Assembly (NCBI GenBank): GCA_044229845.1
Contig: JBGASG010000004.1
Coordinates: 416,001-480,000 of the forward strand
Length of the DNA: 64,000 bases
Direction: 5' to 3'
From: Candidatus Obscuribacteraceae bacterium
Lineage (GTDB): Bacteria > Cyanobacteriota > Vampirovibrionia > Obscuribacterales > Obscuribacteraceae
Shown here: piece by piece, positions 1 to 64,000 of the stretch
Position numbering within the stretch: the first letter of the stretch is position 1
How the letters are laid out: every line of letters begins with the position of its first letter
Made by a program: the position numbers and the translations under genes
Notes under the pieces: model-generated
The model's database searches: none
What the model saw: only the letters and a program-made list of their open reading frames with translations
What the model was told of the DNA's origin: nothing

Positions 1-103
1 GCGAGTGAGTGCCGAGCTGGCGCTCGACGCCCCCCACACGCCTCTGCAGATCAGCGACTGCCGTCTCCAGCTGCTGGAGACGATCGTCAGAGTTCGAAGG
101 CAT
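1..103 (-). CDS. Hypothetical coiled-coil protein, 5' part only (runs off the window)
   Basis: Hand translation from ATG at 103: MPSNSDDRLQQLETAVADLQRRVGGVERQLGTHS; GGAG upstream on the minus strand. Confidence 0.5.
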   Translation of the reverse strand, partial: MPSNSDDRLQQLETAVADLQRRVGGVERQLGTHS

Positions 104-453
104 AAGTAGGTCTCCCAACGGTTCATTTCTCCCTGGGTTGCCCTGACTGGCTCACACAGCCAGTTTCAGGAACGCGCGCCGCACCGCCCCGACCGCATGG
201 CCGGTTTGATGTTTCTGGCGAAGTCGAAGACTGTCTTTTTGAGACGTGTTGCGCTGGGCTATGGGAGAAAATGAACGGACTGTAGCCTAGACCAGTTCCT
301 CTCCCACCAAGCAAGCCCAAGAAACAGACAAGTACCAAGCGAAGTGGCTTATCTGATCTCTAAATAATGCTGATTCAGAACTGACCACCTTGGCGACGCT
401 TGCGAGAGCGGACGCAAGCGTCGCCGTGGTGCAGATTTAGTGACGGAGGCGCC

Positions 454-1644
454 TTACAGGCGCGTGATGTAGTACGAGATATCACTCGGCAGCACCGAGC
501 CGTACGGAGAGCCGCCGTAGTAGGTGATCGGGTAATAGCCCGAAACACCATCCCATCCGTACGTCTTGAAGTTCGGGTAGGTGCCGAAGTAGTACACCGT
601 GAAACCGTTTGGCGTGTTCGCGTACGAAGGCGTCGCGTAGTAGCTCGGGTACACGTACGACGAATACGGGCTGTAAGCCCCGTAGCTGTAGGTCGAGTAG
701 CTGTAGCTCGGGTACGCGTACGATGAATACGAGCTGTAAGACGAGTAGCTGTACGGCGAGTAGCTGTACGGCGAGCTGACCTGCGCCGCAGGGCTCCAGC
801 GCAGGAAGGTCTTCGCCGTGCCCGCACCACCGGCGGCACCATCGGCGACCGTCACGAAGGCATAGTAGTCACCGGCCGCCAATCCGGAAACTACATAGTT
901 AGCGGTTTTGCGCAGCGCATCGACAGTCGCCGCGCCGGTCTTCACCACCTGCCCATTGACAGTTTGGATCACGTAGCTAGCCGTCCACGCATCCGGACCC
1001 GGGTCGGTAAACCCGGCGCTGATGGTCGCAGTCCGCGCCACTTGCGGGTTTGTCGGCGCGAAGTTGATGGCTACGAGCGGCGCCGTGACCACGGGCGCCA
1101 CGTTGCGCACCTTCACATCGAACGGCAAGGTGGTCGACAGTCCCGTGCTGTCCGTTGCCGTAACCAGTCCGTGGTACGCACCGCCGGTCTGGTTCAACGA
1201 ATCCTGTAGGTACTGTCGGGTGACGCTGAAGGCAATGCCCGAAGGCAGGTTGGTAAACGCCAGATCGGGGCTGCCGTTGCCAAATTGAATGCGCACCTGC
1301 AACGGGCCGCCGTCGACATCGGACAACGAGCAGTTGAAACCATACGTCCCTCCCTCATCAATGGTGCCGCCGGCAGGCGCCACCACCACCGGTGCATGCG
1401 GCATCCCCACCGCCGGCAGAACATTCGCGCTCGCAGTCGTTGACGGGCTGACGGACGCGACAGATGGAGTAGCGGGCGCGACGGACGGAGTGACTGACCT
1501 CACTTGAGCCGGAACAGAAGCAACGCTGGGCGAAGGTACGATGGACACCTTCGGCAGCGGGGTGAATACCGCGCTCACGCTCGGTACGTCGCGCCGTTCC
1601 AGGAGTTCCACGCAAAGCCGCCCGCGAAGATTCAGTTTCTTCAT
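454..1644 (-). CDS. Secreted/surface protein with Planctomycete-type N-terminal motif, PKD/Ig-like domains and Tyr/Ser-rich tail
   Basis: RLCVELLERRDVPS resembles the Planctomycete LExLExR export motif; PKD-like IDEG..QFGNG..VTATD..VRNVAP; YSYSPYSYSS tail. Confidence 0.7.
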   Translation of the reverse strand: MKKLNLRGRLCVELLERRDVPSVSAVFTPLPKVSIVPSPSVASVPAQVRSVTPSVAPATPSVASVSPSTTASANVLPAVGMPHAPVVVAPAGGTIDEGGTYGFNCSLSDVDGGPLQVRIQFGNGSPDLAFTNLPSGIAFSVTRQYLQDSLNQTGGAYHGLVTATDSTGLSTTLPFDVKVRNVAPVVTAPLVAINFAPTNPQVARTATISAGFTDPGPDAWTASYVIQTVNGQVVKTGAATVDALRKTANYVVSGLAAGDYYAFVTVADGAAGGAGTAKTFLRWSPAAQVSSPYSYSPYSYSSYSSYSSYAYPSYSYSTYSYGAYSPYSSYVYPSYYATPSYANTPNGFTVYYFGTYPNFKTYGWDGVSGYYPITYYGGSPYGSVLPSDISYYITRL

Positions 1645-1973
1645 CTGAGAAACCCTCATGAGCCGCCAACAAGTTGCTGAGCCCGGACCCGACCGTTTCC
1701 CAACAAGGGAAGGTCTGGAACTGGCGGTAGTCGCGAAGCAATGTCTGCGACGGATTCAGCGCACCTGTCGGACGGCAAGAAATGGAATGCCCGCACCATA
1801 CAAAACCGGCACCGCACGGACAACCCAAAGCGATGCCACCAGTGCGTAAAACTCCCCATTGTGCGAAAAATCAGTCTCGTGCCAATTCAGCCACCGTGTG
1901 AAAACACAGTCAGCGTCGTGCTTTCACACAAATGCGCTCTACCTGCAACCGCAGATGCACCTAGCGCCCACTC

Positions 1974-2702
1974 TCAGTTCCTGCGCCGAGCAGTTACCAA
2001 ATGGTAAAGCGGCGTGCTGAAAGTTTCTTCCCCATGCTGCGCAATCAAGTATTCATTTACCGGTGCTGCCGCTTCGGGAGCAAGGTTTTGCACCACATAT
2101 TGTCCAACCCAGACGGCCACACTCGTGTGTTTACGCAGTGTACAGACAAAGCCGAGTTCTTCGAGCCGTTTTACAACCCAGATAGAATCAGGCAAGTCCC
2201 ATTCGACATGCTGCCGAATCAAACTGTTGCCTGTCAATTTGAGAACCAGCTGCTGAGCCAATTGACTTTCGACTGCCGGATAATTGAGCACCAGCATCTC
2301 GGCAGTGACGCGCGCGCATTCCTCGAGAACCTGCTCGCGCTGCGGCGGGGCGATATGTTCAAGCACATCCACAGCTGCGACGCATTGATACGCCCGGTCC
2401 GCAACACCAATATCTGCAGCACTGCCGCCGGTGGTTTCCGGGTCCAAGAGATGAAATTTTGCGGCGTCTACGAACAGAGCCAGCGCACCATCATATCCGC
2501 CCACATCAAGCACCGACCGGCTCGCCCCATCGGTGTCCGCAATTTGATCGGCAACCGCTTGCAGACGCACAAAGCGGTCCCACCCGAGTTGCTGCCGCGC
2601 GCCCAGTCCGGTGACGCCGACACTGACGATGCCTGCAAACTCGGTCTCGAAAAACTCGGTACCAGGCACAGGCTTGATGGGAACAGAGCTGGTCATGGGC
2701 AA
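1974..2702 (-). CDS. Class I SAM-dependent methyltransferase
   Basis: SVLDVGGYDG motif I; AVDVLEHI motif. Confidence 0.8.
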   Translation of the reverse strand: MPMTSSVPIKPVPGTEFFETEFAGIVSVGVTGLGARQQLGWDRFVRLQAVADQIADTDGASRSVLDVGGYDGALALFVDAAKFHLLDPETTGGSAADIGVADRAYQCVAAVDVLEHIAPPQREQVLEECARVTAEMLVLNYPAVESQLAQQLVLKLTGNSLIRQHVEWDLPDSIWVVKRLEELGFVCTLRKHTSVAVWVGQYVVQNLAPEAAAPVNEYLIAQHGEETFSTPLYHLVTARRRN

Positions 2703-3365
2703 TCACAAATCTGGTTCGCCAAGAATAACAAATTGACGGAGGGCGCTACCGATGTCTCGCTGGAGGATGAGTTGCAGCATAAGAATTTTGAGGCGATGGA
2801 AAGACGCAGCCGAAATACTGCGCCGGTGAGCGATGCGGCGGAGAGCTCGTTAGATTAGACGGCGCTTTACAGTCCGCTATACATTCCGCAAAGTCGGGGC
2901 GGCAGCGAGAACGCGTCGCAGGCTGCGGGTTTCGGCCACAGTTGCAGCGGCTTGCGCTAGCGTTTCTTCCACCGGCGCAGCTCGCTTGGCTGGTGCTCAC
3001 GAAAGGCGCGCCAGCACACGTTTTGGAAGCCAAGGCATAACCGGTGATAGCGCAAGCTCACGCTCATGACAACCATCGCCTGAAAGCCGCCCCTGGAGCC
3101 ATTCGGCCTGTTTAAGGTTGTAATCAGAAGACGATCTGTCTTAGGTTAAAGGCCTCTTCCATCCATTTCCCTCAGAACTAAAGGCCTCAACCGACTAACA
3201 CGGTCCCCGGCACTTTAATCGACCCCCAAAGTCGAACTACGTTCGAGCGGAGTGATCTTGCTTGGACACTGAGTAGTGGATGGTTCCAACGGTGCTTGCG
3301 CTTAACGGTGCTGGCGCCAATTACATGTCGCTTTGTTAGAGCGACTCACCGCGAGGTAATACGCT

Positions 3366-3755
3366 ATGACGCTCAACGTCTATTGCATTGCCGCTGCCGC
3401 ATTCGGACTGTTGATGGGCTACATCTTTGCCTGGTCGACCCGTCGCAACGAACCGAACGGCACCGACATCGCGGGGATCCTTGGCATCGTTCTCGGTGGC
3501 ACGGTTCTCCAGTTTCTCGACCGCCTCGGCGGCTGTGAGGAGAAGTTCGCTCTCTACCTCATCGGCCTCGTTGCCGGTTACGTCGTCTATCTGATTTTGC
3601 TCAAGGTCAACTATCCGCATGTGCGGAAGGCCTACGAGTCGAAGTCGATGGAACCATCTCCGTTCTTCCCCTGGCTTGTCCGTGGCGCTTGCACCTGCAA
3701 TCACCCCGACAAGACAGGCACTGCGGACGGTGGCGCCCCCAAAGCCGGAGGCTGA
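3366..3755 (+). CDS. Small 3-TM membrane protein (possibly holin-like)
   Basis: Three hydrophobic segments; GAGG RBS; ends 1 nt before the GH25 gene. Confidence 0.55.
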   Translation: MTLNVYCIAAAAFGLLMGYIFAWSTRRNEPNGTDIAGILGIVLGGTVLQFLDRLGGCEEKFALYLIGLVAGYVVYLILLKVNYPHVRKAYESKSMEPSPFFPWLVRGACTCNHPDKTGTADGGAPKAGG

Positions 3756-3756
3756 C

Positions 3757-4470
3757 ATGACCGTTCGGCAGGCAGAGGCTGGCACTTTCGTTCTCGGCAT
3801 CGACGTGTCTCATCACCAGAACACAGTCGATTGGACGAAAGTGCGCCAGGCGGGCTATGAGTTCGCCTTCTTCAAGGCTACCGAAGGCGGCGATTACATC
3901 GACGCCGAGTTTCGCACCAACTGGGGTGCGGCGCGCAGAGCAGGCATGCTGCGCGGAGCCTATCACTTCTTCCGGCCGAAGACGGCAGTGAGCACGCAAG
4001 TGGACAACTTCGTGCGCGCTGTCGGCGCGATCACCTCTGGTGATCTGCCGCCCGTTCTCGATATCGAAGACGCCTCCCTCTGGAAAGGCATCGATAAGAA
4101 ACGGGCCGTCGCCATGGTCCTCGAATGGCTTACCGCCGTGGAAAGCCGTTTGGGAATCAGGCCGATCGTCTACCTGAGCCCGTCCTTTGCGCGGGAAATT
4201 CTCGAAGTCGACAACCGTTTGGCCGCGTATCCGCTCTGGATCGCGAACTACAACGTCGCCACGCCCAGCGTCCCCTCCCCGTGGACTCGCTGGACGTTCT
4301 GGCAGTACTCCGAGACTGGCACCGTTCCCGGTATCGAAAACAAAGAAGTCGATATGAACCGGTTCAACGGTACTCGCGCTCAACTCGACTCGATCACGAA
4401 GAGCGTCCTCGCCCTGCGCACTGTGCGTCGGCGGCTGTGGGACATCGTGCTCTCCTGGTTCGAGTGGTAA
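3757..4470 (+). CDS. GH25 lysozyme (muramidase)
   Basis: GIDVSHHQ, FKATEG, GAYHFF, PPVLDIE, LWIANY, WQYS motifs; ATG at 3757 after GGAGG. Confidence 0.93.
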   Translation: MTVRQAEAGTFVLGIDVSHHQNTVDWTKVRQAGYEFAFFKATEGGDYIDAEFRTNWGAARRAGMLRGAYHFFRPKTAVSTQVDNFVRAVGAITSGDLPPVLDIEDASLWKGIDKKRAVAMVLEWLTAVESRLGIRPIVYLSPSFAREILEVDNRLAAYPLWIANYNVATPSVPSPWTRWTFWQYSETGTVPGIENKEVDMNRFNGTRAQLDSITKSVLALRTVRRRLWDIVLSWFEW

Positions 4471-4486
4471 CGGGCCACCTGAGGCG

Positions 4487-4533
4487 CAGCGGGAGGGACA
4501 CTTGTGTCCCCTCCCCGCTGTCCTCTTTTTTTT
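4487..4533 (+). terminator. Intrinsic terminator after GH25
   Basis: GC hairpin cagcgggagggacac/gtgtcccctccccgctg followed by T8. Confidence 0.75.
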
Positions 4534-4538
4534 CAGCC

Positions 4539-4555
4539 TACTGCTTAGCATAGTA
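4539..4555. other. Block-end palindrome copy (TACTG-N7-TAGTA)
   Basis: Member of the recurring TAC(T/G)A-N7-T(A/C)GTA motif; 1 mismatch. Confidence 0.55.
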
Positions 4556-4597
4556 TATCCGTTCGCACGAACAGAGCGCACGGGGCTGCACGCCATA

Positions 4598-7564
4598 CTA
4601 CCAGTGATCTCCTCGCTTGAATGTCCCGGCAGCGACTTCATTCAGCAGCGCCTTATTCTTGTCCGCCTCAGCGACATGACCCGATGCGCGCTGATAGAAC
4701 ACCAGGTCCTTCAAAACCTGTTGCAGTTGAATCATGTCCTTGCGCGTTAATTCGGTGCGCTTCTCGAGGAGCGCAGCCGCCTCCTGAAAGGTTTTCAGCG
4801 CGTCCTCGCGAAGCCGCAATTCAAACTGCAGCCGTCCGTACAACTTCAGCCGTCCCGCCGTCTTCACCGGCGGGTCTCGCTCCGCAAGCGCATCGATGCG
4901 CTGACGCAGCCGTTGCAGCATCATGGTGCGCTCCGCCGGTGTAGCAAACTTGCTGGTGAGGTTGGGCACAAACTCACTCAGTTCCCACATCTTGTCCAAC
5001 GGCGCCGAGCGATAATTTTCGGCGAGGCGATCAAACTGTTTCTTCGCCGATGCAGTGTCGCCCTTGAGCATCTGGATGTAAGCCAACCATGTCCTCGTAT
5101 CCTCGATTGTTTGCTCGTCCTCACCGCATAACCGGCGGACCGCCAGCAGCTGTTGCACCATCGGCTCGCATTCCGTTTGTCGTTTGGCAACACAAAACGA
5201 ACGCGCACAATAATCCAACGCAGTGGCAGTAATCGAGGAAATCGGGCCGGTCTCTGACTGCGCCAGCAGCAAGACTCGCTCACTGAGTTCGAGAGCGAGT
5301 TTGGGATCCTCAGCCATCTTCGATAGCACCACCAGGTACAAGTTGAGTGCAACCAGAGGTTGTGTCGATTCCAGCGCCTCCGCTTCTTTGACCATGGCTG
5401 CGCGATCGAAGGAAGTACCCGTGTAACGAAGCAACCGATACTCCCGCATGCAGGCGGGCAAATCTTCAGGAGCCAGTTTCGATAAAGGGTCAATGAGTTG
5501 CTGTAACTGTTGCGTCGCTTCGGAAACGCGGCTGAGTTTAGCCAGACAGAGCGCTTTTACCAGGTCGGCTTTCAAACGCATGCGCTGGTTGATCTCGCTA
5601 TCAGGCAGAGAAGCCACTGCTTCGGCCAACTTGAGAGCTTGCTGCGCATCCGCAGGCATGAGCGCTTCGGCCCGCACAAGATCCGCCTCTTGCGCCAGAG
5701 CCTTGTTTGAATTGCGCAGCGTGTCGGCAGCCGATTGCAACGCGCTGATCATCCCAGTGCGTTCCTGCTCAGCCAGCTCATAGCGCTTATCGTAAGCGTC
5801 TCGCAGCCGCGAATACGAAATGCGCAGCAGGCACTCGGCGTATGTCGGATCCTTGTCTCCCAGTGCCGATTTCGCTTTGACCAGAGCCGGCTCGAGCAGC
5901 GCGATTACCTGCTTGTACTCGCCGCGCTGCTGCAGCACCACAGCAGCGTTAGTCATAGACCCGATCAACTTTTGGAGGTGCGGGATCTGCTCGGCAGTCG
6001 GATGATCGCCAACGAAAGACAGGGCTTGTTTTGCCACTTCTGCCTCAGAGACTTGTCTTTGCGCCAGGTCGCCCGCCTTTTCTTTGAGCTGCTCGATCTG
6101 CCGCAAAAGCACATCGTATCCGTCTTTGTCGTTCAATATCAAAGCGATCAAAGCACGCTGCTGCAGGCTGCGTAACTGCTGCTCACGATTGCCGTCCGCC
6201 TGCGCGGTCGACTCAGCAACAACAAATTGCTCGTCTGCTTCTTTATAGTGTCCGTCGTTCATCAGCTGGGTGCCGCGCACGTCGAAGCGCTTCCACTCTC
6301 GCTTGAGCGGCAACATCAGCACCAGCTTGTCCTGGATTTTCGGCAGTTCAGAACTGAGATTTTTCGTAATCGGCACCGAGAACGCCATGCCGAGAACGCC
6401 AGTGGTGGCAATCACTGCAGCCAGCGTAGCAACATTGACGACCACACTGCGTTGACGCCCTGGCAGCGCCGATTTCCGACGGCGCCCCAGTCCCAACTTC
6501 TTGCCTGCATACAAGTTATACAGGGCATCCAAGACTTGCTGCGCTGACTGCGGACGATTAGCGGGGTCTTTCTCCAGACAACGCTCGATCAAGTCTTTGA
6601 GCGGCAGCGCATCGGAAGTTTTGTCCAGCCGCAGCGGTCTGGGCGGGGAAGAAACGTGCGCGTTCATCAAACCATATACGGTGTCTTCGGCAAACAGTTT
6701 TCGCCCAGAAAGCGCTTCGTACATGCAACAGCCCAAGGAATAAACATCAGAGCGCGCATCAGTCTGCTTGCCCATGCAATGCTCGGGGCTCATGTAGGCA
6801 GGCGTTCCGAGCGTCACACCAGTCTGCGTCAGGCTGGCGATAGACTCGCCTGCCGGCGAAGTCAGCTTCGCCAATCCGAAGTCGAGAATTTTTACTTTGC
6901 TGTTTTCAGGGACGTCATCCTCGACGATGAATATGTTTGACGGCGTCAGGTCGCGATGAATAATCCCCGCCTCATGAGCGGCGGACAGCCCGGCTAGAGC
7001 TTGCTCGAAGATTTCGAAAAACCGCTCTTTCGAAATTCCCGCCGGCGTGATCTCCTTGGACAGACTGTGTCCGTGCAAAAAGTCCATCACCAGGTACGGG
7101 CGCCCGTCCCAATGTCCGTAGTCCTGCACCGGAACTATATTCGGATGTCTGAGCTTTCTAGCTGCCTGCGCTTCTTGCTTGAATCGGGCGACTTTTTCCG
7201 AATCGAATGACAGATGCGGATGCAATAGCTTGATGGCGACCGAGCACTCCAGCTCCGGATGCCAGGCCTGCACCACGCAGCCCCAGCCGCCGACGCCAAT
7301 CACAGCATCGACGCGATAACGATCGTCGATGAAGGTGCCGAGCAGCTGCTGCTCGACCAGATCTTCATCCGTCTGCTTGAGTTCAATCGCTCGTCCGGCT
7401 GCGGCAACATCCACAACAGGAGCCGTCGGCGACGACTCGCATGCACAACGGTCGTCGCGAAAAATCCACTGCGTGACGGAGCCGACCTGTCCAATCTTGA
7501 GACCACAGCTGGCACAGGTGTCTGCTATTCGAGGTCCTTTTTGCTGCATTGCGGGACAGCTCAC
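4598..7564 (-). CDS. Hanks-type Ser/Thr protein kinase with TM segment and TPR-like C-terminus
   Basis: IGVGGWG, VAIK, HRDLTPSN, DFG, GTPAYMSPE, DVYSLG; helical repeats after the TM. Confidence 0.92.
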   Translation of the reverse strand: MSCPAMQQKGPRIADTCASCGLKIGQVGSVTQWIFRDDRCACESSPTAPVVDVAAAGRAIELKQTDEDLVEQQLLGTFIDDRYRVDAVIGVGGWGCVVQAWHPELECSVAIKLLHPHLSFDSEKVARFKQEAQAARKLRHPNIVPVQDYGHWDGRPYLVMDFLHGHSLSKEITPAGISKERFFEIFEQALAGLSAAHEAGIIHRDLTPSNIFIVEDDVPENSKVKILDFGLAKLTSPAGESIASLTQTGVTLGTPAYMSPEHCMGKQTDARSDVYSLGCCMYEALSGRKLFAEDTVYGLMNAHVSSPPRPLRLDKTSDALPLKDLIERCLEKDPANRPQSAQQVLDALYNLYAGKKLGLGRRRKSALPGRQRSVVVNVATLAAVIATTGVLGMAFSVPITKNLSSELPKIQDKLVLMLPLKREWKRFDVRGTQLMNDGHYKEADEQFVVAESTAQADGNREQQLRSLQQRALIALILNDKDGYDVLLRQIEQLKEKAGDLAQRQVSEAEVAKQALSFVGDHPTAEQIPHLQKLIGSMTNAAVVLQQRGEYKQVIALLEPALVKAKSALGDKDPTYAECLLRISYSRLRDAYDKRYELAEQERTGMISALQSAADTLRNSNKALAQEADLVRAEALMPADAQQALKLAEAVASLPDSEINQRMRLKADLVKALCLAKLSRVSEATQQLQQLIDPLSKLAPEDLPACMREYRLLRYTGTSFDRAAMVKEAEALESTQPLVALNLYLVVLSKMAEDPKLALELSERVLLLAQSETGPISSITATALDYCARSFCVAKRQTECEPMVQQLLAVRRLCGEDEQTIEDTRTWLAYIQMLKGDTASAKKQFDRLAENYRSAPLDKMWELSEFVPNLTSKFATPAERTMMLQRLRQRIDALAERDPPVKTAGRLKLYGRLQFELRLREDALKTFQEAAALLEKRTELTRKDMIQLQQVLKDLVFYQRASGHVAEADKNKALLNEVAAGTFKRGDHW

Positions 7565-7718
7565 GGGAATCGAGGACTATATACCATTCCCACTTCAGGA
7601 GGAAACGGATGGAAGCCGCGAAACGCTCATGACAACCTCGATTACCAGCCGCACATCGAAATCCAAGCTGATAAACTACCGGGCGCGCAAGCGCTGAAAC
7701 CCTCCAGCAATAAGGCGG

Positions 7719-8162
7719 ATGATTATGACTAAATCACAAACGGCAGCCCTGGTTGCAGCAACATCGGGACTAATCGCCCTGGTCTCATTGGGCTTTTCGC
7801 CCGCGACCGCCACGCCTGCAGATGAACAGGCGGCCGTGACCGCGGCCAAAGCCTGGCTCGCTCTCGTCGACAAAGGTCAGGTCGGGCAAGCCTGGGGTTC
7901 TTCGGCTTCGTTCATGAAGGCTGCCGCTCCCAAGCAGCAATTTGTAAATCAGGTCAAACCCATTCGCGACGCCTTCGGTAAGGTGCTCTCCCGCAATTTG
8001 AAGAGCAAGCAATTCACCAAGTCGGTGCCCGGCGCGCCCGATGGAGAGTACGTCATCATCCAGTTCGATACGGTATTTGAGAAGAAAAAGGACGCCGTCG
8101 AGACGATCACGCCGATGAAAGACAAGGGTCAGTGGCGCGTTTCCGGCTATTTCATCAAGTAA
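7719..8162 (+). CDS. DUF4019-type exported protein
   Basis: Signal peptide; AKAWLALVDKG..PGAPDGEYVIIQFDT..ETIT..WRVSGY. Confidence 0.8.
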   Translation: MIMTKSQTAALVAATSGLIALVSLGFSPATATPADEQAAVTAAKAWLALVDKGQVGQAWGSSASFMKAAAPKQQFVNQVKPIRDAFGKVLSRNLKSKQFTKSVPGAPDGEYVIIQFDTVFEKKKDAVETITPMKDKGQWRVSGYFIK

Positions 8163-8177
8163 GAAACTGAGGGCAGC

Positions 8178-9320
8178 ATGGCATCGACTTCCGAAGTGAA
8201 ACTTCTGATCGGCACTAAGAAAGGGGGGTTCACCCTCTCGTCCAACGCCGAACGCAACCGGTGGGAGCAGTCCGATCCCATCTTTCTCGGTCACATCATT
8301 CACCATTTCATCAGCGATCCCCGCGACAGCAAAGTCTGTCTGATGGCCGCTAAGACTGGGCATCTGGGACCGACCGTGTTTCGCTCACTCGATGGCGGTG
8401 CCAACTGGAAAGAGGCATCCAAGCCCCCCGCCTTTGCCGCCACCGGTGGTGACACTGTCGCCAATGCCGAGAGCGCCGGTGGTCCGCCCGCTGTCGATCG
8501 AGTGTTCTGGCTCACACCCGGGCATACCACCGAAAAACATGTCTGGTATGCAGGCACCGCACCAGCCGGGCTGTTCCGCAGTCAGGACGACGGCGATACC
8601 TGGGAGCCGGTCGACGGTTTCAACGATCATCCGTCATACAAAGAGTGGACTTCGATAGGACCCACGCCGGACGGTCAGTTTCTTCACTCAATCAATATTC
8701 ATCCGCAAAACCCCCAGCAAATGTACCTGGGCATCTCCGTGGGTGGTGTCTTCGAGTCGACAGACGGCGGCAAACAGTGGGCACCGCTCAATCAAGGCTG
8801 TGCTGCCGACTTTCTGCCCGACGCAACGGATTTCGGACATGATCCGCATTGTCTGGTCGTTCACCCGAAAAATCCCGACCGACTGTACCAGCAAAATCAC
8901 TGCGGTCTCTACCGCATGGATCGTCCGGACAATAAATGGAAACGCATCGGCGACAATATGCCCAGAGAAATCGGAGACATCGGATTTCCGATTGTCGTTC
9001 ATCCCACCGATCCCGACACGGCTTGGGTCTTTCCCATGGACGGCACGACGGTCTGGCCGCGCACCAGTCCCGGTGGCAAACCGGCCGTCTATAAGACCAC
9101 CGACGGCGGAGAATCATGGCAGCGCAAAGACAGCGGACTGCCGCCTGCCCACGGATACTTCACGGTTAAAAGGCAATGCATGACCTGCGACACCGGAGAA
9201 CCGATCGGTTTGTATTTCGGCACCACTGCCGGTGAAGTCTGGGCAAGCAAAGACGGGGGCGAAAGCTGGACCTGCGTTACACGCCACTTGCCGGAAATCT
9301 ACTCGCTGCATATCATGTAA
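8178..9320 (+). CDS. BNR/Asp-box beta-propeller protein (sialidase-like)
   Basis: Multiple SxDGGxxW Asp boxes; DPHCL and YQQNHCG motifs. Confidence 0.88.
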   Translation: MASTSEVKLLIGTKKGGFTLSSNAERNRWEQSDPIFLGHIIHHFISDPRDSKVCLMAAKTGHLGPTVFRSLDGGANWKEASKPPAFAATGGDTVANAESAGGPPAVDRVFWLTPGHTTEKHVWYAGTAPAGLFRSQDDGDTWEPVDGFNDHPSYKEWTSIGPTPDGQFLHSINIHPQNPQQMYLGISVGGVFESTDGGKQWAPLNQGCAADFLPDATDFGHDPHCLVVHPKNPDRLYQQNHCGLYRMDRPDNKWKRIGDNMPREIGDIGFPIVVHPTDPDTAWVFPMDGTTVWPRTSPGGKPAVYKTTDGGESWQRKDSGLPPAHGYFTVKRQCMTCDTGEPIGLYFGTTAGEVWASKDGGESWTCVTRHLPEIYSLHIM

Positions 9321-9330
9321 GAGGAGCGTC

Positions 9331-9588
9331 ATGCGCGTCAACATCCCCAGTCCACTGCAATCCTACACACAAAAGAGTTTTGTAGAAGGGCATGGCGGCT
9401 CACTCCAGGAATTACTGGATGCACTCAACGAGACTTATCCCGGTATCCGCTTTCGCATGATCGACGAACACAACCGCATTCGCAAACACATAAAGATATT
9501 CGTGAACAAACACCCAGCTGCCGATTTGAATGTCGCCGTCAAACCCACCGATGAAGTGCACATAATTTGCGCCCTGAGCGGGGGTTAG
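9331..9588 (+). CDS. MoaD/ThiS-family ubiquitin-like protein
   Basis: ATG at 9331 after GAGGAG; beta-grasp pattern; C-terminal ALSGG. Confidence 0.88.
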   Translation: MRVNIPSPLQSYTQKSFVEGHGGSLQELLDALNETYPGIRFRMIDEHNRIRKHIKIFVNKHPAADLNVAVKPTDEVHIICALSGG

Positions 9589-9627
9589 CGGTACGCTGCG
9601 GCAGCGAGCGCGCGGGCGCACGCAGCC

Positions 9628-10602
9628 ATGAAAGTAATCCTCAAAACTTTATTTGCACCATACTGCCGCATGCCCGGTCGCAGCGCCTCGTGCACCTCGC
9701 CATTGAGTCCGCACGAACAGGTACTGGTAAAGCGGCTGAGCGGCCATGTGCGGCACCTTTCCGTTTGGCTCGGTGAACGCAACGAGCGCGAAATCGAGTC
9801 TCTCCACGGGGCTGCGGACTATATCGAGGAGCAGTTTTCGTCCACCGGAGTCGGCGTCGTCAGGCGCGAGAAGGTGGTTATCTACACACCGCTCGGCTCG
9901 CGAGTCGAAGCCGATAATGTTGTGCTGGAGCTGCCAGGCAGCAACGGCGGCGCGGACGAGATATTTGTTATCGGCGCTCACTATGACACCGTATTTGGTT
10001 CACCAGGGGCTAACGACAACGGCAGCGGTGTGGCGGCGCTTCTGGAAATCGCGCATGTGCTGGCTCAGTCGAAGCGCCGGCGCACAGTGCGCCTGGTGGC
10101 GTTTTGCAATGAAGAGCACCCCAATATGGAAGCCGAGCTGATGGGCAGCTACTCTTATGCCGCCTCCTGCAAACGCAAGAAAGAGAAAATCATCGGCATG
10201 TGGAGCCTGGAAACCATCGGCTATTTCACCGATGCGCCGGGCAGCCAGCATTACCCGGCACCGCTGAACAAACTGTTTCCTTCAGTGGGAAATTTCATCG
10301 CATTCGTCGGCAACTACGAATCGCGACACTGGGTGCATGAGAGCATCTCGCGCTTTCGCGACGTCGCCACCGTGCCCAGCGAGGGCATCGCCGCCCCCGG
10401 CAAATTTGTCGACATCGACCGCTCGGACCACTGGGGTTTCTGGAAAGCCGGCTATCCGGCTCTGATGATCACGGATACCGCTAACTTCCGCTACCCCTGG
10501 TACCACAGCTCCCAGGACACCCACGAAAAAGTCAGCTATGAGAACCTGGCGCGGGTCGTGCGAGGACTGGCTCAAGCGGCGTTTTGCATCAGCCGCATGT
10601 AA
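9628..10602 (+). CDS. M28 family metallopeptidase
   Basis: IGAHYD, GANDNGSG, NEE, LETIGY, SDH, YH motifs. Confidence 0.9.
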   Translation: MKVILKTLFAPYCRMPGRSASCTSPLSPHEQVLVKRLSGHVRHLSVWLGERNEREIESLHGAADYIEEQFSSTGVGVVRREKVVIYTPLGSRVEADNVVLELPGSNGGADEIFVIGAHYDTVFGSPGANDNGSGVAALLEIAHVLAQSKRRRTVRLVAFCNEEHPNMEAELMGSYSYAASCKRKKEKIIGMWSLETIGYFTDAPGSQHYPAPLNKLFPSVGNFIAFVGNYESRHWVHESISRFRDVATVPSEGIAAPGKFVDIDRSDHWGFWKAGYPALMITDTANFRYPWYHSSQDTHEKVSYENLARVVRGLAQAAFCISRM

Positions 10603-10714
10603 GGTGCCCGCCGCTCCGAGCTTAAAGCCCCAGCCGCGCCTGAATTTGGGGTTGCAAAGAGATCTGTAAACAGATCTGTAACAAGGACTGGAAACAATAT
10701 GTAGCGTGATCTCA

Positions 10715-10732
10715 ACACCATATCTGGTGCAG
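10715..10732. promoter_or_regulatory. CACCA-N4-TGGTG palindromic box upstream of beta-repeat paralog 1
   Basis: ACACCATATCTGGTGCAG, identical to 53951-53968. Confidence 0.6.
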
Positions 10733-10887
10733 ATTGAGGCATCTCTTTTGTTTCCTCTCTTCTCGCAGTCGCCCCTCACCAAAGACGCCATTTCAGCCAC
10801 GTTTTGCGCGAGCTTACTTCCGGTCACAGCCGGTGCGACAAGTCTGGAATCAAGAGTCAGTTGCAACTGAACCTAGGAGATTGCCCC

Positions 10888-12003
10888 ATGACGAGAAAGT
10901 TCTGGGCTCAAAGGAAGTGGACAGTGGTCGGACTCGCCGCCTCCGTCCTCTTGCTGCTGACTGCAGTCGGCGGCATCGGTTATGCACTGGTTGCCGGCAT
11001 CCCGGCGGCGCAGCCTGGGCCCATCGACCCCGTGGTCGAAGCCGCCTTGCACGCCTCCACCGAGCAGCAGCCGCAAATCGAAATGATGAGCGAGGCCAGC
11101 GGCGAGTTCAAGCGCGTCCACTACACGCGCCTCGACGGCAGCCGCGAGCATATGGAGATCTTCTACCGCAACGAGGCCAAGGGCATCGTTCTCTTTCGCC
11201 TCGACAACACACCATCTTCGTTCAAGGTGGTGGCGGCAGACGGTTTCGTGCTCCAAGACATAACCTACGACGCCACCGGCGCCGTGGTCATCGACGGCTT
11301 CGAGAAACGCCTCGAAACTCGCAAGCTGCTCTGGGAGACCAAAACCCTTTCCAACGGTGACATCCACACCGTTCGGTACTGGAAAAACGGCACCCAGATC
11401 TACGCTGACAGCTTGCTCAGCAAAGCATCCCAGACCATCGAAACCACCTACTGGCGCGGCGGCGGCAGCAAGTGGATGCACACGATCGCCAATGTCGCCA
11501 CTCCGAACAGCCCTTACTTCGAGGAGTTTTTCGAGGTCAACGGCGATCTGACCTGGCGCATCGAGCGCGGCAGCAACGGCGCCGCCGAAGAGAGCTTCTT
11601 CCGTCCCGACGGAACGCTCTATTTCGTGCGCCATCACAAGCTGCCGGTGATGATGGGCGCGCCGATGGGTTCTGCCCCTTCGGTGCATCTGGACTCCACG
11701 ACGGTCTACGCCGCCGACGGCAAGACCGTGACGATGGAGATCTTCTGGTGGTCGGAGTTGACTCCGAGCCGCATCGAGATTCCCAGTCCCGATGGCTCGA
11801 AGGCAATTCACTACTTCGGCTTCCAGCGCGAAAGCAACGACGTGCGGTACTTCGATGCCAAAGGTCAGCTGACCGGCGAGTCGCCCAGCGGCGCCGACGG
11901 ACGGCTCTTCCAGCAGATCGATCCGCGCATGTACCTCGAACATGTGCCTGCTCCGCAGGACATGGACGCGCAGATGGAAGAGATCCAGAAGAACTGGTCC
12001 TGA
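10888..12003 (+). CDS. Membrane-anchored beta-hairpin repeat protein (MORN/YwqK-like), paralog 1
   Basis: AGGAG RBS; N-terminal TM; repeated Y/F-R-x-DG turns; aligns by eye with 54123 and 55638. Confidence 0.65.
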   Translation: MTRKFWAQRKWTVVGLAASVLLLLTAVGGIGYALVAGIPAAQPGPIDPVVEAALHASTEQQPQIEMMSEASGEFKRVHYTRLDGSREHMEIFYRNEAKGIVLFRLDNTPSSFKVVAADGFVLQDITYDATGAVVIDGFEKRLETRKLLWETKTLSNGDIHTVRYWKNGTQIYADSLLSKASQTIETTYWRGGGSKWMHTIANVATPNSPYFEEFFEVNGDLTWRIERGSNGAAEESFFRPDGTLYFVRHHKLPVMMGAPMGSAPSVHLDSTTVYAADGKTVTMEIFWWSELTPSRIEIPSPDGSKAIHYFGFQRESNDVRYFDAKGQLTGESPSGADGRLFQQIDPRMYLEHVPAPQDMDAQMEEIQKNWS

Positions 12004-12144
12004 CGGAGCACAAGGATGCGGCACCTCAGATGGTGTCACACTCTGTTCCACCGTTCCTATCCCGCCCGGGACGGGAACGGTGGAACGCTCCGCCCGGCTT
12101 TCTCTTCCGCATTTGACGAAACACGAACGCTCATGAGGGAAAAA

Positions 12145-12522
12145 ATGAGTGACTTGCATTTGCTTGCTCCCATGATTTTGACGGTGCCGGTTGCGACGCC
12201 CGTCTTGATGGTGTCCTGGCTTTTCATGCAAATGACGGCGAACATGGACGAAGGAAGAATCGCTCCCATCGTGCTCGCCTGGCTGCCCGCGACACCGATG
12301 GTGTTCTGGCTTCTTAACGGTGGCTCGATTTCGCTCGCCGGATTCTTCATCGCTGCTTCGCTCAGCGGCACCGCCGTTCTCCTTTTGGCAATGCGCTTTC
12401 AACCGGCCACGCCTAACCACGGCTGGTTCAGTTCGGCGTTAACTTCGGCAGCGTGGGGAATCTGCGCCAACATCGGCTTCGTGCTGGCGCTTGCTCCCCT
12501 GATCTGGCCGCTCAAAGCCTGA
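12145..12522 (+). CDS. Hypothetical 4-TM membrane protein
   Basis: Hydrophobic ORF; GAGGGA before ATG. Confidence 0.55.
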   Translation: MSDLHLLAPMILTVPVATPVLMVSWLFMQMTANMDEGRIAPIVLAWLPATPMVFWLLNGGSISLAGFFIAASLSGTAVLLLAMRFQPATPNHGWFSSALTSAAWGICANIGFVLALAPLIWPLKA

Positions 12523-12540
12523 CCTTCTTCGGGCTTCGAG

Positions 12541-12621
12541 GCGCTGTGGTATGACGAACTAGCACCGCCTTGCGGTTGCGGATCTGCATACCACAGCGCA
12601 CTCCCCCTCTCTTTGATTTTT
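12541..12621 (+). terminator. Long hairpin plus T-rich tract after the 10888-12522 block
   Basis: 13-bp inverted repeat GCGCTGTGGTATG/CATACCACAGCGC. Confidence 0.5.
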
Positions 12622-12629
12622 CGCCTTTA

Positions 12630-12646
12630 TACTATTTCTATTAGTA
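12630..12646. other. Block-end palindrome copy (TACTA-N7-TAGTA, perfect)
   Basis: TACTA tttctat TAGTA. Confidence 0.6.
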
Positions 12647-13032
12647 TTACCAGATCGATATGTTGCATGAACCAGATTTAGGCGCTGCCACGGCAGATCT
12701 GGACTGGGGCTGCGCGAAGTGACGCAGCGCGCGAAGCGCCGCTATGAGAATTCATGCCACGAGCGCCTTGCTTTGCTCGATAGCACCACGTTTAAGCTGG
12801 AGACTATATTCGCTTAGCGCTTCGCTCTCCCCCGCTCCCCAAACAATCGCACAGATACCGCTGACAGCTTTCTCTCGGCTCGACATGAGCTCTGTCGGTA
12901 CTCGTGCTGAACCAGTTTCTTAACCGGAAGAAAACACGAAGCGCTGCGAACAAACGGCTCCTCGCTTGTGTGGCGGCATGCGTACGGCGCCTGTCGTTCG
13001 AACACACATTCGGCGGTCAGAGGGAAACTTGC

Positions 13033-13305
13033 ATGCTTCTAGGAATTTTAATCGCACTCGGTGTAGTCGCCGCAGTGGCGCTCTGGACCCTGTGCGCCCG
13101 ACTCAACTACCGCCTTTGCAAGGACGAAGTTAGCCATGAGGGACTGGTCGAAATGGTGATGCTGGGAGCGGTCGGCACCTTATTTCTGCTCATCTGCATG
13201 GGAGCAGAAGGCTGGCTGAATTTCTGCACGCGTGGCGCCTATAGTGCTCATCGCGCGGCAGCCAAGCGCACTCGCCTGAATAACTCTGGAGGAAATCGAT
13301 GCTGA
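13033..13305 (+). CDS. Small 2-TM hypothetical protein
   Basis: MLLGILIAL..; similar to the next ORF. Confidence 0.6.
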   Translation: MLLGILIALGVVAAVALWTLCARLNYRLCKDEVSHEGLVEMVMLGAVGTLFLLICMGAEGWLNFCTRGAYSAHRAAAKRTRLNNSGGNRC

Positions 13306-13517
13306 TCTTCGTACCGCTAGCACTGCTGCTCTGGATAATCTGCGGCAGAATCAACCATCTGCTCACCCGCGATCTTCCGAACCTGCCCTACGAAGGCGAC
13401 GAATCGCGCGTCACCTTCATCCTGCTGGGACCGGTCGGAACACTGATGTACCTCGCGTTCATCTGGTTCCCTACTTTCTGCATGACCGGCAGGCTCTGGA
13501 ACCAGCGCCGCAAGTAA
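13299..13517 (+). CDS. Small 2-TM hypothetical protein (paralog of the preceding ORF)
   Basis: GGAGG RBS; LWxxCxRxN..LGxVGTL shared with 13033. Confidence 0.6.
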   Translation: MLIFVPLALLLWIICGRINHLLTRDLPNLPYEGDESRVTFILLGPVGTLMYLAFIWFPTFCMTGRLWNQRRK

Positions 13518-13608
13518 CGGCGTAACCAAAATCAGTGTTCGCTTTACGGACACCAGTCGCAAGCTGAAACCGACACCGCATCTGGTGCGATTTCTCTTGT
13601 TTTGATTT

Positions 13609-13625
13609 TACTATCCTACATAGTG
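13609..13625. other. Block-end palindrome copy (TACTA-N7-TAGTG)
   Basis: Follows a T-rich tract downstream of 13517. Confidence 0.55.
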
Positions 13626-13780
13626 CGTGCTGAGTAGGCGGGACAATAACAAGGATGCAAGCCCTACAGGGCGCACGCTTTGTGCGTACACGGGAAATAC
13701 ACAATTCGTTCCGGATTGATTCCGGCAGCGAAGACTACAGTTGCCGCTGTAAGGACGGAATTGCAGAGGACCCCGCAACC

Positions 13781-14062
13781 ATGCAAAATTCGATTTCAGC
13801 TATCCCTTATCCAACCTGTGACGTCGAGCGCGACCAGAGCAAGCGCCAGGTGATTCCTGCCGCCTATGTCAAAGCTCTGCGCGAAGTAGTCCAGGACGGG
13901 ATGCCCCGCCGCAGCGCCGACTTCCTGCGCGAGTTCGACACAGTGCTGGCTCGGCAACAGGCACAACGAGCCGCATTCCAAAATATCGACCAGTTCGAAG
14001 TCGAAGCCACCAGCCCGAGATTCGTTCAGATGATGAACAGACTCTTCGGAAACTTCAGATAG
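13781..14062 (+). CDS. Hypothetical protein
   Basis: GAGG RBS; plausible helical ORF. Confidence 0.5.
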   Translation: MQNSISAIPYPTCDVERDQSKRQVIPAAYVKALREVVQDGMPRRSADFLREFDTVLARQQAQRAAFQNIDQFEVEATSPRFVQMMNRLFGNFR

Positions 14063-14171
14063 CTGACCTGCCGATCGCCAACTCCCGCATCGCATGATTT
14101 TTTCCGCCCAGCCCAGGGTCCCGCAACCCGCCGTGGAGGGGGTGCCGACAGGCACCTCCTGTTCGGTATTT

Positions 14172-14849
14172 TCAGCTGGAAGCAACCATCTTATAGCCCA
14201 CACCATGCACGTTCTGAATCAAGTCCGGATGCCCGCTCGCGCCCAGTTTCTCCCTTAAACGTTTGATGTAGACACGCACCGTATCTGGTGACACCTCGGA
14301 AGAGCTCTTCCAGACTCGGTCAATCAATGCATCGGCACTGAAAACCTGATTAGGATGCCTGGCCAGAAACTCGATCACCGCAAACTCAGTCGCCGTCAGC
14401 TTCAACTCTGCGCCATCGACTTGTGCCGAGTGAGCCGAAGGATCGATCGTCAATGGTCCGACTTTCACCGTACGCGTTGCAGTCACGGCCTGCCGCCGCA
14501 AAAGCGCGTTCAACCGAGCCGTCAATTCCCGCATCTCGAAGGGCTTGGTCAGATAGTCGTCAGCCCCGGAATCGAGTCCCATTTCTTTGTCGTCGATTTC
14601 ATCCTTGCCGGTGAGCATCAATATCGGAGTCGTGCCGCCGCGGGCACGAAACCACTTCACAATCTCGATGCCGGTCATCGACGGCATTTCCCAGTCGAGG
14701 ACAATGACATCGTAGGTGATATCAGTCAGATAGTCCTTGGCTTCCTGCCCGTTCACGACCGCGTCTACGTTGAACTTGTGGTGCGTCAGCCAATCGCCGA
14801 CCAGACTCCGCAATTGCGCATCATCATCGGCGAGCAACACCTTGGGCAT
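14172..14849 (-). CDS. OmpR/PhoB-family response regulator
   Basis: LLADDD, VLDWEMP, GADDYLTKPF, winged helix ending VHGVGY. Confidence 0.95.
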   Translation of the reverse strand: MPKVLLADDDAQLRSLVGDWLTHHKFNVDAVVNGQEAKDYLTDITYDVIVLDWEMPSMTGIEIVKWFRARGGTTPILMLTGKDEIDDKEMGLDSGADDYLTKPFEMRELTARLNALLRRQAVTATRTVKVGPLTIDPSAHSAQVDGAELKLTATEFAVIEFLARHPNQVFSADALIDRVWKSSSEVSPDTVRVYIKRLREKLGASGHPDLIQNVHGVGYKMVASS

Positions 14850-14926
14850 TTGTTTAGGCTCCGGAAGCGGGGGAAAGTCAAATGTACCGGCTAATTGTAT
14901 TAGTAAGACATTAATCGCTAAGTATC

Positions 14927-17900
14927 TTGCCGATGAAATTTAAGCTAGCGCATAAAGTTCTCATTGTCATCGCGGTTCCGGTGTTTTTCCAGCTGGGCTT
15001 CCTGTGGTTTTTCAATGGCTTCTTGCGCGATCTCGATGCCAACCAGTCCCTCGAGCAAGAGGCCATCGAAGCGGGACTGCTCCGCGATCATGCATACGTA
15101 GTAGTCAATCAGCGCATGTTGCTGGCCGCTATGTACCGTGCCACCAAAAATCCCATCTATGCCACCAAGTTTCGCCAGAATGATGAAGAGCTCAACAGCT
15201 ACTTCAAGAAAGCGGCCACTGAGTGGCAGGACGAACCAGAGAAAGCCATCGCGCTGGAGCAATCCTGGCAACTGAACAAACGATTCAGCTGGATGATGCA
15301 GAAGATCATGAACGGCGAAAAAGCTGAACGCGCATCCGACCTGCTAGGGGGGCGCTTCGGCATGATGATCATGCGCGCGCACCTCAGTTCACCTGATTAC
15401 TACAACCACTATATCCAGCAACTTTTTGAAAGAAGCGAGGAGGGACTGGCATCCAGCGCCCAGCAAGTGCGGGGCACCGAAAGTACCATGAAAGCGACAT
15501 TGCTGATTGCCATGGCCATCTCGTCCGCCATCGGCATTGCGTCAGGGTTGTTCTTCAGCCGCTCGATTGCCGATCGACTGCGCGTCGTGCTCGCCAACAT
15601 CAAGCTGATGGCATCACCAAACATCGCTCCGCAGCCACTCAGCGGTTCCGACGAAATCGCAGCACTGAACAACGCCGTCATCGATACTGCGCGCCAGATA
15701 CACGATGCCGAGGAGTTTCAGGCGCAGACCGCACATATCGTAGCCGAGGAGCTGGAGCGCCCGCTGGAATCTGTTTCGTCGGCTTTCATTGAACTGCAGA
15801 AATCCGGCTTTGACGAGCTCAGCGAAAAGGGCGGTCAGCGCCTCGAACAGGTCGGCAACGAGATCTCGCGAATTCGCCACTTAGTCAAAGACCTGCTCGT
15901 GCTGGACGGTATTCGCGATGTCGGCTGGGACTTGCAGATCCACGATGTCGATTTGTCTGAGATCGGAAAACTGGCGGTCGATGTCGTTCGCGATCTGGCG
16001 CGCTCACGCGAAGTGGAGCTGGTGACCGACTTGCGCAGCACGCCCGTGCAAGCTGATCCCGATCGGGTAGTGCAGGTAGTCGTCAACTTGCTGTCGAATG
16101 CCATCAAGTTTTCGCCGCCGGGCTCGCGCGTCGAAATCGCCTCCAGCTTCAAGAACGGCTACGGGCGCCTCTCAGTGACGGATCACGGACGCGGCATCGC
16201 TCCGCAGTTTCATGCAGCAATCTTCGGAAAATTCGAGCAAGAACAATCCGCAGATGCCGACGAGAAAGGCGGGTCGGGGCTGGGACTGGCCATCTCGAAC
16301 CTGTTGATAGAATCGCAGAAAGGCATGATGGGCTTCAAATCAGCAGTCGGCGAAGGCTCCATGTTCTGGTTGCAGTTGCCGCCGGCGGGCTCAGCCTCGG
16401 CAGCCCAATCCGCCACCGCCAGTAGTGACACCGGCTCGCTGCCGGCCGTCGCCCCCTCCCTTTTAGAAACCGCCGCCGCGCCGCCCTCCGCACCGCCGCC
16501 CGTCTGGCGAAAAACGCTCTGGCAGAAGGGTCTGGCTTTGATCTGCCTGCCGCTTGTGGTGCAGTTGATCACCGTCAGCGTGTTGTGGCTGGCGATGAGC
16601 TCTATGAGCAAGAATCTCGTGGACTTCAAAACAGCTCGCCTGATGGCCGACACACACTCGACGCTGGTGAATGAAGTGGCGCGCGGCACCGTTTTAGCCA
16701 TGTTGTTCAATGTCACCCGAGACTCTGAAGTGAAGGAGCGGACCGTCCAGGCGCACGGCCGGCTCAACGAACTGGTCGATCAGCTGCGCAACGTCGGCAA
16801 AGCCGACCCACTGCTTGTCGCCAAAACTGATGAATTGCAACGCATGGTCAACGAGCACATCACGCTGGAAAACCAGATCATGGCGGCCGAGCAAGACACC
16901 AAGCTCGATCCGTGGTTCGGCCCGGCAAACGGAGCGCATACAGAACGCCTGCTCGTGCAGATGCAAGCGCCGCTCGACGAGGTGATTGCCGCCACGCGCA
17001 GCGCCATCAACAGTCGTACGCTGGCTCGCAGCAGCACTCGGCGCACGATTGAAGTGGTGCTGTCCGCCTCCGCTGTTTTGACAGCATTGCTGTCCGCCGG
17101 TCTGGGACTGTTCATGATTCGCCGGCTATCTCGTCGCGTCGATCATGTAGTCGCCAATGCCAACCATCTGGCAAAGAAAGAACCGCTTGCCGAGCCGCTC
17201 CCCGGTACCGACGAGCTGGCGTTCGTGGACCACAGCTTCTTCGAAGCGGCCCAGCGTTTGTCGAAGTTAGAGCGTTTCAAACGTCAGATGGTCTCCATCA
17301 CCAGTCACGAGTTGCGCACACCGCTAGCTTCTTTGCTGGCGACGGCCGACTTGATTGACAGCGAAGTATTCGGCGCCCTGACGGCGCGCGGGCGCGAGAT
17401 TCTGAGCAGCGCCCGGCAGAGCATCTCCAGCCTGATTTCCATGATCAGCACGCTGCTGGACGCCGAAAAAATGCAGTCCGGCAAAACCATCATCAAGAAG
17501 TCTCGCGTGCAACTGGACTCGGTACTGGACGCAGCCGCCTCCAATGTCAAAACTCTGGCCCGCGACCGCGTGATCGACTTGCGCACCGATGGCGGAGGAC
17601 TTTCGGCGGAGGCTGACGGCAAACGCCTGACGCAGGCTCTGACTGCCGTCTTGACCGATGCAATCGAGAATGCGCCGCGCGGTGCCGCGCTGCTTCTGGA
17701 CAGCGCCATGTCAGCAAACTTCGTCGAATTGCGACTGAGCGCACCGCAGTCGGCACTGCCGCCCGAAATCGAATCAGCTAACCAGAGCGCACGAACCAGA
17801 CTGGCCCTGACATTTTCCAAATTAGTGGCCGAGCAGCACGGTGGCACGCTGGAAATCCACCCTCACGAGGACGAACATGTTCTGTCCCTGAAAGTGCCGG

Positions 17901-17971
17901 CCGGCCCGCAAACGCCGTCACCGGCTTTGGTTGTCACCGCCCCGGAAACCACCCCGGTGGTCAGCGACTAA
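14927..17971 (+). CDS. Sensor histidine kinase with two tandem TM-HAMP-HisKA-HATPase modules
   Basis: Module 1 has NLLSNAIKF, DHGRGI, GSGLGL; module 2 has SHELRTPL; ATG at 14933 is the likely start. Confidence 0.88.
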   Translation: MPMKFKLAHKVLIVIAVPVFFQLGFLWFFNGFLRDLDANQSLEQEAIEAGLLRDHAYVVVNQRMLLAAMYRATKNPIYATKFRQNDEELNSYFKKAATEWQDEPEKAIALEQSWQLNKRFSWMMQKIMNGEKAERASDLLGGRFGMMIMRAHLSSPDYYNHYIQQLFERSEEGLASSAQQVRGTESTMKATLLIAMAISSAIGIASGLFFSRSIADRLRVVLANIKLMASPNIAPQPLSGSDEIAALNNAVIDTARQIHDAEEFQAQTAHIVAEELERPLESVSSAFIELQKSGFDELSEKGGQRLEQVGNEISRIRHLVKDLLVLDGIRDVGWDLQIHDVDLSEIGKLAVDVVRDLARSREVELVTDLRSTPVQADPDRVVQVVVNLLSNAIKFSPPGSRVEIASSFKNGYGRLSVTDHGRGIAPQFHAAIFGKFEQEQSADADEKGGSGLGLAISNLLIESQKGMMGFKSAVGEGSMFWLQLPPAGSASAAQSATASSDTGSLPAVAPSLLETAAAPPSAPPPVWRKTLWQKGLALICLPLVVQLITVSVLWLAMSSMSKNLVDFKTARLMADTHSTLVNEVARGTVLAMLFNVTRDSEVKERTVQAHGRLNELVDQLRNVGKADPLLVAKTDELQRMVNEHITLENQIMAAEQDTKLDPWFGPANGAHTERLLVQMQAPLDEVIAATRSAINSRTLARSSTRRTIEVVLSASAVLTALLSAGLGLFMIRRLSRRVDHVVANANHLAKKEPLAEPLPGTDELAFVDHSFFEAAQRLSKLERFKRQMVSITSHELRTPLASLLATADLIDSEVFGALTARGREILSSARQSISSLISMISTLLDAEKMQSGKTIIKKSRVQLDSVLDAAASNVKTLARDRVIDLRTDGGGLSAEADGKRLTQALTAVLTDAIENAPRGAALLLDSAMSANFVELRLSAPQSALPPEIESANQSARTRLALTFSKLVAEQHGGTLEIHPHEDEHVLSLKVPAGPQTPSPALVVTAPETTPVVSD

Positions 17972-18204
17972 GTACACGAGATATTCACAAACCATTCCGG
18001 ATTCGTACCCCTGGTTGCCAGTATCTTCTAATCATTCCCCCTCACCCAACAGGCGACACCACAGACGGTGCAAGCGACACGGGCAAGCGGCAATGAGAAG
18101 GCGCGAGCCATCGGCATCTGAGGGGCTGACAACAAGTTTGACGAACGGATGGAGCAACGAGCGGTGGTGAAAACCACCGCTTCGCGCATCCGGGCTTTTT
18201 TAGT

Positions 18205-18221
18205 TACGACGTTATATAGTT
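18205..18221. other. Block-end palindrome copy (TACGA-N7-TAGTT)
   Basis: In the convergent gap between 17971 and 18470. Confidence 0.45.
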
Positions 18222-18469
18222 GCAAAAACGCACTAAAACACTAAAAAGCCGGGGGAGGGCGAGATGCACTGATCGCCGAGTTGCGTCCGATGCATCTCGC
18301 CCTCTGCTGGCCCGGCACAGGGCCGCTCCGGCCTTAGAAACCTGCAAACTCGTCCCTGATGGCCCAGTGAATGGACGGATCATGGCGATTCGGCCCAGCA
18401 CTGGGCCACGACCTGGACATGAATGATCCGTCGACGGCATGCGCGCGGTGCTCGGGTGGTACGACCGCC

Positions 18470-19135
18470 TTACCAGGCAGCCCGGTGCTTGAGCGGTGGT
18501 CCGTAAAACCAGCCGATCAACTGCGAAACCTCCGCATCCCGGCAAGCCAGCGCCTCGCTCACGACTTGCTCGCGCCGCAGCAGCGCCGCGTCGTACTGCT
18601 CACGGAAAGGCAGCAGGGCAGCCTCCGCCGCGGACAGCAGCACACCAAGGCGATCGACTTCGGTGTTCTGCCGCAGCAGCACCGATTTCATCGCCTGATA
18701 GCGGTGCTCCTTCGCGATCTCAACTGCGCGCTGGTCGGCGCCCGCGGCGAGCAGTTTGTTGACCTGCGACTCTTCGCGTGCCGACACCTCCATCACGCAG
18801 TCGATCTTCGCTTTGTTGGCATCGGCGAGGTTAGACTGCGCCTTCTCGAAGGCGGCGCCAACGTCCGCGAACGGACCGATCGCCTCTTCGAACTCGACTC
18901 CGGCCGCTCGCACCGCCGACTCGTAATTGAGGCTTAGCACCGCGATCGTCCGCAACTTTTCGCAGTCGGGCGAGGGCAGCTCCGTCCGGCAGACCTGGCA
19001 CTCCTGGCGCAGCGCGGCACAGGACATGCAGAGGCGACAGCCCAGCGATGTTTCCGCACTGCATTCGATGCAGGGCGTGGGCAAGGGCAACGGGTGGTCC
19101 CGGTGCGCGGCACAGAGAACCTTTTCTTTGGTCAT
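18470..19135 (-). CDS. Cys-rich (Zn-finger-like) plus coiled-coil hypothetical protein
   Basis: CIEC, CRLCMSC, CQVC then heptad-rich helix; AAGGA RBS. Confidence 0.65.
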   Translation of the reverse strand: MTKEKVLCAAHRDHPLPLPTPCIECSAETSLGCRLCMSCAALRQECQVCRTELPSPDCEKLRTIAVLSLNYESAVRAAGVEFEEAIGPFADVGAAFEKAQSNLADANKAKIDCVMEVSAREESQVNKLLAAGADQRAVEIAKEHRYQAMKSVLLRQNTEVDRLGVLLSAAEAALLPFREQYDAALLRREQVVSEALACRDAEVSQLIGWFYGPPLKHRAAW

Positions 19136-19229
19136 GTCATTCCTTCGTTTTGTGTTCACGAGTCGTTCACAGTTTTTTCCGAACTAATTCCGTCCGGTGC
19201 ACGTACATTGGCGGCAAGAGGGACGAGCT

Positions 19230-19514
19230 ATGTCAAACAACCCACCATCTGATACGAGAACCGGCGGAGCCAAAATCGTCGACGCGATTGCCGCCGGCAG
19301 TACGCAAGCCTTGCGCGAGGCGCTCAACGGTCTGAGTCCTCGCGACCTGCAGCAGATTTATGTCGAGATCAATCAACGCAACGCCGAACGGCAGGCCGAT
19401 AGCCTGCCTCCTGTGACGGTGATCGTCAACGATCAAGACCATGACGGAAGGATCGACGCCACCGGCACCAATACCGACAATGGTAGAACCATAGCGGCGG
19501 AGGCAGACAGCTAG
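19230..19514 (+). CDS. Small hypothetical protein with DxDxDG motif
   Basis: NDQDHDGRID; GAGGGA RBS. Confidence 0.55.
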   Translation: MSNNPPSDTRTGGAKIVDAIAAGSTQALREALNGLSPRDLQQIYVEINQRNAERQADSLPPVTVIVNDQDHDGRIDATGTNTDNGRTIAAEADS

Positions 19515-19694
19515 TCAGTCCTGCAGCGGATCCGCCAGTCCCAAGCGCAGGACATCTTCCGGGCTGAGAAAGAAATCCGCATCACTGCGGCTCTGGTCGC
19601 CCGCGCGGCCAGCGTGAACTTCATGCAGTGGCGCGAACAGCGAGTCGTCGGCGTTGCGCACGAGCAGAAACTTCGCTCGGTCGAGGTTGTGCAT
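19515..19694 (-). CDS. 59-aa ORF not in the ORF track
   Basis: Hand translation MHNLDRAKFLLVRN..DFFLSPEDVLRLGLADPLQD; GGAG RBS. Confidence 0.35.
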   Translation of the reverse strand: MHNLDRAKFLLVRNADDSLFAPLHEVHAGRAGDQSRSDADFFLSPEDVLRLGLADPLQD

Positions 19695-19954
19695 AGCTTC
19701 TCCATTCTCTTGGTGGTTGCGCTAACTTCGCACCATGAGTGGTGCATCTCAACGGTCGTCTCACTCACGGAAGTCCGTGAGTGAAGGCATGAAAAACTGG
19801 TTGAACTGACTGTTTACGCTGGTTTCGAGTCGGAAGTGCGGGAGGAAAAGAAGATGACTTCACCCTAACTCTCAAAATGCCGGCACACCAGTTATCCACC
19901 GTTTTTATGTACTCATAGTTGCCAAATCCGCTTGGCAGCGATAGCGCTAGCGTA

Positions 19955-19999
19955 GCACCGCATACGGTGGCGTAAACAAGTCGTAAACAAGGCGTTCAC
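19955..19999. promoter_or_regulatory. Composite element: CACC box plus 11-bp-phased CGTAAAC repeats
   Basis: gcaccgcatacggtgg cgtaaac aagt cgtaaac aagg cgttcac. Confidence 0.55.
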
Positions 20000-21156
20000 G
20001 ACTGACGGGCAATGGTAAACCAGAAGCGACATCCCTCTCCAGGCTCGCTCTCAACACCAATCGTCCCACCCTGCGCCTCGACGATCGCTTTCGAAATAGC
20101 CAGCCCCAGTCCCGTGCCGCCTTCAACTCGAGAATCTGATAGTTGCGCCTGCTCGAATCTATTAAACAGACGACTCTGGAAGTCTTTAGGAATACCCCGT
20201 CCTTTGTCGCTTACATAAAGTTTGGCGAACTGCTCCGTCGCCTCGCATGAAATGGTGACCGCGCTGCCGGCGGGCGAAAACTTCACGGCATTGGAGAGCA
20301 AGTTGATCAGCACGCGCACTGTGTAATCCGTGTCGGCTGTCACCGGCAGCTCGTCTGGAATGTCGTCTACCACCAGCGGCACACCACGACTCTGAGCCCA
20401 AGAATCGAGCGATTGCAGCGATTGCGTCACGATCGAACCCAGTGCCACCACTCGCGGGTGCAGCTTGAGCTTGCCCGCCTCCAGCTTGTGCAGGTCAAGC
20501 AGGCTGTTGATCATGTTTATCAATCGCGTAGTGTCCTGCCCAATGCCCTCGCATTTGGCTTTCAAGTCGTCCGGTCTGTCGTCGTAAACACCCTCGGCAA
20601 CCAGCTCGAAAAAACACTTGACTGAGGTGAGCGGCGTTCGCAGATCGTGCGTCATCGTCGATATGAATTCCTGCCTGAGTTGCTCCAAATCATGCCGGGC
20701 AGAAACGTCTTCTACCACCAGCAACACATTGTCGGAAGCTGATTCCGTGGAGCCGGCGAACGGACTGACTTTGACGGTAGCCGGAAATGTGCTGCCGTCA
20801 AATCGTTTGGCTATCGTTTCCACGGCCGTGTTGGGTGGCGCCGACAATAATTGCTCAGCCGCAGCCTGCTCCAGCTCGAAGACTTCACCGATATGCCGCT
20901 GGTGCAGATCAGCGTACGTGCAACGAAACAGGGCGAGACTGGCTGGACTGGCTGATTGCACGATGCCGGATTTCTCGGCGATCAAAAGTCCCAGCGGTAT
21001 GGTTTCTATCAAGGTGCGAATGCGCGCTTCATTATTGCGCAGCTTCTGCTCGTATTTCGTCAGCAACGCCTTCAGCTCGGCAGGACTCTTAGTTTCATCG
21101 CGTGAAGTCATAGAAAATCTTGTGGCGTTGCCGGACCAGCTCACGGGAATCAGCAT
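19996..21156 (-). CDS. PAS-domain histidine kinase
   Basis: PAS region; THDLRTPL; NLLSNAVKF; DKGRGI; GTGLGL. Confidence 0.93.
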   Translation of the reverse strand: MLIPVSWSGNATRFSMTSRDETKSPAELKALLTKYEQKLRNNEARIRTLIETIPLGLLIAEKSGIVQSASPASLALFRCTYADLHQRHIGEVFELEQAAAEQLLSAPPNTAVETIAKRFDGSTFPATVKVSPFAGSTESASDNVLLVVEDVSARHDLEQLRQEFISTMTHDLRTPLTSVKCFFELVAEGVYDDRPDDLKAKCEGIGQDTTRLINMINSLLDLHKLEAGKLKLHPRVVALGSIVTQSLQSLDSWAQSRGVPLVVDDIPDELPVTADTDYTVRVLINLLSNAVKFSPAGSAVTISCEATEQFAKLYVSDKGRGIPKDFQSRLFNRFEQAQLSDSRVEGGTGLGLAISKAIVEAQGGTIGVESEPGEGCRFWFTIARQS

Positions 21157-21687
21157 TTATATACCCAGATTATGAGCAGACCCCGGGCCGGCGCAGTCGA
21201 GCAATTGGCGACGACTGGCGGCAACGTGAACGGCTGGCGTGAATAACTCGTGAACAAAACTGGCAGGCACCAAATCCGGTATCGAGACCAGATTGGCCGA
21301 CAGCCGGCAGCATTGCGCAACAGCAGCCAGGCATGCCAGATCTAGCCGGAGCGACCAGTCCAGAAGATTATCAAAAGGCACCACTAATGGTTGCGCGCAC
21401 GTGCGCCAGGGCGCAACACAGGTTTCTTTTAGATAATCTTGCGCAAGCGGCTGCACGCTTGCTTTCGCGCCCCCTTCTTTGCAACCATAAGATACCAACT
21501 TTTGTCCAGACAGAAACACCAGATCACACCCGCAAGAAACCCCGCAAGCACACGAATTTCAGTCCCGCATCCGGCAGCACATTGCCGAGATGAGGCACCA
21601 CTCAGCATTCGCAACTAACCGACTTGCTCCTCTCCCAAAAAACTGGTCTGTCCCCGGCCCCGGTCGCGCAGGTTCGCGCTAGTCGTT

Positions 21688-21732
21688 GCACCGCAAGCGG
21701 TGGCATAAACGGCGGGTGAACGCGACTGAAAA
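21688..21732. promoter_or_regulatory. Composite element: CACC box plus 11-bp-phased heptamers
   Basis: gcaccgcaagcggtgg cataaac ggcg ggtgaac gcga ctgaaaa. Confidence 0.55.
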
Positions 21733-21792
21733 AGTTGCCCCACAACACATCACAATCGAATGCACTTGCCACCTGAGAGAGAGGAGTCGGCA

Positions 21793-22626
21793 GTGCTATC
21801 CAAACGTCATACCAAGACCGCGATTTTCGTCGCGGTCACTGCAGTGCTCCTCTGGCTCGGGCTGTCGCCACGTTCTGCTACCTGGGCGTATGAGCACGTG
21901 CTGATGCCGCGAGTGCCGCCCGACATGCGACTGCTCAACGCCAACAGCGTCGCGCCCGTGCAGCTTCTGGAGTTTTCGTGCGGCGAGCACACGCTGCAAG
22001 GCATGCTCTACAAGCACCCGACCAGCGGCAGAGTCGTGCTGTTCTACGCCGGGCGCTCCAGCAACCTCGCCAAAATCGTCACGCCTGCGCGCGAGCTTGT
22101 GCGCCTGGGAGTCTCGGTGTTCGCCTTCGAATACGCCGGCTTCGGTACCACCGCTGGACGCCCATCCACCCGGGCACTCCTGGATGACGGACTGGCCGCC
22201 TACGCCGCCGTGCTCAATCTCGGCTACAAACCGAACGACATCATCCTCTACGGCGAAAGCCTGGGCACAGCTGTTGCCGCCTACGTCGCTAAGCAGCGAC
22301 CGGCGGCGGGGCTGGTCCTGCAGTCGGGCTTCAGCTCGCTGGAGCGGCTGGTGAAGGAGATCTCGCCTGTGTTTCGTGTCTATCCGTCGTGGATGTTCTC
22401 GCGTCTGAGACTGGACTCGGCCCATGCGCTGCAAGCCGGTCATCCGCCGCTATTGCTGCTGCACGGCGACCAGGACGACGTCATCGGACACGAGCATTCC
22501 GAGCGACTGGCAGCCGCCGCCGGCGAGCGCACCACGCTCGTCATTCTGGGCGGCGCCGGACACTTCCACGTGCACGAGCGCGAGGACTGGCGCGATGCCA
22601 TGCGCGAGTTTCTCGCCTCGCTGTGA
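21793..22626 (+). CDS. Alpha/beta hydrolase (ABHD17/YfhR-like)
   Basis: GESLG nucleophile; HGDQDDVI; GAGH; GTG start after GAGGAG. Confidence 0.88.
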   Translation: MLSKRHTKTAIFVAVTAVLLWLGLSPRSATWAYEHVLMPRVPPDMRLLNANSVAPVQLLEFSCGEHTLQGMLYKHPTSGRVVLFYAGRSSNLAKIVTPARELVRLGVSVFAFEYAGFGTTAGRPSTRALLDDGLAAYAAVLNLGYKPNDIILYGESLGTAVAAYVAKQRPAAGLVLQSGFSSLERLVKEISPVFRVYPSWMFSRLRLDSAHALQAGHPPLLLLHGDQDDVIGHEHSERLAAAAGERTTLVILGGAGHFHVHEREDWRDAMREFLASL

Positions 22627-22660
22627 TCGAAATCAAAAAATCGGAACGATAAGGAGAAGC

Positions 22661-22789
22661 ATGGAAGCCCTCAGCTATGTGCTGCTCGTCATCGGACTGG
22701 TACTTGGGTTCGGCGTCGGAGGCACAGCCTGCACGGCTGCCGGCGCCGTACTCATGCTCGTGGCGCTGGTGATGAACATCCACGCCTAG
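22661..22789 (+). CDS. 42-aa membrane peptide
   Basis: AAGGAG RBS; MEALSYVLLVIGLVLGFGVGG.. Confidence 0.55.
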   Translation: MEALSYVLLVIGLVLGFGVGGTACTAAGAVLMLVALVMNIHA

Positions 22790-22936
22790 CGCCCTGGGAG
22801 TCGCCCTCCGTTTCCCGGAGCATCGGCTGCGTTTCACAACCGGGCTCAGACAGCCCCACTTGCTGCAGTCATCCTGCCGCACAAATCCAGCGTGGAATGA
22901 AGGACTCCCGCGCTTTCATGGAAGGTTCTCGGAACA

Positions 22937-23767
22937 TTGATTCCAATCATCCTGGCTGCCGCCACCTGGCTCTTGCTCGTGGCCGCCACCGTCGTCTACG
23001 CCCGCCGCCGCTATCACTACTGGCAGGGGCACGCCCGTCACATGCAGGAGAGCGGTTATCTGGTGCCGCCGGCATCGTTGACCGCGCGGTTGGCTCACCG
23101 CCTGGTGACACGAGCGCTCGTCTACCTGGGCGTCGGTCCGATCAAAGTAAGCGGTCGCCGCGAGCTGATGTTGCCCGGACGCAAGATCTACGTCGCGAAT
23201 CATCAGTTCAACCTGGACTTCGCCGTCTGCTCCGTGGCCGCCCGCACATGCTGCCCGGTGATGACCAAGTCTGCCGAGCTGAGGCCGCCCCCGCTGGCAC
23301 TGCTCAGCGCATGGAGCGGCTCCGCCATCCCCGTCAACATCAACGAAGCCGGAGGCGGACAGAAGGCATTCGCCGCCAGTGTTCGCCACCTGCAGCGCCG
23401 CCGCGACAGCGAATTCCTGATCTTTCCGCAGGGCGCGCTGTTCGACAGGCTGCAACTGGAGGACTTCAAGTCCGGCGCCGCGCGCCTGCAGAAAGCGGTG
23501 GCAGACGCCACTGACGGTGATCCGGTCTGGCTGATTCCGATGTACATCGAATACCAGCAAACCGGATCGAGGCCCATCTCCGAGTTCGTCTTCAAGAAGA
23601 CACGCTCGATCTTCGGCAAGGTCCAGTACGGCGCAACGGTGCGCATCGGCGAGCCGATCGCCTACAACAGCGCCCGCAGCATCGACGGCACCACCGCCAT
23701 CATCTACTCGCGCATCGCCAACCTGCAGCGCGCGTCCTTCGCCCTGTCCCGACGACGATCCCGTTAG
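22937..23767 (+). CDS. PlsC-like lysophospholipid acyltransferase
   Basis: NHQFNLD (HX4D), IFPQG, FKSGA. Confidence 0.85.
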   Translation: MIPIILAAATWLLLVAATVVYARRRYHYWQGHARHMQESGYLVPPASLTARLAHRLVTRALVYLGVGPIKVSGRRELMLPGRKIYVANHQFNLDFAVCSVAARTCCPVMTKSAELRPPPLALLSAWSGSAIPVNINEAGGGQKAFAASVRHLQRRRDSEFLIFPQGALFDRLQLEDFKSGAARLQKAVADATDGDPVWLIPMYIEYQQTGSRPISEFVFKKTRSIFGKVQYGATVRIGEPIAYNSARSIDGTTAIIYSRIANLQRASFALSRRRSR

Positions 23768-23775
23768 GAACTCTC

Positions 23776-24591
23776 GTGATCAATCTATTCGCCCCGCTGC
23801 TGGTCGTCACGGCGCTGGCAGTGTGCGCTCTTCTCTATTACGGGCGCTACAAACCCTGGGTCGAGAAGAAACAGTCATACATCGCGCGCTACACCAAATG
23901 CGGTGCCCTGCCCCCAACTCCGACACCGGAAGCGTGGCGGAAGTTCCGGCGCATCGTACGCTTCCTGATCTTCATCCAGGTCGGACGAGTGCGCTTCGAG
24001 GGACTGGAACATGCACACATCCCCGGTCCCAAGCTGATCACCCCGAATCACGGCAGTTCCGCCGATGTGGCGATGGCGCTGGCCTTTCCAACGCCGTTCC
24101 GGTCGCTGGCAACGCGCGGTCTCTTCACCATCGGCGGCGGTCTGGGCGCACTCATGTTCGGTCCCGTCGGCGCCATTCCGGTGGACCTGACACCCGGACA
24201 GGGCGGACCGGCACGCAACACCGCGGTCGACATCGTCGTCTCCGGAGAGCCGCTGCTCATGTTCCCCGAAGGTTGGGCGTACATGGACGGGCGCATCGGA
24301 CCGATGAAGAAAGGCGCCGTGCGCATCGCCCGGGAAGCGGCACGCGAACTGGGACAACCGGTGCACCTCGTGCCTGCATACATGCGCTACGGCAAGTACC
24401 CCGGCAAGTGGATCTTGCGCTTCGTGCCGCCGGTGCAGTACTTGCTGGCGTTCGTCCTCTTCCCACTCTACCGGCGGGGCTTGACGGTGGTCTTCGCGCC
24501 GCCGATCAGCTCCGCCGACCTGCCGGATGATGACACGCTCGCGACGCAGATGCTGCGCAACGCAATTCTGGCTGCCGACCCGCAGGGTTAG
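23776..24591 (+). CDS. PlsC-like lysophospholipid acyltransferase
   Basis: NHGSSAD, MFPEG, KKGA. Confidence 0.87.
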   Translation: MINLFAPLLVVTALAVCALLYYGRYKPWVEKKQSYIARYTKCGALPPTPTPEAWRKFRRIVRFLIFIQVGRVRFEGLEHAHIPGPKLITPNHGSSADVAMALAFPTPFRSLATRGLFTIGGGLGALMFGPVGAIPVDLTPGQGGPARNTAVDIVVSGEPLLMFPEGWAYMDGRIGPMKKGAVRIAREAARELGQPVHLVPAYMRYGKYPGKWILRFVPPVQYLLAFVLFPLYRRGLTVVFAPPISSADLPDDDTLATQMLRNAILAADPQG

Positions 24592-24642
24592 CCGCCGCAC
24601 AACCAATCCAAATCACCGATCAACCCGAAGAAAGGGGTTGAA

Positions 24643-25908
24643 ATGACCATCTCACCGAACTGGCATGGATTCGATCTCACCGAGGACCAGTTGACGGTTC
24701 TCGACTGGGTGCGCGATTTCTGCCGAACCGAAATCCGTCCCGCCGGGCCCCAGTGGCACAAGGCGGAGGCCACCCCGTGGCCGCTCATCCGCAAGGCCGC
24801 CAAGTGCGGTCTCTACTCCGAGGACTTCTTCAAGAAGCTCTTCCTTGACCCGACCGGTATCTTGCCGGCGCTGGTCATCGAAGAGCTGTTCTGGGCCGAC
24901 GGCGGCAGCGCGCTGGCGCTGTTCGGCAGCGGACTGCCGGCGGCCGCCATCATGGCCAACGGCACCGGCAACCCCAGCCTGGAGGAACTCGGAATCGAAG
25001 GCAAGGGACAGCAGGGCAAGTGGCTGCCCGAGTGCTTCGGCACGGCCGACAACCCGCGCCTCGCGGCCTTCGCCACCTCCGAGTCCGACGCCGGTTCCGA
25101 CGTCAGCGGCATGCGCACCACCGCCGTCTACGACGAGAAGACCGACACCTGGACGCTCAACGGCGTCAAGGACTGGATCACCAACGGCGGCATCGAAGGC
25201 GCGCTGCACGTCGTCGTCGCCAGTGTCGACCGCAAGCTCGCCTCGCGCGGTCAGGCCAGTTTCATCGTGCCCCCGGGCACCAAGGGGCTGAGCCAGGGCA
25301 CTGTGCACCACAAGCTGGGCTTCCGCGCATCCGTGACAGCCGAGGTCGTCCTGGACAACGTCGTGGTGCCGGGCGACTGCCTGCTGGGCGGCAAGGACAA
25401 GCTCGACAAGCGGCTCGCCAGGGCTCGCGCCGGCGAATCGGCGGGTGGACAGGCCGCCATGGCCACCTTCGAAGGCACCCGCTGGATGGTGGCAGCCATG
25501 GGCGTCGGGCTCGCACGCGCCGCGTACGAATACGCCCGTGACTACGCCAAGGAGCGCGAGGCGTTCGGCAAGAAGATCGCCGAACACCAGCAGGTGGCGG
25601 AGATGCTGGCCGACATGGCGACCAAGATCCACCTGGCTCGCCTCGGTGTCATCGACGCCGCTCGCACGTACCTGACCACCGGCAAGCTCACGCAGGCGCA
25701 GGGCTCGATGGTGAAGTACTTCGCCACCGAGCTGGCGGTCGAGTGCACCCGCAACGCCGTCCAGATCCTGGGCGGTGCCGGCTACGTCGACGAGCACCCG
25801 GTCATGCAGTGGTACGGCGACGCGCCGTTGCTGACGATCTTCGAGGGCACCTCGCAGATCCAGAAGAATCTGATCGCCAGCACGGTCACCGGTCTGCGCA
25901 TCCGCTGA
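24643..25908 (+). CDS. Acyl-CoA dehydrogenase
   Basis: FATSESDAGSDV, LNGVKDWITNG, REAFGKKI, QILGGAGY, IFEGTSQIQ. Confidence 0.95.
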   Translation: MTISPNWHGFDLTEDQLTVLDWVRDFCRTEIRPAGPQWHKAEATPWPLIRKAAKCGLYSEDFFKKLFLDPTGILPALVIEELFWADGGSALALFGSGLPAAAIMANGTGNPSLEELGIEGKGQQGKWLPECFGTADNPRLAAFATSESDAGSDVSGMRTTAVYDEKTDTWTLNGVKDWITNGGIEGALHVVVASVDRKLASRGQASFIVPPGTKGLSQGTVHHKLGFRASVTAEVVLDNVVVPGDCLLGGKDKLDKRLARARAGESAGGQAAMATFEGTRWMVAAMGVGLARAAYEYARDYAKEREAFGKKIAEHQQVAEMLADMATKIHLARLGVIDAARTYLTTGKLTQAQGSMVKYFATELAVECTRNAVQILGGAGYVDEHPVMQWYGDAPLLTIFEGTSQIQKNLIASTVTGLRIR

Positions 25909-25959
25909 ACAAGGCGGAACGCAACGCCACCACATAAGGTGGCGCAAGCAGACCACCTA

Positions 25960-25999
25960 TCGAATGGGGAGCGCTCCTCCGGGGGCGCTCCCCATTCGA
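25960..25999. terminator. Strong hairpin after acyl-CoA dehydrogenase
   Basis: 15-bp perfect stem tcgaatggggagcgc/gcgctccccattcga; second hairpin at 26080-26110 followed by a T-rich tract. Confidence 0.6.
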
Positions 26000-26136
26000 A
26001 GCGAACAAGAAAGAAACTGAAGAGCACCTGCTGCAACTGCACGGGCTGCAGTGCAACAACTGAATAAGCGACAGGCGACGAAACGGCAGGGCCTGCACCC
26101 CTGCCGTTTCTGTCTCCGAATTTTTCGCTCACTTTT

Positions 26137-26153
26137 AACTACAGTTGCTAGTA
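26137..26153. other. Block-end palindrome copy (AACTA-N7-TAGTA)
   Basis: In the convergent gap between 25908 and 26248. Confidence 0.55.
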
Positions 26154-26247
26154 CTATCAATCCGACTTCACTGCATATGGTGGCAATATGTATTCAACCG
26201 GCAAGATAGGCACGCAGCTACGAGATAAAATCGCCGCGAACCGGCTC

Positions 26248-27135
26248 TTAATCAAGTGGTCGCGGACTACCACCAAGTGAATCGGGACCGAAGGACCCGG
26301 GCAAGAGTTCGTCAAGCGTGGCGGTGGTCACCGTGCGCCCGACTCCGACCAGAAGTACCTGCGCGCCTTTGCCGCCAAATTCACGCAAAAACTGCAGCGA
26401 CGAGCCATCGATGACCGCATCCTGCAGCTCCAGTTTGTCGGCGCTGGCAGCGGCAACAATCACCGTGTCGATGCGATTGTATCCGGCGGACACCGCGGCG
26501 GCGATTGCACAACACTCAGCCGAGATACTGGACGGATAGCTGGCATTATCGAGCTGGACGCCCGGGAATTTTTCAAGTTCGCCCTTGTCTCTCGCACCAA
26601 ATGCGATGGCGGCCCGGCGCCGGCGAGAATAGGGCACATAGGCATCAGCCAGCATGCCTATGACTTCGTCGACGAGCGTTTGCTCTTCAGAACTCAAATT
26701 GTCGTACTGGCGTTTCGTTCGCTTGGATGGGGTGGGCAAGAGGCTCCACACCTTGACCCGCCGAACGTTGCAGTCCTTGTCCAGAATCGAGAGGAAAACA
26801 GCATCGGTGTCTGCATACTGGCACAATGCCTGACGGCAGATGCCGCAAGGAAAACCGCCGGGCGAATCGGGACAGATGACCGCCGCGTGCGTGATAGATC
26901 GATAGCCTTCCTGGACAGCGGTTGTAATTGCATTCTGCTCACCGCAGACAATCACTGAGAAAGCGTCGTTCGCCACGTTACAACCGCGGAACAGCTTGGC
27001 TTCGTCCTGCGCATTCACCGCCCATATGGCGCTGCCGACCGGAAAGTGATCCCAGCCGCGCGTCGGTTCCTGAGCCGAAAGATCTGCCTTCTTAACTACC
27101 GCGCCGATTAGCGCGGTCTGATTTGTCTGTTTCAT
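26248..27135 (-). CDS. cdd: Two-domain cytidine deaminase
   Basis: GCNV..CGEQNA..PCGICRQ in domain 1; second, degenerate deaminase domain. Confidence 0.8.
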   Translation of the reverse strand: MKQTNQTALIGAVVKKADLSAQEPTRGWDHFPVGSAIWAVNAQDEAKLFRGCNVANDAFSVIVCGEQNAITTAVQEGYRSITHAAVICPDSPGGFPCGICRQALCQYADTDAVFLSILDKDCNVRRVKVWSLLPTPSKRTKRQYDNLSSEEQTLVDEVIGMLADAYVPYSRRRRAAIAFGARDKGELEKFPGVQLDNASYPSSISAECCAIAAAVSAGYNRIDTVIVAAASADKLELQDAVIDGSSLQFLREFGGKGAQVLLVGVGRTVTTATLDELLPGSFGPDSLGGSPRPLD

Positions 27136-27226
27136 GACGCCCCCAAGCTCGTGCAGTTTACAACGAGTCCGGCGCCTGTGCCACCCTGACTTGCCACCAT
27201 TAGCCCCTCTTCATTGTTCTCGAACT

Positions 27227-27243
27227 TACTATGTCTTTTAGTT
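27227..27243. other. Block-end palindrome copy (TACTA-N7-TAGTT)
   Basis: Downstream of the 3' end of the long minus-strand block. Confidence 0.55.
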
Positions 27244-27388
27244 GCAAAACCCAAAAGCGAAATGACGCTGGCGTTTGCCGTCTCGACTGTCTGCCATCGA
27301 TCGACACAGAGCGCCGATAGCGCCACCGTTAATGGTGGCACTACCGGCGCTCTCTGCGTGGAGATCTCGCACTGCGACGGAGCAGGAG

Positions 27389-27703
27389 CTAGAAATCGAG
27401 CGCTGCGTAGGGCTCGTGCGGAATGAAGAACCGACAGTATTTGTGCCGCCCCAAGCACAAATGGAGGTCAGTGATCAAACCGCAACGATCGACGCTCACC
27501 TTCTCGATAACCGCCCAGACGCGCTCGCCGACCGAGAGCGTCTCTCCGCCTTTGAGTTCCATGCGCGGAATGAACGCCTTCACCCAACCGTCCACCGTCA
27601 CCAGGTAGGCAGTCGGATACTCGGCGCGCTCCGGGTCAGGAACGGCTGTGCAATAGGCCCGTTTGATAGTGCCCGGTGCAAAGCCTCCAGATGCATGTGT
27701 CAT
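27389..27703 (-). CDS. S1/OB-fold-like small protein
   Basis: VTVDGWVKAFIPRMEL..LSVGERVWAVIEKV. Confidence 0.65.
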   Translation of the reverse strand: MTHASGGFAPGTIKRAYCTAVPDPERAEYPTAYLVTVDGWVKAFIPRMELKGGETLSVGERVWAVIEKVSVDRCGLITDLHLCLGRHKYCRFFIPHEPYAALDF

Positions 27704-27713
27704 TTCCTCTCCT

Positions 27714-28037
27714 TTACAGGTCATTCAGGAAGCACTTGTCGGTGAGCTCGATGTACGCGTGCTCGATGCCCAGCTCGCAACCCGGCGCGCAGTCGCAGTA
27801 GAACGTGAAGTGCAAACGCACACCAGTTTCGATCGTCTCGATGCCTTCGACCTTTGTCTGATCAGGCCAACAGCGATCTAGGAGCATTTGGCAGCGCTGC
27901 TCCGGGTCATTCACTGGTCCGTGCCATTCTTCACGCCGCCGGTCCAGCTCCGTCAGCTGGTCCAGTTCACCCGCGGTGAGCATCGGGATCGTCTGGTTCG
28001 CAACCCACTCCTCGCGTGAGTGACGGGGACTGCTCAT
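27714..28037 (-). CDS. Hypothetical protein
   Basis: ORF in the tightly packed operon; YCDCAPGC. Confidence 0.55.
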   Translation of the reverse strand: MSSPRHSREEWVANQTIPMLTAGELDQLTELDRRREEWHGPVNDPEQRCQMLLDRCWPDQTKVEGIETIETGVRLHFTFYCDCAPGCELGIEHAYIELTDKCFLNDL

Positions 28038-28073
28038 AGTGAGACCGCCTTTCTTCTTCAATCAACTTGCTTG

Positions 28074-28577
28074 TTATGCAAACCGCAGGAGGCGGTGCAC
28101 CATTGCCACGACCAGCGCCGTAAACAAGAACACGCAGTGCGTGATCACGTGACGCACCCAGACATCGGTGGGCACCTCAGTCACGATGATGTCCTCCAAC
28201 AGCTTGGCACTGGAGTATCCGACGAATGCAAGTCCAACCTTGACCTTCATGGTCACGATGTTGATGTGCTCGAGCCACTCGGGTCCGTTTGTCCTCACGA
28301 TTCGCCGGATGTAGATGTGGTGTCCGCCCATGATCACCGATATCAAAAGCCACTCGGTCATCGCTTCTTCCAGCAGCTCAACCACTGCCAGAACCAGATC
28401 ATTGCCGCTTCTATCACCAACGACGTAGGCACCGAAATGGTAGATGAGCTGTGCCGCTTCACTCAGCATGTGCACCAAATAGACAACGGCGCACACCAGC
28501 AAAACGAGCTGGACCAAGTAAAGAATCCAGCGCGTCCGGTAAATCAAGTCGTCGATCTTCTTGTCGCGCATCTGCAT
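28074..28577 (-). CDS. YqhA/UPF0114 membrane protein
   Basis: YRTRW..VLAVVELL..GG..PEWL..KVK..SS..LL pattern. Confidence 0.75.
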   Translation of the reverse strand: MQMRDKKIDDLIYRTRWILYLVQLVLLVCAVVYLVHMLSEAAQLIYHFGAYVVGDRSGNDLVLAVVELLEEAMTEWLLISVIMGGHHIYIRRIVRTNGPEWLEHINIVTMKVKVGLAFVGYSSAKLLEDIIVTEVPTDVWVRHVITHCVFLFTALVVAMVHRLLRFA

Positions 28578-28632
28578 CTCTTTCGACTCGAGTATCTTTC
28601 AGTTCTGACTCTGCACGACATTGAGCAACTGA

Positions 28633-29370
28633 TCAGCAGTTAGGTAGGTTGTACAGCAGCGTCTGCAGCACCTCGTTGCTCGACCACTGGTCGCCGAACT
28701 TTTCGGCCCAGTCCAACAACTTCGCAACCAGCTGCACCGCCCGCAGATCCTCGGACGGCACCAGCTGGAAAACTGCTGCCCGCGCCGAGTGCTCGATGTT
28801 CCTCGCCCCGAGCGCGATCGGGTCGAAACGCGAATCACACACCGGCAGCAGCTGGGTGAGATTGAAGCCCTCGCGATCGACATCCGCCAGACCCAGGCGA
28901 GCCAGGTCGGCCTCCCAGACTGCTTGCGAAGCCAATTCGACCGCCACGCGCAGCTTGTTGGCCAGCACGAAACGCTTGAGTGACGCCTCCAGCGGTTTTT
29001 CCGGCCGGGGCGCCCAGGTGGTGCCCGGGAACCGAGCACTGTCGTAGAGTCCAGGCGGCTTCTGAATCTGTGCGATTTCGCGCAGCAGCTCCGCGTCGGT
29101 GCCGGCGGCCTGCCATGCCCGTCCGTGAGCCGTCGCGAAAAGCTGGTAAAGACCATCGCGGCAAGCATTGAGCGTGCCGACCCGGTGCGAAACCTGTGCT
29201 TTCAGCAAGTCGGTCTCGCGGTGGGTGAGATGGTTGTTCTGAAAGCACAGTGCTTCCAGACGCCTGCGCGACTCAAGCGTGGCGTCGCGGGCGGCCTTGA
29301 CCTTGGCGATCGCGGCGACGACAGCCTCGCAGTAGCGACGAGCGCTGGTAGTCGGCGTTTTGTCTGTCAT
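28633..29370 (-). CDS. Hypothetical protein
   Basis: Long helical ORF within the operon. Confidence 0.6.
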   Translation of the reverse strand: MTDKTPTTSARRYCEAVVAAIAKVKAARDATLESRRRLEALCFQNNHLTHRETDLLKAQVSHRVGTLNACRDGLYQLFATAHGRAWQAAGTDAELLREIAQIQKPPGLYDSARFPGTTWAPRPEKPLEASLKRFVLANKLRVAVELASQAVWEADLARLGLADVDREGFNLTQLLPVCDSRFDPIALGARNIEHSARAAVFQLVPSEDLRAVQLVAKLLDWAEKFGDQWSSNEVLQTLLYNLPNC

Positions 29371-29423
29371 GGTGATTCCGTTCTTTCGAGTCTGGATTTC
29401 GGTTTGAATGAATGCGGCCTACT

Positions 29424-29792
29424 TCAGTTGCTGCGCCAGCCTCCCTCCTCTCTCACGACCTCCGACAACTCATCCCGGAGGGCCAGTTGGGCAAGAAACT
29501 TTCGTTCGAAGACTCTCAGTTCGCGCCGGTTGGCACGCCGGATGCGCATGGCACCGACCTTTCTTTTGATGTGGGCGAGGGTCTTCGTCGGCAAGCGCGG
29601 TCGCTTGCCCTTGGAGGTTACGTCGGCGGCGATCACTTCCCGCTCTTCGTCGGTGGGCTCGCGGTCGCGGCGCGCCTTGCAGTTGGTGCACCGGAAGCGC
29701 AGCATCATGTCGCCTCGAATCAGCCAGAAACTCTTGCCGCTGGCGGTGACTGTCTTCTTACACTTGGTGCAGTCCCAGATGTCAGTGATCAT
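29424..29792 (-). CDS. Zn-ribbon basic protein
   Basis: WDCTKC..FRCTNC; Arg/Lys-rich tail. Confidence 0.6.
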   Translation of the reverse strand: MITDIWDCTKCKKTVTASGKSFWLIRGDMMLRFRCTNCKARRDREPTDEEREVIAADVTSKGKRPRLPTKTLAHIKRKVGAMRIRRANRRELRVFERKFLAQLALRDELSEVVREEGGWRSN

Positions 29793-30216
29793 GTTGGTCC
29801 CGTCGTTTCTGTTCGTCGGCGGCCACCTCCGAGAGCATCCGCAGCCTGTCGAGGTCATGCAGAAAGTCTCGGAGGTACGCTTCCATGATCTTCTGGTTGG
29901 CACGCCGCTCTTGACGCACCATCCATTTCTCTTTGACCGACCCGCCCGAACTGATCGAACGCTGCGTCGGTCGCCCAAATAACTCCGATTCGTCCGTTGC
30001 CACCAGCGTAGCGACCTGCTGGTGCTGCTCGTGAATCCGGCAGTTACGGCAGCGAGCCGTGTCGGGTCGCGGGTGAGCACTGCGGCTGCCCGCCAGGACA
30101 CGCTTGCACAAGTCACAGACCAGCGAGTCCCGATACAGGTTGAGCTTCGGCAGCAGCCAGGCGGCGATCGGCATGGCAACAGCCAGCACGAGCAAACCGC
30201 AAATCAAATCACTCAT
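29782..30216 (-). CDS. TM-anchored Zn-ribbon protein
   Basis: N-terminal TM; CDLC..CRNC; AAGGAG RBS. Confidence 0.6.
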   Translation of the reverse strand: MSDLICGLLVLAVAMPIAAWLLPKLNLYRDSLVCDLCKRVLAGSRSAHPRPDTARCRNCRIHEQHQQVATLVATDESELFGRPTQRSISSGGSVKEKWMVRQERRANQKIMEAYLRDFLHDLDRLRMLSEVAADEQKRRDQHDH

Positions 30217-30607
30217 CAAACTCTCCTTGTCTGTCTTCGAAGCCACTATGCAGCAGCGCACAAACGGCAGGGACGCCGCGTGCCACCGTCCTGGGGGGGC
30301 AGTTGCGACAGCGGAACGTGTCGGCACCGCAGGCGACACCAACCGGTCGTGCCGCACAACGGTTAGTACGCGAACGCACGCCGCCGGCGGCGCACTGCTC
30401 ACAGGGCACACCGACCGACTTGCCGCCGCCAGCCAGATCATCTGCGGGCTGCGATGCCAGCAGTGTTATGGCATTATCTCTCTCGGCGCCGGCAGCTTTG
30501 AGCCGTTCGTCACGCGCCGCTGCATCCAGCCCTGGTTGCGACTGAATCTGCGTCACCAAAGCTGCATGCGCTTTCTGAATCGCTGCCATTTTTTGCAAGA
30601 AACTCAC
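30209..30607 (-). CDS. Cys-rich hypothetical protein
   Basis: CEQC, CRNC, CALLH; AAGGAG RBS. Confidence 0.55.
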   Translation of the reverse strand: MSFLQKMAAIQKAHAALVTQIQSQPGLDAAARDERLKAAGAERDNAITLLASQPADDLAGGGKSVGVPCEQCAAGGVRSRTNRCAARPVGVACGADTFRCRNCPPRTVARGVPAVCALLHSGFEDRQGEFDE

Positions 30608-30638
30608 GGGAGCTCCTTCCTGTTTCTCATCTGAAAGC

Positions 30639-31601
30639 TCAGCGTGAACGGCCCTTCAGTACACGCAGAGCCTGTCGCAGCAAGGGATCTTGCTGCACGA
30701 TACCAAACCGAGATGCATCCAGCTGCATCGCAGTGGCGGTGCCCGGCAGGTTCGGCATCACTCCGAAACGTTGCTTCTGCCCATCTCCCAGCCAGTGTCC
30801 GCCGGGTGAGTAGTACCGGCTGGCGGTGATTTGCAGAAGCGCCGCTCCATTGAGCGACACATGCTTCTGCAGATTTCCCTTGCCGACGGTTTGCTCACCC
30901 AGGACCAGAGAACCGTTCTCCTGTAAGAGCCTGGCCAAGATTTCGGCGGCGCTGGCGGTATTGCGGTCAACGAGAACTACAACCTGCTGACCGCGCAACG
31001 AGTACACGAGGCGCCGCTTTTCGGAAACGACCCGCGTCCGCCACCAGGGCAGAGACGACGATGTACTCACCGTTTCTCGCTGGGCGTTTATGAAATACGC
31101 CCGGGTGACCTGTTTCCAGGGATGCACGCGCTCGCTGATGCTCCCGAGCGGTCCTTCAGGCAGCATCAGCTGAGCGCAATTGAGCGCCAACTCGACTTGA
31201 CCGCCAAGATTCGCACGCAAATCGAGCACCAACCCGTTGAATTTCACGAGCCGCGAGATCGCCCTCTGCAACTGCCAATCGCAGTCGTCGGGCATGAAAT
31301 CCTCGATGCGAACATAGCCGCCGTCACCAATCAGTTGACTGGTGACGGCGACCGGCTGACGGGTGAGCAGGCGAATGCGAGACTGAGCGGAGGCGTCGTA
31401 CAGGCAGGTAAACTCGTCCTGCAACGACGCCACCATCGTCTGCGCATAACCCAGCGCATCGTCGGTCGAATGAATGAGCTTGTCGAAACGATGCTCCCAA
31501 CCGCGCCAGTTTGACAGCCTGGAGCGATCGAAGTACATCTGCCGCACCAGTTTCCAGATGTGATGGTAAATCTGGACGGGCTCAGCGAATCGTATGTTCA
31601 T
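30639..31601 (-). CDS. S41 family (CtpA/Prc-like) peptidase
   Basis: LVLDLRANLGG, TASAAE (Ser), TVGKG (Lys), GVMPN. Confidence 0.87.
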   Translation of the reverse strand: MNIRFAEPVQIYHHIWKLVRQMYFDRSRLSNWRGWEHRFDKLIHSTDDALGYAQTMVASLQDEFTCLYDASAQSRIRLLTRQPVAVTSQLIGDGGYVRIEDFMPDDCDWQLQRAISRLVKFNGLVLDLRANLGGQVELALNCAQLMLPEGPLGSISERVHPWKQVTRAYFINAQRETVSTSSSLPWWRTRVVSEKRRLVYSLRGQQVVVLVDRNTASAAEILARLLQENGSLVLGEQTVGKGNLQKHVSLNGAALLQITASRYYSPGGHWLGDGQKQRFGVMPNLPGTATAMQLDASRFGIVQQDPLLRQALRVLKGRSR

Positions 31602-31615
31602 GGCGCTCCTAAGCG

Positions 31616-32065
31616 CTAGTCGGTGGGGATCACCGGCACCGGCGACGCGGAGAGGATGACGACCCGGTCCTGGAAGCCGACGATGCGCGCCTGCACGCAG
31701 TCACCCAGATTGAGGGCTTCGAACTGCTCGTCGGAGACGTCGTACCAGCTGAGGTATCCCGCCTGACCGCAGGGCAGCACAATCTCGTACTGTCCATTGG
31801 AGTTTTCACCGACGATGCGCGCGGAGACGACCTCGCCCACGAGGTGTTCCTCCGGTAGCGGATTCATCGACACCGTGAACGGAACGCTCTGCTCCTCCAG
31901 CCTGGCGGCGACGTCGGCGACGTTGACCGGCTGCTTGCCCTGCTGGAGAAGCTTCACGACCTTAGCCACTTTGCGCGTGCGCCGCCAGATGCGGATGTGC
32001 TTGCGCGCGATGACGAAGGTGACGGTCAGCCCAAGGGCGATGAAAACAATTGCTGCTGCGTTCAT
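31616..32065 (-). CDS. TM-anchored S1-domain protein
   Basis: N-terminal TM; VGEVVSARIV..GYL..DVSD..LGDCVQARIV..VILS. Confidence 0.65.
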   Translation of the reverse strand: MNAAAIVFIALGLTVTFVIARKHIRIWRRTRKVAKVVKLLQQGKQPVNVADVAARLEEQSVPFTVSMNPLPEEHLVGEVVSARIVGENSNGQYEIVLPCGQAGYLSWYDVSDEQFEALNLGDCVQARIVGFQDRVVILSASPVPVIPTD

Positions 32066-32096
32066 TTCATTCTTCTTTCTGGTCGTTGCGAAACTG

Positions 32097-32516
32097 TTAT
32101 TTAAATGTGTCGATGCCGGTGCGATTTGTTCTGCGAACAATCGCAGTGCCGAGTGAAAGCCCAATGGCGAACCAGAGCACGAAGAGCACCAGCCCGCCGG
32201 CGGCAGACCATGAGAGCGTCGGCAGATTGGCTGTCTCGAACGGGGAGATCAGCGGTGCCGAGATGTTGAGCGGCAGTATGACGAAATACGGCCCCCACAT
32301 CATTACTTGTCGAGGAGCACCGCGCACACACAGCACCACCAAAGCCGCACACAAAGCGATGGCGGCTCCGAGTTCACCGCCACCAATGGCGAGCGCGTGA
32401 CGATCGGAAGCCATGAACATGAGCGCAATCGCCGCGTTGCATACGAGCGAACCGACAATCGCCACGGCGATCGCTGTCAGACTTTTCAGCGCGCGGTCCG
32501 AATCAGTGCGATTCAT
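32097..32516 (-). CDS. Hypothetical 4-TM protein
   Basis: Hydrophobic ORF starting MNRTDSDRAL. Confidence 0.55.
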   Translation of the reverse strand: MNRTDSDRALKSLTAIAVAIVGSLVCNAAIALMFMASDRHALAIGGGELGAAIALCAALVVLCVRGAPRQVMMWGPYFVILPLNISAPLISPFETANLPTLSWSAAGGLVLFVLWFAIGLSLGTAIVRRTNRTGIDTFK

Positions 32517-32532
32517 TTCTATCCTTCCTGTG

Positions 32533-33225
32533 TCAGGTGGTCGAAGAGGCGAGCACCGTGCGAAATTCCGCCGGCGGCAAAACCGGCGGCGGCAGTGCTC
32601 CGTCGGGCAACACGCCACCGGCGCGCGCCTGCCAGAACATCCAGACGCCCCAATTGAGACCGGCAGGCGCCGTCCACGCTGCCTTGATCTGACGCACCGA
32701 CCAGCCGGTCGGCATCGGCACCGAGGGGATGTAGACGGACATCCACCGCGAGCTGTCGTCCGGGTGGACCCAGTGCTCCTTGACCGGCACCACCGCCCAG
32801 GCACCACTGGAGAAAAACCAGACGACCTCGGATTCGGCATCCGGCGCCGCCGCACCGTCGGCGGTGGCAACAGCTTGCCTCGGCAGCTTGACCAGATTGC
32901 GGACAGCCTTGTAGAGCGAGAAACGGCCGGCCAGCTGATCGCAAAGCACGATCGCTTTGCGCCCCCGTTTGGTGGCGAAAGCCTGTCCGACGCCCAGCAG
33001 CAGCAGGGCAGCCAGCAGCAGGCAAGAAACTTTCGAGCCGGCCACCGCGGGCGAGATCGAAACCGCTCTGCCGATCAGCACCGCAAACCCACCGAGGAAG
33101 GTCTGCACCGGCTCTGCAACCGCCTTGAGCAGGTAGAGGAGAATCAGCACCGGGGCGATGATTTTCAACGCATTGACCAGCCGCGTGCGCAGCGCTGCGG
33201 TGATGTGCGTCCACTTTTCCTTCAC
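32533..33225 (-). CDS. DUF502-like membrane protein
   Basis: Two TMs; SLYKAVRNL; VYIPSVPMPTGW. Confidence 0.65.
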   Translation of the reverse strand: MKEKWTHITAALRTRLVNALKIIAPVLILLYLLKAVAEPVQTFLGGFAVLIGRAVSISPAVAGSKVSCLLLAALLLLGVGQAFATKRGRKAIVLCDQLAGRFSLYKAVRNLVKLPRQAVATADGAAAPDAESEVVWFFSSGAWAVVPVKEHWVHPDDSSRWMSVYIPSVPMPTGWSVRQIKAAWTAPAGLNWGVWMFWQARAGGVLPDGALPPPVLPPAEFRTVLASSTT

Positions 33226-33371
33226 GAGCGGGGATCTTTCTTGCGAAGCCTGGCAAGCCAGGCGGTGAACACCTTCGCGATCGGCTTGCCGAGCGGCTCG
33301 GCGAAAGCCAGCACACCCAGGAAGGTTGCCGTGAGGGCGAAAACCGAAATGGTGAAAACGGTATTGGACAT
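33222..33371 (-). CDS. 49-aa membrane peptide not in the ORF track
   Basis: Hand translation MSNTVFTISVFALTATFLGVLAFAEPLGK..; GTGA overlap with the next gene. Confidence 0.5.
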   Translation of the reverse strand: MSNTVFTISVFALTATFLGVLAFAEPLGKPIAKVFTAWLARLRKKDPRS

Positions 33372-33411
33372 TGTTTCTTCTTTCTGTGATTGGGCGCCTG
33401 AGGCGCCGGGA

Positions 33412-33888
33412 CTACTGCAGTCCGTGCAGTTGCAGCAGGTCTTGAGTGGACATCTGGATGAGCGAGTAGCGATGCGCCATGAAGCCGGTGGGGTAGCGCG
33501 CCGCTTCGCAGAGACTGGTCAGCCGGCTCCAGCACTGGTCGTAGCGCTGCCGCGGCAGCTCAAGAGCCTGCGAGAGGCGCGCGCGTTCACGTTCCAGCGC
33601 CACCAAAAGCGGGTGTGGGTCGAGGTGGAGACGCGGGTCGAAGGGTGTCTCCTGGCGCTGCGCCGCCATCGCCCGCTGGAACTCCCAGTACGCCTGAAGG
33701 TTCGCAGCCAACAGATCGCGCAACGCTTCTCGCGTCTCGGTCATCGATGACTCGATCGCCGCGATCTCCTCGGCGGGAATACCGGCCATTTCTGCCAGCG
33801 GAGCGAACCCGGTGTTGTCGTTCGCGAGGATGAAAACTCGCAGGGAGGCAGCCGCTTCCACGATCTGCTCCCGTGTGTATTCGGTCAT
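33412..33888 (-). CDS. Hypothetical helical protein
   Basis: ORF in the operon. Confidence 0.55.
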   Translation of the reverse strand: MTEYTREQIVEAAASLRVFILANDNTGFAPLAEMAGIPAEEIAAIESSMTETREALRDLLAANLQAYWEFQRAMAAQRQETPFDPRLHLDPHPLLVALERERARLSQALELPRQRYDQCWSRLTSLCEAARYPTGFMAHRYSLIQMSTQDLLQLHGLQ

Positions 33889-33932
33889 GATTGCCTTTCG
33901 TTTTCTGGAATGATCTGAACTGTGATGTTGCG

Positions 33933-34232
33933 TCAGTACATGGTGCGCTGACCGCGAATGGTGCCGTGCGGCGGTTCGATCAGTCGCACCTGCACGAAGA
34001 TGGCATCGCCATCCGACACCAGGTCTGTCATAGCCAGCCGCTTGTCCTTTTGGAACTCGAGAAACTCAACCGCACCTTTCCCGAGGGCAACAAAAATCTC
34101 AGGTTCGAAGTCGACGTATAACATCGCCTCTCCCACCGAGTACGGAAAGCCGCGGGCAGGCAACGTGACGAAGTGAGTTTCATCACTCACGAACGCTACC
34201 GAAATGCCCCCAGCTGCAAGTGCATCAGTCAT
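33933..34232 (-). CDS. Hypothetical protein
   Basis: ORF in the operon; start uncertain. Confidence 0.5.
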   Translation of the reverse strand: MTDALAAGGISVAFVSDETHFVTLPARGFPYSVGEAMLYVDFEPEIFVALGKGAVEFLEFQKDKRLAMTDLVSDGDAIFVQVRLIEPPHGTIRGQRTMY

Positions 34233-34296
34233 GTTTCCTGCCTTGTCTGCCATTGATCGTGGTGGTGCGGGGCGCTCTGTTTCCCTAACGGATGCG

Positions 34297-35265
34297 TCAC
34301 GAGGCGATGTCCAGCGTGTCCGGCACCACCATCTCTGAGTGACCTGTTTGCTTGATCGCCTCATTGATTGTGGAGATCAGGTCCGCGATCAAGCTCTCAA
34401 CCTGCCCTGCGATGCACTGAGACGGCGCCTGATTCTCGTTGAGTTCTTCCAGAGCAAAGGAAATGACCGCCACCGATCGCCGCACTGTGTGCAATGCCTG
34501 AGCAAGATTCTGCGGCCATTGCGACTCCGTGCACTTGCGACCGGCAGCGTCGAGCCGGATTTCGAAAGCCTTCAGTGATTCGTCCGTCAGCTGGAGCGTC
34601 TGCAATGCAAAGCCCAACTGCTGCAGCATTGTCACTGCAACCTGTTGTGACGAGGCAGCGAGAATGGCTCTCTGCGCGTCCTGATGCCCATCCTGCACTG
34701 CCGCGGACTGGAGTTGCAGGCAGTTGCTGCCCGTCATCTCCTCCCATGTAGCAAATCTCCGCAGACGGCCGGGTTTTTCTGTCGTGACCGTGACGCTGCT
34801 GTGCTCAGAACTTTCACCGTCCTTGAAGCGCTGCCATTTCGACCGACGCGTGGTGACAATTCTGAAGGAGTCGCCCATTTCCAGCTGCACCATCAACGTC
34901 GTGGTGCCCGTGGAAGCGTCCGTGAGCGAGGACAGGACCTGACACGTCCCAGGCTCTACCGTGACGCTCTTTTTCTCGCCCCTGGACAAGCCAGTGACTA
35001 TGACGATGGTGGCGGTATCTGAGCCGCTTCCTGAAACGAATCGCAGACCTTGCAGGGTCTGTTCCAGGCGGACTTGACCGCCCAAAACCCTGAAGCGCCG
35101 CATGTCCTCGTACTTAAATGTGACCGCGGCATCGGGGACGATCACTCTTTGATTGCCGAACATTATGTAACTGTGATTGCACTGATCGACCCGCGGAGAG
35201 GTGTCTGTCGCCCTGTACTGGAATAGGCTTCCGTACTCCGGTGCGTGAATTTGTCGGATTAACAT
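34297..35265 (-). CDS. Hypothetical protein (N-terminal domain paralogous to 38367)
   Basis: AAGGA RBS; YIMFGNQRVIVPD. Confidence 0.6.
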   Translation of the reverse strand: MLIRQIHAPEYGSLFQYRATDTSPRVDQCNHSYIMFGNQRVIVPDAAVTFKYEDMRRFRVLGGQVRLEQTLQGLRFVSGSGSDTATIVIVTGLSRGEKKSVTVEPGTCQVLSSLTDASTGTTTLMVQLEMGDSFRIVTTRRSKWQRFKDGESSEHSSVTVTTEKPGRLRRFATWEEMTGSNCLQLQSAAVQDGHQDAQRAILAASSQQVAVTMLQQLGFALQTLQLTDESLKAFEIRLDAAGRKCTESQWPQNLAQALHTVRRSVAVISFALEELNENQAPSQCIAGQVESLIADLISTINEAIKQTGHSEMVVPDTLDIAS

Positions 35266-35554
35266 GTTGTTTCCTTTCTTGCTGAAGCGCTCGTCGACTG
35301 CTCGTGATTGACGAGTTAGCTGAGACTGAAAAAGCAAAGTCAGGCTTGCTGCTGGGTGCTTTGATATCGGAAATTGCGGGGTTGTCGAGAGGATTCAACT
35401 GTAGCGCTGCCGGTGCGTATATCAAAGACATGCAAATCTTTTTTCTAGAGATTCGGTGATACTGCGTTAGCTCAACACGCGCTAGGCAGAAACCGAATGG
35501 CAGAAAAACCCAGACACAGCAAGGCTTTACGCAACCAACAGGATATCCGACACG

Positions 35555-35610
35555 ACACCGCCCGTGATGGCGTAAACAAGTTCTGAAATGCGCGTATAAA
35601 ACTTGTGAAA
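35555..35610. promoter_or_regulatory. Composite element: CACC-like box plus four 11-bp-phased heptamers
   Basis: acaccgcccgtgatgg cgtaaac..tctgaaa..cgtataa..tgtgaaa at 35571/35582/35593/35604. Confidence 0.5.
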
Positions 35611-35914
35611 AACAGACGATACTACCGGTGGTGCCTGTTCTGGACTGGCAATAATGAGTAAATCTGGCACGGAGTTAGCGCACCTGTGCATAGTTTGACG
35701 AGCACCTTGCATATATTCAATGTCGCGCCTCTTCGCTCTGCGCCATCTCAAATCGTAAGGTGAAGTCATCATCTAATCGCTTCTCTGCACTTCAACCAAA
35801 ACCCGCACATTTCCATAGCTAGCCTCAAACCGAGTCCATCTCGCAGTACGAGTCGTGTCGGCACATCTTCAGTCCGTCTCGATGACCGTCAGCGCGTGAC
35901 GACAGAAAGGAGTC

Positions 35915-37063
35915 ATGATGGACACTCAATTCACAATCAAGCGCTGCCGGTCCGTGCTCGAATCAGCATGGAAGTCGCAGCCCGGCTACACCAGTCCCAA
36001 CCCCAAGCAATACCCCTGGCAGTGGCTCTGGGACTCATGTTTCCACGCCATCGCCTGGGCCGCCCTCGGCGACCGCCGCGCCGTCATCGAGATGGAGAGC
36101 CTGTTCAGCAAGCTCTTGCCCTCAGGCTTCTTGCCCAACATGCTCTACCACACAAGCCCCTACAACGGCTTCTGGATGTGGCGCCGGCGCGGGCACTCGA
36201 CCATCACGCAGCCGCCGATGTACGGACACACGCTGCGCGTGCTGCATGAGAGCGGCTTCGACATCAATCACTTGCTGGCACCGGCCACGAAGGCGCTGCA
36301 CTACCTGATCGACTCGCGTCTGGACCCGCGCACCGGATTGGTGAAGATCTACCATCCGTGGGAAAGCGGCTGCGACGACTCACCGCGCTGGGACCGCTGG
36401 ATGCTGGGCGGTGCGTATAATCGCGCGCGCTGGAACCTCACCAAGTTCGCCCTCACGCAAACCATGAAGGTGCGCGGCGGCGGTGCGGTGGGCAACCGGT
36501 CGTTCCGAGTCTGCTCGTCGATGTTCAACGCGCTGGTGGCATTCAACGCCTTCGAGCTGGCCCGCCTCACCGGCGACGAACACCTGGTGCGGAAAGCGCG
36601 CGGCATTGCCGGTGCCCTGGAGAAGACCTGGAGCAGCGAGCATGGCACCTGGGTCGATCTGCTTCCTGGGTCTGCCCGCGTCAGTTCGTCGGTGGCGACG
36701 CACGAAGCGTTTCTTCCCCTCCTGGTCGTCGAGAACGAAGAGCAACGCAATGAAGCGTGGTCGCATCTGACCTCGCAAGCGTTTCTTCGCCCGCACGGCA
36801 TCGCCGGCGTCTCGACCCAGGAACCGTCCTATAACCCGGACGGCTACTGGCGCGGTGGATGCTGGCCGCAGATCTGCTACCTGCTCTGGGTGGCGGCAGT
36901 GCGGCAGCAACGGGACGAACGAACGCTGATCGAACCGCTGATCGTGCGCGGAATTCTGGGCTCGGACTTCGCCGAGTACTGGAACCCGGAGACTGGTGCT
37001 CCGCTGGGAGCCCAGCCGCAGTCGTGGTCGCCGGTGGTGATGCACATCGCAAGCGCGGAATAG
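35915..37063 (+). CDS. GH63/MGH1-like (alpha/alpha)6 glycoside hydrolase
   Basis: YPWQWLWDSCFHA, TQPP, HPWESGCDDSPRWD, YWRG, FAEYWNP. Confidence 0.88.
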   Translation: MMDTQFTIKRCRSVLESAWKSQPGYTSPNPKQYPWQWLWDSCFHAIAWAALGDRRAVIEMESLFSKLLPSGFLPNMLYHTSPYNGFWMWRRRGHSTITQPPMYGHTLRVLHESGFDINHLLAPATKALHYLIDSRLDPRTGLVKIYHPWESGCDDSPRWDRWMLGGAYNRARWNLTKFALTQTMKVRGGGAVGNRSFRVCSSMFNALVAFNAFELARLTGDEHLVRKARGIAGALEKTWSSEHGTWVDLLPGSARVSSSVATHEAFLPLLVVENEEQRNEAWSHLTSQAFLRPHGIAGVSTQEPSYNPDGYWRGGCWPQICYLLWVAAVRQQRDERTLIEPLIVRGILGSDFAEYWNPETGAPLGAQPQSWSPVVMHIASAE

Positions 37064-37144
37064 GTCGGATTTCTTCGGGCACAGTTTGTGCGGACTGTGC
37101 CCGAAGAACCCGCCTTACTAGCATCATTTCAAAAACCGTTGCCG

Positions 37145-37161
37145 TACTATACCTCTTCGTA
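37145..37161. other. Block-end palindrome copy (TACTA-N7-TCGTA)
   Basis: In the convergent gap between 37063 and 37284. Confidence 0.55.
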
Positions 37162-37283
37162 GCACGAAAGAACAAAAAACACTCGCGGGGTGTTTGATGC
37201 GTACGCCATGGAGCACCGAAAGGCGGAATGCGGCAGCACACCGCCCTTCGGTACATCGTTAAGTTGTTACCGGCGCGGTGCGG

Positions 37284-37637
37284 CTAGCACCACTCGTCGA
37301 CGTCGTCGTCACCCTCACCATCGACCTCGATGGTGACGGTAAACGTCTTGATGACAGCGTTGCCGTTGCCGGGCGTCTGCTTGCGCTCGAGTTTCAGGGT
37401 CTCGGATCCGGATGCGGCAGCCTGAAACTGCAAGCGCTGCACTCCCGTCTCCACCTGCTCGTCGCCGTAGAAGTAGATGGCCTGGCTCTGGCTGGGGTCG
37501 TACGGCCACTCGAAGCCCCACTTATCGACTGACGAGTGCGGCAACGTGATCCAGACCAGTTCGCCGGCGGCGACCGTCACGGTCTGACCGTCATGCGACT
37601 CATCCAGATTGTGGACTTTTCCTCGACGCCACCACAT
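37284..37637 (-). CDS. Chagasin/I42-like Ig-fold protein
   Basis: DGQTVTVAAGELVWITLP..W..FQA..G..L.L..FTVTIEV. Confidence 0.6.
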   Translation of the reverse strand: MWWRRGKVHNLDESHDGQTVTVAAGELVWITLPHSSVDKWGFEWPYDPSQSQAIYFYGDEQVETGVQRLQFQAAASGSETLKLERKQTPGNGNAVIKTFTVTIEVDGEGDDDVDEWC

Positions 37638-37726
37638 AGTTTTCTCCTGTGGGTCTGGCACCAATGGTGCAAAGTTGAAGCAAGGAGCTGCCTGCCCAGC
37701 TCCTTACTCGGCGATGTCAGCGACAG

Positions 37727-37957
37727 TCAGTGCTGACCGGCGTGACGGCTGTTGCCGTTGCCGCCGCGGTGACGCGGATCCGGCGAGAACTTGCAGTACA
37801 GCCGGCCGTTGAGGTCGCGGGTCAGCTTGTAGTGGATGCCGCAGTGGAGCGTGGCGCCGGTCGGAGCCGGTGCCGGGGCGGCGGCGGCAGTTGCGGTGCC
37901 ACCGAAGAGGCAGCCGAGCGCGACAGCGGAGGCGATCAATGCATTGCGAACCTTCAT
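37727..37957 (-). CDS. Small secreted peptide with two Cys in the mature part
   Basis: Signal peptide; AAGGAG RBS. Confidence 0.6.
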   Translation of the reverse strand: MKVRNALIASAVALGCLFGGTATAAAAPAPAPTGATLHCGIHYKLTRDLNGRLYCKFSPDPRHRGGNGNSRHAGQH

Positions 37958-38302
37958 GAGAACTCCTTCGATCGGTTACTGACTTAGTTGGTTGGTATTC
38001 AGTTGTTGTGAATGCGCGAAGCAGTGGCAGGACTGCGCCGCTATCTTTCCCTCCAAGCCTTCTGACTCAAAGTGAGAACACACTCGCTGACGGACACCGG
38101 CACCACTATCGGTGCTTAGACAAAACATCTCCAACTCGCTGTGGCGAGATGAAACAGGAGAGATGTGGCGTCGCTGGCGTAGTTGTTGTTCGGTTTCAGG
38201 ATTGGCATTGGTGCGGGAAAGAATGCCACGACCGTACCTTGACAGCCCGGTATTTCACAAGCCCTGGGCATCGTGACGCAACAAATTCACCTGCGCCAGC
38301 TA

Positions 38303-38358
38303 GCACCACATATGATGGCATAAACAGCCTGTGAACGAGGGCGAAAAATCTTGTAAAA
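38303..38358. promoter_or_regulatory. Composite element: CACC-like box plus four 11-bp-phased heptamers
   Basis: gcaccacatatgatgg cataaac..tgtgaac..gcgaaaa..tgtaaaa at 38319/38330/38341/38352. Confidence 0.55.
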
Positions 38359-38366
38359 CAGCACAG

Positions 38367-39059
38367 CTAGGGTGCCGCCACTGCCGGCGGTGCCGCCAGG
38401 CGCTGGCTGGTCGGATAGTTGCGCAGTTCATCTGCCGACCACTGAATCGTGCGGCTCCAGCGTCGACCATTCCAGCGGCGACCTTCCACGCGAATGGAGT
38501 CGCCGTGCCGTAGCCGCACCAGCACATCCGGTCCGCGCCAGGCAGAAACGTTCGATTGGACGATAATCTGATCGGGTCGTTCGGCGACGATGCGGTAGCC
38601 GGGCTTCTTGTCGCTGGCTTGAATCAACACCAGAATGTCCTCGCTGGCAGTCAGCGATTCCGCAATGTCGACGCAACTCAAGCCCGCCGCGGTCGGCACT
38701 ACTGCCACCGCAGCGCCCAAGTGGGGAGTCCCCGCCCGACTGACGAAGTGGTCCGGCACAACCACTCGCTGATCGCCGACCGCGATGTACATCACGTTCG
38801 CCGATTCCAGATCGATGTTCTTGCGCATGAAGAGGCTGTCCGCCTCCACAACGAGCACGGTGAACACCGCGCCATCGACCTTGATCGCCGGACCACCTGG
38901 GCGGTATTTCGGCGGCGGCTTGGGACCGCGACCCCTGAGGTCGACACCCCCACCTTGACCAACAAGTGGCTCCAGATCGATCCAGACGGGCTCAGAAGAC
39001 CGCTCAGGCGGACCTTCTTCGACCGTTCCGCCTTCACCTTGACCTATGTAGTGCACCAT
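38367..39059 (-). CDS. Hypothetical protein (paralog of the 34297 N-terminal domain)
   Basis: YIAVGDQRVVVPD..LRHGDSIRV. Confidence 0.55.
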   Translation of the reverse strand: MVHYIGQGEGGTVEEGPPERSSEPVWIDLEPLVGQGGGVDLRGRGPKPPPKYRPGGPAIKVDGAVFTVLVVEADSLFMRKNIDLESANVMYIAVGDQRVVVPDHFVSRAGTPHLGAAVAVVPTAAGLSCVDIAESLTASEDILVLIQASDKKPGYRIVAERPDQIIVQSNVSAWRGPDVLVRLRHGDSIRVEGRRWNGRRWSRTIQWSADELRNYPTSQRLAAPPAVAAP

Positions 39060-39945
39060 GCTCTTTCCTTCCTGTTCGCCGTGCCTCGGTGCGAGCCACC
39101 TCCGAGTAGTTTGCGGTGCTCGACCCGCGCAGCAGAACCGACGGAACGAACGTGCGCGAGATGCGACTGCCGAGAGCCATCGACTGGAACGCCGCACTCA
39201 AAGCCGGGCTCCAGGGCAACCGATACATCCGGCGCACCCGCGACGGCAGAAGTCCCAGAACCGCAAAGTTGATAGCCGGCAGTGCGGGCAACTGATACAG
39301 CGGCACCGGCACCTGAAATGCCACATGCCGCCCCAACTCGCGCGCCTCGTCGGTGACGAAGAGTTCCGGACTGCCCAGCATCAGATGCATGTAGTGACGG
39401 AAGTCTTCGTATGTTGCCGGCATCGTATCCGGTGCCAGCCCGAACAGCTGCCCGACCTGCCGGTATTCCTGCCAGAACTGCTGCAACTGCGGGCGAGAGA
39501 GCGTCCCGACGAAGGCTTTGTAGGTCGCCAGCGAAGAGTCAGCCAGACAGGCGAGAATCCACAGAGCCAGGTGCGCGTCGTTGGCACTGAAATGACTGCC
39601 GGCTTTGAAAGGCCCGGCGTCGCGATCGATTGTGCCTTCTACCCTCGCATGCATACGACGCACCTTCGCAGTGACGCGATCAGCCTCGGCGCAAGTGCCG
39701 AAGTAGACCGTCTCCATGCTCTGAGCCGTGCGCGCCAGTCGGCGGAAAGGTGCGTCCAGTCCCGTTGTCGAGTCGATCAATCCGGTAAAAGCCAGCGGGT
39801 GGGTCGCCTGCATGAGCAGAGAGCGCTGACCATACAGCGCTCCCACAACCCGCTCTTCATGGACCTTACGCAAAATCGACGCGCCGACCGGGAAGTAGCC
39901 GCGGTCTGACGGACAGCGCTTGCCGCGCCGTTTTGGAGTGGACAC
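39034..39945 (-). CDS. DUF2236/MpaB oxygenase-like protein
   Basis: RSLLMQATHP, RLART, VRRMHARVEG, LLPSRVR. Confidence 0.85.
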   Translation of the reverse strand: MSTPKRRGKRCPSDRGYFPVGASILRKVHEERVVGALYGQRSLLMQATHPLAFTGLIDSTTGLDAPFRRLARTAQSMETVYFGTCAEADRVTAKVRRMHARVEGTIDRDAGPFKAGSHFSANDAHLALWILACLADSSLATYKAFVGTLSRPQLQQFWQEYRQVGQLFGLAPDTMPATYEDFRHYMHLMLGSPELFVTDEARELGRHVAFQVPVPLYQLPALPAINFAVLGLLPSRVRRMYRLPWSPALSAAFQSMALGSRISRTFVPSVLLRGSSTANYSEVARTEARRTGRKEHGALHRSR

Positions 39946-39970
39946 GGGTCCCTCCTTTCTGTTTCTCAAC

Positions 39971-40252
39971 TCAGAATCGAGCGATCAGTTCGCTGAAAGC
40001 GTCGTCGACGTACTGGCGCGTCAGCCGGGGCGGCGAATATCGCGTCGACTTCTTCGCGAGTCGATCCAGTTCGTCGGTCACCGCAGTCAGCTCGTTGCCC
40101 GTCGCATCGATCTGGCGACTGAGTGATCGTGCCCGCGCAGGCTCGCAGCCCATGCGGACGGCGAACTGCTCGAACTCGAGGTCGCCGAGGCTGTCTTGCA
40201 GCTCTTGCTGTCGCGAGCGCAGCTCAGCTGCACTTATTTGTGTGTTGGACAT
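39971..40252 (-). CDS. Small coiled-coil protein
   Basis: AAGGA RBS; heptad pattern. Confidence 0.55.
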   Translation of the reverse strand: MSNTQISAAELRSRQQELQDSLGDLEFEQFAVRMGCEPARARSLSRQIDATGNELTAVTDELDRLAKKSTRYSPPRLTRQYVDDAFSELIARF

Positions 40253-40289
40253 TGCCGTTTCCTTAAGTAGTCGTGCTGTAGATACTGAG

Positions 40290-40757
40290 CTAGACGCGGC
40301 GTGCCGAGCGAAGATTGCGCCACAGATAACCACTGGCAGTGGCAAGCATGGAAGCCGGTACGAACGCGCTGACAAACGTGACGATTAGCAAAAACATGAG
40401 GTTGATTCCGCTCACCTGCAGAAGCAGTGCGGACAACAGAGCGACGCCGGTCGCGAAGGATGCGACGCCAAAGCCGACGACGCTGGACCTGAGCCCGAAG
40501 TAGCCCCGCGTGCGGGTGATGCCGAGCGCTTCCGACAGTGGGCTTTCGGGTCTGAGCAGCGCGAAGATGAGAATCGCCGCAGCGGTGGTGAGCAAGCTCG
40601 ACCCAGCTATGCAAAGTCCGGTTGCCACCGCCAACACTGCGCCATCGCCGATTGCATTTTGTGCCCAGGCGTAGAACAAGACGGTGACGGCAGCGGCGAC
40701 GAGGTTACCGGCGACAATTCCGCCCAGGGCAGCCTTGCCGATGAGATTTGCGAACAT
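40290..40757 (-). CDS. Hypothetical 4-TM protein
   Basis: Hydrophobic ORF starting MFANLIGKAALGG. Confidence 0.55.
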   Translation of the reverse strand: MFANLIGKAALGGIVAGNLVAAAVTVLFYAWAQNAIGDGAVLAVATGLCIAGSSLLTTAAAILIFALLRPESPLSEALGITRTRGYFGLRSSVVGFGVASFATGVALLSALLLQVSGINLMFLLIVTFVSAFVPASMLATASGYLWRNLRSARRV

Positions 40758-41412
40758 TGATGTGCCTTTCAGGAGTCGCAACAGTCGGATCGACTCGCCG
40801 CTGAGCGAGAAGATTCGGTTTTGATAAGCCAATGATGTTCGGCTTTAGCTGTTTCTGTTGCGGGATTTAGAAGATAACAAGGGACTTGACCTTACGCCTG
40901 CATCCCGCCAATCAGCAATGTTTCCACAAGACTTTTTCTGCATGTCGCCGAAATCAAGCTTGCGCGCAATGCGCTAACTCGTAGTATTTATGCGGCTTTC
41001 ACTGGTTTTTCACAAGCTGGAAACAAAGCGCACCATCGGCAAGCTGCATACGATTGGATGTCCGAATGTTACGCGCATAGCGTGTTGGACGCAGGCAACA
41101 AAATACGCTTCTCGTTCGCCAACGCAAACCGAGCCGGTGTTCCGAAACCCCAACCCTGAGGCTGGTTCAGCTCAGGCAGCCTCGCGAGAAGCGAGATGTA
41201 AACAGAACGGTTAACCATAACCGCAACAAAATTTCTCTGAATAGAAGTCTCTAAAAGCCATAGGTTCAGGTCCTGCTTCTCTTGACCTATTCGACGTATC
41301 GGAATTCACCACAAACAACTGGTTCCCGTACCTAGTTTCAAAAACCAGTAGCGATGCTTCGAAGAAGTGTCTCCAGAGGCAGACCAACTTGAGCTGAAAA
41401 GGAAAAGCTTCA

Positions 41413-41889
41413 ATGACCGATACCCAAAATCTCTGCGACCGCTGGCAAGCTCTGCTCGCTCACGCGAACCGTGCCGAAGCGGTTTTGCAGCGCATCACGA
41501 ATGGACTGCCGGGACAGCTTCCCTCCGACCAGACGCGCCGCGCGCGCTGCTACGTCGCCGTCGAGCTGGTCCAGTCGGCCTTCCAGTCGATGAGCACGCT
41601 GCTGCAGCTCGAATCGCCTGAGGCGATTGCTGTCGTGCTCTCCAAAGACCCCGAGGAACGCCAGAAGGAGCTTGCGCGCAAGCTGCAGTACAACGGTTTC
41701 GTCCTGCAGTGCAAGTACGGCATGTCCGACACCGCCTGGCTTTTCGCCGCGCTCGACAAGATCGACGTCGCTCTCACCAGCGCCGAAACGTCTCTCGACC
41801 GTGCCGACAAGCTCGTCCATGAGAACAACGCCAAGGATGGCGAGGCATCCTTCGCGACGCTCCAGTCCTTCATCAAGCTCGGCGAGTGA
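41413..41889 (+). CDS. Hypothetical helical protein
   Basis: AAGGA RBS; clean coding-like codon pattern. Confidence 0.6.
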   Translation: MTDTQNLCDRWQALLAHANRAEAVLQRITNGLPGQLPSDQTRRARCYVAVELVQSAFQSMSTLLQLESPEAIAVVLSKDPEERQKELARKLQYNGFVLQCKYGMSDTAWLFAALDKIDVALTSAETSLDRADKLVHENNAKDGEASFATLQSFIKLGE

Positions 41890-42009
41890 GCTGACCGGGG
41901 GATGAAACTGCGCTAGTTTGCGCCCAAATAATCGACGCGCCGCTGCGGTGGCGCGTCACCGAAATTACACCACTGGCGATGGCAAGGGTTTTGTTTTTTT
42001 GTTTTATTT

Positions 42010-42026
42010 TACTATTCGCCTTAGTA
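42010..42026. other. Block-end palindrome copy (TACTA-N7-TAGTA, perfect)
   Basis: After a long T tract, in the convergent gap between 41889 and 42146. Confidence 0.6.
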
Positions 42027-42145
42027 TCTTGGAGCAATAAACAAAATGAGGAAGCCTCGCGGACGCCTCTCCTTCGGTGTCCATGCACGTGGACGGACGA
42101 GCCACGCACATGGACACCGACGAATCATAGGTCAGCGCGCCACGC

Positions 42146-42823
42146 TCAGCGCATTACCGCCACGACCTTGTACGCCAGCCCCCCACCATCAGGATGGTTG
42201 GCATAGCGCAAGTCACTCGTCACCTGAATGCCCAAGCCTTGCTTGCGCAAGTACTCGACTATCTGCTTCACCGGTCCCGAGTAGGTGACGCCGTAGTCAC
42301 CATCGTCTCGGCGATAGATCCCTGACGGCATCTGAACATGCCCCAACCGCGGGTGCTCACCATACTCGAACGCGCCGATCAAGACAGCCTGGTAGCCGTT
42401 GCTCCGCGCCTGCACCAACTCTCGTTCGATCCGCTGCACCTCGGCCGCCGCCACCGGTCCCAGACTTTTTGTCCCTTCCTGCCGGCTCAAGCGCTGCTGC
42501 AGCGTCTGCAACTCGGGGCCGATAGGAAGTTTGCCCTGCAACAGAGTCCTGGCGGACTCGACCACCTTGTCCTGAACCATGCCCTCGCCACGGGCGACGG
42601 AGAGCAGGGTGACCAGATCGTGCGGCAGTGCCTTGAGCGGTGACACCAGACCGTTGAGTCGCGCGTTCTCGCCGTTGAGTCGCGTGTTCTCGCTGGCCAG
42701 CCGTGATTTTTCCTGAGCCAGGCGAGCGTTACGCTGCGTCAACAGACTCACCGCCACGACAAGACCGATGGCGGCCGCGATCAAGAGACAGCCCCCCACT
42801 GCGACGACATACGCAAGTTCCAT
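42146..42823 (-). CDS. TM-anchored coiled-coil protein
   Basis: N-terminal TM; ENTRLNG-ENARLNG heptad duplication. Confidence 0.65.
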   Translation of the reverse strand: MELAYVVAVGGCLLIAAAIGLVVAVSLLTQRNARLAQEKSRLASENTRLNGENARLNGLVSPLKALPHDLVTLLSVARGEGMVQDKVVESARTLLQGKLPIGPELQTLQQRLSRQEGTKSLGPVAAAEVQRIERELVQARSNGYQAVLIGAFEYGEHPRLGHVQMPSGIYRRDDGDYGVTYSGPVKQIVEYLRKQGLGIQVTSDLRYANHPDGGGLAYKVVAVMR

Positions 42824-43211
42824 AGCGGCTCCCTTCTGCGACGATGCACGTCGCCGGCGCGTTCCAGATCAAGACACTCCATTCACGAGTTGCAACTCGT
42901 GGCGTGGCAAATCGCAGATGCGACTGCCTGCTAAAAGTCGGGAGCAAAGCGGCGCGCGGTGCTGCTGCGGTTGTGCAAGACCTCCAGAAAAAATTTGGTG
43001 CGGGTTGGGATATGGATATGTGTGCAACTTAAGACTTGCTGCCGGCTTACCGCAATGCAAGGCATCAGTCTTGTCACTAACTGCGCGTGGCGCACCTGAC
43101 TCAGTGGACCGCGCCTTCGCACCGCATCAGTCCGCTCCGCAAAGCGCAGCCCGTTGGCGGCAAAAGCAGAGCGGCGACGGTGCCACTCTGCTTTTGCCCC
43201 GGTTCCGCCGA

Positions 43212-43937
43212 TCAGCTGTTCAGATGACCGGCAGCGATACGCGCCTGCAAGGCATCAAAGCGCTGCTGCGTGCGTTCGGCAATGCGAGCAAACCTCAGCT
43301 CGGTGTCCGCATTGATGCTAGCAAACGCTACGTCGAGGCGCTCCAGCGCACGCGCTTCCACCTCGTCGCAAATCGCGTCGACCTGGCGGAACAACTCCTG
43401 CGTCGCCGGGTCCCTGTCCATCTCTTCGTCGGCCATGCGCAGCATGATCCGGCGACTGACATTTTCGGCGTTCGACTCAGCGAGGTTGAGCCGGTGCAGG
43501 CACTCGCCCAGGCTCTGCGCATCCAATTGCAGAAGCGACAGACGGACGACCAGATCGGTGACGTCACCGGCGATTTTCTGAGCCCAGCGATATCCGAGTA
43601 TCCCGGACAGCTTGCGCAAGTATTCAGGATCGCCCAGTCGGTGCCGCTCGAGCGGGATGTAGCAGCGCTGATGATCGGGTCCCACCGGCTTCAGCAACTG
43701 CCTGGCGATCTGCTGCCGGTAGCGCCGGTCGTGGTGTAACCGGTCGACATCAATCTCAGGCAGATTGCTTTTCCGTTCTACCGGAACCGCGACCGAGAGC
43801 AGCCCATGTCGGCGAATTCCCTCAGCAGTCTTCTTCCAGGTTGTGTCGTCCGCGCAGGTAGACACCAGAAGTTCCTCGAATGAAACAACCGCCCGCTCCA
43901 GAAGAGCATCATTGAAGGGGCTGATTACTCGGGGCAT
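43212..43937 (-). CDS. Hypothetical helical protein
   Basis: AAGGAG RBS before MPRVISPF. Confidence 0.6.
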   Translation of the reverse strand: MPRVISPFNDALLERAVVSFEELLVSTCADDTTWKKTAEGIRRHGLLSVAVPVERKSNLPEIDVDRLHHDRRYRQQIARQLLKPVGPDHQRCYIPLERHRLGDPEYLRKLSGILGYRWAQKIAGDVTDLVVRLSLLQLDAQSLGECLHRLNLAESNAENVSRRIMLRMADEEMDRDPATQELFRQVDAICDEVEARALERLDVAFASINADTELRFARIAERTQQRFDALQARIAAGHLNS

Positions 43938-43974
43938 TTCTTCTCCTTTTCGTAGTTTGGGGGATTGCCGCGCT

Positions 43975-44103
43975 TCAGCGGCGCTTGCGCCGATTGGCGA
44001 TGGCGACAATCGGATGCGAGATTTGATAGATGAAGTAGCCCATCACCAACGACAGTTTAATAGTGGCGAACGACACGATGGCGCCGTAAAGGAGAGCGTT
44101 CAT
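43975..44103 (-). CDS. 42-aa membrane peptide not in the ORF track
   Basis: Hand translation MNALLYGAIVSFATIKLSLVMGYFIYQISHPIVAIANRRKRR; AAGGA RBS. Confidence 0.5.
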   Translation of the reverse strand: MNALLYGAIVSFATIKLSLVMGYFIYQISHPIVAIANRRKRR

Positions 44104-44551
44104 GAGGATCCTTTCTTAAAGTCGGGTCGCCTGATGCAACACGACTGCATGAGTTTGATGGCACTTTAAAGTTGCTGTTCAGTTATGTCGTTCCAATAAC
44201 GAATGAAACTCTCCCTTCTGTCGGGGCGGCGCTTCAAGGGCAGCCGGAGCTGTCGGGAAGAAACCTTGAATTTGTGGCGCGGGAACGATTTAGTAGATTG
44301 GATGCCTGGTCGAGTTGATGCAAAAGATGATGTCTATGATTCTCCCGCGCAGGGCAAAACACAAGCCCTGTGATGCTCCGTGACTCACTTTCGCGGTGAC
44401 ATGAACAGCGCACTCGACAATCATGCTCTAGTGCGCCTAGCGCGATGCCACCGCAGACGGTGCTACCACTTGACGGACCACTTCTTGTCTGACAGACAAG
44501 AAGTGACGAGCGGCGCAGATTGTGAAAAACTCGGGTATACAATTTCGAGTC

Positions 44552-44568
44552 TACTATTGCTTTTAATA
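44552..44568. other. Block-end palindrome copy (TACTA-N7-TAATA)
   Basis: Downstream of the 3' end of the 44700-51222 minus-strand block. Confidence 0.5.
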
Positions 44569-44628
44569 TTTCAAATCAAAGAAGAAACAGCAAGAACCGA
44601 GACGCCTTCAAGAAGCGGCGACACAGCC

Positions 44629-44658
44629 GCGGAGGAACCATAGAAATGGTTCCTCCGC
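44629..44658 (-). terminator. Hairpin after the CYTH-like gene
   Basis: gcggaggaacca/tggttcctccgc stem. Confidence 0.5.
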
Positions 44659-44699
44659 CGGATGAATGGAAGCATTGCCGTCAGGCAATGCCCTTGCTG

Positions 44700-45464
44700 T
44701 CACGTTTCTTCCTGATGCCGCGACGATTGGTTCGCCTGGCGTCCGACTTTCTTGAGTCGTTTGCTGTACGACTTCTTCGCCCAGCGCAGTTTCTTCCTGC
44801 CGACCTTGTGCAGTTTCTTCTTCGTCACTTTGCCGTGAGACCAGGTCTGCATCAGCATCTTGCGGTAGCTGATCTTGGTGGGACGCTTCTCAGACAGAAG
44901 GCTCTCAGCCAGCTGTCCGATCACATGCAGTGCCTTGCGGACTGCCTTGCGCTTGCTGCCCACAGGCAGGATGGTTTCGATCTCGATGTAATAGCCGGAG
45001 TACTTGCCCAGCCCGACAGCATGATCGAGGGCGATGGTCATCCCCAGCCCCTGATAGACGCCGGTGAAGTGCCGGCGAGTCTTGCTGTAGAACGGGATAG
45101 GCGCACCCAGCCTGGCGATGGCTTTCATCATGTACCGGAGAGCGGCGGAGGGCTTGACGCATTCCTCCAGCTCTTTGCGCACGTGCTTGCCGTCCCGCCC
45201 TTTGATCGGGTGGTTCTTGAAGCAACGAATGCAGTGCACACCTTCGTGTCCATCAGCCGACTTCTTGATGCGCTCGATGCGCATGCGACGCGTGACCTCG
45301 CCCTTCGTAGGAACGACGAAGTCGGTAATCAGAGACTTCTTCTGGAACGCAAATCCGAGCAGCGGCAAAACCAGCCTGAGCAGCTTGTACTCAGCTCTGG
45401 TCAGCCGATACCCTTTCTCCGTTTCCAGATGTGCCCCTTTGAAGCAGCATTTGGTCTTCTTCAT
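44700..45464 (-). CDS. CYTH-domain (class IV adenylyl cyclase/TTM-like) protein with basic tail
   Basis: LETEKGY, KTR, IALDHAVGLG..YIEIE, ISYRKML. Confidence 0.7.
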   Translation of the reverse strand: MKKTKCCFKGAHLETEKGYRLTRAEYKLLRLVLPLLGFAFQKKSLITDFVVPTKGEVTRRMRIERIKKSADGHEGVHCIRCFKNHPIKGRDGKHVRKELEECVKPSAALRYMMKAIARLGAPIPFYSKTRRHFTGVYQGLGMTIALDHAVGLGKYSGYYIEIETILPVGSKRKAVRKALHVIGQLAESLLSEKRPTKISYRKMLMQTWSHGKVTKKKLHKVGRKKLRWAKKSYSKRLKKVGRQANQSSRHQEET

Positions 45465-45594
45465 CGGTGCCTCCTGTTCGGAGTTGGTGTTGAGTTAGAA
45501 CACGGGCGACCTGCGCACTGCTGCCGGTGGCACAAGGGCCACGGGCACACAGCACTGCAGATCGCATCCGCAACGAGGACGGGGGCACGCAGCC

Positions 45595-47058
45595 TCAGTC
45601 CTCGATCTCGATTTTGTTGGCGGCTGCCAGTGCCGCAAACCACTCGCCGCTCGCTTTCACGAGCCGCGGCAGTTTTGGGTCATCGAAGTCCACATGTACA
45701 AGTCCGAATCGGCGGGAATATCCTTCCGCCCACTCGAAATTGTCCATGAGTGACCAGGCGAAGTAGCCGCGCACGTCAACGCCGTCCTGCATGGCCAGAG
45801 CCACTTGCTTGATATGCTCGCGAAAGTAAGCGAGCCGTTTGACGTCGTTGACGGACTTGCGGCCGGCACCAGCACCATTGGCGGTGTCGACCACAACGTC
45901 GTCGTAGGCGGCGCCGTTCTCGCTGACGTACAGCGACGGCGCCTCCGGATACTCGCGCGAAATGCGGTTGAGCAGGCTGCGCAGCGCGCGCGGCGAGACT
46001 TCCCAACCCATAGCCGTGTAGTCCACACCCGGTATCGGATGTATCGGAGCCTCCTGCGCGGAGACCACGTTGCGCGAGTAATAGTTGATGCCCAGGAAAT
46101 CCATCGGCTGAGAGATCAGCTTCAGGTCACCGGGGCGCAGATCGGCGATGCGATCCGCCACTTCTTGCGAGTAGTGCCCGCGAAACAGCGGGTCCAGATA
46201 CGAGCCGCAATCCCAGCGCCAGGCTTTGCGAGCCAGTTCCACGTCTTCCTTGACGTCGGGGCGCAGAGGCTCCGTGATCGTCAGGTTGAGCACGATACCG
46301 GCTTCGATGTCGGCGCGAGCGGCAGCCCGCAAGGCTTGCATGCCCATACCGTGACTGACAAGCAGATGGTGCGCAACCTGCGCAGCCGTCCGCTCATCCT
46401 TCACACCGGGAGCATGGTAGCCAATCTGATAACCAAGAAACGACGTGCACCACGGTTCGTTGAACGTGGTCCACGACCTGACTCGGTCGCTGTACCGCTG
46501 CGCGCAGCGAGCGGCGTAGTCGGCGAAGTAGCGGCAGACATCGCGATGCGCCCAGCCACCCAGTTCCTGCTGCAAGGCTTGCGGCAGGTCCCAGTGGTAG
46601 AGCGTCACGAAGGGCTCGATACCGGCTTGCAGCAGGTTATCGATCAACCGATCGTAGTAGTCCAGTCCAGCGCTGTTGAAGGCGCCGCGTCCACGTGGTT
46701 GGACGCGCGGCCAGGCAATTGAAAAACGGTAGCTGTTCAGGTTCAGCCGCCGCGCCAGCTCCACGTCTTGAGCAAGACGATGGTAGTGGTCGCAGGCAAC
46801 ATCGCCGGTGTCACCATTTTTGATCATGCCTGGGGTGTGACTGAATCTGTCCCAGATCGATTCGCCCTTGCCGTCTAGGTTCCAGGCGCCTTCCACCTGA
46901 TAGGCGGAGGTGCCGGTGCCCCAGACGAAGTCGGCCGGGAAGGCAAACTTGCGCATGTCCGCGATGCACTGGCGATCGCCAAGGCACCACAGCCATCGCC
47001 AGATGTCTTTCCAGCTCATCTTCTCAGTAGGTTTCTTCTCTTGGTCTGCAGCCGTCAT
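45595..47058 (-). CDS. GH1 beta-glucosidase
   Basis: FVWGTGTSAYQVEG, TFNEP, VSENG, WSLMDNFEW; ATGA overlap with the ABC gene. Confidence 0.95.
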   Translation of the reverse strand: MTAADQEKKPTEKMSWKDIWRWLWCLGDRQCIADMRKFAFPADFVWGTGTSAYQVEGAWNLDGKGESIWDRFSHTPGMIKNGDTGDVACDHYHRLAQDVELARRLNLNSYRFSIAWPRVQPRGRGAFNSAGLDYYDRLIDNLLQAGIEPFVTLYHWDLPQALQQELGGWAHRDVCRYFADYAARCAQRYSDRVRSWTTFNEPWCTSFLGYQIGYHAPGVKDERTAAQVAHHLLVSHGMGMQALRAAARADIEAGIVLNLTITEPLRPDVKEDVELARKAWRWDCGSYLDPLFRGHYSQEVADRIADLRPGDLKLISQPMDFLGINYYSRNVVSAQEAPIHPIPGVDYTAMGWEVSPRALRSLLNRISREYPEAPSLYVSENGAAYDDVVVDTANGAGAGRKSVNDVKRLAYFREHIKQVALAMQDGVDVRGYFAWSLMDNFEWAEGYSRRFGLVHVDFDDPKLPRLVKASGEWFAALAAANKIEIED

Positions 47059-48830
47059 TTCCTGCGCTCCGTCGTGAAGGCCTTCAGGTGTTGCGCATTC
47101 GGTTCGCCACCGGTGCCTGTCGGCCGCGGTGTGTACTGGCTGGCCGGAACCAGCTTCCACTGCCCGTCACCGAGCAGCTCCAGCACATCGGTGTGGTACT
47201 TGACCGGGCGCGTACTGCCACCGGCAGTCAGCACCGTGGTGCCCACACCAGCCAGCACCGAGAAGAGAAGACGTTCGTTGTCTTCCTCGAGCTGCAGGCT
47301 GTCGAGCAGCACGTACCGCGGCTTGCGCCAGATGATACGAGCCAACCCGAGGCGTTGCAGTTCGCTGGAATTGACAAACTCCTTCCAGTTCTGCGGCGTG
47401 TCCAGCCCACCGGCTCGCGCCGAGAGGTCGGACAGTCCCACCAGTGCCAGCACCTGTTGCAGGCGTGCACTGTCGGGACAGGCTTTGCCGTCCACATCCT
47501 CATAGCAGAGCACCTGCCGCAAGGTCATGGTAGGCAGCACGAACAGCGTGGCGTTCAGGTACATCATCTGGTCGGGACTGGGGATAGTGACCTTGCCGCT
47601 ACCGGTAACCCAAACGCCGAGAATCGTGTTGATGACCGCCGACTTGCCGGTGCCTTCGGCGCCGGTAATGTAGATGCTGCGACCTGGCGGCACGACCAGA
47701 TTGAGATCGAAGATCACCGGCTTCACCATATCCGGTGTCATGATCGTCGCGTTATCGAAGGCAATCTGGTCGCCGTGGACGTACTCGATATGCTGTCCGG
47801 GCGGCAGTCTTTTGATCTCGCCCTCCTCGACGGCTTCACGGAAGCCTCCGAGACGGTTGATGATCGCCACATAGTTGGCGATACCGCCGAACTGCCCGAT
47901 CAGAATCGTCGCCCCACCAAAGACCCATCCGAAGGCGATGGTCGCCTGCGTGATCTGTCCCCACTCGACCGAGTGGCTGAAGTAGAGCGGCGCCATGAGC
48001 GCTGCCGGGATGAGCGGCACGAGCGCATTGTACGGGTTGGTGAAGAGCTGCAATTTGACGTTCAACCACATGATGGAAAGAAGCGTGTCGATTACATCCT
48101 TCAACTTGCGCTTGGACTGCGAAAGCATCAAAGATTCGGCTCGGTAGAGCGCGATCATGAGCGCCTCGCGGCGGGCTTCAGCGGCAGTGAAGCGCAAATC
48201 ACCCTCGGTTTGCATCTGCCGAAAGTTGAGCGCCGCCATGTTGTGACCGATCAACAGCACGGCAACACAACCGAGCACCGCATAGCCGTACACTGCACCG
48301 GTGAGAATCGGTGACAGGTGCCAGAGAACGATCGAGAAGATGATGACGTTGACGACCGAATCGAGGATGGCGAAGAAAAGACCGACCGACGTATTGGCGA
48401 ACGAGTCGGGGTCCTGGGTCATGCGCTGATCCGGATTGTCGATGCTGGGATTGCGGATCATCCAGAGATAGGTGCGGTTGGTGAAGTAACCGCGGAACAT
48501 ATCTGCAGACAACCACTGTCGCCAGATGAGCGCCAGACGAGTGCGTGTCGCCGCGTACGCTACCTCCAGAGGCGGAATGGCGAGCACAAGCAGCGCCACG
48601 TAAATCAACAGGTGGTGGTAGAAGATATCTTCATGCCGCTTCTCGAAGGCCGTCATGAATTGAGCGGCGACCTCCGATGTGTACTTGGCGAGATGAGCGC
48701 GTGCGTAAAGCAGCGCGAGAAGCGCGGCCAGGTGCCCGAGCCCGACCCATTTCTGGTCGGATACCCAGAACGGCTGACCGATCTTGTACAGCCTTTTCCA
48801 CGGAAGGCCGGTAAGAGAGTTTATTTTCAT
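47055..48830 (-). CDS. YddA/ABCD-type fused ABC transporter (permease plus degenerate ATPase)
   Basis: IDNPDQRM, six TMs, Walker A GAEGTGKS. Confidence 0.85.
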   Translation of the reverse strand: MKINSLTGLPWKRLYKIGQPFWVSDQKWVGLGHLAALLALLYARAHLAKYTSEVAAQFMTAFEKRHEDIFYHHLLIYVALLVLAIPPLEVAYAATRTRLALIWRQWLSADMFRGYFTNRTYLWMIRNPSIDNPDQRMTQDPDSFANTSVGLFFAILDSVVNVIIFSIVLWHLSPILTGAVYGYAVLGCVAVLLIGHNMAALNFRQMQTEGDLRFTAAEARREALMIALYRAESLMLSQSKRKLKDVIDTLLSIMWLNVKLQLFTNPYNALVPLIPAALMAPLYFSHSVEWGQITQATIAFGWVFGGATILIGQFGGIANYVAIINRLGGFREAVEEGEIKRLPPGQHIEYVHGDQIAFDNATIMTPDMVKPVIFDLNLVVPPGRSIYITGAEGTGKSAVINTILGVWVTGSGKVTIPSPDQMMYLNATLFVLPTMTLRQVLCYEDVDGKACPDSARLQQVLALVGLSDLSARAGGLDTPQNWKEFVNSSELQRLGLARIIWRKPRYVLLDSLQLEEDNERLLFSVLAGVGTTVLTAGGSTRPVKYHTDVLELLGDGQWKLVPASQYTPRPTGTGGEPNAQHLKAFTTERRK

Positions 48831-49056
48831 GACATGGCTCCGTTTGAGGGAGGACGGGAGTGCCCTCCCAGAGGGGTTTAGTCAGGAAATCCACTCAGAT
48901 GCGTGCCACCGCCGAAGATGCCTGAGCACCCCCGGTGGTGGCAAACGCCGAGTCCTGAGCCTCCATGCATTGGCAGGGGTGGAACCTGCCCGGAGCCCAA
49001 TCAGTCACCACGCAAGTCAGGCGACCGCAATGCCGCCTGCTGGGGCGACACCGCGA

Positions 49057-50556
49057 TCACCAGATCAAAGTGGTGACCGAGTTGGGTTCGAGATGCACTT
49101 CGGCAAACTGTTCCGTCACGTTCAGCGTCACCGTGCGCGGCTTGTCGGAGCCGTTGGTGATGACGAGAACGCACTGGCCGTCAGGATTCTTGAAAGCCAC
49201 ATGGAACAGGTCTTGATGGTCCCCGTCGGAGGCAATGCGCACGGCACCGCGCTTGACGAAGCTGGAGAACTGGGCCATAGCCCAGAACTGACCGCTGTAG
49301 GAGATGGCGTTCGACTGCGAGTCGACAGTCACCAGTCCGCCACACGGGAAGGGTCCGATGTTCGGATTGCCTTTGTCGTCCAGCGCCAGGTTCCAGGCGG
49401 TCACCGCCCGGCACCAGTTGCGCAGGTTGCCCGTGAACGTCTTGCCCCAGCGCACCCAGTCGGTTGCGTAGTTGGGGTCGGTGATGTCCGGACCACCTTC
49501 GGTCCAGTACATGCCGATTTGCGGATACGCCTCGTGCACTTGCGTGACGCGAGCGGCGTCGCCGACGTAGCCGTGCCAGGCGATGCCCTGGCAGTGCTCG
49601 AGCATGCCGGGTTCAGCCAGAGACGCGAGCGCGCGTCCCCACAGGTTGTAGTTGTGGTCGAGCATCCAGACCTGGGTGTCGAGAGACGCGGCTTTCAGAG
49701 CCGGTCCCAGATGCCCACGAATGAAGTCGACCTCGTACTCCTGCGGCCACGCGCAGGCGGGCATGCGCCCGTCCTGATCCGTGTCGACCTCGTTGTTGAC
49801 CGTGACGGCGTGGACGGGAATCCCTTCCTTGCCGTAGTCCTGAACGAAGCGCACGAAATACTGCGCATGCGCGTCCATATAGCGACGCTGCATGTTGCCG
49901 CCCAGCATCGACCCGTTGGACTTCATCCAGCCGGGCGGACTCCAGGGCGAGCCGAAGATGAACATCTCCGGGTTCTGAGCGCGTGCCTCGCGAAGCATGG
50001 GCAGAATCCACTGCCGGTCATGATCGATGGAGAAACGCTTCAGCTCCGGATCCGGTTCAGCTCCGTCGCAGTAGCTGTAGACCTTGGTGGCGTAGTCGGA
50101 CGCACCCATGCAGACGCGGTTGACATTGAGACCGAGCTGCGAAGGGTGGAACAGCTGATGAAACAGCTTGGCGCGCGCGTTCGGATCGAGACGATTGAAC
50201 GTGAACGCCGCCGCGTCAGTCATGGCGCCGCCGAACCCGAGGATGCTCTGATAACCCTGGCGAGGGTCGATCTTGATCATCTCGGAAACAGAGCCGGCAG
50301 CGACAGAACCGCCGCGGTGAGCGGGTTTGCCGTCACAGTCTTCGTCCCACCGCCACGAGATCGCGGATTGGGCGGTCAGACGACCCGTCGCGCTGGTCGA
50401 AACCGGCTTGAGCGGGCGATCGCGAAGCGGAAAGCAGGGCGCTTTCAGGGGCCCATCGCAGGGCGTGCTTCGCGGCGGACGGCGAGAAATGAAGGCTCCC
50501 AGCATGGCGACAAGCACCACACCGGCAACCCCTGCGAGTAACTTCAGGTCAACCAT
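49057..50556 (-). CDS. GH30 glucosylceramidase-like hydrolase
   Basis: YQSILGFGGAMTDA, SPWSPPGWMK, NNEV, WTEG, WNLALD. Confidence 0.93.
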   Translation of the reverse strand: MVDLKLLAGVAGVVLVAMLGAFISRRPPRSTPCDGPLKAPCFPLRDRPLKPVSTSATGRLTAQSAISWRWDEDCDGKPAHRGGSVAAGSVSEMIKIDPRQGYQSILGFGGAMTDAAAFTFNRLDPNARAKLFHQLFHPSQLGLNVNRVCMGASDYATKVYSYCDGAEPDPELKRFSIDHDRQWILPMLREARAQNPEMFIFGSPWSPPGWMKSNGSMLGGNMQRRYMDAHAQYFVRFVQDYGKEGIPVHAVTVNNEVDTDQDGRMPACAWPQEYEVDFIRGHLGPALKAASLDTQVWMLDHNYNLWGRALASLAEPGMLEHCQGIAWHGYVGDAARVTQVHEAYPQIGMYWTEGGPDITDPNYATDWVRWGKTFTGNLRNWCRAVTAWNLALDDKGNPNIGPFPCGGLVTVDSQSNAISYSGQFWAMAQFSSFVKRGAVRIASDGDHQDLFHVAFKNPDGQCVLVITNGSDKPRTVTLNVTEQFAEVHLEPNSVTTLIW

Positions 50557-50772
50557 GGTATGACCTCGTTTGGTTGATTCTGATTGAGATTTGCCGCCCG
50601 CCGGGCAGCCGCCGAAGCGGTGCGCAGCCCCAATCGGACCGTTTCGCTTTCGATGCGAATCCGGTTTCTTCCGATCGGCGGCTGGGCACCATATTCGGTG
50701 CTGTCCCAGGCAGGCGACGCGAAAACTCGGGCAGATTAGATTAGTTGCTCAGCCCGAGCTATTTCGGGGGGG

Positions 50773-51222
50773 TTAGTGACCCCGAAACTTGTTGCCGGCG
50801 CGCATCGGCAGCCAGGTGCGTCCCCGGGTGGGAATGACACCGCTGATGATGCCGACGCCGAACCCGGCGATGGCGGTGGTCACCGTCAATGCCAGGTAGT
50901 TGGTGATGGCCACATACGGCACGATCAACGTGGACAGCCAGAAGCCCACGCAGAGCGTCACCGCGAAGGCGAGCCACTGAATGAAGCGACCGGTCTGAAA
51001 CCAGTTGAACAGCGAACGCATGCCGCCGGTGATGGCGACGCCACCGAAGACGCCGACGACACCGGTGATCACAGCCGTGGCCAGCACGCCGACCCAGCTG
51101 GCGATGGTGTGCGTCGAGCCCCAGGTGAGGGCGAGCGCCAGAAACGCAGCCGCCGAGAAGATGGCGACTGTGTTGAACGTGTGCCGACCGGCGAAGCCGT
51201 GCGGCGTTTTGATGTTGAACAT
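50773..51222 (-). CDS. Hypothetical 4-TM protein
   Basis: Hydrophobic ORF; GGAG RBS. Confidence 0.6.
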   Translation of the reverse strand: MFNIKTPHGFAGRHTFNTVAIFSAAAFLALALTWGSTHTIASWVGVLATAVITGVVGVFGGVAITGGMRSLFNWFQTGRFIQWLAFAVTLCVGFWLSTLIVPYVAITNYLALTVTTAIAGFGVGIISGVIPTRGRTWLPMRAGNKFRGH

Positions 51223-51932
51223 AGAGCAACTCCGTGTTCTCGACGACATCGGCTCTGCATACCGATTCGTCGCGTGATGCGGTTGACGAGTCGACACCAC
51301 CATGGCGGCGACCACTCTTCTCTCGTTCGCGGAATCAGGTGAGTTGACCTTGAGAACCCAGCCTGAGTCGCCCTCCACTGGACGTGAAGTCAGTGTTATC
51401 TGGAGAGCTAATTAGCCAGGGGTATGGGCTGTTTCCGTGGACGGAGTGCAGAAAGAAAGAGACAGGTCAGAGTACGAAACTAGAACCAGCCAGGGCTATC
51501 CTCCAGTTTCAGATCTGATTGAAAACTAATCGATTTCAGCATCTCGTCGCTGTCAGAACTCGCACAGCGACAGGTGAATGTTTGTAATCAAACTTGGTGC
51601 GTTTGTAATCAGATCCTTAATTCTGACCACTAACAAATCTTGATACACAACTTATCTCTGAATATTTGAGATCCAGCACCGTTTCTTGATAGAGAAAGGC
51701 GTCTTCCTCACATTTTCTTTTCCAGTTCGTTCCCCGGCCAAAAACCAGCATTAGTCACGACCTTTGCACGTCGCCTTCCGACTCCTCATCGGTAATGGGC
51801 GGCCGCGTTGTCGGTTTGACTGGTCGTTGGCGCTGCGGAGCGGAGTTTCGAATTGGAAGAGTGACTGCGAGAGAGGCACTAAATCCGGTGTCAAGCCGGG
51901 CTTTTTTCAGCCTTGTTTTAGAGAGGAAAAGC

Positions 51933-52280
51933 ATGAAGAAACTCTACGTTCCCGTCACCGTGGATCAAGGTGTCGCCGTCCTGCGCCGTCAGATTCCCCT
52001 GGAGAATGCCGCGCGCACGGACAAGCACACAGTGATCGCCTACACAGACCGCGCGGTGGCGGTTCTGGAGGGGCGACGCGCCGACAGCGATCTCACCGAG
52101 ATCGGTCTTTTGGCCGTCGAAATCGAAGAGCATCTGTTCGAGACGCTGCTCGTCGGCGACTGGATCCATCACGGACCTGTCGCTCACTGGCTCTCGGATC
52201 AGAGCTTGGAACTGGAGCACGGCGCCTACGGCCGGTTCAGCCATGAGGCGCACTTCAGCCTGGAAGTGGTGAAAAAGTAA
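51933..52280 (+). CDS. Hypothetical protein
   Basis: GAGGA RBS before MKKLYVPV. Confidence 0.55.
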   Translation: MKKLYVPVTVDQGVAVLRRQIPLENAARTDKHTVIAYTDRAVAVLEGRRADSDLTEIGLLAVEIEEHLFETLLVGDWIHHGPVAHWLSDQSLELEHGAYGRFSHEAHFSLEVVKK

Positions 52281-52345
52281 ACGACACGCTTCCAGTCAGG
52301 ACACAGACCCTAAACCAAACCTCCTTGTTAGGAAAGGGAAAGTCC

Positions 52346-52825
52346 ATGACGACCCCGCGTTACGAGCCGGAAGCGACGGCTCTTTCAGTCGCAACCGTCT
52401 CACCCGCGCGTGGCGCCGGCGATGCTTCGACCCTCAGGGTTGGAGCTACCGCCAGCTTCACTCGCACCATCACGCAAGCAGACATCGATGCGTTCGCCGA
52501 AGTCTCAGGCGACGATCAGCCGTTGCATCTGGATCCGGCAGTCGCCGCCCAGAGCATCTTCGGCGGTATCGTCGCCCACGGCATGCTGTCCGGAGCCATC
52601 TGGTCGGCAGTCCTCGGCAAGCACATCCCCGGTCCCGGCACCATCCTCACGGGCTGGGACGAGATGCGCTTCGTGAAGCCCGTTCGCCCGGGGGACGAAG
52701 TCACCTTCCACGGTGAAATCGTCGAAATCGGCGAGCGCGGCAAGATGAAGGTCAAACTCACGGCGGTGAAAGCCAACGGTGAGCTGACTGCCTACGGCAC
52801 GGCCTGCGTCGTCTACCGGCGCTGA
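52346..52825 (+). CDS. MaoC/PhaJ-family (R)-enoyl-CoA hydratase
   Basis: FAEVSGDDQPLHLD, IVAHGML, PGPG, FVKPVRPGD. Confidence 0.92.
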   Translation: MTTPRYEPEATALSVATVSPARGAGDASTLRVGATASFTRTITQADIDAFAEVSGDDQPLHLDPAVAAQSIFGGIVAHGMLSGAIWSAVLGKHIPGPGTILTGWDEMRFVKPVRPGDEVTFHGEIVEIGERGKMKVKLTAVKANGELTAYGTACVVYRR

Positions 52826-53003
52826 CCGCTTACGGCATTGGTCTGCGCCAGCCGGCGCTGACCGCCGCGAAAACGAGACGGGCCTGCATCACTCGGGGCC
52901 GTCTCACCAATACAGCAAACCGGGGCTCGCACAAAGCCCCCAACTTCACGCCAACGAAGCGGAAAGCGGCTTGCCGCTTTCCGTTTCTTCAGGAGATACA
53001 ACC

Positions 53004-53654
53004 ATGACACGCCACCACAGACAGGGGCGCGGACGAAACCGCCGCCGGCGCGACACCACGACCCTGGTCCTGAGCGGCGCGGACTGGGTCAACCAGTTTC
53101 CCACATCGCGCGACGTGGAGGACCTGGCATCGCCGTTTCGCGAGAACGTCAGATCGTTCATCGCCGCCCTGCAAACCGCAGGCGCTACAGTCTCCATCGC
53201 CGCCACGTACAGGCCGGCGGAACGGGCTTACCTCATGCACTATGCGTACCGCATTGCTCGGGAAGGTCTGAATCCGCGCGACGTGCCTGCACGCAACGGC
53301 GTCGACATCGAGTGGGTTCATCGCAAGGCGAACAACCAGGTCGACCTGGTCGCCTCGAAGAATGCCGCCGAAGACATGGTGCTCGCATACGGCATCGTCT
53401 ATCGCCCGGCTCTCAACTCGCAGCACACGCGGCGACTGGCCATCGACATGACCATCACCTGGTCGGGCACGCTGTCCATCAAGAATGGCAGAGACAGGAC
53501 GGTGGACATCACATCCTCACCACGCACAGGTCAGAACGGCGAATTGCACGCCGTCGGACAGACCTACAACGTGGTGAAGCTGGTTTCCGACCCGCCGCAC
53601 TGGTCGGCTGACGGCACGCTGCGCACCCGCAGCCGGCGCCGCGGCACGCGCTAG
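53004..53654 (+). CDS. M15/Hedgehog-DD-peptidase-like peptidoglycan hydrolase
   Basis: TYRP, SQH..AID, DPPHWS Zn-ligand pattern; AGGAG RBS. Confidence 0.7.
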   Translation: MTRHHRQGRGRNRRRRDTTTLVLSGADWVNQFPTSRDVEDLASPFRENVRSFIAALQTAGATVSIAATYRPAERAYLMHYAYRIAREGLNPRDVPARNGVDIEWVHRKANNQVDLVASKNAAEDMVLAYGIVYRPALNSQHTRRLAIDMTITWSGTLSIKNGRDRTVDITSSPRTGQNGELHAVGQTYNVVKLVSDPPHWSADGTLRTRSRRRGTR

Positions 53655-53782
53655 GCGGTTTTTTCCGCACCCTCCCTTAGCGACGCACGGTTCTTGCGGA
53701 TTGCTGCAGGCAAAGCTTCGGCAATGTCTGTATCCGCAGGAACCGTCGTCTTTTCCTCCCAAAATTTTTTCCACACACCGCC

Positions 53783-53799
53783 TACGATGCTATATCGTA
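53783..53799. other. Block-end palindrome copy (TACGA-N7-TCGTA, perfect, covaried)
   Basis: Downstream of 53654, after a T tract. Confidence 0.6.
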
Positions 53800-53950
53800 T
53801 ATCCACGAATCTCCCACGGGGTGCCCAATTACGGTACACCGTAAAAATCCACTCCAGAAATTCGGTATACCGGAAACGGACCCGGCTCGCGAAGCGGACT
53901 GCGTGCCGCAGCACTTCCGGACCACCTTAAGATAATTTCTGATGTTTCAT

Positions 53951-53968
53951 ACACCATATCTGGTGCAG
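53951..53968. promoter_or_regulatory. CACCA-N4-TGGTG box upstream of paralog 2
   Basis: ACACCATATCTGGTGCAG, identical to 10715-10732. Confidence 0.6.
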
Positions 53969-54122
53969 GGTGAGGTTATCCCTCGTTTCCTCCCGCACCC
54001 CGCACTTCCCGCACCACACAACCTCCCGCAGAGCCACATCTCATACCCGCGCCCGCGACGAATTGTCGTACACCGATCTGTTTTCCCGTCAGGGGAAATT
54101 CGGTTTTAGCCAGGAGGCTGCC

Positions 54123-55229
54123 ATGCCCCGTTTCTTCTTCTTCGTGCATCCTGATTTGCATCTGACGCCGCGCGGCGTCCTGCGCTCCGTTCTGAGCAGC
54201 CGTGATCTGCCGCCTTTGCTAGGCTCGCTGGCTGTCATCGGCGTCGTAGTCGGGGCTCTGCTTTTCGCCTGGCGCCCCGCCCCGCCACCGCCGCACACAA
54301 CCAACACGAATGTGACGTACGAGCTGGGCGCCGCGAGCTCCGGGATCTACATGCAGAAACACCTGCGGCGCGCCGACGGCACCGTGCGACAGACGCTGAT
54401 CGATTACACCAACGGCGCTCTCGGCACCATCAACTACCGCCTCAACGGCACCGCGCAAGACTTCGCCATCGTGGCAGCGGACGGCACCCACACGCTGGAG
54501 GCGATTTACGCCGCGGACGGCAAGACTGTGGTGCAGGGCTTCGAGCTGCGCGGCGACCGCACGCTCGCCTGGAAGACCGACAGGCTTGTCGACGGCAGCC
54601 TGCGCACAGTCAGCTACTGGAGCGACGGGCGGCAGCCCTTCTCCATCAGCATCACCAACGACAAGGCGGTCACCGCCGACTTCGTCTACTTCCGGGCAGA
54701 CGGCAAACCGTGGGCGCACCAGTGGTTCAAGGGTCTCGACAGCAAGGGCATTTTGCTCGGCGAAGACCTCTACTCGGCGCGCACCGGGCTGATCGAACGC
54801 TCGATTCGGCATATCACCGACGGACGCCCCAGCGATACGGCGACCTACTACCGGATCGACGGCACAGCGCGCCTGCGGCTGGTCTGGCTGGGTCGGGGGT
54901 CGCATGAGGGTTTCTACATGGAGCTGGACAGCACCACCCTCTTCGCCGCTGACGGGCAAACGCAAACACTGCTGATTTCCTGGTCGGAGCTGGCGCCCTG
55001 GGCAATCACCACCTACAACGGCGACGGCACCAGCGTCGTCAACCGCTATCTCAACGGCGCACCGCGCAACCGCAAGGTGGTGGCAGCCGACGGCACCACG
55101 ATCAGCGACACCGCCGATGGTGCCGACCCGACTTTGCCGGCGCAGATTCTGCCTGAATATCGAGCCGCCTCGGCGCCCAAACAGGCTGATCCGCCAGCCG
55201 AGCGCCAGGCAGCCGAAACCCGTCCGTAG
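54123..55229 (+). CDS. Membrane-anchored beta-hairpin repeat protein, paralog 2
   Basis: AGGAGG RBS; TM; VVQGFELRGDRT; YFRADGKPW. Confidence 0.65.
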   Translation: MPRFFFFVHPDLHLTPRGVLRSVLSSRDLPPLLGSLAVIGVVVGALLFAWRPAPPPPHTTNTNVTYELGAASSGIYMQKHLRRADGTVRQTLIDYTNGALGTINYRLNGTAQDFAIVAADGTHTLEAIYAADGKTVVQGFELRGDRTLAWKTDRLVDGSLRTVSYWSDGRQPFSISITNDKAVTADFVYFRADGKPWAHQWFKGLDSKGILLGEDLYSARTGLIERSIRHITDGRPSDTATYYRIDGTARLRLVWLGRGSHEGFYMELDSTTLFAADGQTQTLLISWSELAPWAITTYNGDGTSVVNRYLNGAPRNRKVVAADGTTISDTADGADPTLPAQILPEYRAASAPKQADPPAERQAAETRP

Positions 55230-55434
55230 GCGGCAATGGACCCTCGGGCATCTTGCACATGTCCGAGGGTCCGTATCCGGCCAGTGCGCACGCTTGCGCG
55301 AGCCATTCAGCGCACCCAGCTAGCGCGAGTGCGCGCCAGCGTGCAAGCGGCGTGGAAACCAAGCCCGCTGCCACTCTCGCTGATTGTAAAGAGGCGCGCA
55401 AACAAACCGCATAACAATAGTTTTCGTGATCATC

Positions 55435-55452
55435 ACACCACAGGTGGTGCAG
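55435..55452. promoter_or_regulatory. CACCA-N4-TGGTG box upstream of paralog 3
   Basis: ACACCACAGGTGGTGCAG. Confidence 0.55.
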
Positions 55453-55637
55453 GTTCTTCTTATCACTTCTTTTTTCTCGCGATTCTCAAGCACGACTCTC
55501 GAAACCAATAACAAAAGCGCCAGCACCACATTCGCAAGACAACATCCTGCTCACGCACGGCTGGTGTCCCGTCTCTGGCTCGCGAGAGAAGAGAAGTTTC
55601 CTCACTCACTCAACCCAATCACCTGATGGAGGTTCTC

Positions 55638-56741
55638 GTGCAGAACACCAATCCTAAGTCCAGCAGGCTGCGCGCCGTGCTGTCCAATGCTATCCCCATC
55701 CTCGGCAAGAGCTGGGAACTGCCGGTTCTGGCAGTCACCGTCGCGGTCATGGTCGGCGTCATCGTGCTTTTCGGCATGCTCTGGCGCGACCCGCAACCGC
55801 TGCACAACGACACCAACCCGCTCGTCACCTACGAACTCGGCGACGAACGCATCGGCGAGTACATGCGCCAGCACTTCCGGCGCAACGACCGCTCGATGCT
55901 GAAGACCCTGATCACCTATCGCAACGGCGACCTCGGCACGGTCAACTACCGCACCGACAGCACGTTCCGCGACTTCACGGTGGTGGCACAGGACGGCACG
56001 CACGTCCGCGAAACCAGCTACGACATCACCGGCAAGAAGGTGGTCAAAGGCTTCGAGCTGCGCTCCGATCGGACGCGGCTCTGGCAGACCGAGACGCTCG
56101 CCAACGGCACCGTGAAGACTGTCGTCTTCTGGCGCGACGGTAAGCAGCCTTTCTCCGTGCGCCTGGTCAACGAGAAAGACAACACCACCGACTTCACCTA
56201 CTTCCGCCAGGACGGCAAGATGTGGGTGCACCAGTGGTTCGTCGGCTCGTACTACCGGCAGGGCGAAGACCTGTACTCGGAGAAGACCGGACTTCTCGAG
56301 CGCACCTACCGGCGCCCGAAAGACCGCAGCAGCGCCGAGGAAGTAACTTACTACGGCGCCAATGGCGTTCCGGCCTTCAAGCTCACCTGGGTGACCACCT
56401 CCAGCGAGCACTCGTATTCGGTCGACCTCTCCAACACGGTCGTGTTCAACGCGGACGGCCAGACGCCCGCGCTGACCATCTCCTGGGTCTGGGGATCGAA
56501 ACCGGATTCGATCATGGTGCCCAATCCCGACGGAACGCGCGTCGTCAACCACTACGGCACCAAGGGCGAACCGCTGGCACAACGGCTGGTCGCCAAAGAC
56601 GGCACGCAAATCTCGTCCACCGAGAAGGGCGCCGACCTGAGCTTGCTGGCTCGCGTCAAGCCGGAATACTACGTTCAGACAAGACCGGAACCAGTCGACC
56701 CGGTGCCGGTCTGGAAGGAAGCGGAAGCGAAGTCGCCCTAG
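55638..56741 (+). CDS. Membrane-anchored beta-hairpin repeat protein, paralog 3
   Basis: GTG after GGAGG; VVKGFELRSDRT; YFRQDGKMW. Confidence 0.65.
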   Translation: MQNTNPKSSRLRAVLSNAIPILGKSWELPVLAVTVAVMVGVIVLFGMLWRDPQPLHNDTNPLVTYELGDERIGEYMRQHFRRNDRSMLKTLITYRNGDLGTVNYRTDSTFRDFTVVAQDGTHVRETSYDITGKKVVKGFELRSDRTRLWQTETLANGTVKTVVFWRDGKQPFSVRLVNEKDNTTDFTYFRQDGKMWVHQWFVGSYYRQGEDLYSEKTGLLERTYRRPKDRSSAEEVTYYGANGVPAFKLTWVTTSSEHSYSVDLSNTVVFNADGQTPALTISWVWGSKPDSIMVPNPDGTRVVNHYGTKGEPLAQRLVAKDGTQISSTEKGADLSLLARVKPEYYVQTRPEPVDPVPVWKEAEAKSP

Positions 56742-56790
56742 CGGTTGACTTAGCTGCGCGCTGACTTCCATCTGAGTGAGAAGCGACTGC

Positions 56791-56848
56791 ACGGTTCCTC
56801 CCGCGACAAGGCGCAAGCCAAGGCGCAGCGGAGGAACCGTTTCTTTTT
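56791..56848 (+). terminator. Intrinsic terminator
   Basis: acggttcctcc/ggaggaaccgt stem followed by TTCTTTTT. Confidence 0.65.
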
Positions 56849-56857
56849 GACCTTATT

Positions 56858-56874
56858 TACTATTTGCAATAGTT
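56858..56874. other. Block-end palindrome copy (TACTA-N7-TAGTT)
   Basis: In the convergent gap between 56741 and 56987. Confidence 0.55.
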
Positions 56875-56986
56875 TCTCCAGGCAAAAAACCTTCTCTGCA
56901 AGAAACAGGAGGCGGAGAAGGGAGCCGTCGCACTCGGCTCCTCTTCTCTCGGTCTCGTGGGCGGCGACTCGTCTGACTGCCTTGCC

Positions 56987-57781
56987 TCAGTGAGCGTCGC
57001 TCGGCATGGGAATGCCGGTCAAGTCCGGCTTTTCCAACCAGGCGGGCGGCACCGCTTCCGCGTGCACAGTCGCATCGGCACGTGCAGTCGAGCGCAGTTC
57101 TTCACCGGCGCGGTCGACAGTGCCGGTCTGCACCAGATTGCCGTCCCCATCGTAGATGGACACGTCATACCGGTCGTCGTCGGCGTGGCGCTGGTCGACT
57201 CGCTGCGGCGTCTTGCCGTCGGCAGCCAGCAGGATGCCTTTGGCGACGCGCAGGTTGCGGTAGTAGTCGACGCTCTTCAGCCGCATGTTTTCCGGCTGTC
57301 CGTTCACCACATCGAACACCCACACCTGGACGATCGTGTCCAGAATGTCCGGCTGCGCGATGCTGATCACCAGCTCCCAGCGGTCGCGCTGCGTGTCAAT
57401 GCCGTGCCTCCAGATGGTGAAGCTGTACTTCGTCCAGCCGCGTTCATCACGCGTCAGGCCGTTGACCGACGACCCGTGATTGATGGCGAAAAGACGCAGC
57501 TTGCCGTCGGCGTAGCAGTCCTTCGTCACCGGGTCCTTCGCGTGCTTGGCGTTGTACTTCTCGTACTCCGCCTCCAGCGAGGAGGGCGCCACGACACACC
57601 CGACCGGGGCGGCAGTGGCATCGCCGGCAGTGGCATCGCCGGGTTCGGAAGGCGCCACCGCGATCAGCACCGAATCGGCATCAGACGGCGTTGTTCCGTG
57701 CTGCAAGTGCGGCACGCCAAAGGCAAGACCGGCGGCGACGATCAAAGCCGCGGCGCCCAACCAAAACGTTCTCTTTATCAT
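56987..57781 (-). CDS. Exported beta-hairpin repeat protein, distant member of the same family
   Basis: Signal/TM; CYADGKL, LAADGKTP, YDGDGNL; similar C-terminal V.P.W/Y. Confidence 0.5.
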   Translation of the reverse strand: MIKRTFWLGAAALIVAAGLAFGVPHLQHGTTPSDADSVLIAVAPSEPGDATAGDATAAPVGCVVAPSSLEAEYEKYNAKHAKDPVTKDCYADGKLRLFAINHGSSVNGLTRDERGWTKYSFTIWRHGIDTQRDRWELVISIAQPDILDTIVQVWVFDVVNGQPENMRLKSVDYYRNLRVAKGILLAADGKTPQRVDQRHADDDRYDVSIYDGDGNLVQTGTVDRAGEELRSTARADATVHAEAVPPAWLEKPDLTGIPMPSDAH

Positions 57782-57901
57782 GGTGATGTTCCCTTGTTGG
57801 CATATCAAAGCAAACAAGCCGAGTGCATGATGCGCGCCCTGCCTCAACGACGCGGTGCGTCGCGCAGGCAGAGCACACACCGTGCACTCAACTCGTCAAG
57901 T

Positions 57902-58546
57902 TCAGGCAACCGGCCAGGTGACCTTGGCGCGGAACCGGAAGCTCTCCTTATGAGACGCGCGATGCATCTCGAAGTAAGCCCAGTTGACGCTCTTGTCCCC
58001 GCTACGCTGCGTGCAGCCGAAGCCCTGGTAGGTCATCACGTCGACAGCCAGCTTGATCAGATACGGCAGCGTTTCCGATCGCAGCTCGCTCTCGTTTCTT
58101 ACCGTCACCGGCACCGCTTGCCGTTCGTCGATGGGCATGAAGCTCAATTCCACCGTGAACTGCGGATGGGTGCTGCACGAAAGCGCCACCGTCGTTTCCG
58201 GACGGGCATCTTCGCCTTCGCCGTGCACGCGTTTCGACCAGCCGTCGATCTGGAAATGGTTTCTTGCCAGGTCCAGCTCATGACGCTTCGGTCCTTCCAG
58301 ACTGGCGCCGTCGGTGTTCTTCAACAGCAGTGTGCCGAGCATGTCCGTCAGCGGTCCCTTGGGCACTTGGCAGTGCTCGTCGAACTTGAGAGTGCCGCGG
58401 CAGCAGCCGCAGGACAGACCGCGGAAACGATGCAGCATGGCATCGGAATCATGCGAGTAGCTGCCGAAGTGCTGCTCGTCGATGCCGATCACCGGCGTCG
58501 ATTGGCTGTGACAGTTCGGGCAGTAGGGGAATCGAAAGAGTCTCAT
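57902..58546 (-). CDS. Zn-ribbon hypothetical protein
   Basis: YCPNC..SCGCC; GGAG RBS. Confidence 0.55.
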   Translation of the reverse strand: MRLFRFPYCPNCHSQSTPVIGIDEQHFGSYSHDSDAMLHRFRGLSCGCCRGTLKFDEHCQVPKGPLTDMLGTLLLKNTDGASLEGPKRHELDLARNHFQIDGWSKRVHGEGEDARPETTVALSCSTHPQFTVELSFMPIDERQAVPVTVRNESELRSETLPYLIKLAVDVMTYQGFGCTQRSGDKSVNWAYFEMHRASHKESFRFRAKVTWPVA

Positions 58547-58724
58547 TGGGTTGCTCCATTGTTCGCCGTAGCGAATTACCCCCGTAGAGGCGCGGAAGCG
58601 CACCGCACCGCAGATGGTGCTCGTGAGCACCGGGCGCGCCGCACTGAGAAACGTGAGAGGCACGACCACCGAACACGGCTTTTCAGCTGCATTCCAGGGA
58701 CATGCCTCTCGTTAGTCGAACAAC

Positions 58725-58994
58725 TCAGCGGTCTGAATACCGGCGAACGCGTACGTTGCCGGCCTTGCAGCCCACTGAGTTGAACCTGGTCGGAATGGCT
58801 TCGTAGCCTTCCAACTGCAGGATTTTGACGGCATCGTCGATGACGAAGTCGGCTTCGGGATAACCGTCGTCGATCATGACGTTGACGGCGGGGTCGAACT
58901 GACCGGGCTGATAGAGAGCAGCGTGCTTCTCCTTCAGCAGGTCGGCGAACGCCCGTCCGGCGACGTCATTGTTGACTGCGAGTTTGACCGACAT
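58725..58994 (-). CDS. Hypothetical protein
   Basis: AAGGA RBS. Confidence 0.55.
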   Translation of the reverse strand: MSVKLAVNNDVAGRAFADLLKEKHAALYQPGQFDPAVNVMIDDGYPEADFVIDDAVKILQLEGYEAIPTRFNSVGCKAGNVRVRRYSDR

Positions 58995-59065
58995 GCTAGT
59001 CGTTCCTTCTCGGTTTTTGGTTGGTGGTGGTTGGTCGGATTAAGTAGACGCAGTGACGCGCAGCC

Positions 59066-59278
59066 TCAGCTGCAGCGGTAGTGCGCGAACGCGGTCTCGC
59101 TGTCGCCCAGCAGGACCTCGGTGGTGCCGGAGAACGGCACGCCCAGGTCACGCAAGAAAAGCTCGACCTCACCCTCGTGCACCTTGTCGTAGTGAACGGT
59201 GCCGGCGTTGCGGAAGCGCAAGCGGGTGGGCTTCTTGAACGTCGAACTGAATCGACGCTGGTCGCTGTTGTCCGCCAT
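59066..59278 (-). CDS. Small hypothetical protein
   Basis: GGAG RBS before MADNSDQ. Confidence 0.5.
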   Translation of the reverse strand: MADNSDQRRFSSTFKKPTRLRFRNAGTVHYDKVHEGEVELFLRDLGVPFSGTTEVLLGDSETAFAHYRCS

Positions 59279-59680
59279 GTGGATCTCTCCGTAGGTTTGG
59301 CGTTGATGGGCTTCTCCGTCGCCTTCGTATAACCGACCGCCCATCTGGTGATGGTGGAACCTCAATGAGACTAGCTGTGTGCTGGTCTGAAAAAGTTTCG
59401 CGTCGGTTTCCGGGAATCAGGGTCGGGAGAAGTAGTCAGATGCAATCAGATCTCCAGCGCGTTTCTCGCTCGCGAGCGGGTTATGATTTATGACTGCGTG
59501 TTTTGAGGATTGTAAAGAGAGATCGCAGAAACCAGCATAGTAGGCTGTTTCACAAAGCTGCCACGCGTGCGCCATCCGCGCCAGCGGTGACTGGACTGAT
59601 TGCCGATCAGCGCGCCGGCCACTGGCGCCGCCCGCGCTAGCCGGTCACACCTGGGCACTACCTGTGATACCGCTTCTCGA

Positions 59681-60475
59681 TCAGCGGGGACCCATAACCC
59701 CATCGAATGCTTTTTGAATTTCCAGGTCTTTCGGACGCAGCGTCTTGGCCATGCCATAGCAGGCCAACGCCGCCGGAAAGTCACCGGCCGCCTGCCGGCA
59801 GATGCCCAGGTTGTACCAGGCGATCGCATCACCAGGATGTTGTTTGACCATCGCATCAAGAAGCGGCGATGCCTCCGACCACTTTTGCGCATCGAGCAGC
59901 GCTTCGATTTCTTTGATCTTCGCCGCCTTCTGCGGATCGGAATTAGGCACCGCAGCAGTGTTCGGCGAGAAATCTTCTTTAAGCGCGGCTGCCAGCCTGG
60001 CTCCTACATCCGCGTCCGGCTTGATGTTGAGCGCTGCGCGATATTCGACGACCGCTCCGTAAATACGCTTTTCATTGAAAGCTTGATCGCCCAGCTTGAC
60101 GCGGTCTTCGAAGCTGGCGGGATCTAGCCCCAGCCTGCGCATGATGCCGTCCAGGTTAGCCGCCGTGGTCTTGTTGCCCGAGCTGTAAAAAAGCGCTCGC
60201 TCAAACCATTTAATCGCCTGCTTCGGCTCGCTCTCCAGAGTCAGCCCCTTGTTGTTGCAGGCAATTCCCATGTTGTCCCGCGCCAGGCTGTAGAGCGGAT
60301 CGCCCGCCAGCGCTTCTTCGAATTTGGCGATCGCGGTGTCGTAGTCTTTGTCGTTGAGAGCCTTGACGCCTTGATTATTCAGCCCGATCACCACCGGTGG
60401 TGTTTCCGCGACGGCCGACAGCGCCACCGTCAGCAGTGGCAGCGTCAGAATCAGCAGCTTCTTGTAGTTCATCAT
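59681..60475 (-). CDS. Exported TPR protein
   Basis: Signal peptide; LNNQGV..A..FEEAL; AWYNLG TPR motifs. Confidence 0.85.
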   Translation of the reverse strand: MMNYKKLLILTLPLLTVALSAVAETPPVVIGLNNQGVKALNDKDYDTAIAKFEEALAGDPLYSLARDNMGIACNNKGLTLESEPKQAIKWFERALFYSSGNKTTAANLDGIMRRLGLDPASFEDRVKLGDQAFNEKRIYGAVVEYRAALNIKPDADVGARLAAALKEDFSPNTAAVPNSDPQKAAKIKEIEALLDAQKWSEASPLLDAMVKQHPGDAIAWYNLGICRQAAGDFPAALACYGMAKTLRPKDLEIQKAFDGVMGPR

Positions 60476-61239
60476 TATTTGCTGCCTCCGGCGGTTTGAC
60501 CTTTCGGTTTCTCATGAACGTTGTAGTCAAAGGTGAATTGAATATCGACGGAATCGGGAGAGCCCGCCGGCAGAGGCGGCAACTTGCCGACAGCGCGCAC
60601 CGCCGCCAGAGCCTTTTCGTTGGCGGTCTCGTCATCAGCCGTCGTCGTCAAATGGAGATCGGAGATGTTGCCCAGATAGTCGATTTTGAACTGCGCCTGC
60701 ACATGCTTGCTGGTGTCCTTCTTCGGCGGCATCCAGTTGCTCTTGATGGCGCGTTGCATGCCCGCCATATAAGGGCCGAAATCAACAGTCGGCGCCCGAT
60801 CTTCGACCTTAACGCTGCCGTCGGCTTTAAAAGTGACGTGCCAGGGGAGGCTTTTGTCAGTCCACTTTTGAGCGCTCGCCTCCTTGAGCAAAAGCGCCTT
60901 GGCCGCCTCGTCATATTCGGAACTAGTCGACGAGTTGTAGATGGAGACCTGAAACTTCGCTACTGGTTTCGCCGGGTCGAACGTGAACGATACGAACCCG
61001 CGACCAGGTTTGGAGGGCGGCTTCCACTCTTTCCGCAAGCGCGCACTCAGGTCACTCATCTCACCGGTGGCGGTGGCACCGGTTGCCTGTCCGGCGGCTG
61101 CCTGCCCACTGTCCCAGTGCCTGGGCTTGGGAAGCGGCGGATCGGCGTGCGCCCAATTCGCAGCCGGTCCGATGATAAGGAAACCAGCCAGGGCAGCCAA
61201 AACCGCTGCCCGCATCGCGCCAGAACGTGCGTTTTGCAT
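60475..61239 (-). CDS. TonB/TolA C-terminal domain protein (two copies of the domain)
   Basis: DFGPYM..QRAIKSNWMPP..FKI..G.I..ALAAV..PPLP..IQFTFDY. Confidence 0.8.
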   Translation of the reverse strand: MQNARSGAMRAAVLAALAGFLIIGPAANWAHADPPLPKPRHWDSGQAAAGQATGATATGEMSDLSARLRKEWKPPSKPGRGFVSFTFDPAKPVAKFQVSIYNSSTSSEYDEAAKALLLKEASAQKWTDKSLPWHVTFKADGSVKVEDRAPTVDFGPYMAGMQRAIKSNWMPPKKDTSKHVQAQFKIDYLGNISDLHLTTTADDETANEKALAAVRAVGKLPPLPAGSPDSVDIQFTFDYNVHEKPKGQTAGGSK

Positions 61240-61366
61240 AGCAATAAACCTGTTAACCGATTGAGCGCATAGTATAGACCACAGGCGCGATTGCACGGGG
61301 AGAAACCGGCTGTCAGTGGCCGGCTTTCTCCCTTATGCTGACGATTGAGATCAGGCAGGAAACCCC

Positions 61367-62653
61367 ATGTTCGCGCGCTTCAAACAGTTTCTTCCAGCCG
61401 CAGAAAAATTCGCGGGCAGCATCAAACCGGCACCGATTGGCAAGCTTGCCGGCACACTGACCGCCGCCATTCCAGTCGCCGGATTTGTTGTCTGCGCCAT
61501 CGCCTGCCCGTCTCCACAGCTGGTGGGCGCTGTCTGCCTGGAAGTGGGAGGACTGGCTTTTCTGGTCTACTGGCGCCACCTGCGGCGCCCGCGCCCGCTC
61601 GCACACACGCGCCTGCAATCATGTCTGGACTGGTGGCGCCGGCGCTACCGCCGGCAGTTTCGTGTCGGATCCGCTGTACAAAGCGCGAGCGCTCTGCTGA
61701 CGATCGCCGCCGCATTGGCTCTGACTGTCGAGTTTGCTGGTTTCTTCCTGGCGTTTTGCGGGCAAGAAACCGCTGCGCGCACGCTGTTCGTCAACCTGCC
61801 GGTCTCGCGCTGGCTCACGGGACATCCGGCGCACTCGCTGGAGTTTCTTGCCGGAGCCTATGCCGATGCAGGCAATTACCGTCGCGCTCATCCCCTCTAC
61901 ACGGACCTGGCACGCATCCGCACCGCCAGCCTGCCTCCCGGCGACGAACTGGTGCCCGCCATCTGGACCGATATCGGCATGCTCTACATGCGCGAGAAAC
62001 AATTTGCTCAGGCAGAAACGGCGTTCCGCCGGTCGCTTTCCATGGCAGAGCGCGCGCAGGCAGACCTGATGGCCGGGCGTTTGCTGACCGGGTTGGGAAA
62101 TGCGTTGCGCGAACAGGGACGATACGGAGAAGCTGACACCGTTTACCGCCAAGCGATTGCGATGCGCTCGCAGAAATTTGGCGCGGGCAGCCTCAAAGTG
62201 GCGGAGTCGCTCAGTGAATATGCTGTCTGTCTCGAACGCGCCGGGCGCGCTCACGAAGCCGCCGACTGCCGAGCGCGGGTCGCGCAAATTATCGCGAGCC
62301 TCAAACGCGCGGGCGGCGCTCGTGCCGCCGTTTCGCCGGCATTGCTTGCCGCCGGCACAATTTTCACTCTGGTGATTTCACTGCTTGCCTTCGCAGGTGA
62401 TACCATTCTCATCCAACTCACGCGGCTGATTCTAAGACGCAAAGCCGCATCCCAACCGCTTTCCACCGAAGAAGTCGAGCTGCTCGCTCTGCTCTCCACA
62501 CTCGGACGGACGGTGACCACTGATGCATCCACCCGTTTGTCACAAACCAAACCTGCCGATGTGACAAAACCCGCTCCGCGCCGCGGATGTGTCAACCTGC
62601 CGCCCTATAAACTTGACAAACCGGCTCCGCACCTCGGTTTTGTCAAGTTTTGA
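61367..62653 (+). CDS. Membrane TPR protein
   Basis: TM segments plus kinesin-light-chain-like TPRs (LGNALREQGRYGEA). Confidence 0.8.
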   Translation: MFARFKQFLPAAEKFAGSIKPAPIGKLAGTLTAAIPVAGFVVCAIACPSPQLVGAVCLEVGGLAFLVYWRHLRRPRPLAHTRLQSCLDWWRRRYRRQFRVGSAVQSASALLTIAAALALTVEFAGFFLAFCGQETAARTLFVNLPVSRWLTGHPAHSLEFLAGAYADAGNYRRAHPLYTDLARIRTASLPPGDELVPAIWTDIGMLYMREKQFAQAETAFRRSLSMAERAQADLMAGRLLTGLGNALREQGRYGEADTVYRQAIAMRSQKFGAGSLKVAESLSEYAVCLERAGRAHEAADCRARVAQIIASLKRAGGARAAVSPALLAAGTIFTLVISLLAFAGDTILIQLTRLILRRKAASQPLSTEEVELLALLSTLGRTVTTDASTRLSQTKPADVTKPAPRRGCVNLPPYKLDKPAPHLGFVKF

Positions 62654-62930
62654 ATCCGATAAGTTGACAAAACCCGCTCCTCACCCCTGATTTGTCAACC
62701 ACGAGACCGAAAAACTTGACAAAACAGGCTCCGCACCTCGGTTTTGTCAACCTGCGAGACCGAAAACTTGACAGAAGCATCTTCGAACCTCAGCTTTGTA
62801 ATCAAAACAGGCATTTCAATTACAAAACAGGCTTAAGGCTTCGGTTTTGTAATTAAAACCGGCTGTTTCAGTTACAAATTGGGCTGGAGATCGTGTTTTT
62901 GTAATCAAAACAAGCAGTTTCAATTACAAA
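62536..62930. repeat. 8-unit, 51-52 bp tandem array of inverted-repeat pairs
   Basis: TGT(C/A)A half-sites at 62538, 62590, 62641, 62693, 62745, 62797, 62848, 62900; complements 22-23 bp later. Confidence 0.9.
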
Positions 62931-62934
62931 TCGA

Positions 62935-63206
62935 CGGGTGCGCGCGGGTGCGGGTGCGCGGATGCGCGGGTGCGCGCGGGTGCGGGTGCGCGGATGCGCG
63001 GGTGCGCGCGGGTGCGGGTGCGCGGATGCGCGGGTGCGCGGATGCGGGTGCGGGTGCGGGTGCGCGGATGCGGGTGCGCGGGTGCGGGTGCGCGGATGCG
63101 GGTGCGGGTGCGGGTGCGGATGCGGATGTGGGTGTGGGTGCGCGCGAGCCGGGTGTGGGTGCGCGCGAGCCGGGTGTGGGTGCGCGCGAGCCGGGTGCGG
63201 GTGCGG
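62935..63206. repeat. GC-rich low-complexity repeat (GCGGGT/GCGCGGAT units, then three 21-bp copies)
   Basis: Read directly; GGGTGTGGGTGCGCGCGAGCC at 63130, 63151, 63172. Confidence 0.9.
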
Positions 63207-63847
63207 CGCTAGCTGCGTGAGGTGCGCAGCCGGCTGACACGCCTTATGCACGCGAGGCGCGAAAGCGCCGCCTGTCCGCGTCCCGCCTAGCGTAGAGGCA
63301 CTAGATGCGGTTGTAATGAGAATCTGTAAAGGTCCTCTTGACTAGCAAATTCTCAACCAGATCTGATACCCAATTGAGTATCTCTTTTCTTTCCCTGTCC
63401 ACGTGTAATCAGCGAGCTAACAAGCAATACCTGCGGCTCAATGGAAGTTTCTTCCTGGAACCTGTTGTTCCGCGGGAGCGCACGCGCGTCAAGGCAACAT
63501 CAACAACCATCACCACCGGCGAGCACCGCAACCACGGCAGCCGCACGGTGACACCACCAACCACCCGAACCCCAGAAAAGTACGCAGTCTCGATATGGCG
63601 CCGGTTCGCTCGGACCCGCGCTATACCGAAGCTGCGTATTCGACGTACAAGCAAAAGCAAGGCATCGCTCCATGAAGGGGCGAATCAATCAGCAGTCCGA
63701 TCGGCTCCAACCTGCCTGACTGCACGTTAGTGAAACTCGACGACCGCCATGAGGCAGTCGCCGCAACCCACAACATCCTAACCCGCGCACGTGACACCTC
63801 GCCCAGAGCAGGCGAGCGGTCACGCTGCGCATCCAGGAGACAGTGCT

Positions 63848-64000
63848 ATGCCTGACTCACACAATATCGTTCTCTACGCACTGGATGTCGCCCGCTCCCT
63901 GGGAGCGAGTTACGCCGATGCGCGATTCGTCGCTCAGAAGAGCGAAGGAATCGACACGTTCATGGAGCGCCTCACCGGAGCCGGCGTCGACGAGACTTTC
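63848..64000 (+). CDS. tldD: TldD/PmbA family protein, 5' part
   Basis: Hand translation MPDSHNIVLYALDVARSLGASYADARFV; AGGAG RBS. Confidence 0.7.
   Translation, partial: MPDSHNIVLYALDVARSLGASYADARFVAQKSEGIDTFMERLTGAGVDETF

Follow-up and report, generated by a model that had tools for sequence, protein, structure and literature searches.

An origin-region palindrome of Obscuribacteraceae that may be the site of a RacA-like protein

We consider it about 60% probable that the palindrome TAC(T/G)A-N7-T(A/C)GTA, which recurs between genes in the window (the whole stretch of 64,000 nt analyzed here), is an origin-confined site of a family-specific candidate protein of the RacA/RicO type, which would compact and tether the origin region in the place of ParABS. 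The palindrome itself is likely a centromere-like site of the origin domain. Among the alternatives listed in the first-pass annotation, which had favored a gene-cassette recombination site, the best fit is a site for a chromosome-organization protein: copies keep to the dnaA region, their arms are conserved, and their polarity is linked to replication. If our reading is true, this pair of site and protein bears on how origins are segregated in bacteria without ParABS and represents the same solution as the Firmicutes anchors, in a diderm, non-photosynthetic sister group of the cyanobacteria; and, being one named protein and one 17-mer, it is amenable to testing in vitro or in E. coli, with no need to culture the host.

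The palindrome in the window and its gene context

A rescan of the window recovered all 11 palindrome copies at the coordinates and with the arms first reported. Six of them do lie in convergent gaps, as had been noted: 4539–4555 (TACTG-N7-TAGTA), 18205–18221 (TACGA-N7-TAGTT), 26137–26153 (AACTA-N7-TAGTA), 37145–37161 (TACTA-N7-TCGTA), 42010–42026 (TACTA-N7-TAGTA), and 56858–56874 (TACTA-N7-TAGTT). The remaining five are in tandem gaps and none is in a divergent gap; these are 12630–12646 (TACTA-N7-TAGTA), 13609–13625 (TACTA-N7-TAGTG), and 53783–53799 (TACGA-N7-TCGTA), with a stop codon 107, 91, and 128 bp before them, respectively, and 27227–27243 (TACTA-N7-TAGTT) and 44552–44568 (TACTA-N7-TAATA), where both neighboring genes are on the minus strand. 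Allowing at most one mismatch, we found 13 matches in the window where 1.14 were expected, the two extra ones, at 623 and 39654, falling within predicted coding regions. AT richness does not explain the 11 intergenic copies, because 200 local 20-nt shuffles gave 0.86 on average and never more than 4. The 7-bp spacing is fixed, with eight matches vs one at spacings 8–10 together.

The copies had been described as lying downstream of stop codons that end accessory blocks, usually just past a hairpin and T tract. Their position past stops holds (the 3' ends of neighboring genes are 42–248 bp away), but the label "accessory block" is too narrow, since core genes of relatives, dnaN and ftsH among them, are followed by sites as well. 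T-rich/A-rich flanks are clear at 103 sites of the relative G041, but a terminator scan of 36.5–45 kb of the window was at expectation (9 found vs 8.1 expected). Rfam and tRNA scans of the whole window gave no matches. (G000 denotes the genome under study, from which the window derives, other G numbers denote relatives, and C numbers denote contigs.)

The proposed comparison of convergent with divergent gaps bore out a strong preference: in G041, sites occupy 56 of 88 convergent gaps and 6 of 115 divergent gaps, and in G000 a site is present in 11 of 16 convergent gaps inside the domain vs 2 of 254 outside. Between orthologous sites, 88 of 90 arm bases are identical, while spacer identity is 0.56 vs 0.49 at four-fold sites, that is, neutral drift. 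The spacers are diverse (random site pairs are 0.33 identical), and the idea that a hypervariable spacer marks repeated exchange was ruled out by this neutral rate. Site polarity tracks replication direction, the purine-rich spacer being on the leading strand at 73/103 (G041), 15/16, 11/12, and 24/25 sites (G000, with orientation inferred from skew). A symmetric dimer leaves this polarity unaccounted for.

Confinement to the dnaA region in a family mostly without ParABS

In G000 the motif is not genome-wide; it is restricted to two contig ends that span about 0.2 Mb, with 25 intergenic matches in 38.8 kb inside this region vs 27 in 661 kb outside, and 13 of the 14 strict matches are on C19 and C21. 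The whole window (1–64000) lies inside the site-bearing, GC3-high region of C19, which begins at about 0.37/0.40 Mb and extends as far as the end of the contig. In better-assembled Obscuribacteraceae, the motif fills a region of 0.7–1.4 Mb that holds dnaA, and it stops sharply at the edges. All 23 strict matches of G006 are on C1 between 147 and 1182 kb, with dnaA at 580 kb; in G041, a single contig, 48 among the 50 matches listed (51 in all) lie at 2.41–3.06 Mb, with dnaA at 2.83 Mb, where the GC skew flips; and in G063, also a single contig, 16 of 17 matches lie at 1.66–3.03 Mb, with dnaA at 2.58 Mb. We infer that the window region on C19 is one arm of this origin domain. A clear motif cluster is absent from G065, a carrier of the candidate gene (7 matches, 3 within 0.45 Mb of dnaA), and neither G101 nor G102 has a site within the 31 kb examined to the left of dnaA.

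Across the family genomes, the motif count was 762 vs 143 and 44 of 78 genomes were enriched; elsewhere, enrichment was seen in 7 of 183 genomes. Two families without the candidate gene show a mild N7 excess (f6, 184 vs 114; f4, 205 vs 151).

Obscuribacteraceae are mostly without the usual ParABS segregation system. ParB (ParB_N, PF02195) was detected in 2 of 22 relatives and not found in G000, and a strong ParA-type match (PF13614, E<1e-40) in 2 of 17 genomes; the remaining genomes have weaker PF13614 matches (best E 1e-13 to 1e-24), which are probably MinD-type. A canonical parS cluster was absent from all five genomes searched with the parS consensus, each having one or two two-mismatch matches, at or below the control.

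GC3 rises stepwise in the origin domain, a sharp change that the origin-anchor model leaves unexplained. The domain is also often lost from metagenome bins. The gene dnaA is missing from 18 of 104 family genomes, and the G000 assembly, which is incomplete, has neither dnaA nor the gene for the candidate binder. Among the 21 genomes without the candidate gene, dnaA is also missing in 10, vs 2 of the 56 with the gene. The absence of the candidate gene thus goes with missing dnaA, which indirectly suggests that its loss in G000 is perhaps assembly-related.

A candidate protein of the RacA/RicO type

The candidate is a conserved MerR-type protein with the RacA/RicO architecture, consisting of a winged helix, a long helix, a disordered linker, and a small C-domain. 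It was found in 56 of 77 family genomes, in one of two from the sister family, and in none of 181 from other orders, and in nine genomes its gene is on the dnaA contig, 0.3–0.9 Mb away. A motif lies within 450 bp upstream of the gene in 14 of 31 orthologues, which are not independent, vs 52 of 555 domain genes of G041; the other 17 orthologues, including that of G041, are missing this upstream site. The candidate fits the motif in taxonomic range and position, a link that is correlative. A conserved 147-aa protein adjoining jag was rejected as the binder, as it appears to be a membrane protein.

The N-terminal MerR-type winged HTH matches PF13411, and sequence matches include CarH, RacA, TnrA, and GlnR, with CarH ranking above RacA. 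By structure, the closest solved fold for this domain is the RacA DNA-binding domain, the best Foldseek match (rmsd 1.2 Å, target TM 0.87, E 1.4e-3), though its E-value exceeds 0.001 and similar scores are reached by any MerR-type domain. A 44-residue helix (residues 92–135, pLDDT 80–96) with 8–9 of 13 heptad positions hydrophobic is predicted for the monomer. It is followed by a low-pLDDT stretch (136–190) that ranges from about 50 to several hundred residues among orthologues, and by an acidic, three-helix C-domain with a net charge of −6.4, for which structure comparison gave no named look-alike. The last helix has a hydrophobic moment of 0.30 and is not a clear terminal amphipathic helix.

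By analogy with the related GlnR/TnrA fold, which recognizes a palindrome of 5-7-5 geometry, the candidate would be expected to bind the motif as a dimer. Its long helix could then oligomerize and bridge sites, and its acidic C-domain might bind some polar or membrane partner. Sites would persist past terminators because a tight roadblock would be harmless there.

Anchors of the RacA/RicO/RocS type are presented as a Firmicutes family, with 25 ram sites over ~600 kb and nine intergenic ricS sites over ~700 kb (bioRxiv 10.64898/2026.03.06.710092). As described in that preprint, RicO/ricS of Staphylococcus aureus resembles the present case in having intergenic sites on ~700 kb about oriC, including one ahead of the gene for the protein, and in a protein with a small MerR/MarR-type HTH and a disordered region, to which RicO adds a coiled coil and a C-terminal anchor (bioRxiv 10.64898/2026.03.06.710092). 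However, the ricS sites are nine non-palindromic 18-bp sequences, whereas Obscuribacteraceae have tens to ~100 polar 5-7-5 palindromes; the RicO C-terminus is an amphipathic helix, that of the candidate an acidic three-helix domain; and S. aureus, from a different phylum, retains ParB/parS, which Obscuribacteraceae mostly lack (bioRxiv 10.64898/2026.03.06.710092). Likewise, RacA/ram of Bacillus subtilis has many sites within ~600 kb of oriC, and RacA is made up of a DNA-binding domain, a linker, and an oligomerizing helix, while in the candidate the long helix lies between the HTH and the disordered linker (PMC4914108). The ram sites are GC-rich and within coding sequences (bioRxiv 10.64898/2026.03.06.710092), in contrast to the AT-rich, intergenic motif studied here. 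RacA, moreover, binds DivIVA (PMC4914108), which was found in none of 20 genomes here. The pole or membrane anchor feature of origin anchors, DivIVA binding or an amphipathic helix, was accordingly not seen in the candidate.

As with ParABS, palindromic sites cluster around oriC, but the motif is unrelated to parS. The matS site marks the terminus macrodomain. A repeated site that defines one macrodomain is shared with MatP/matS (for MatP, PMC4914108), the region here being that of the origin instead. In the literature covered, which was partial, we found no work joining Obscuribacter and RacA and no account of this motif, or of origin-proximal palindromes at convergent genes without parB.

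Alternative explanations and the gain of DNA at the sites

We regard as unlikely a site-specific cassette system of the integron or dif-module kind, with the motif as its core and an undetected recombinase moving cassettes into and out of the sites. The sites do go with the gain of DNA: gaps that bear one are enriched in large indels, several homology junctions fall at the motif, and the offset of IS insertions is constant. Indels of at least 300 bp were found in 8 of 26 site-bearing gaps vs 6 of 88 others (p=0.003), an enrichment that is weaker without divergent and short gaps (p=0.015–0.09), and indels are also present in two of three site-free convergent gaps. Comparison of G101 with G102 shows complete replacement of the 3.5 kb that separate two sites, and the homology at several junctions ends at the motif; one G044 site corresponds to two G041 sites flanking a 200-bp insert; polarity is uniform within each replichore; and fixed-offset IS insertion recalls IS1202 at XerC-bound pdif (PMC10132070).

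The cassette reading is nevertheless weak, because no cognate tyrosine recombinase turned up and the majority of breakpoints are off-site. G041, the site-richest single-contig relative, has six PF00589 matches at E≤1e-10 and none inside the site region, nor did a home-made tyrosine-recombinase HMM find a match inside the G041 domain; family-wide, only XerC/XerD-like enzymes are common. This genome-wide search covered the tyrosine recombinases alone. A FimB-like recombinase on C21 of G000 was discarded, since G041 showed no member of its clade, which is patchily distributed. Action of XerC/D on the motif was rejected because G000 has a canonical dif-like site (C22:292,425, near the skew switch); the dif core is ATAA-N6-TTAT, a single copy near the terminus, from which the motif differs. 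The diverse, neutrally drifting spacers point to no partner-site constraint. As to the prediction that breakpoints in relatives would fall within the spacer, 32 of 38 synteny-break ends in G101/G102 lie >80 bp from any site and 6 lie near one, in relatives too diverged to place a crossover; in G001 (~94% identical), of five C21-domain indels, a single one is close to a site and no spacer is hit. A metagenome scan for close strains gave a best protein identity of 71%. Two apparent cassettes were set aside: a 1.75-kb insert that resembled attB converted to attL/attR is really an IS1380 whose end bears motif-like sequence, and a duplicated G041 block is really an IS1595 bounded by its own inverted repeats. 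Partial literature coverage found no work joining Obscuribacterales and tyrosine recombinase.

It is similarly improbable that the origin-domain site is bound by some other protein, such as an SMC loader, a topoisomerase partner, an HU/IHF-like protein, or a second MerR-type protein encoded after xerD. Convergent gaps accumulate positive supercoils, an HU/IHF-family gene is present in the G041 domain, the link between candidate and motif is correlative, and G065 has the one without a clear cluster of the other. However, the MerR protein following xerD is also found in other orders, where the motif excess is weak, and the G041 domain proteins scanned (part of the 723 predicted genes) included no better candidate binder.

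Binding of the motif by the same MerR-type protein as a transcription roadblock, insulator, or GlnR-like regulator, with no origin anchoring, appears quite unlikely. The sites strongly favor convergent gaps and 3' ends, one lies upstream of the candidate's own gene in 14 of 31 cases, and their 5-7-5 geometry is that of the GlnR operator TGTNA-N7-TNACA (PMC9249791). The resemblance to GlnR/TnrA operators extends to the 17-bp length, the MerR-type winged helix, and arm positions T1 and A5, but GlnR/TnrA arms are TGTNA at promoters, as described there, whereas here TACTA arms lie past 3' ends in one chromosome region (PMC9249791). A regulator or terminator aid should not be restricted to 13–20% of the chromosome, with so few convergent gaps (2/254) holding a site outside it, nor should its sites avoid divergent promoter gaps (6/115).

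We largely disfavor a small mobile element that a PLD-nuclease/XRE-HTH protein would spread and that would leave the motif as its scar or end; this reading has very little probability. G041 has 13 BLAST copies of a ~90-bp two-palindrome module that end ~30 bp before a site, several of them enclosed by a site pair and one following a PLD-HTH gene, and 7 of 21 PLD-HTH loci in the order have a site downstream. Yet the paired module was not found in the G044 or G016 assemblies, both of which keep sites; five G000 PLD-HTH paralogues are outside the domain and without a scoring site; and scars should not hold 88 of 90 arm bases. As a general cause of the sites, the PLD-HTH protein was rejected for its patchy distribution. 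Overlapping antisense −10 elements, to which TACTAT and TAGTAT owe a sequence likeness (TATAAT), are very unlikely, as they give no reason for the fixed 7-bp spacing, origin confinement, or replichore polarity, and a promoter scan of 36.5–45 kb found 1 vs 2.1 expected, none at the motif.

Returning to the RacA-like origin anchor, insertions of two unrelated IS families (IS1595 and IS1380) share a single position, 9.5 bp beyond the arms. The bound protein may bend or expose DNA there, which IS elements and other incoming DNA would exploit. More tentatively, and at less than even odds, a RacA-like protein and at most ~100 polar palindromes may have replaced ParABS and wall off a sharp origin domain; its sites would double as landing pads for IS elements and gene blocks, and the origin region, with its own raised GC, is therefore proposed as the gene-acquisition compartment of the chromosome. 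Acinetobacter pdif/dif modules and the IS1202-family "dif hunters" offer a parallel, in which IS elements keep a constant distance and orientation relative to a site bound by protein, and the gene blocks between sites vary (PMC10132070, PMC12907356). The present sites differ from those, as described, in their arms and spacer, in the location of the true dif elsewhere, in having no linked recombinase found, and in the IS families, IS1595 and IS1380 (PMC10132070, PMC12907356). That IS1595 and IS1380, which are unrelated, share an exact offset ties the organization of the chromosome to the landing place of new DNA.

An origin-centred palindrome

The first-pass annotation had reported 11 copies of a palindrome, TAC(T/G)A-N7-T(A/C)GTA, with 5-bp arms around a 7-bp spacer, and we found all of them where they had been placed (window positions 4539, 12630, 13609, 18205, 26137, 27227, 37145, 42010, 44552, 53783 and 56858), against 0.86 matches in locally shuffled intergenic DNA. 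All 11 are intergenic; six lie in convergent gaps, and divergent gaps contain none. Their distance to a gene 3' end, previously put at about 70–250 bp, is 42–248 bp. Window genes were called with a codon model of our own, and gene starts are therefore approximate. A Pfam family could be assigned to 25 of the 66 scanned window proteins, and none of the 66 matched a recombinase or transposase family. About 15 genes on one strand (26248–35163) follow one another from site 26137 towards site 37145; most have no Pfam family, the exceptions encoding an S41 peptidase, a UPF0114 protein and a deaminase.

The motif is not spread over the source assembly (G000; 5.16 Mb, 22 contigs, 88% complete): C19, the contig of the window (positions 416,001–480,000), and C21 together carry 13 of its 14 strict matches. 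Sites are dense on C19 beyond about 0.37–0.40 Mb and on C21 beyond 42 kb, in both cases up to the contig end, and a further two lie near the start of C19. Among intergenic gapped palindromes, only ACTA-N7 and its TACT-N9 frame are concentrated in these stretches. The two contigs end at C19:497,656 and C21:127,373, 170 and 164 bp past the start of a site; assembly breaks right beside sites are expected if an insertion sequence (IS) or a variable block sits there. Searches of this assembly for dnaA and ParB found neither.

Relatives place the motif around dnaA. All 23 strict matches of G006 fall on one contig (C1, 147–1182 kb; dnaA at 580 kb). In the single-contig genome G041, the stretch 2.41–3.06 Mb contains 48 of the 50 matches listed, out of a total of 51, with dnaA, where the GC skew switches sign, at 2.83 Mb, and a weight-matrix scan located 103 sites within 710 kb; in G063, also a single contig, 16 of 17 matches lie at 1.66–3.03 Mb, with dnaA at 2.58 Mb. 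In G101 and G102, sites begin about 8 kb to the right of dnaA, and the 31 kb on its left contain none. The seven matches in G065 form no clear cluster. For G000, we infer that one arm of this origin domain is C19 and the other C21 in reverse, the origin itself lying in the assembly gap.

The domain has sharp edges, GC rising from 0.43 to 0.47 at the first site in G041 and from 0.49 to 0.59 just past the first sites of G101 and G102. GC3 is 0.546 inside and 0.417 outside the domain in G041 (0.498 versus 0.425 for genes common to G000), and 0.749 versus 0.645 in G000. This step of about 0.1, found at the domain edge in conserved genes as well (G041, 2.41–3.08 Mb; C19, from 400 kb; G101 and G102, from about 45 kb), may stem from gene conversion, the mutation regime or gene origin.

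Measured against a control, the same arms at spacings 8–10, the family Obscuribacteraceae contains 762 matches where 143 are expected, 44 of its 78 genomes being enriched (p<0.01), compared with seven of the other 183 genomes of the class; these genome counts include kin, which are not independent. The excess in totals is mild in the sister family f2 (21 versus 11) and in families f6 (184 versus 114), f4 (205 versus 151), f5 (25 versus 17) and f9 (24 versus 15), and by this control there is none in f3, f7, f8, f10 or f11.

A selected, polar site and the question of recombination

In G041, 56 of 88 convergent gaps contain a site, compared with 38 of 270 tandem and six of 115 divergent gaps; the convergent gaps of G000 contain one in 11 of 16 cases inside the domain and in two of 254 outside. 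The core is flanked by T-tracts and A-tracts whose spacing is roughly helical. Three comparisons of orthologous sites with homologous flanks on either side gave arm identities of 88/90, 28/30 and 68/70, while spacer identity (0.56, 0.71 and 0.92) tracks that of four-fold sites (0.49, 0.64 and 0.91); by sequence comparison, therefore, the arms are under selection and the spacer is neutral. The spacer is polar, being purine-rich on the leading strand at 73/103 sites in G041 and at 15/16, 11/12 and 24/25 sites in the other sets (the last being G000, with its orientation derived from skew), far in excess of the intergenic skew of about 0.03. These are the hallmarks of a directional protein-binding site.

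ParB_N is present in two of 22 relatives, a strong ParA-type match in two of 17, and a canonical parS cluster in none of five genomes examined; the survey covers draft genomes, of which the two that form a single contig lack all three as well. The motif is thus an intergenic palindrome that is polar, under selection and confined to the origin region, in a family mostly without ParABS, and we put the probability that it is an origin-domain protein site at about 0.8. No description of such a motif system was found in the literature searched, the coverage of which was partial.

The first-pass annotation had instead suggested the core or scar of a gene-cassette system, with its recombinase encoded elsewhere. 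Indels of at least 300 bp do occur in eight of 26 site-bearing gaps compared with six of 88 others (p=0.003). G101 and G102 differ wholly in a 3.5-kb block enclosed by two sites, with several junctions ending at the motif, and one site in G044 corresponds to two in G041 that flank a 200-bp insert. However, the indel enrichment weakens when divergent and short gaps are removed (p=0.015, and p=0.09 at the 150-bp threshold), only six of 38 break ends between G101 and G102 fall within 80 bp of a site, and only one of five C21-domain indels between G000 and G001 (about 94% identical) is near one. The window's own stretch is absent from G001 and no close strain was found, so that these breakpoint comparisons rest on other stretches. 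Large indels are enriched at site-bearing gaps, but most breaks lie off-site. Nor did a tyrosine recombinase track the motif: none of six matches in G041 lies in the domain, a search of the G041, G101 and G102 stretches with a home-made HMM gave no match, and only XerC/D-like enzymes are common across the family. A canonical dif is present at G000 C22:292,425. The spacers are diverse and unconstrained, and we regard a cassette system as improbable.

The dif-like site lies about 30 kb from the GC-skew switch of C22; we met no earlier report of a dif site for this lineage in the literature searched. In four genera, homoserine kinase (ThrB) is fused to a tyrosine recombinase domain of FimB-like type whose catalytic motifs are partly degenerate (loci L140:7356–8978, L141, L142 and L143), and a stand-alone FimB-like gene lies inside the G000 domain (C21:83666–84376). 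Three tandem tyrosine recombinase genes at C22:46.9–49.3k resemble a RIT element.

Insertion sequences and small repeats beside the sites

All five full IS1595 copies in G041 are inside the domain, each 13 bp from an arm, with an 8-bp duplication measured for four of them (the fifth was read separately), and an IS of G043, 72% identical to this element, has the same offset. The five IS1380 copies found in the fetched G041 domain all have a duplication of 4 bp and lie at a distance of 11 bp from an arm, one of them adjoining a motif copy inside an IS1595. Both kinds of duplication are centred 9.5 bp outside the arm. In the simplest reading, a bound host protein would bend or expose DNA at the edge of its footprint; this would explain a large part of the gene turnover beside sites with no need for a recombinase devoted to them. 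IS1202-family elements act alike at XerC-bound pdif sites (PMC10132070).

A module of about 90 bp, comprising two ATATGC-type palindromes 33–34 bp apart and ending about 30 bp before a site, has 13 BLAST copies in the G041 domain (for example, at 2,862,221, 2,885,302, 2,909,980 and 3,058,249, within 2.44–3.06 Mb). Several lie between paired sites 143–271 bp apart, with the recurrent spacer TATCAAG/TATTAAG, and the module may be a small mobile unit that brings a site along. A separate family of about 250 residues joins a PLD-type nuclease (intact HxKxxxxD...GSxN), a CxxC and an XRE-HTH, and is full length only in Obscuribacterales-type records (G000 C8:133.7–134.5k, C1:440k and 955k, C6:68k, C13:103k; L015:11453–12205, L018:7528–8295 and L283–L303). 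A tandem or palindromic repeat array particular to the gene often follows it, and these repeats also have copies elsewhere in the genome, as in RAYT/REP systems.

A RacA-like candidate binder

Since the GlnR operator has a matching 5-7-5 geometry (PMC9249791) and GlnR/TnrA share a fold with RacA (PMC4914108), we searched MerR-type domains. In the resulting candidate, the N-terminal 135 residues are near-invariant, the Pro/Glu-rich linker is long and variable, and the C-domain, of about 60 residues, is conserved. A single query found it in 56 of 77 family genomes, one of two sister-family genomes and none of 181 from other orders; a search of the G000 assembly did not find the gene, which, like dnaA, is predicted to lie in the gap between the ends of C19 and C21. 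Genomes without the candidate also lack dnaA more often (10/21 versus 2/56) and contain fewer motifs (median 4 versus 9.5), as expected if bins lose the origin domain. Across the family, dnaA is missing from 18 of 104 assemblies, which tend to be without the candidate gene and the motif as well; this joint absence suggests that the compositionally distinct domain is lost during binning.

A single contig carries both the gene and dnaA, 0.3–0.9 Mb apart, in G041, G063, G006, G115, G065, G010, G084 and G074, and likewise in G092 when counted across contig ends. A site scoring at least 10 occurs within 450 bp upstream of 14 of 31 orthologues, against a background of 52/555 domain genes in G041 and 7/146 in G000. 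The predicted model has a winged helix (residues 1–75), a long helix (92–135), a disordered stretch and a three-helix C-domain. Foldseek ranked the RacA DNA-binding domain first (rmsd 1.2 Å, E 1.4e-3), with no match at E≤0.001, and by sequence CarH ranks above RacA.

The RacA-like protein matches the motif in range and position, and IS insertion occurs at a fixed offset. We infer that the candidate binds the motif; it would do so as a dimer, bridge sites and anchor the origin region via a further partner. This full model, with the candidate as binder, we favour modestly. RicO, RacA and RocS are described as HTH and coiled-coil origin anchors of Firmicutes, with ricS occurring at nine intergenic sites over about 700 kb and ram at 25 sites over about 600 kb (bioRxiv 10.64898/2026.03.06.710092). 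Although the motif and candidate would work much as ram/RacA and ricS/RicO do, the candidate does not share their anchor feature and, with its motif, is therefore a variant rather than a member of this group; its acidic C-domain shows no clear amphipathic helix at the terminus, and DivIVA was found in none of 20 genomes searched.

A 147-aa, probably three-helix membrane protein without a Pfam family (locus L013:18798–19238 and orthologues) is encoded beside jag in G041 and G006, near oriC; its identity of 74–80% across four relatives exceeds the conservation of DnaA, and it could conceivably be an anchor partner. Beside xerD, most genomes searched, the sister family included, encode a second MerR-type HTH protein (L376:619–1824, corresponding to G000 C1 at about 390 kb; L387, L377, L389 and L391). 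This protein is 300–430 aa long, contains a CxxC...CxxC stretch, has a conserved C-terminus and could be a Xer accessory or directionality factor.
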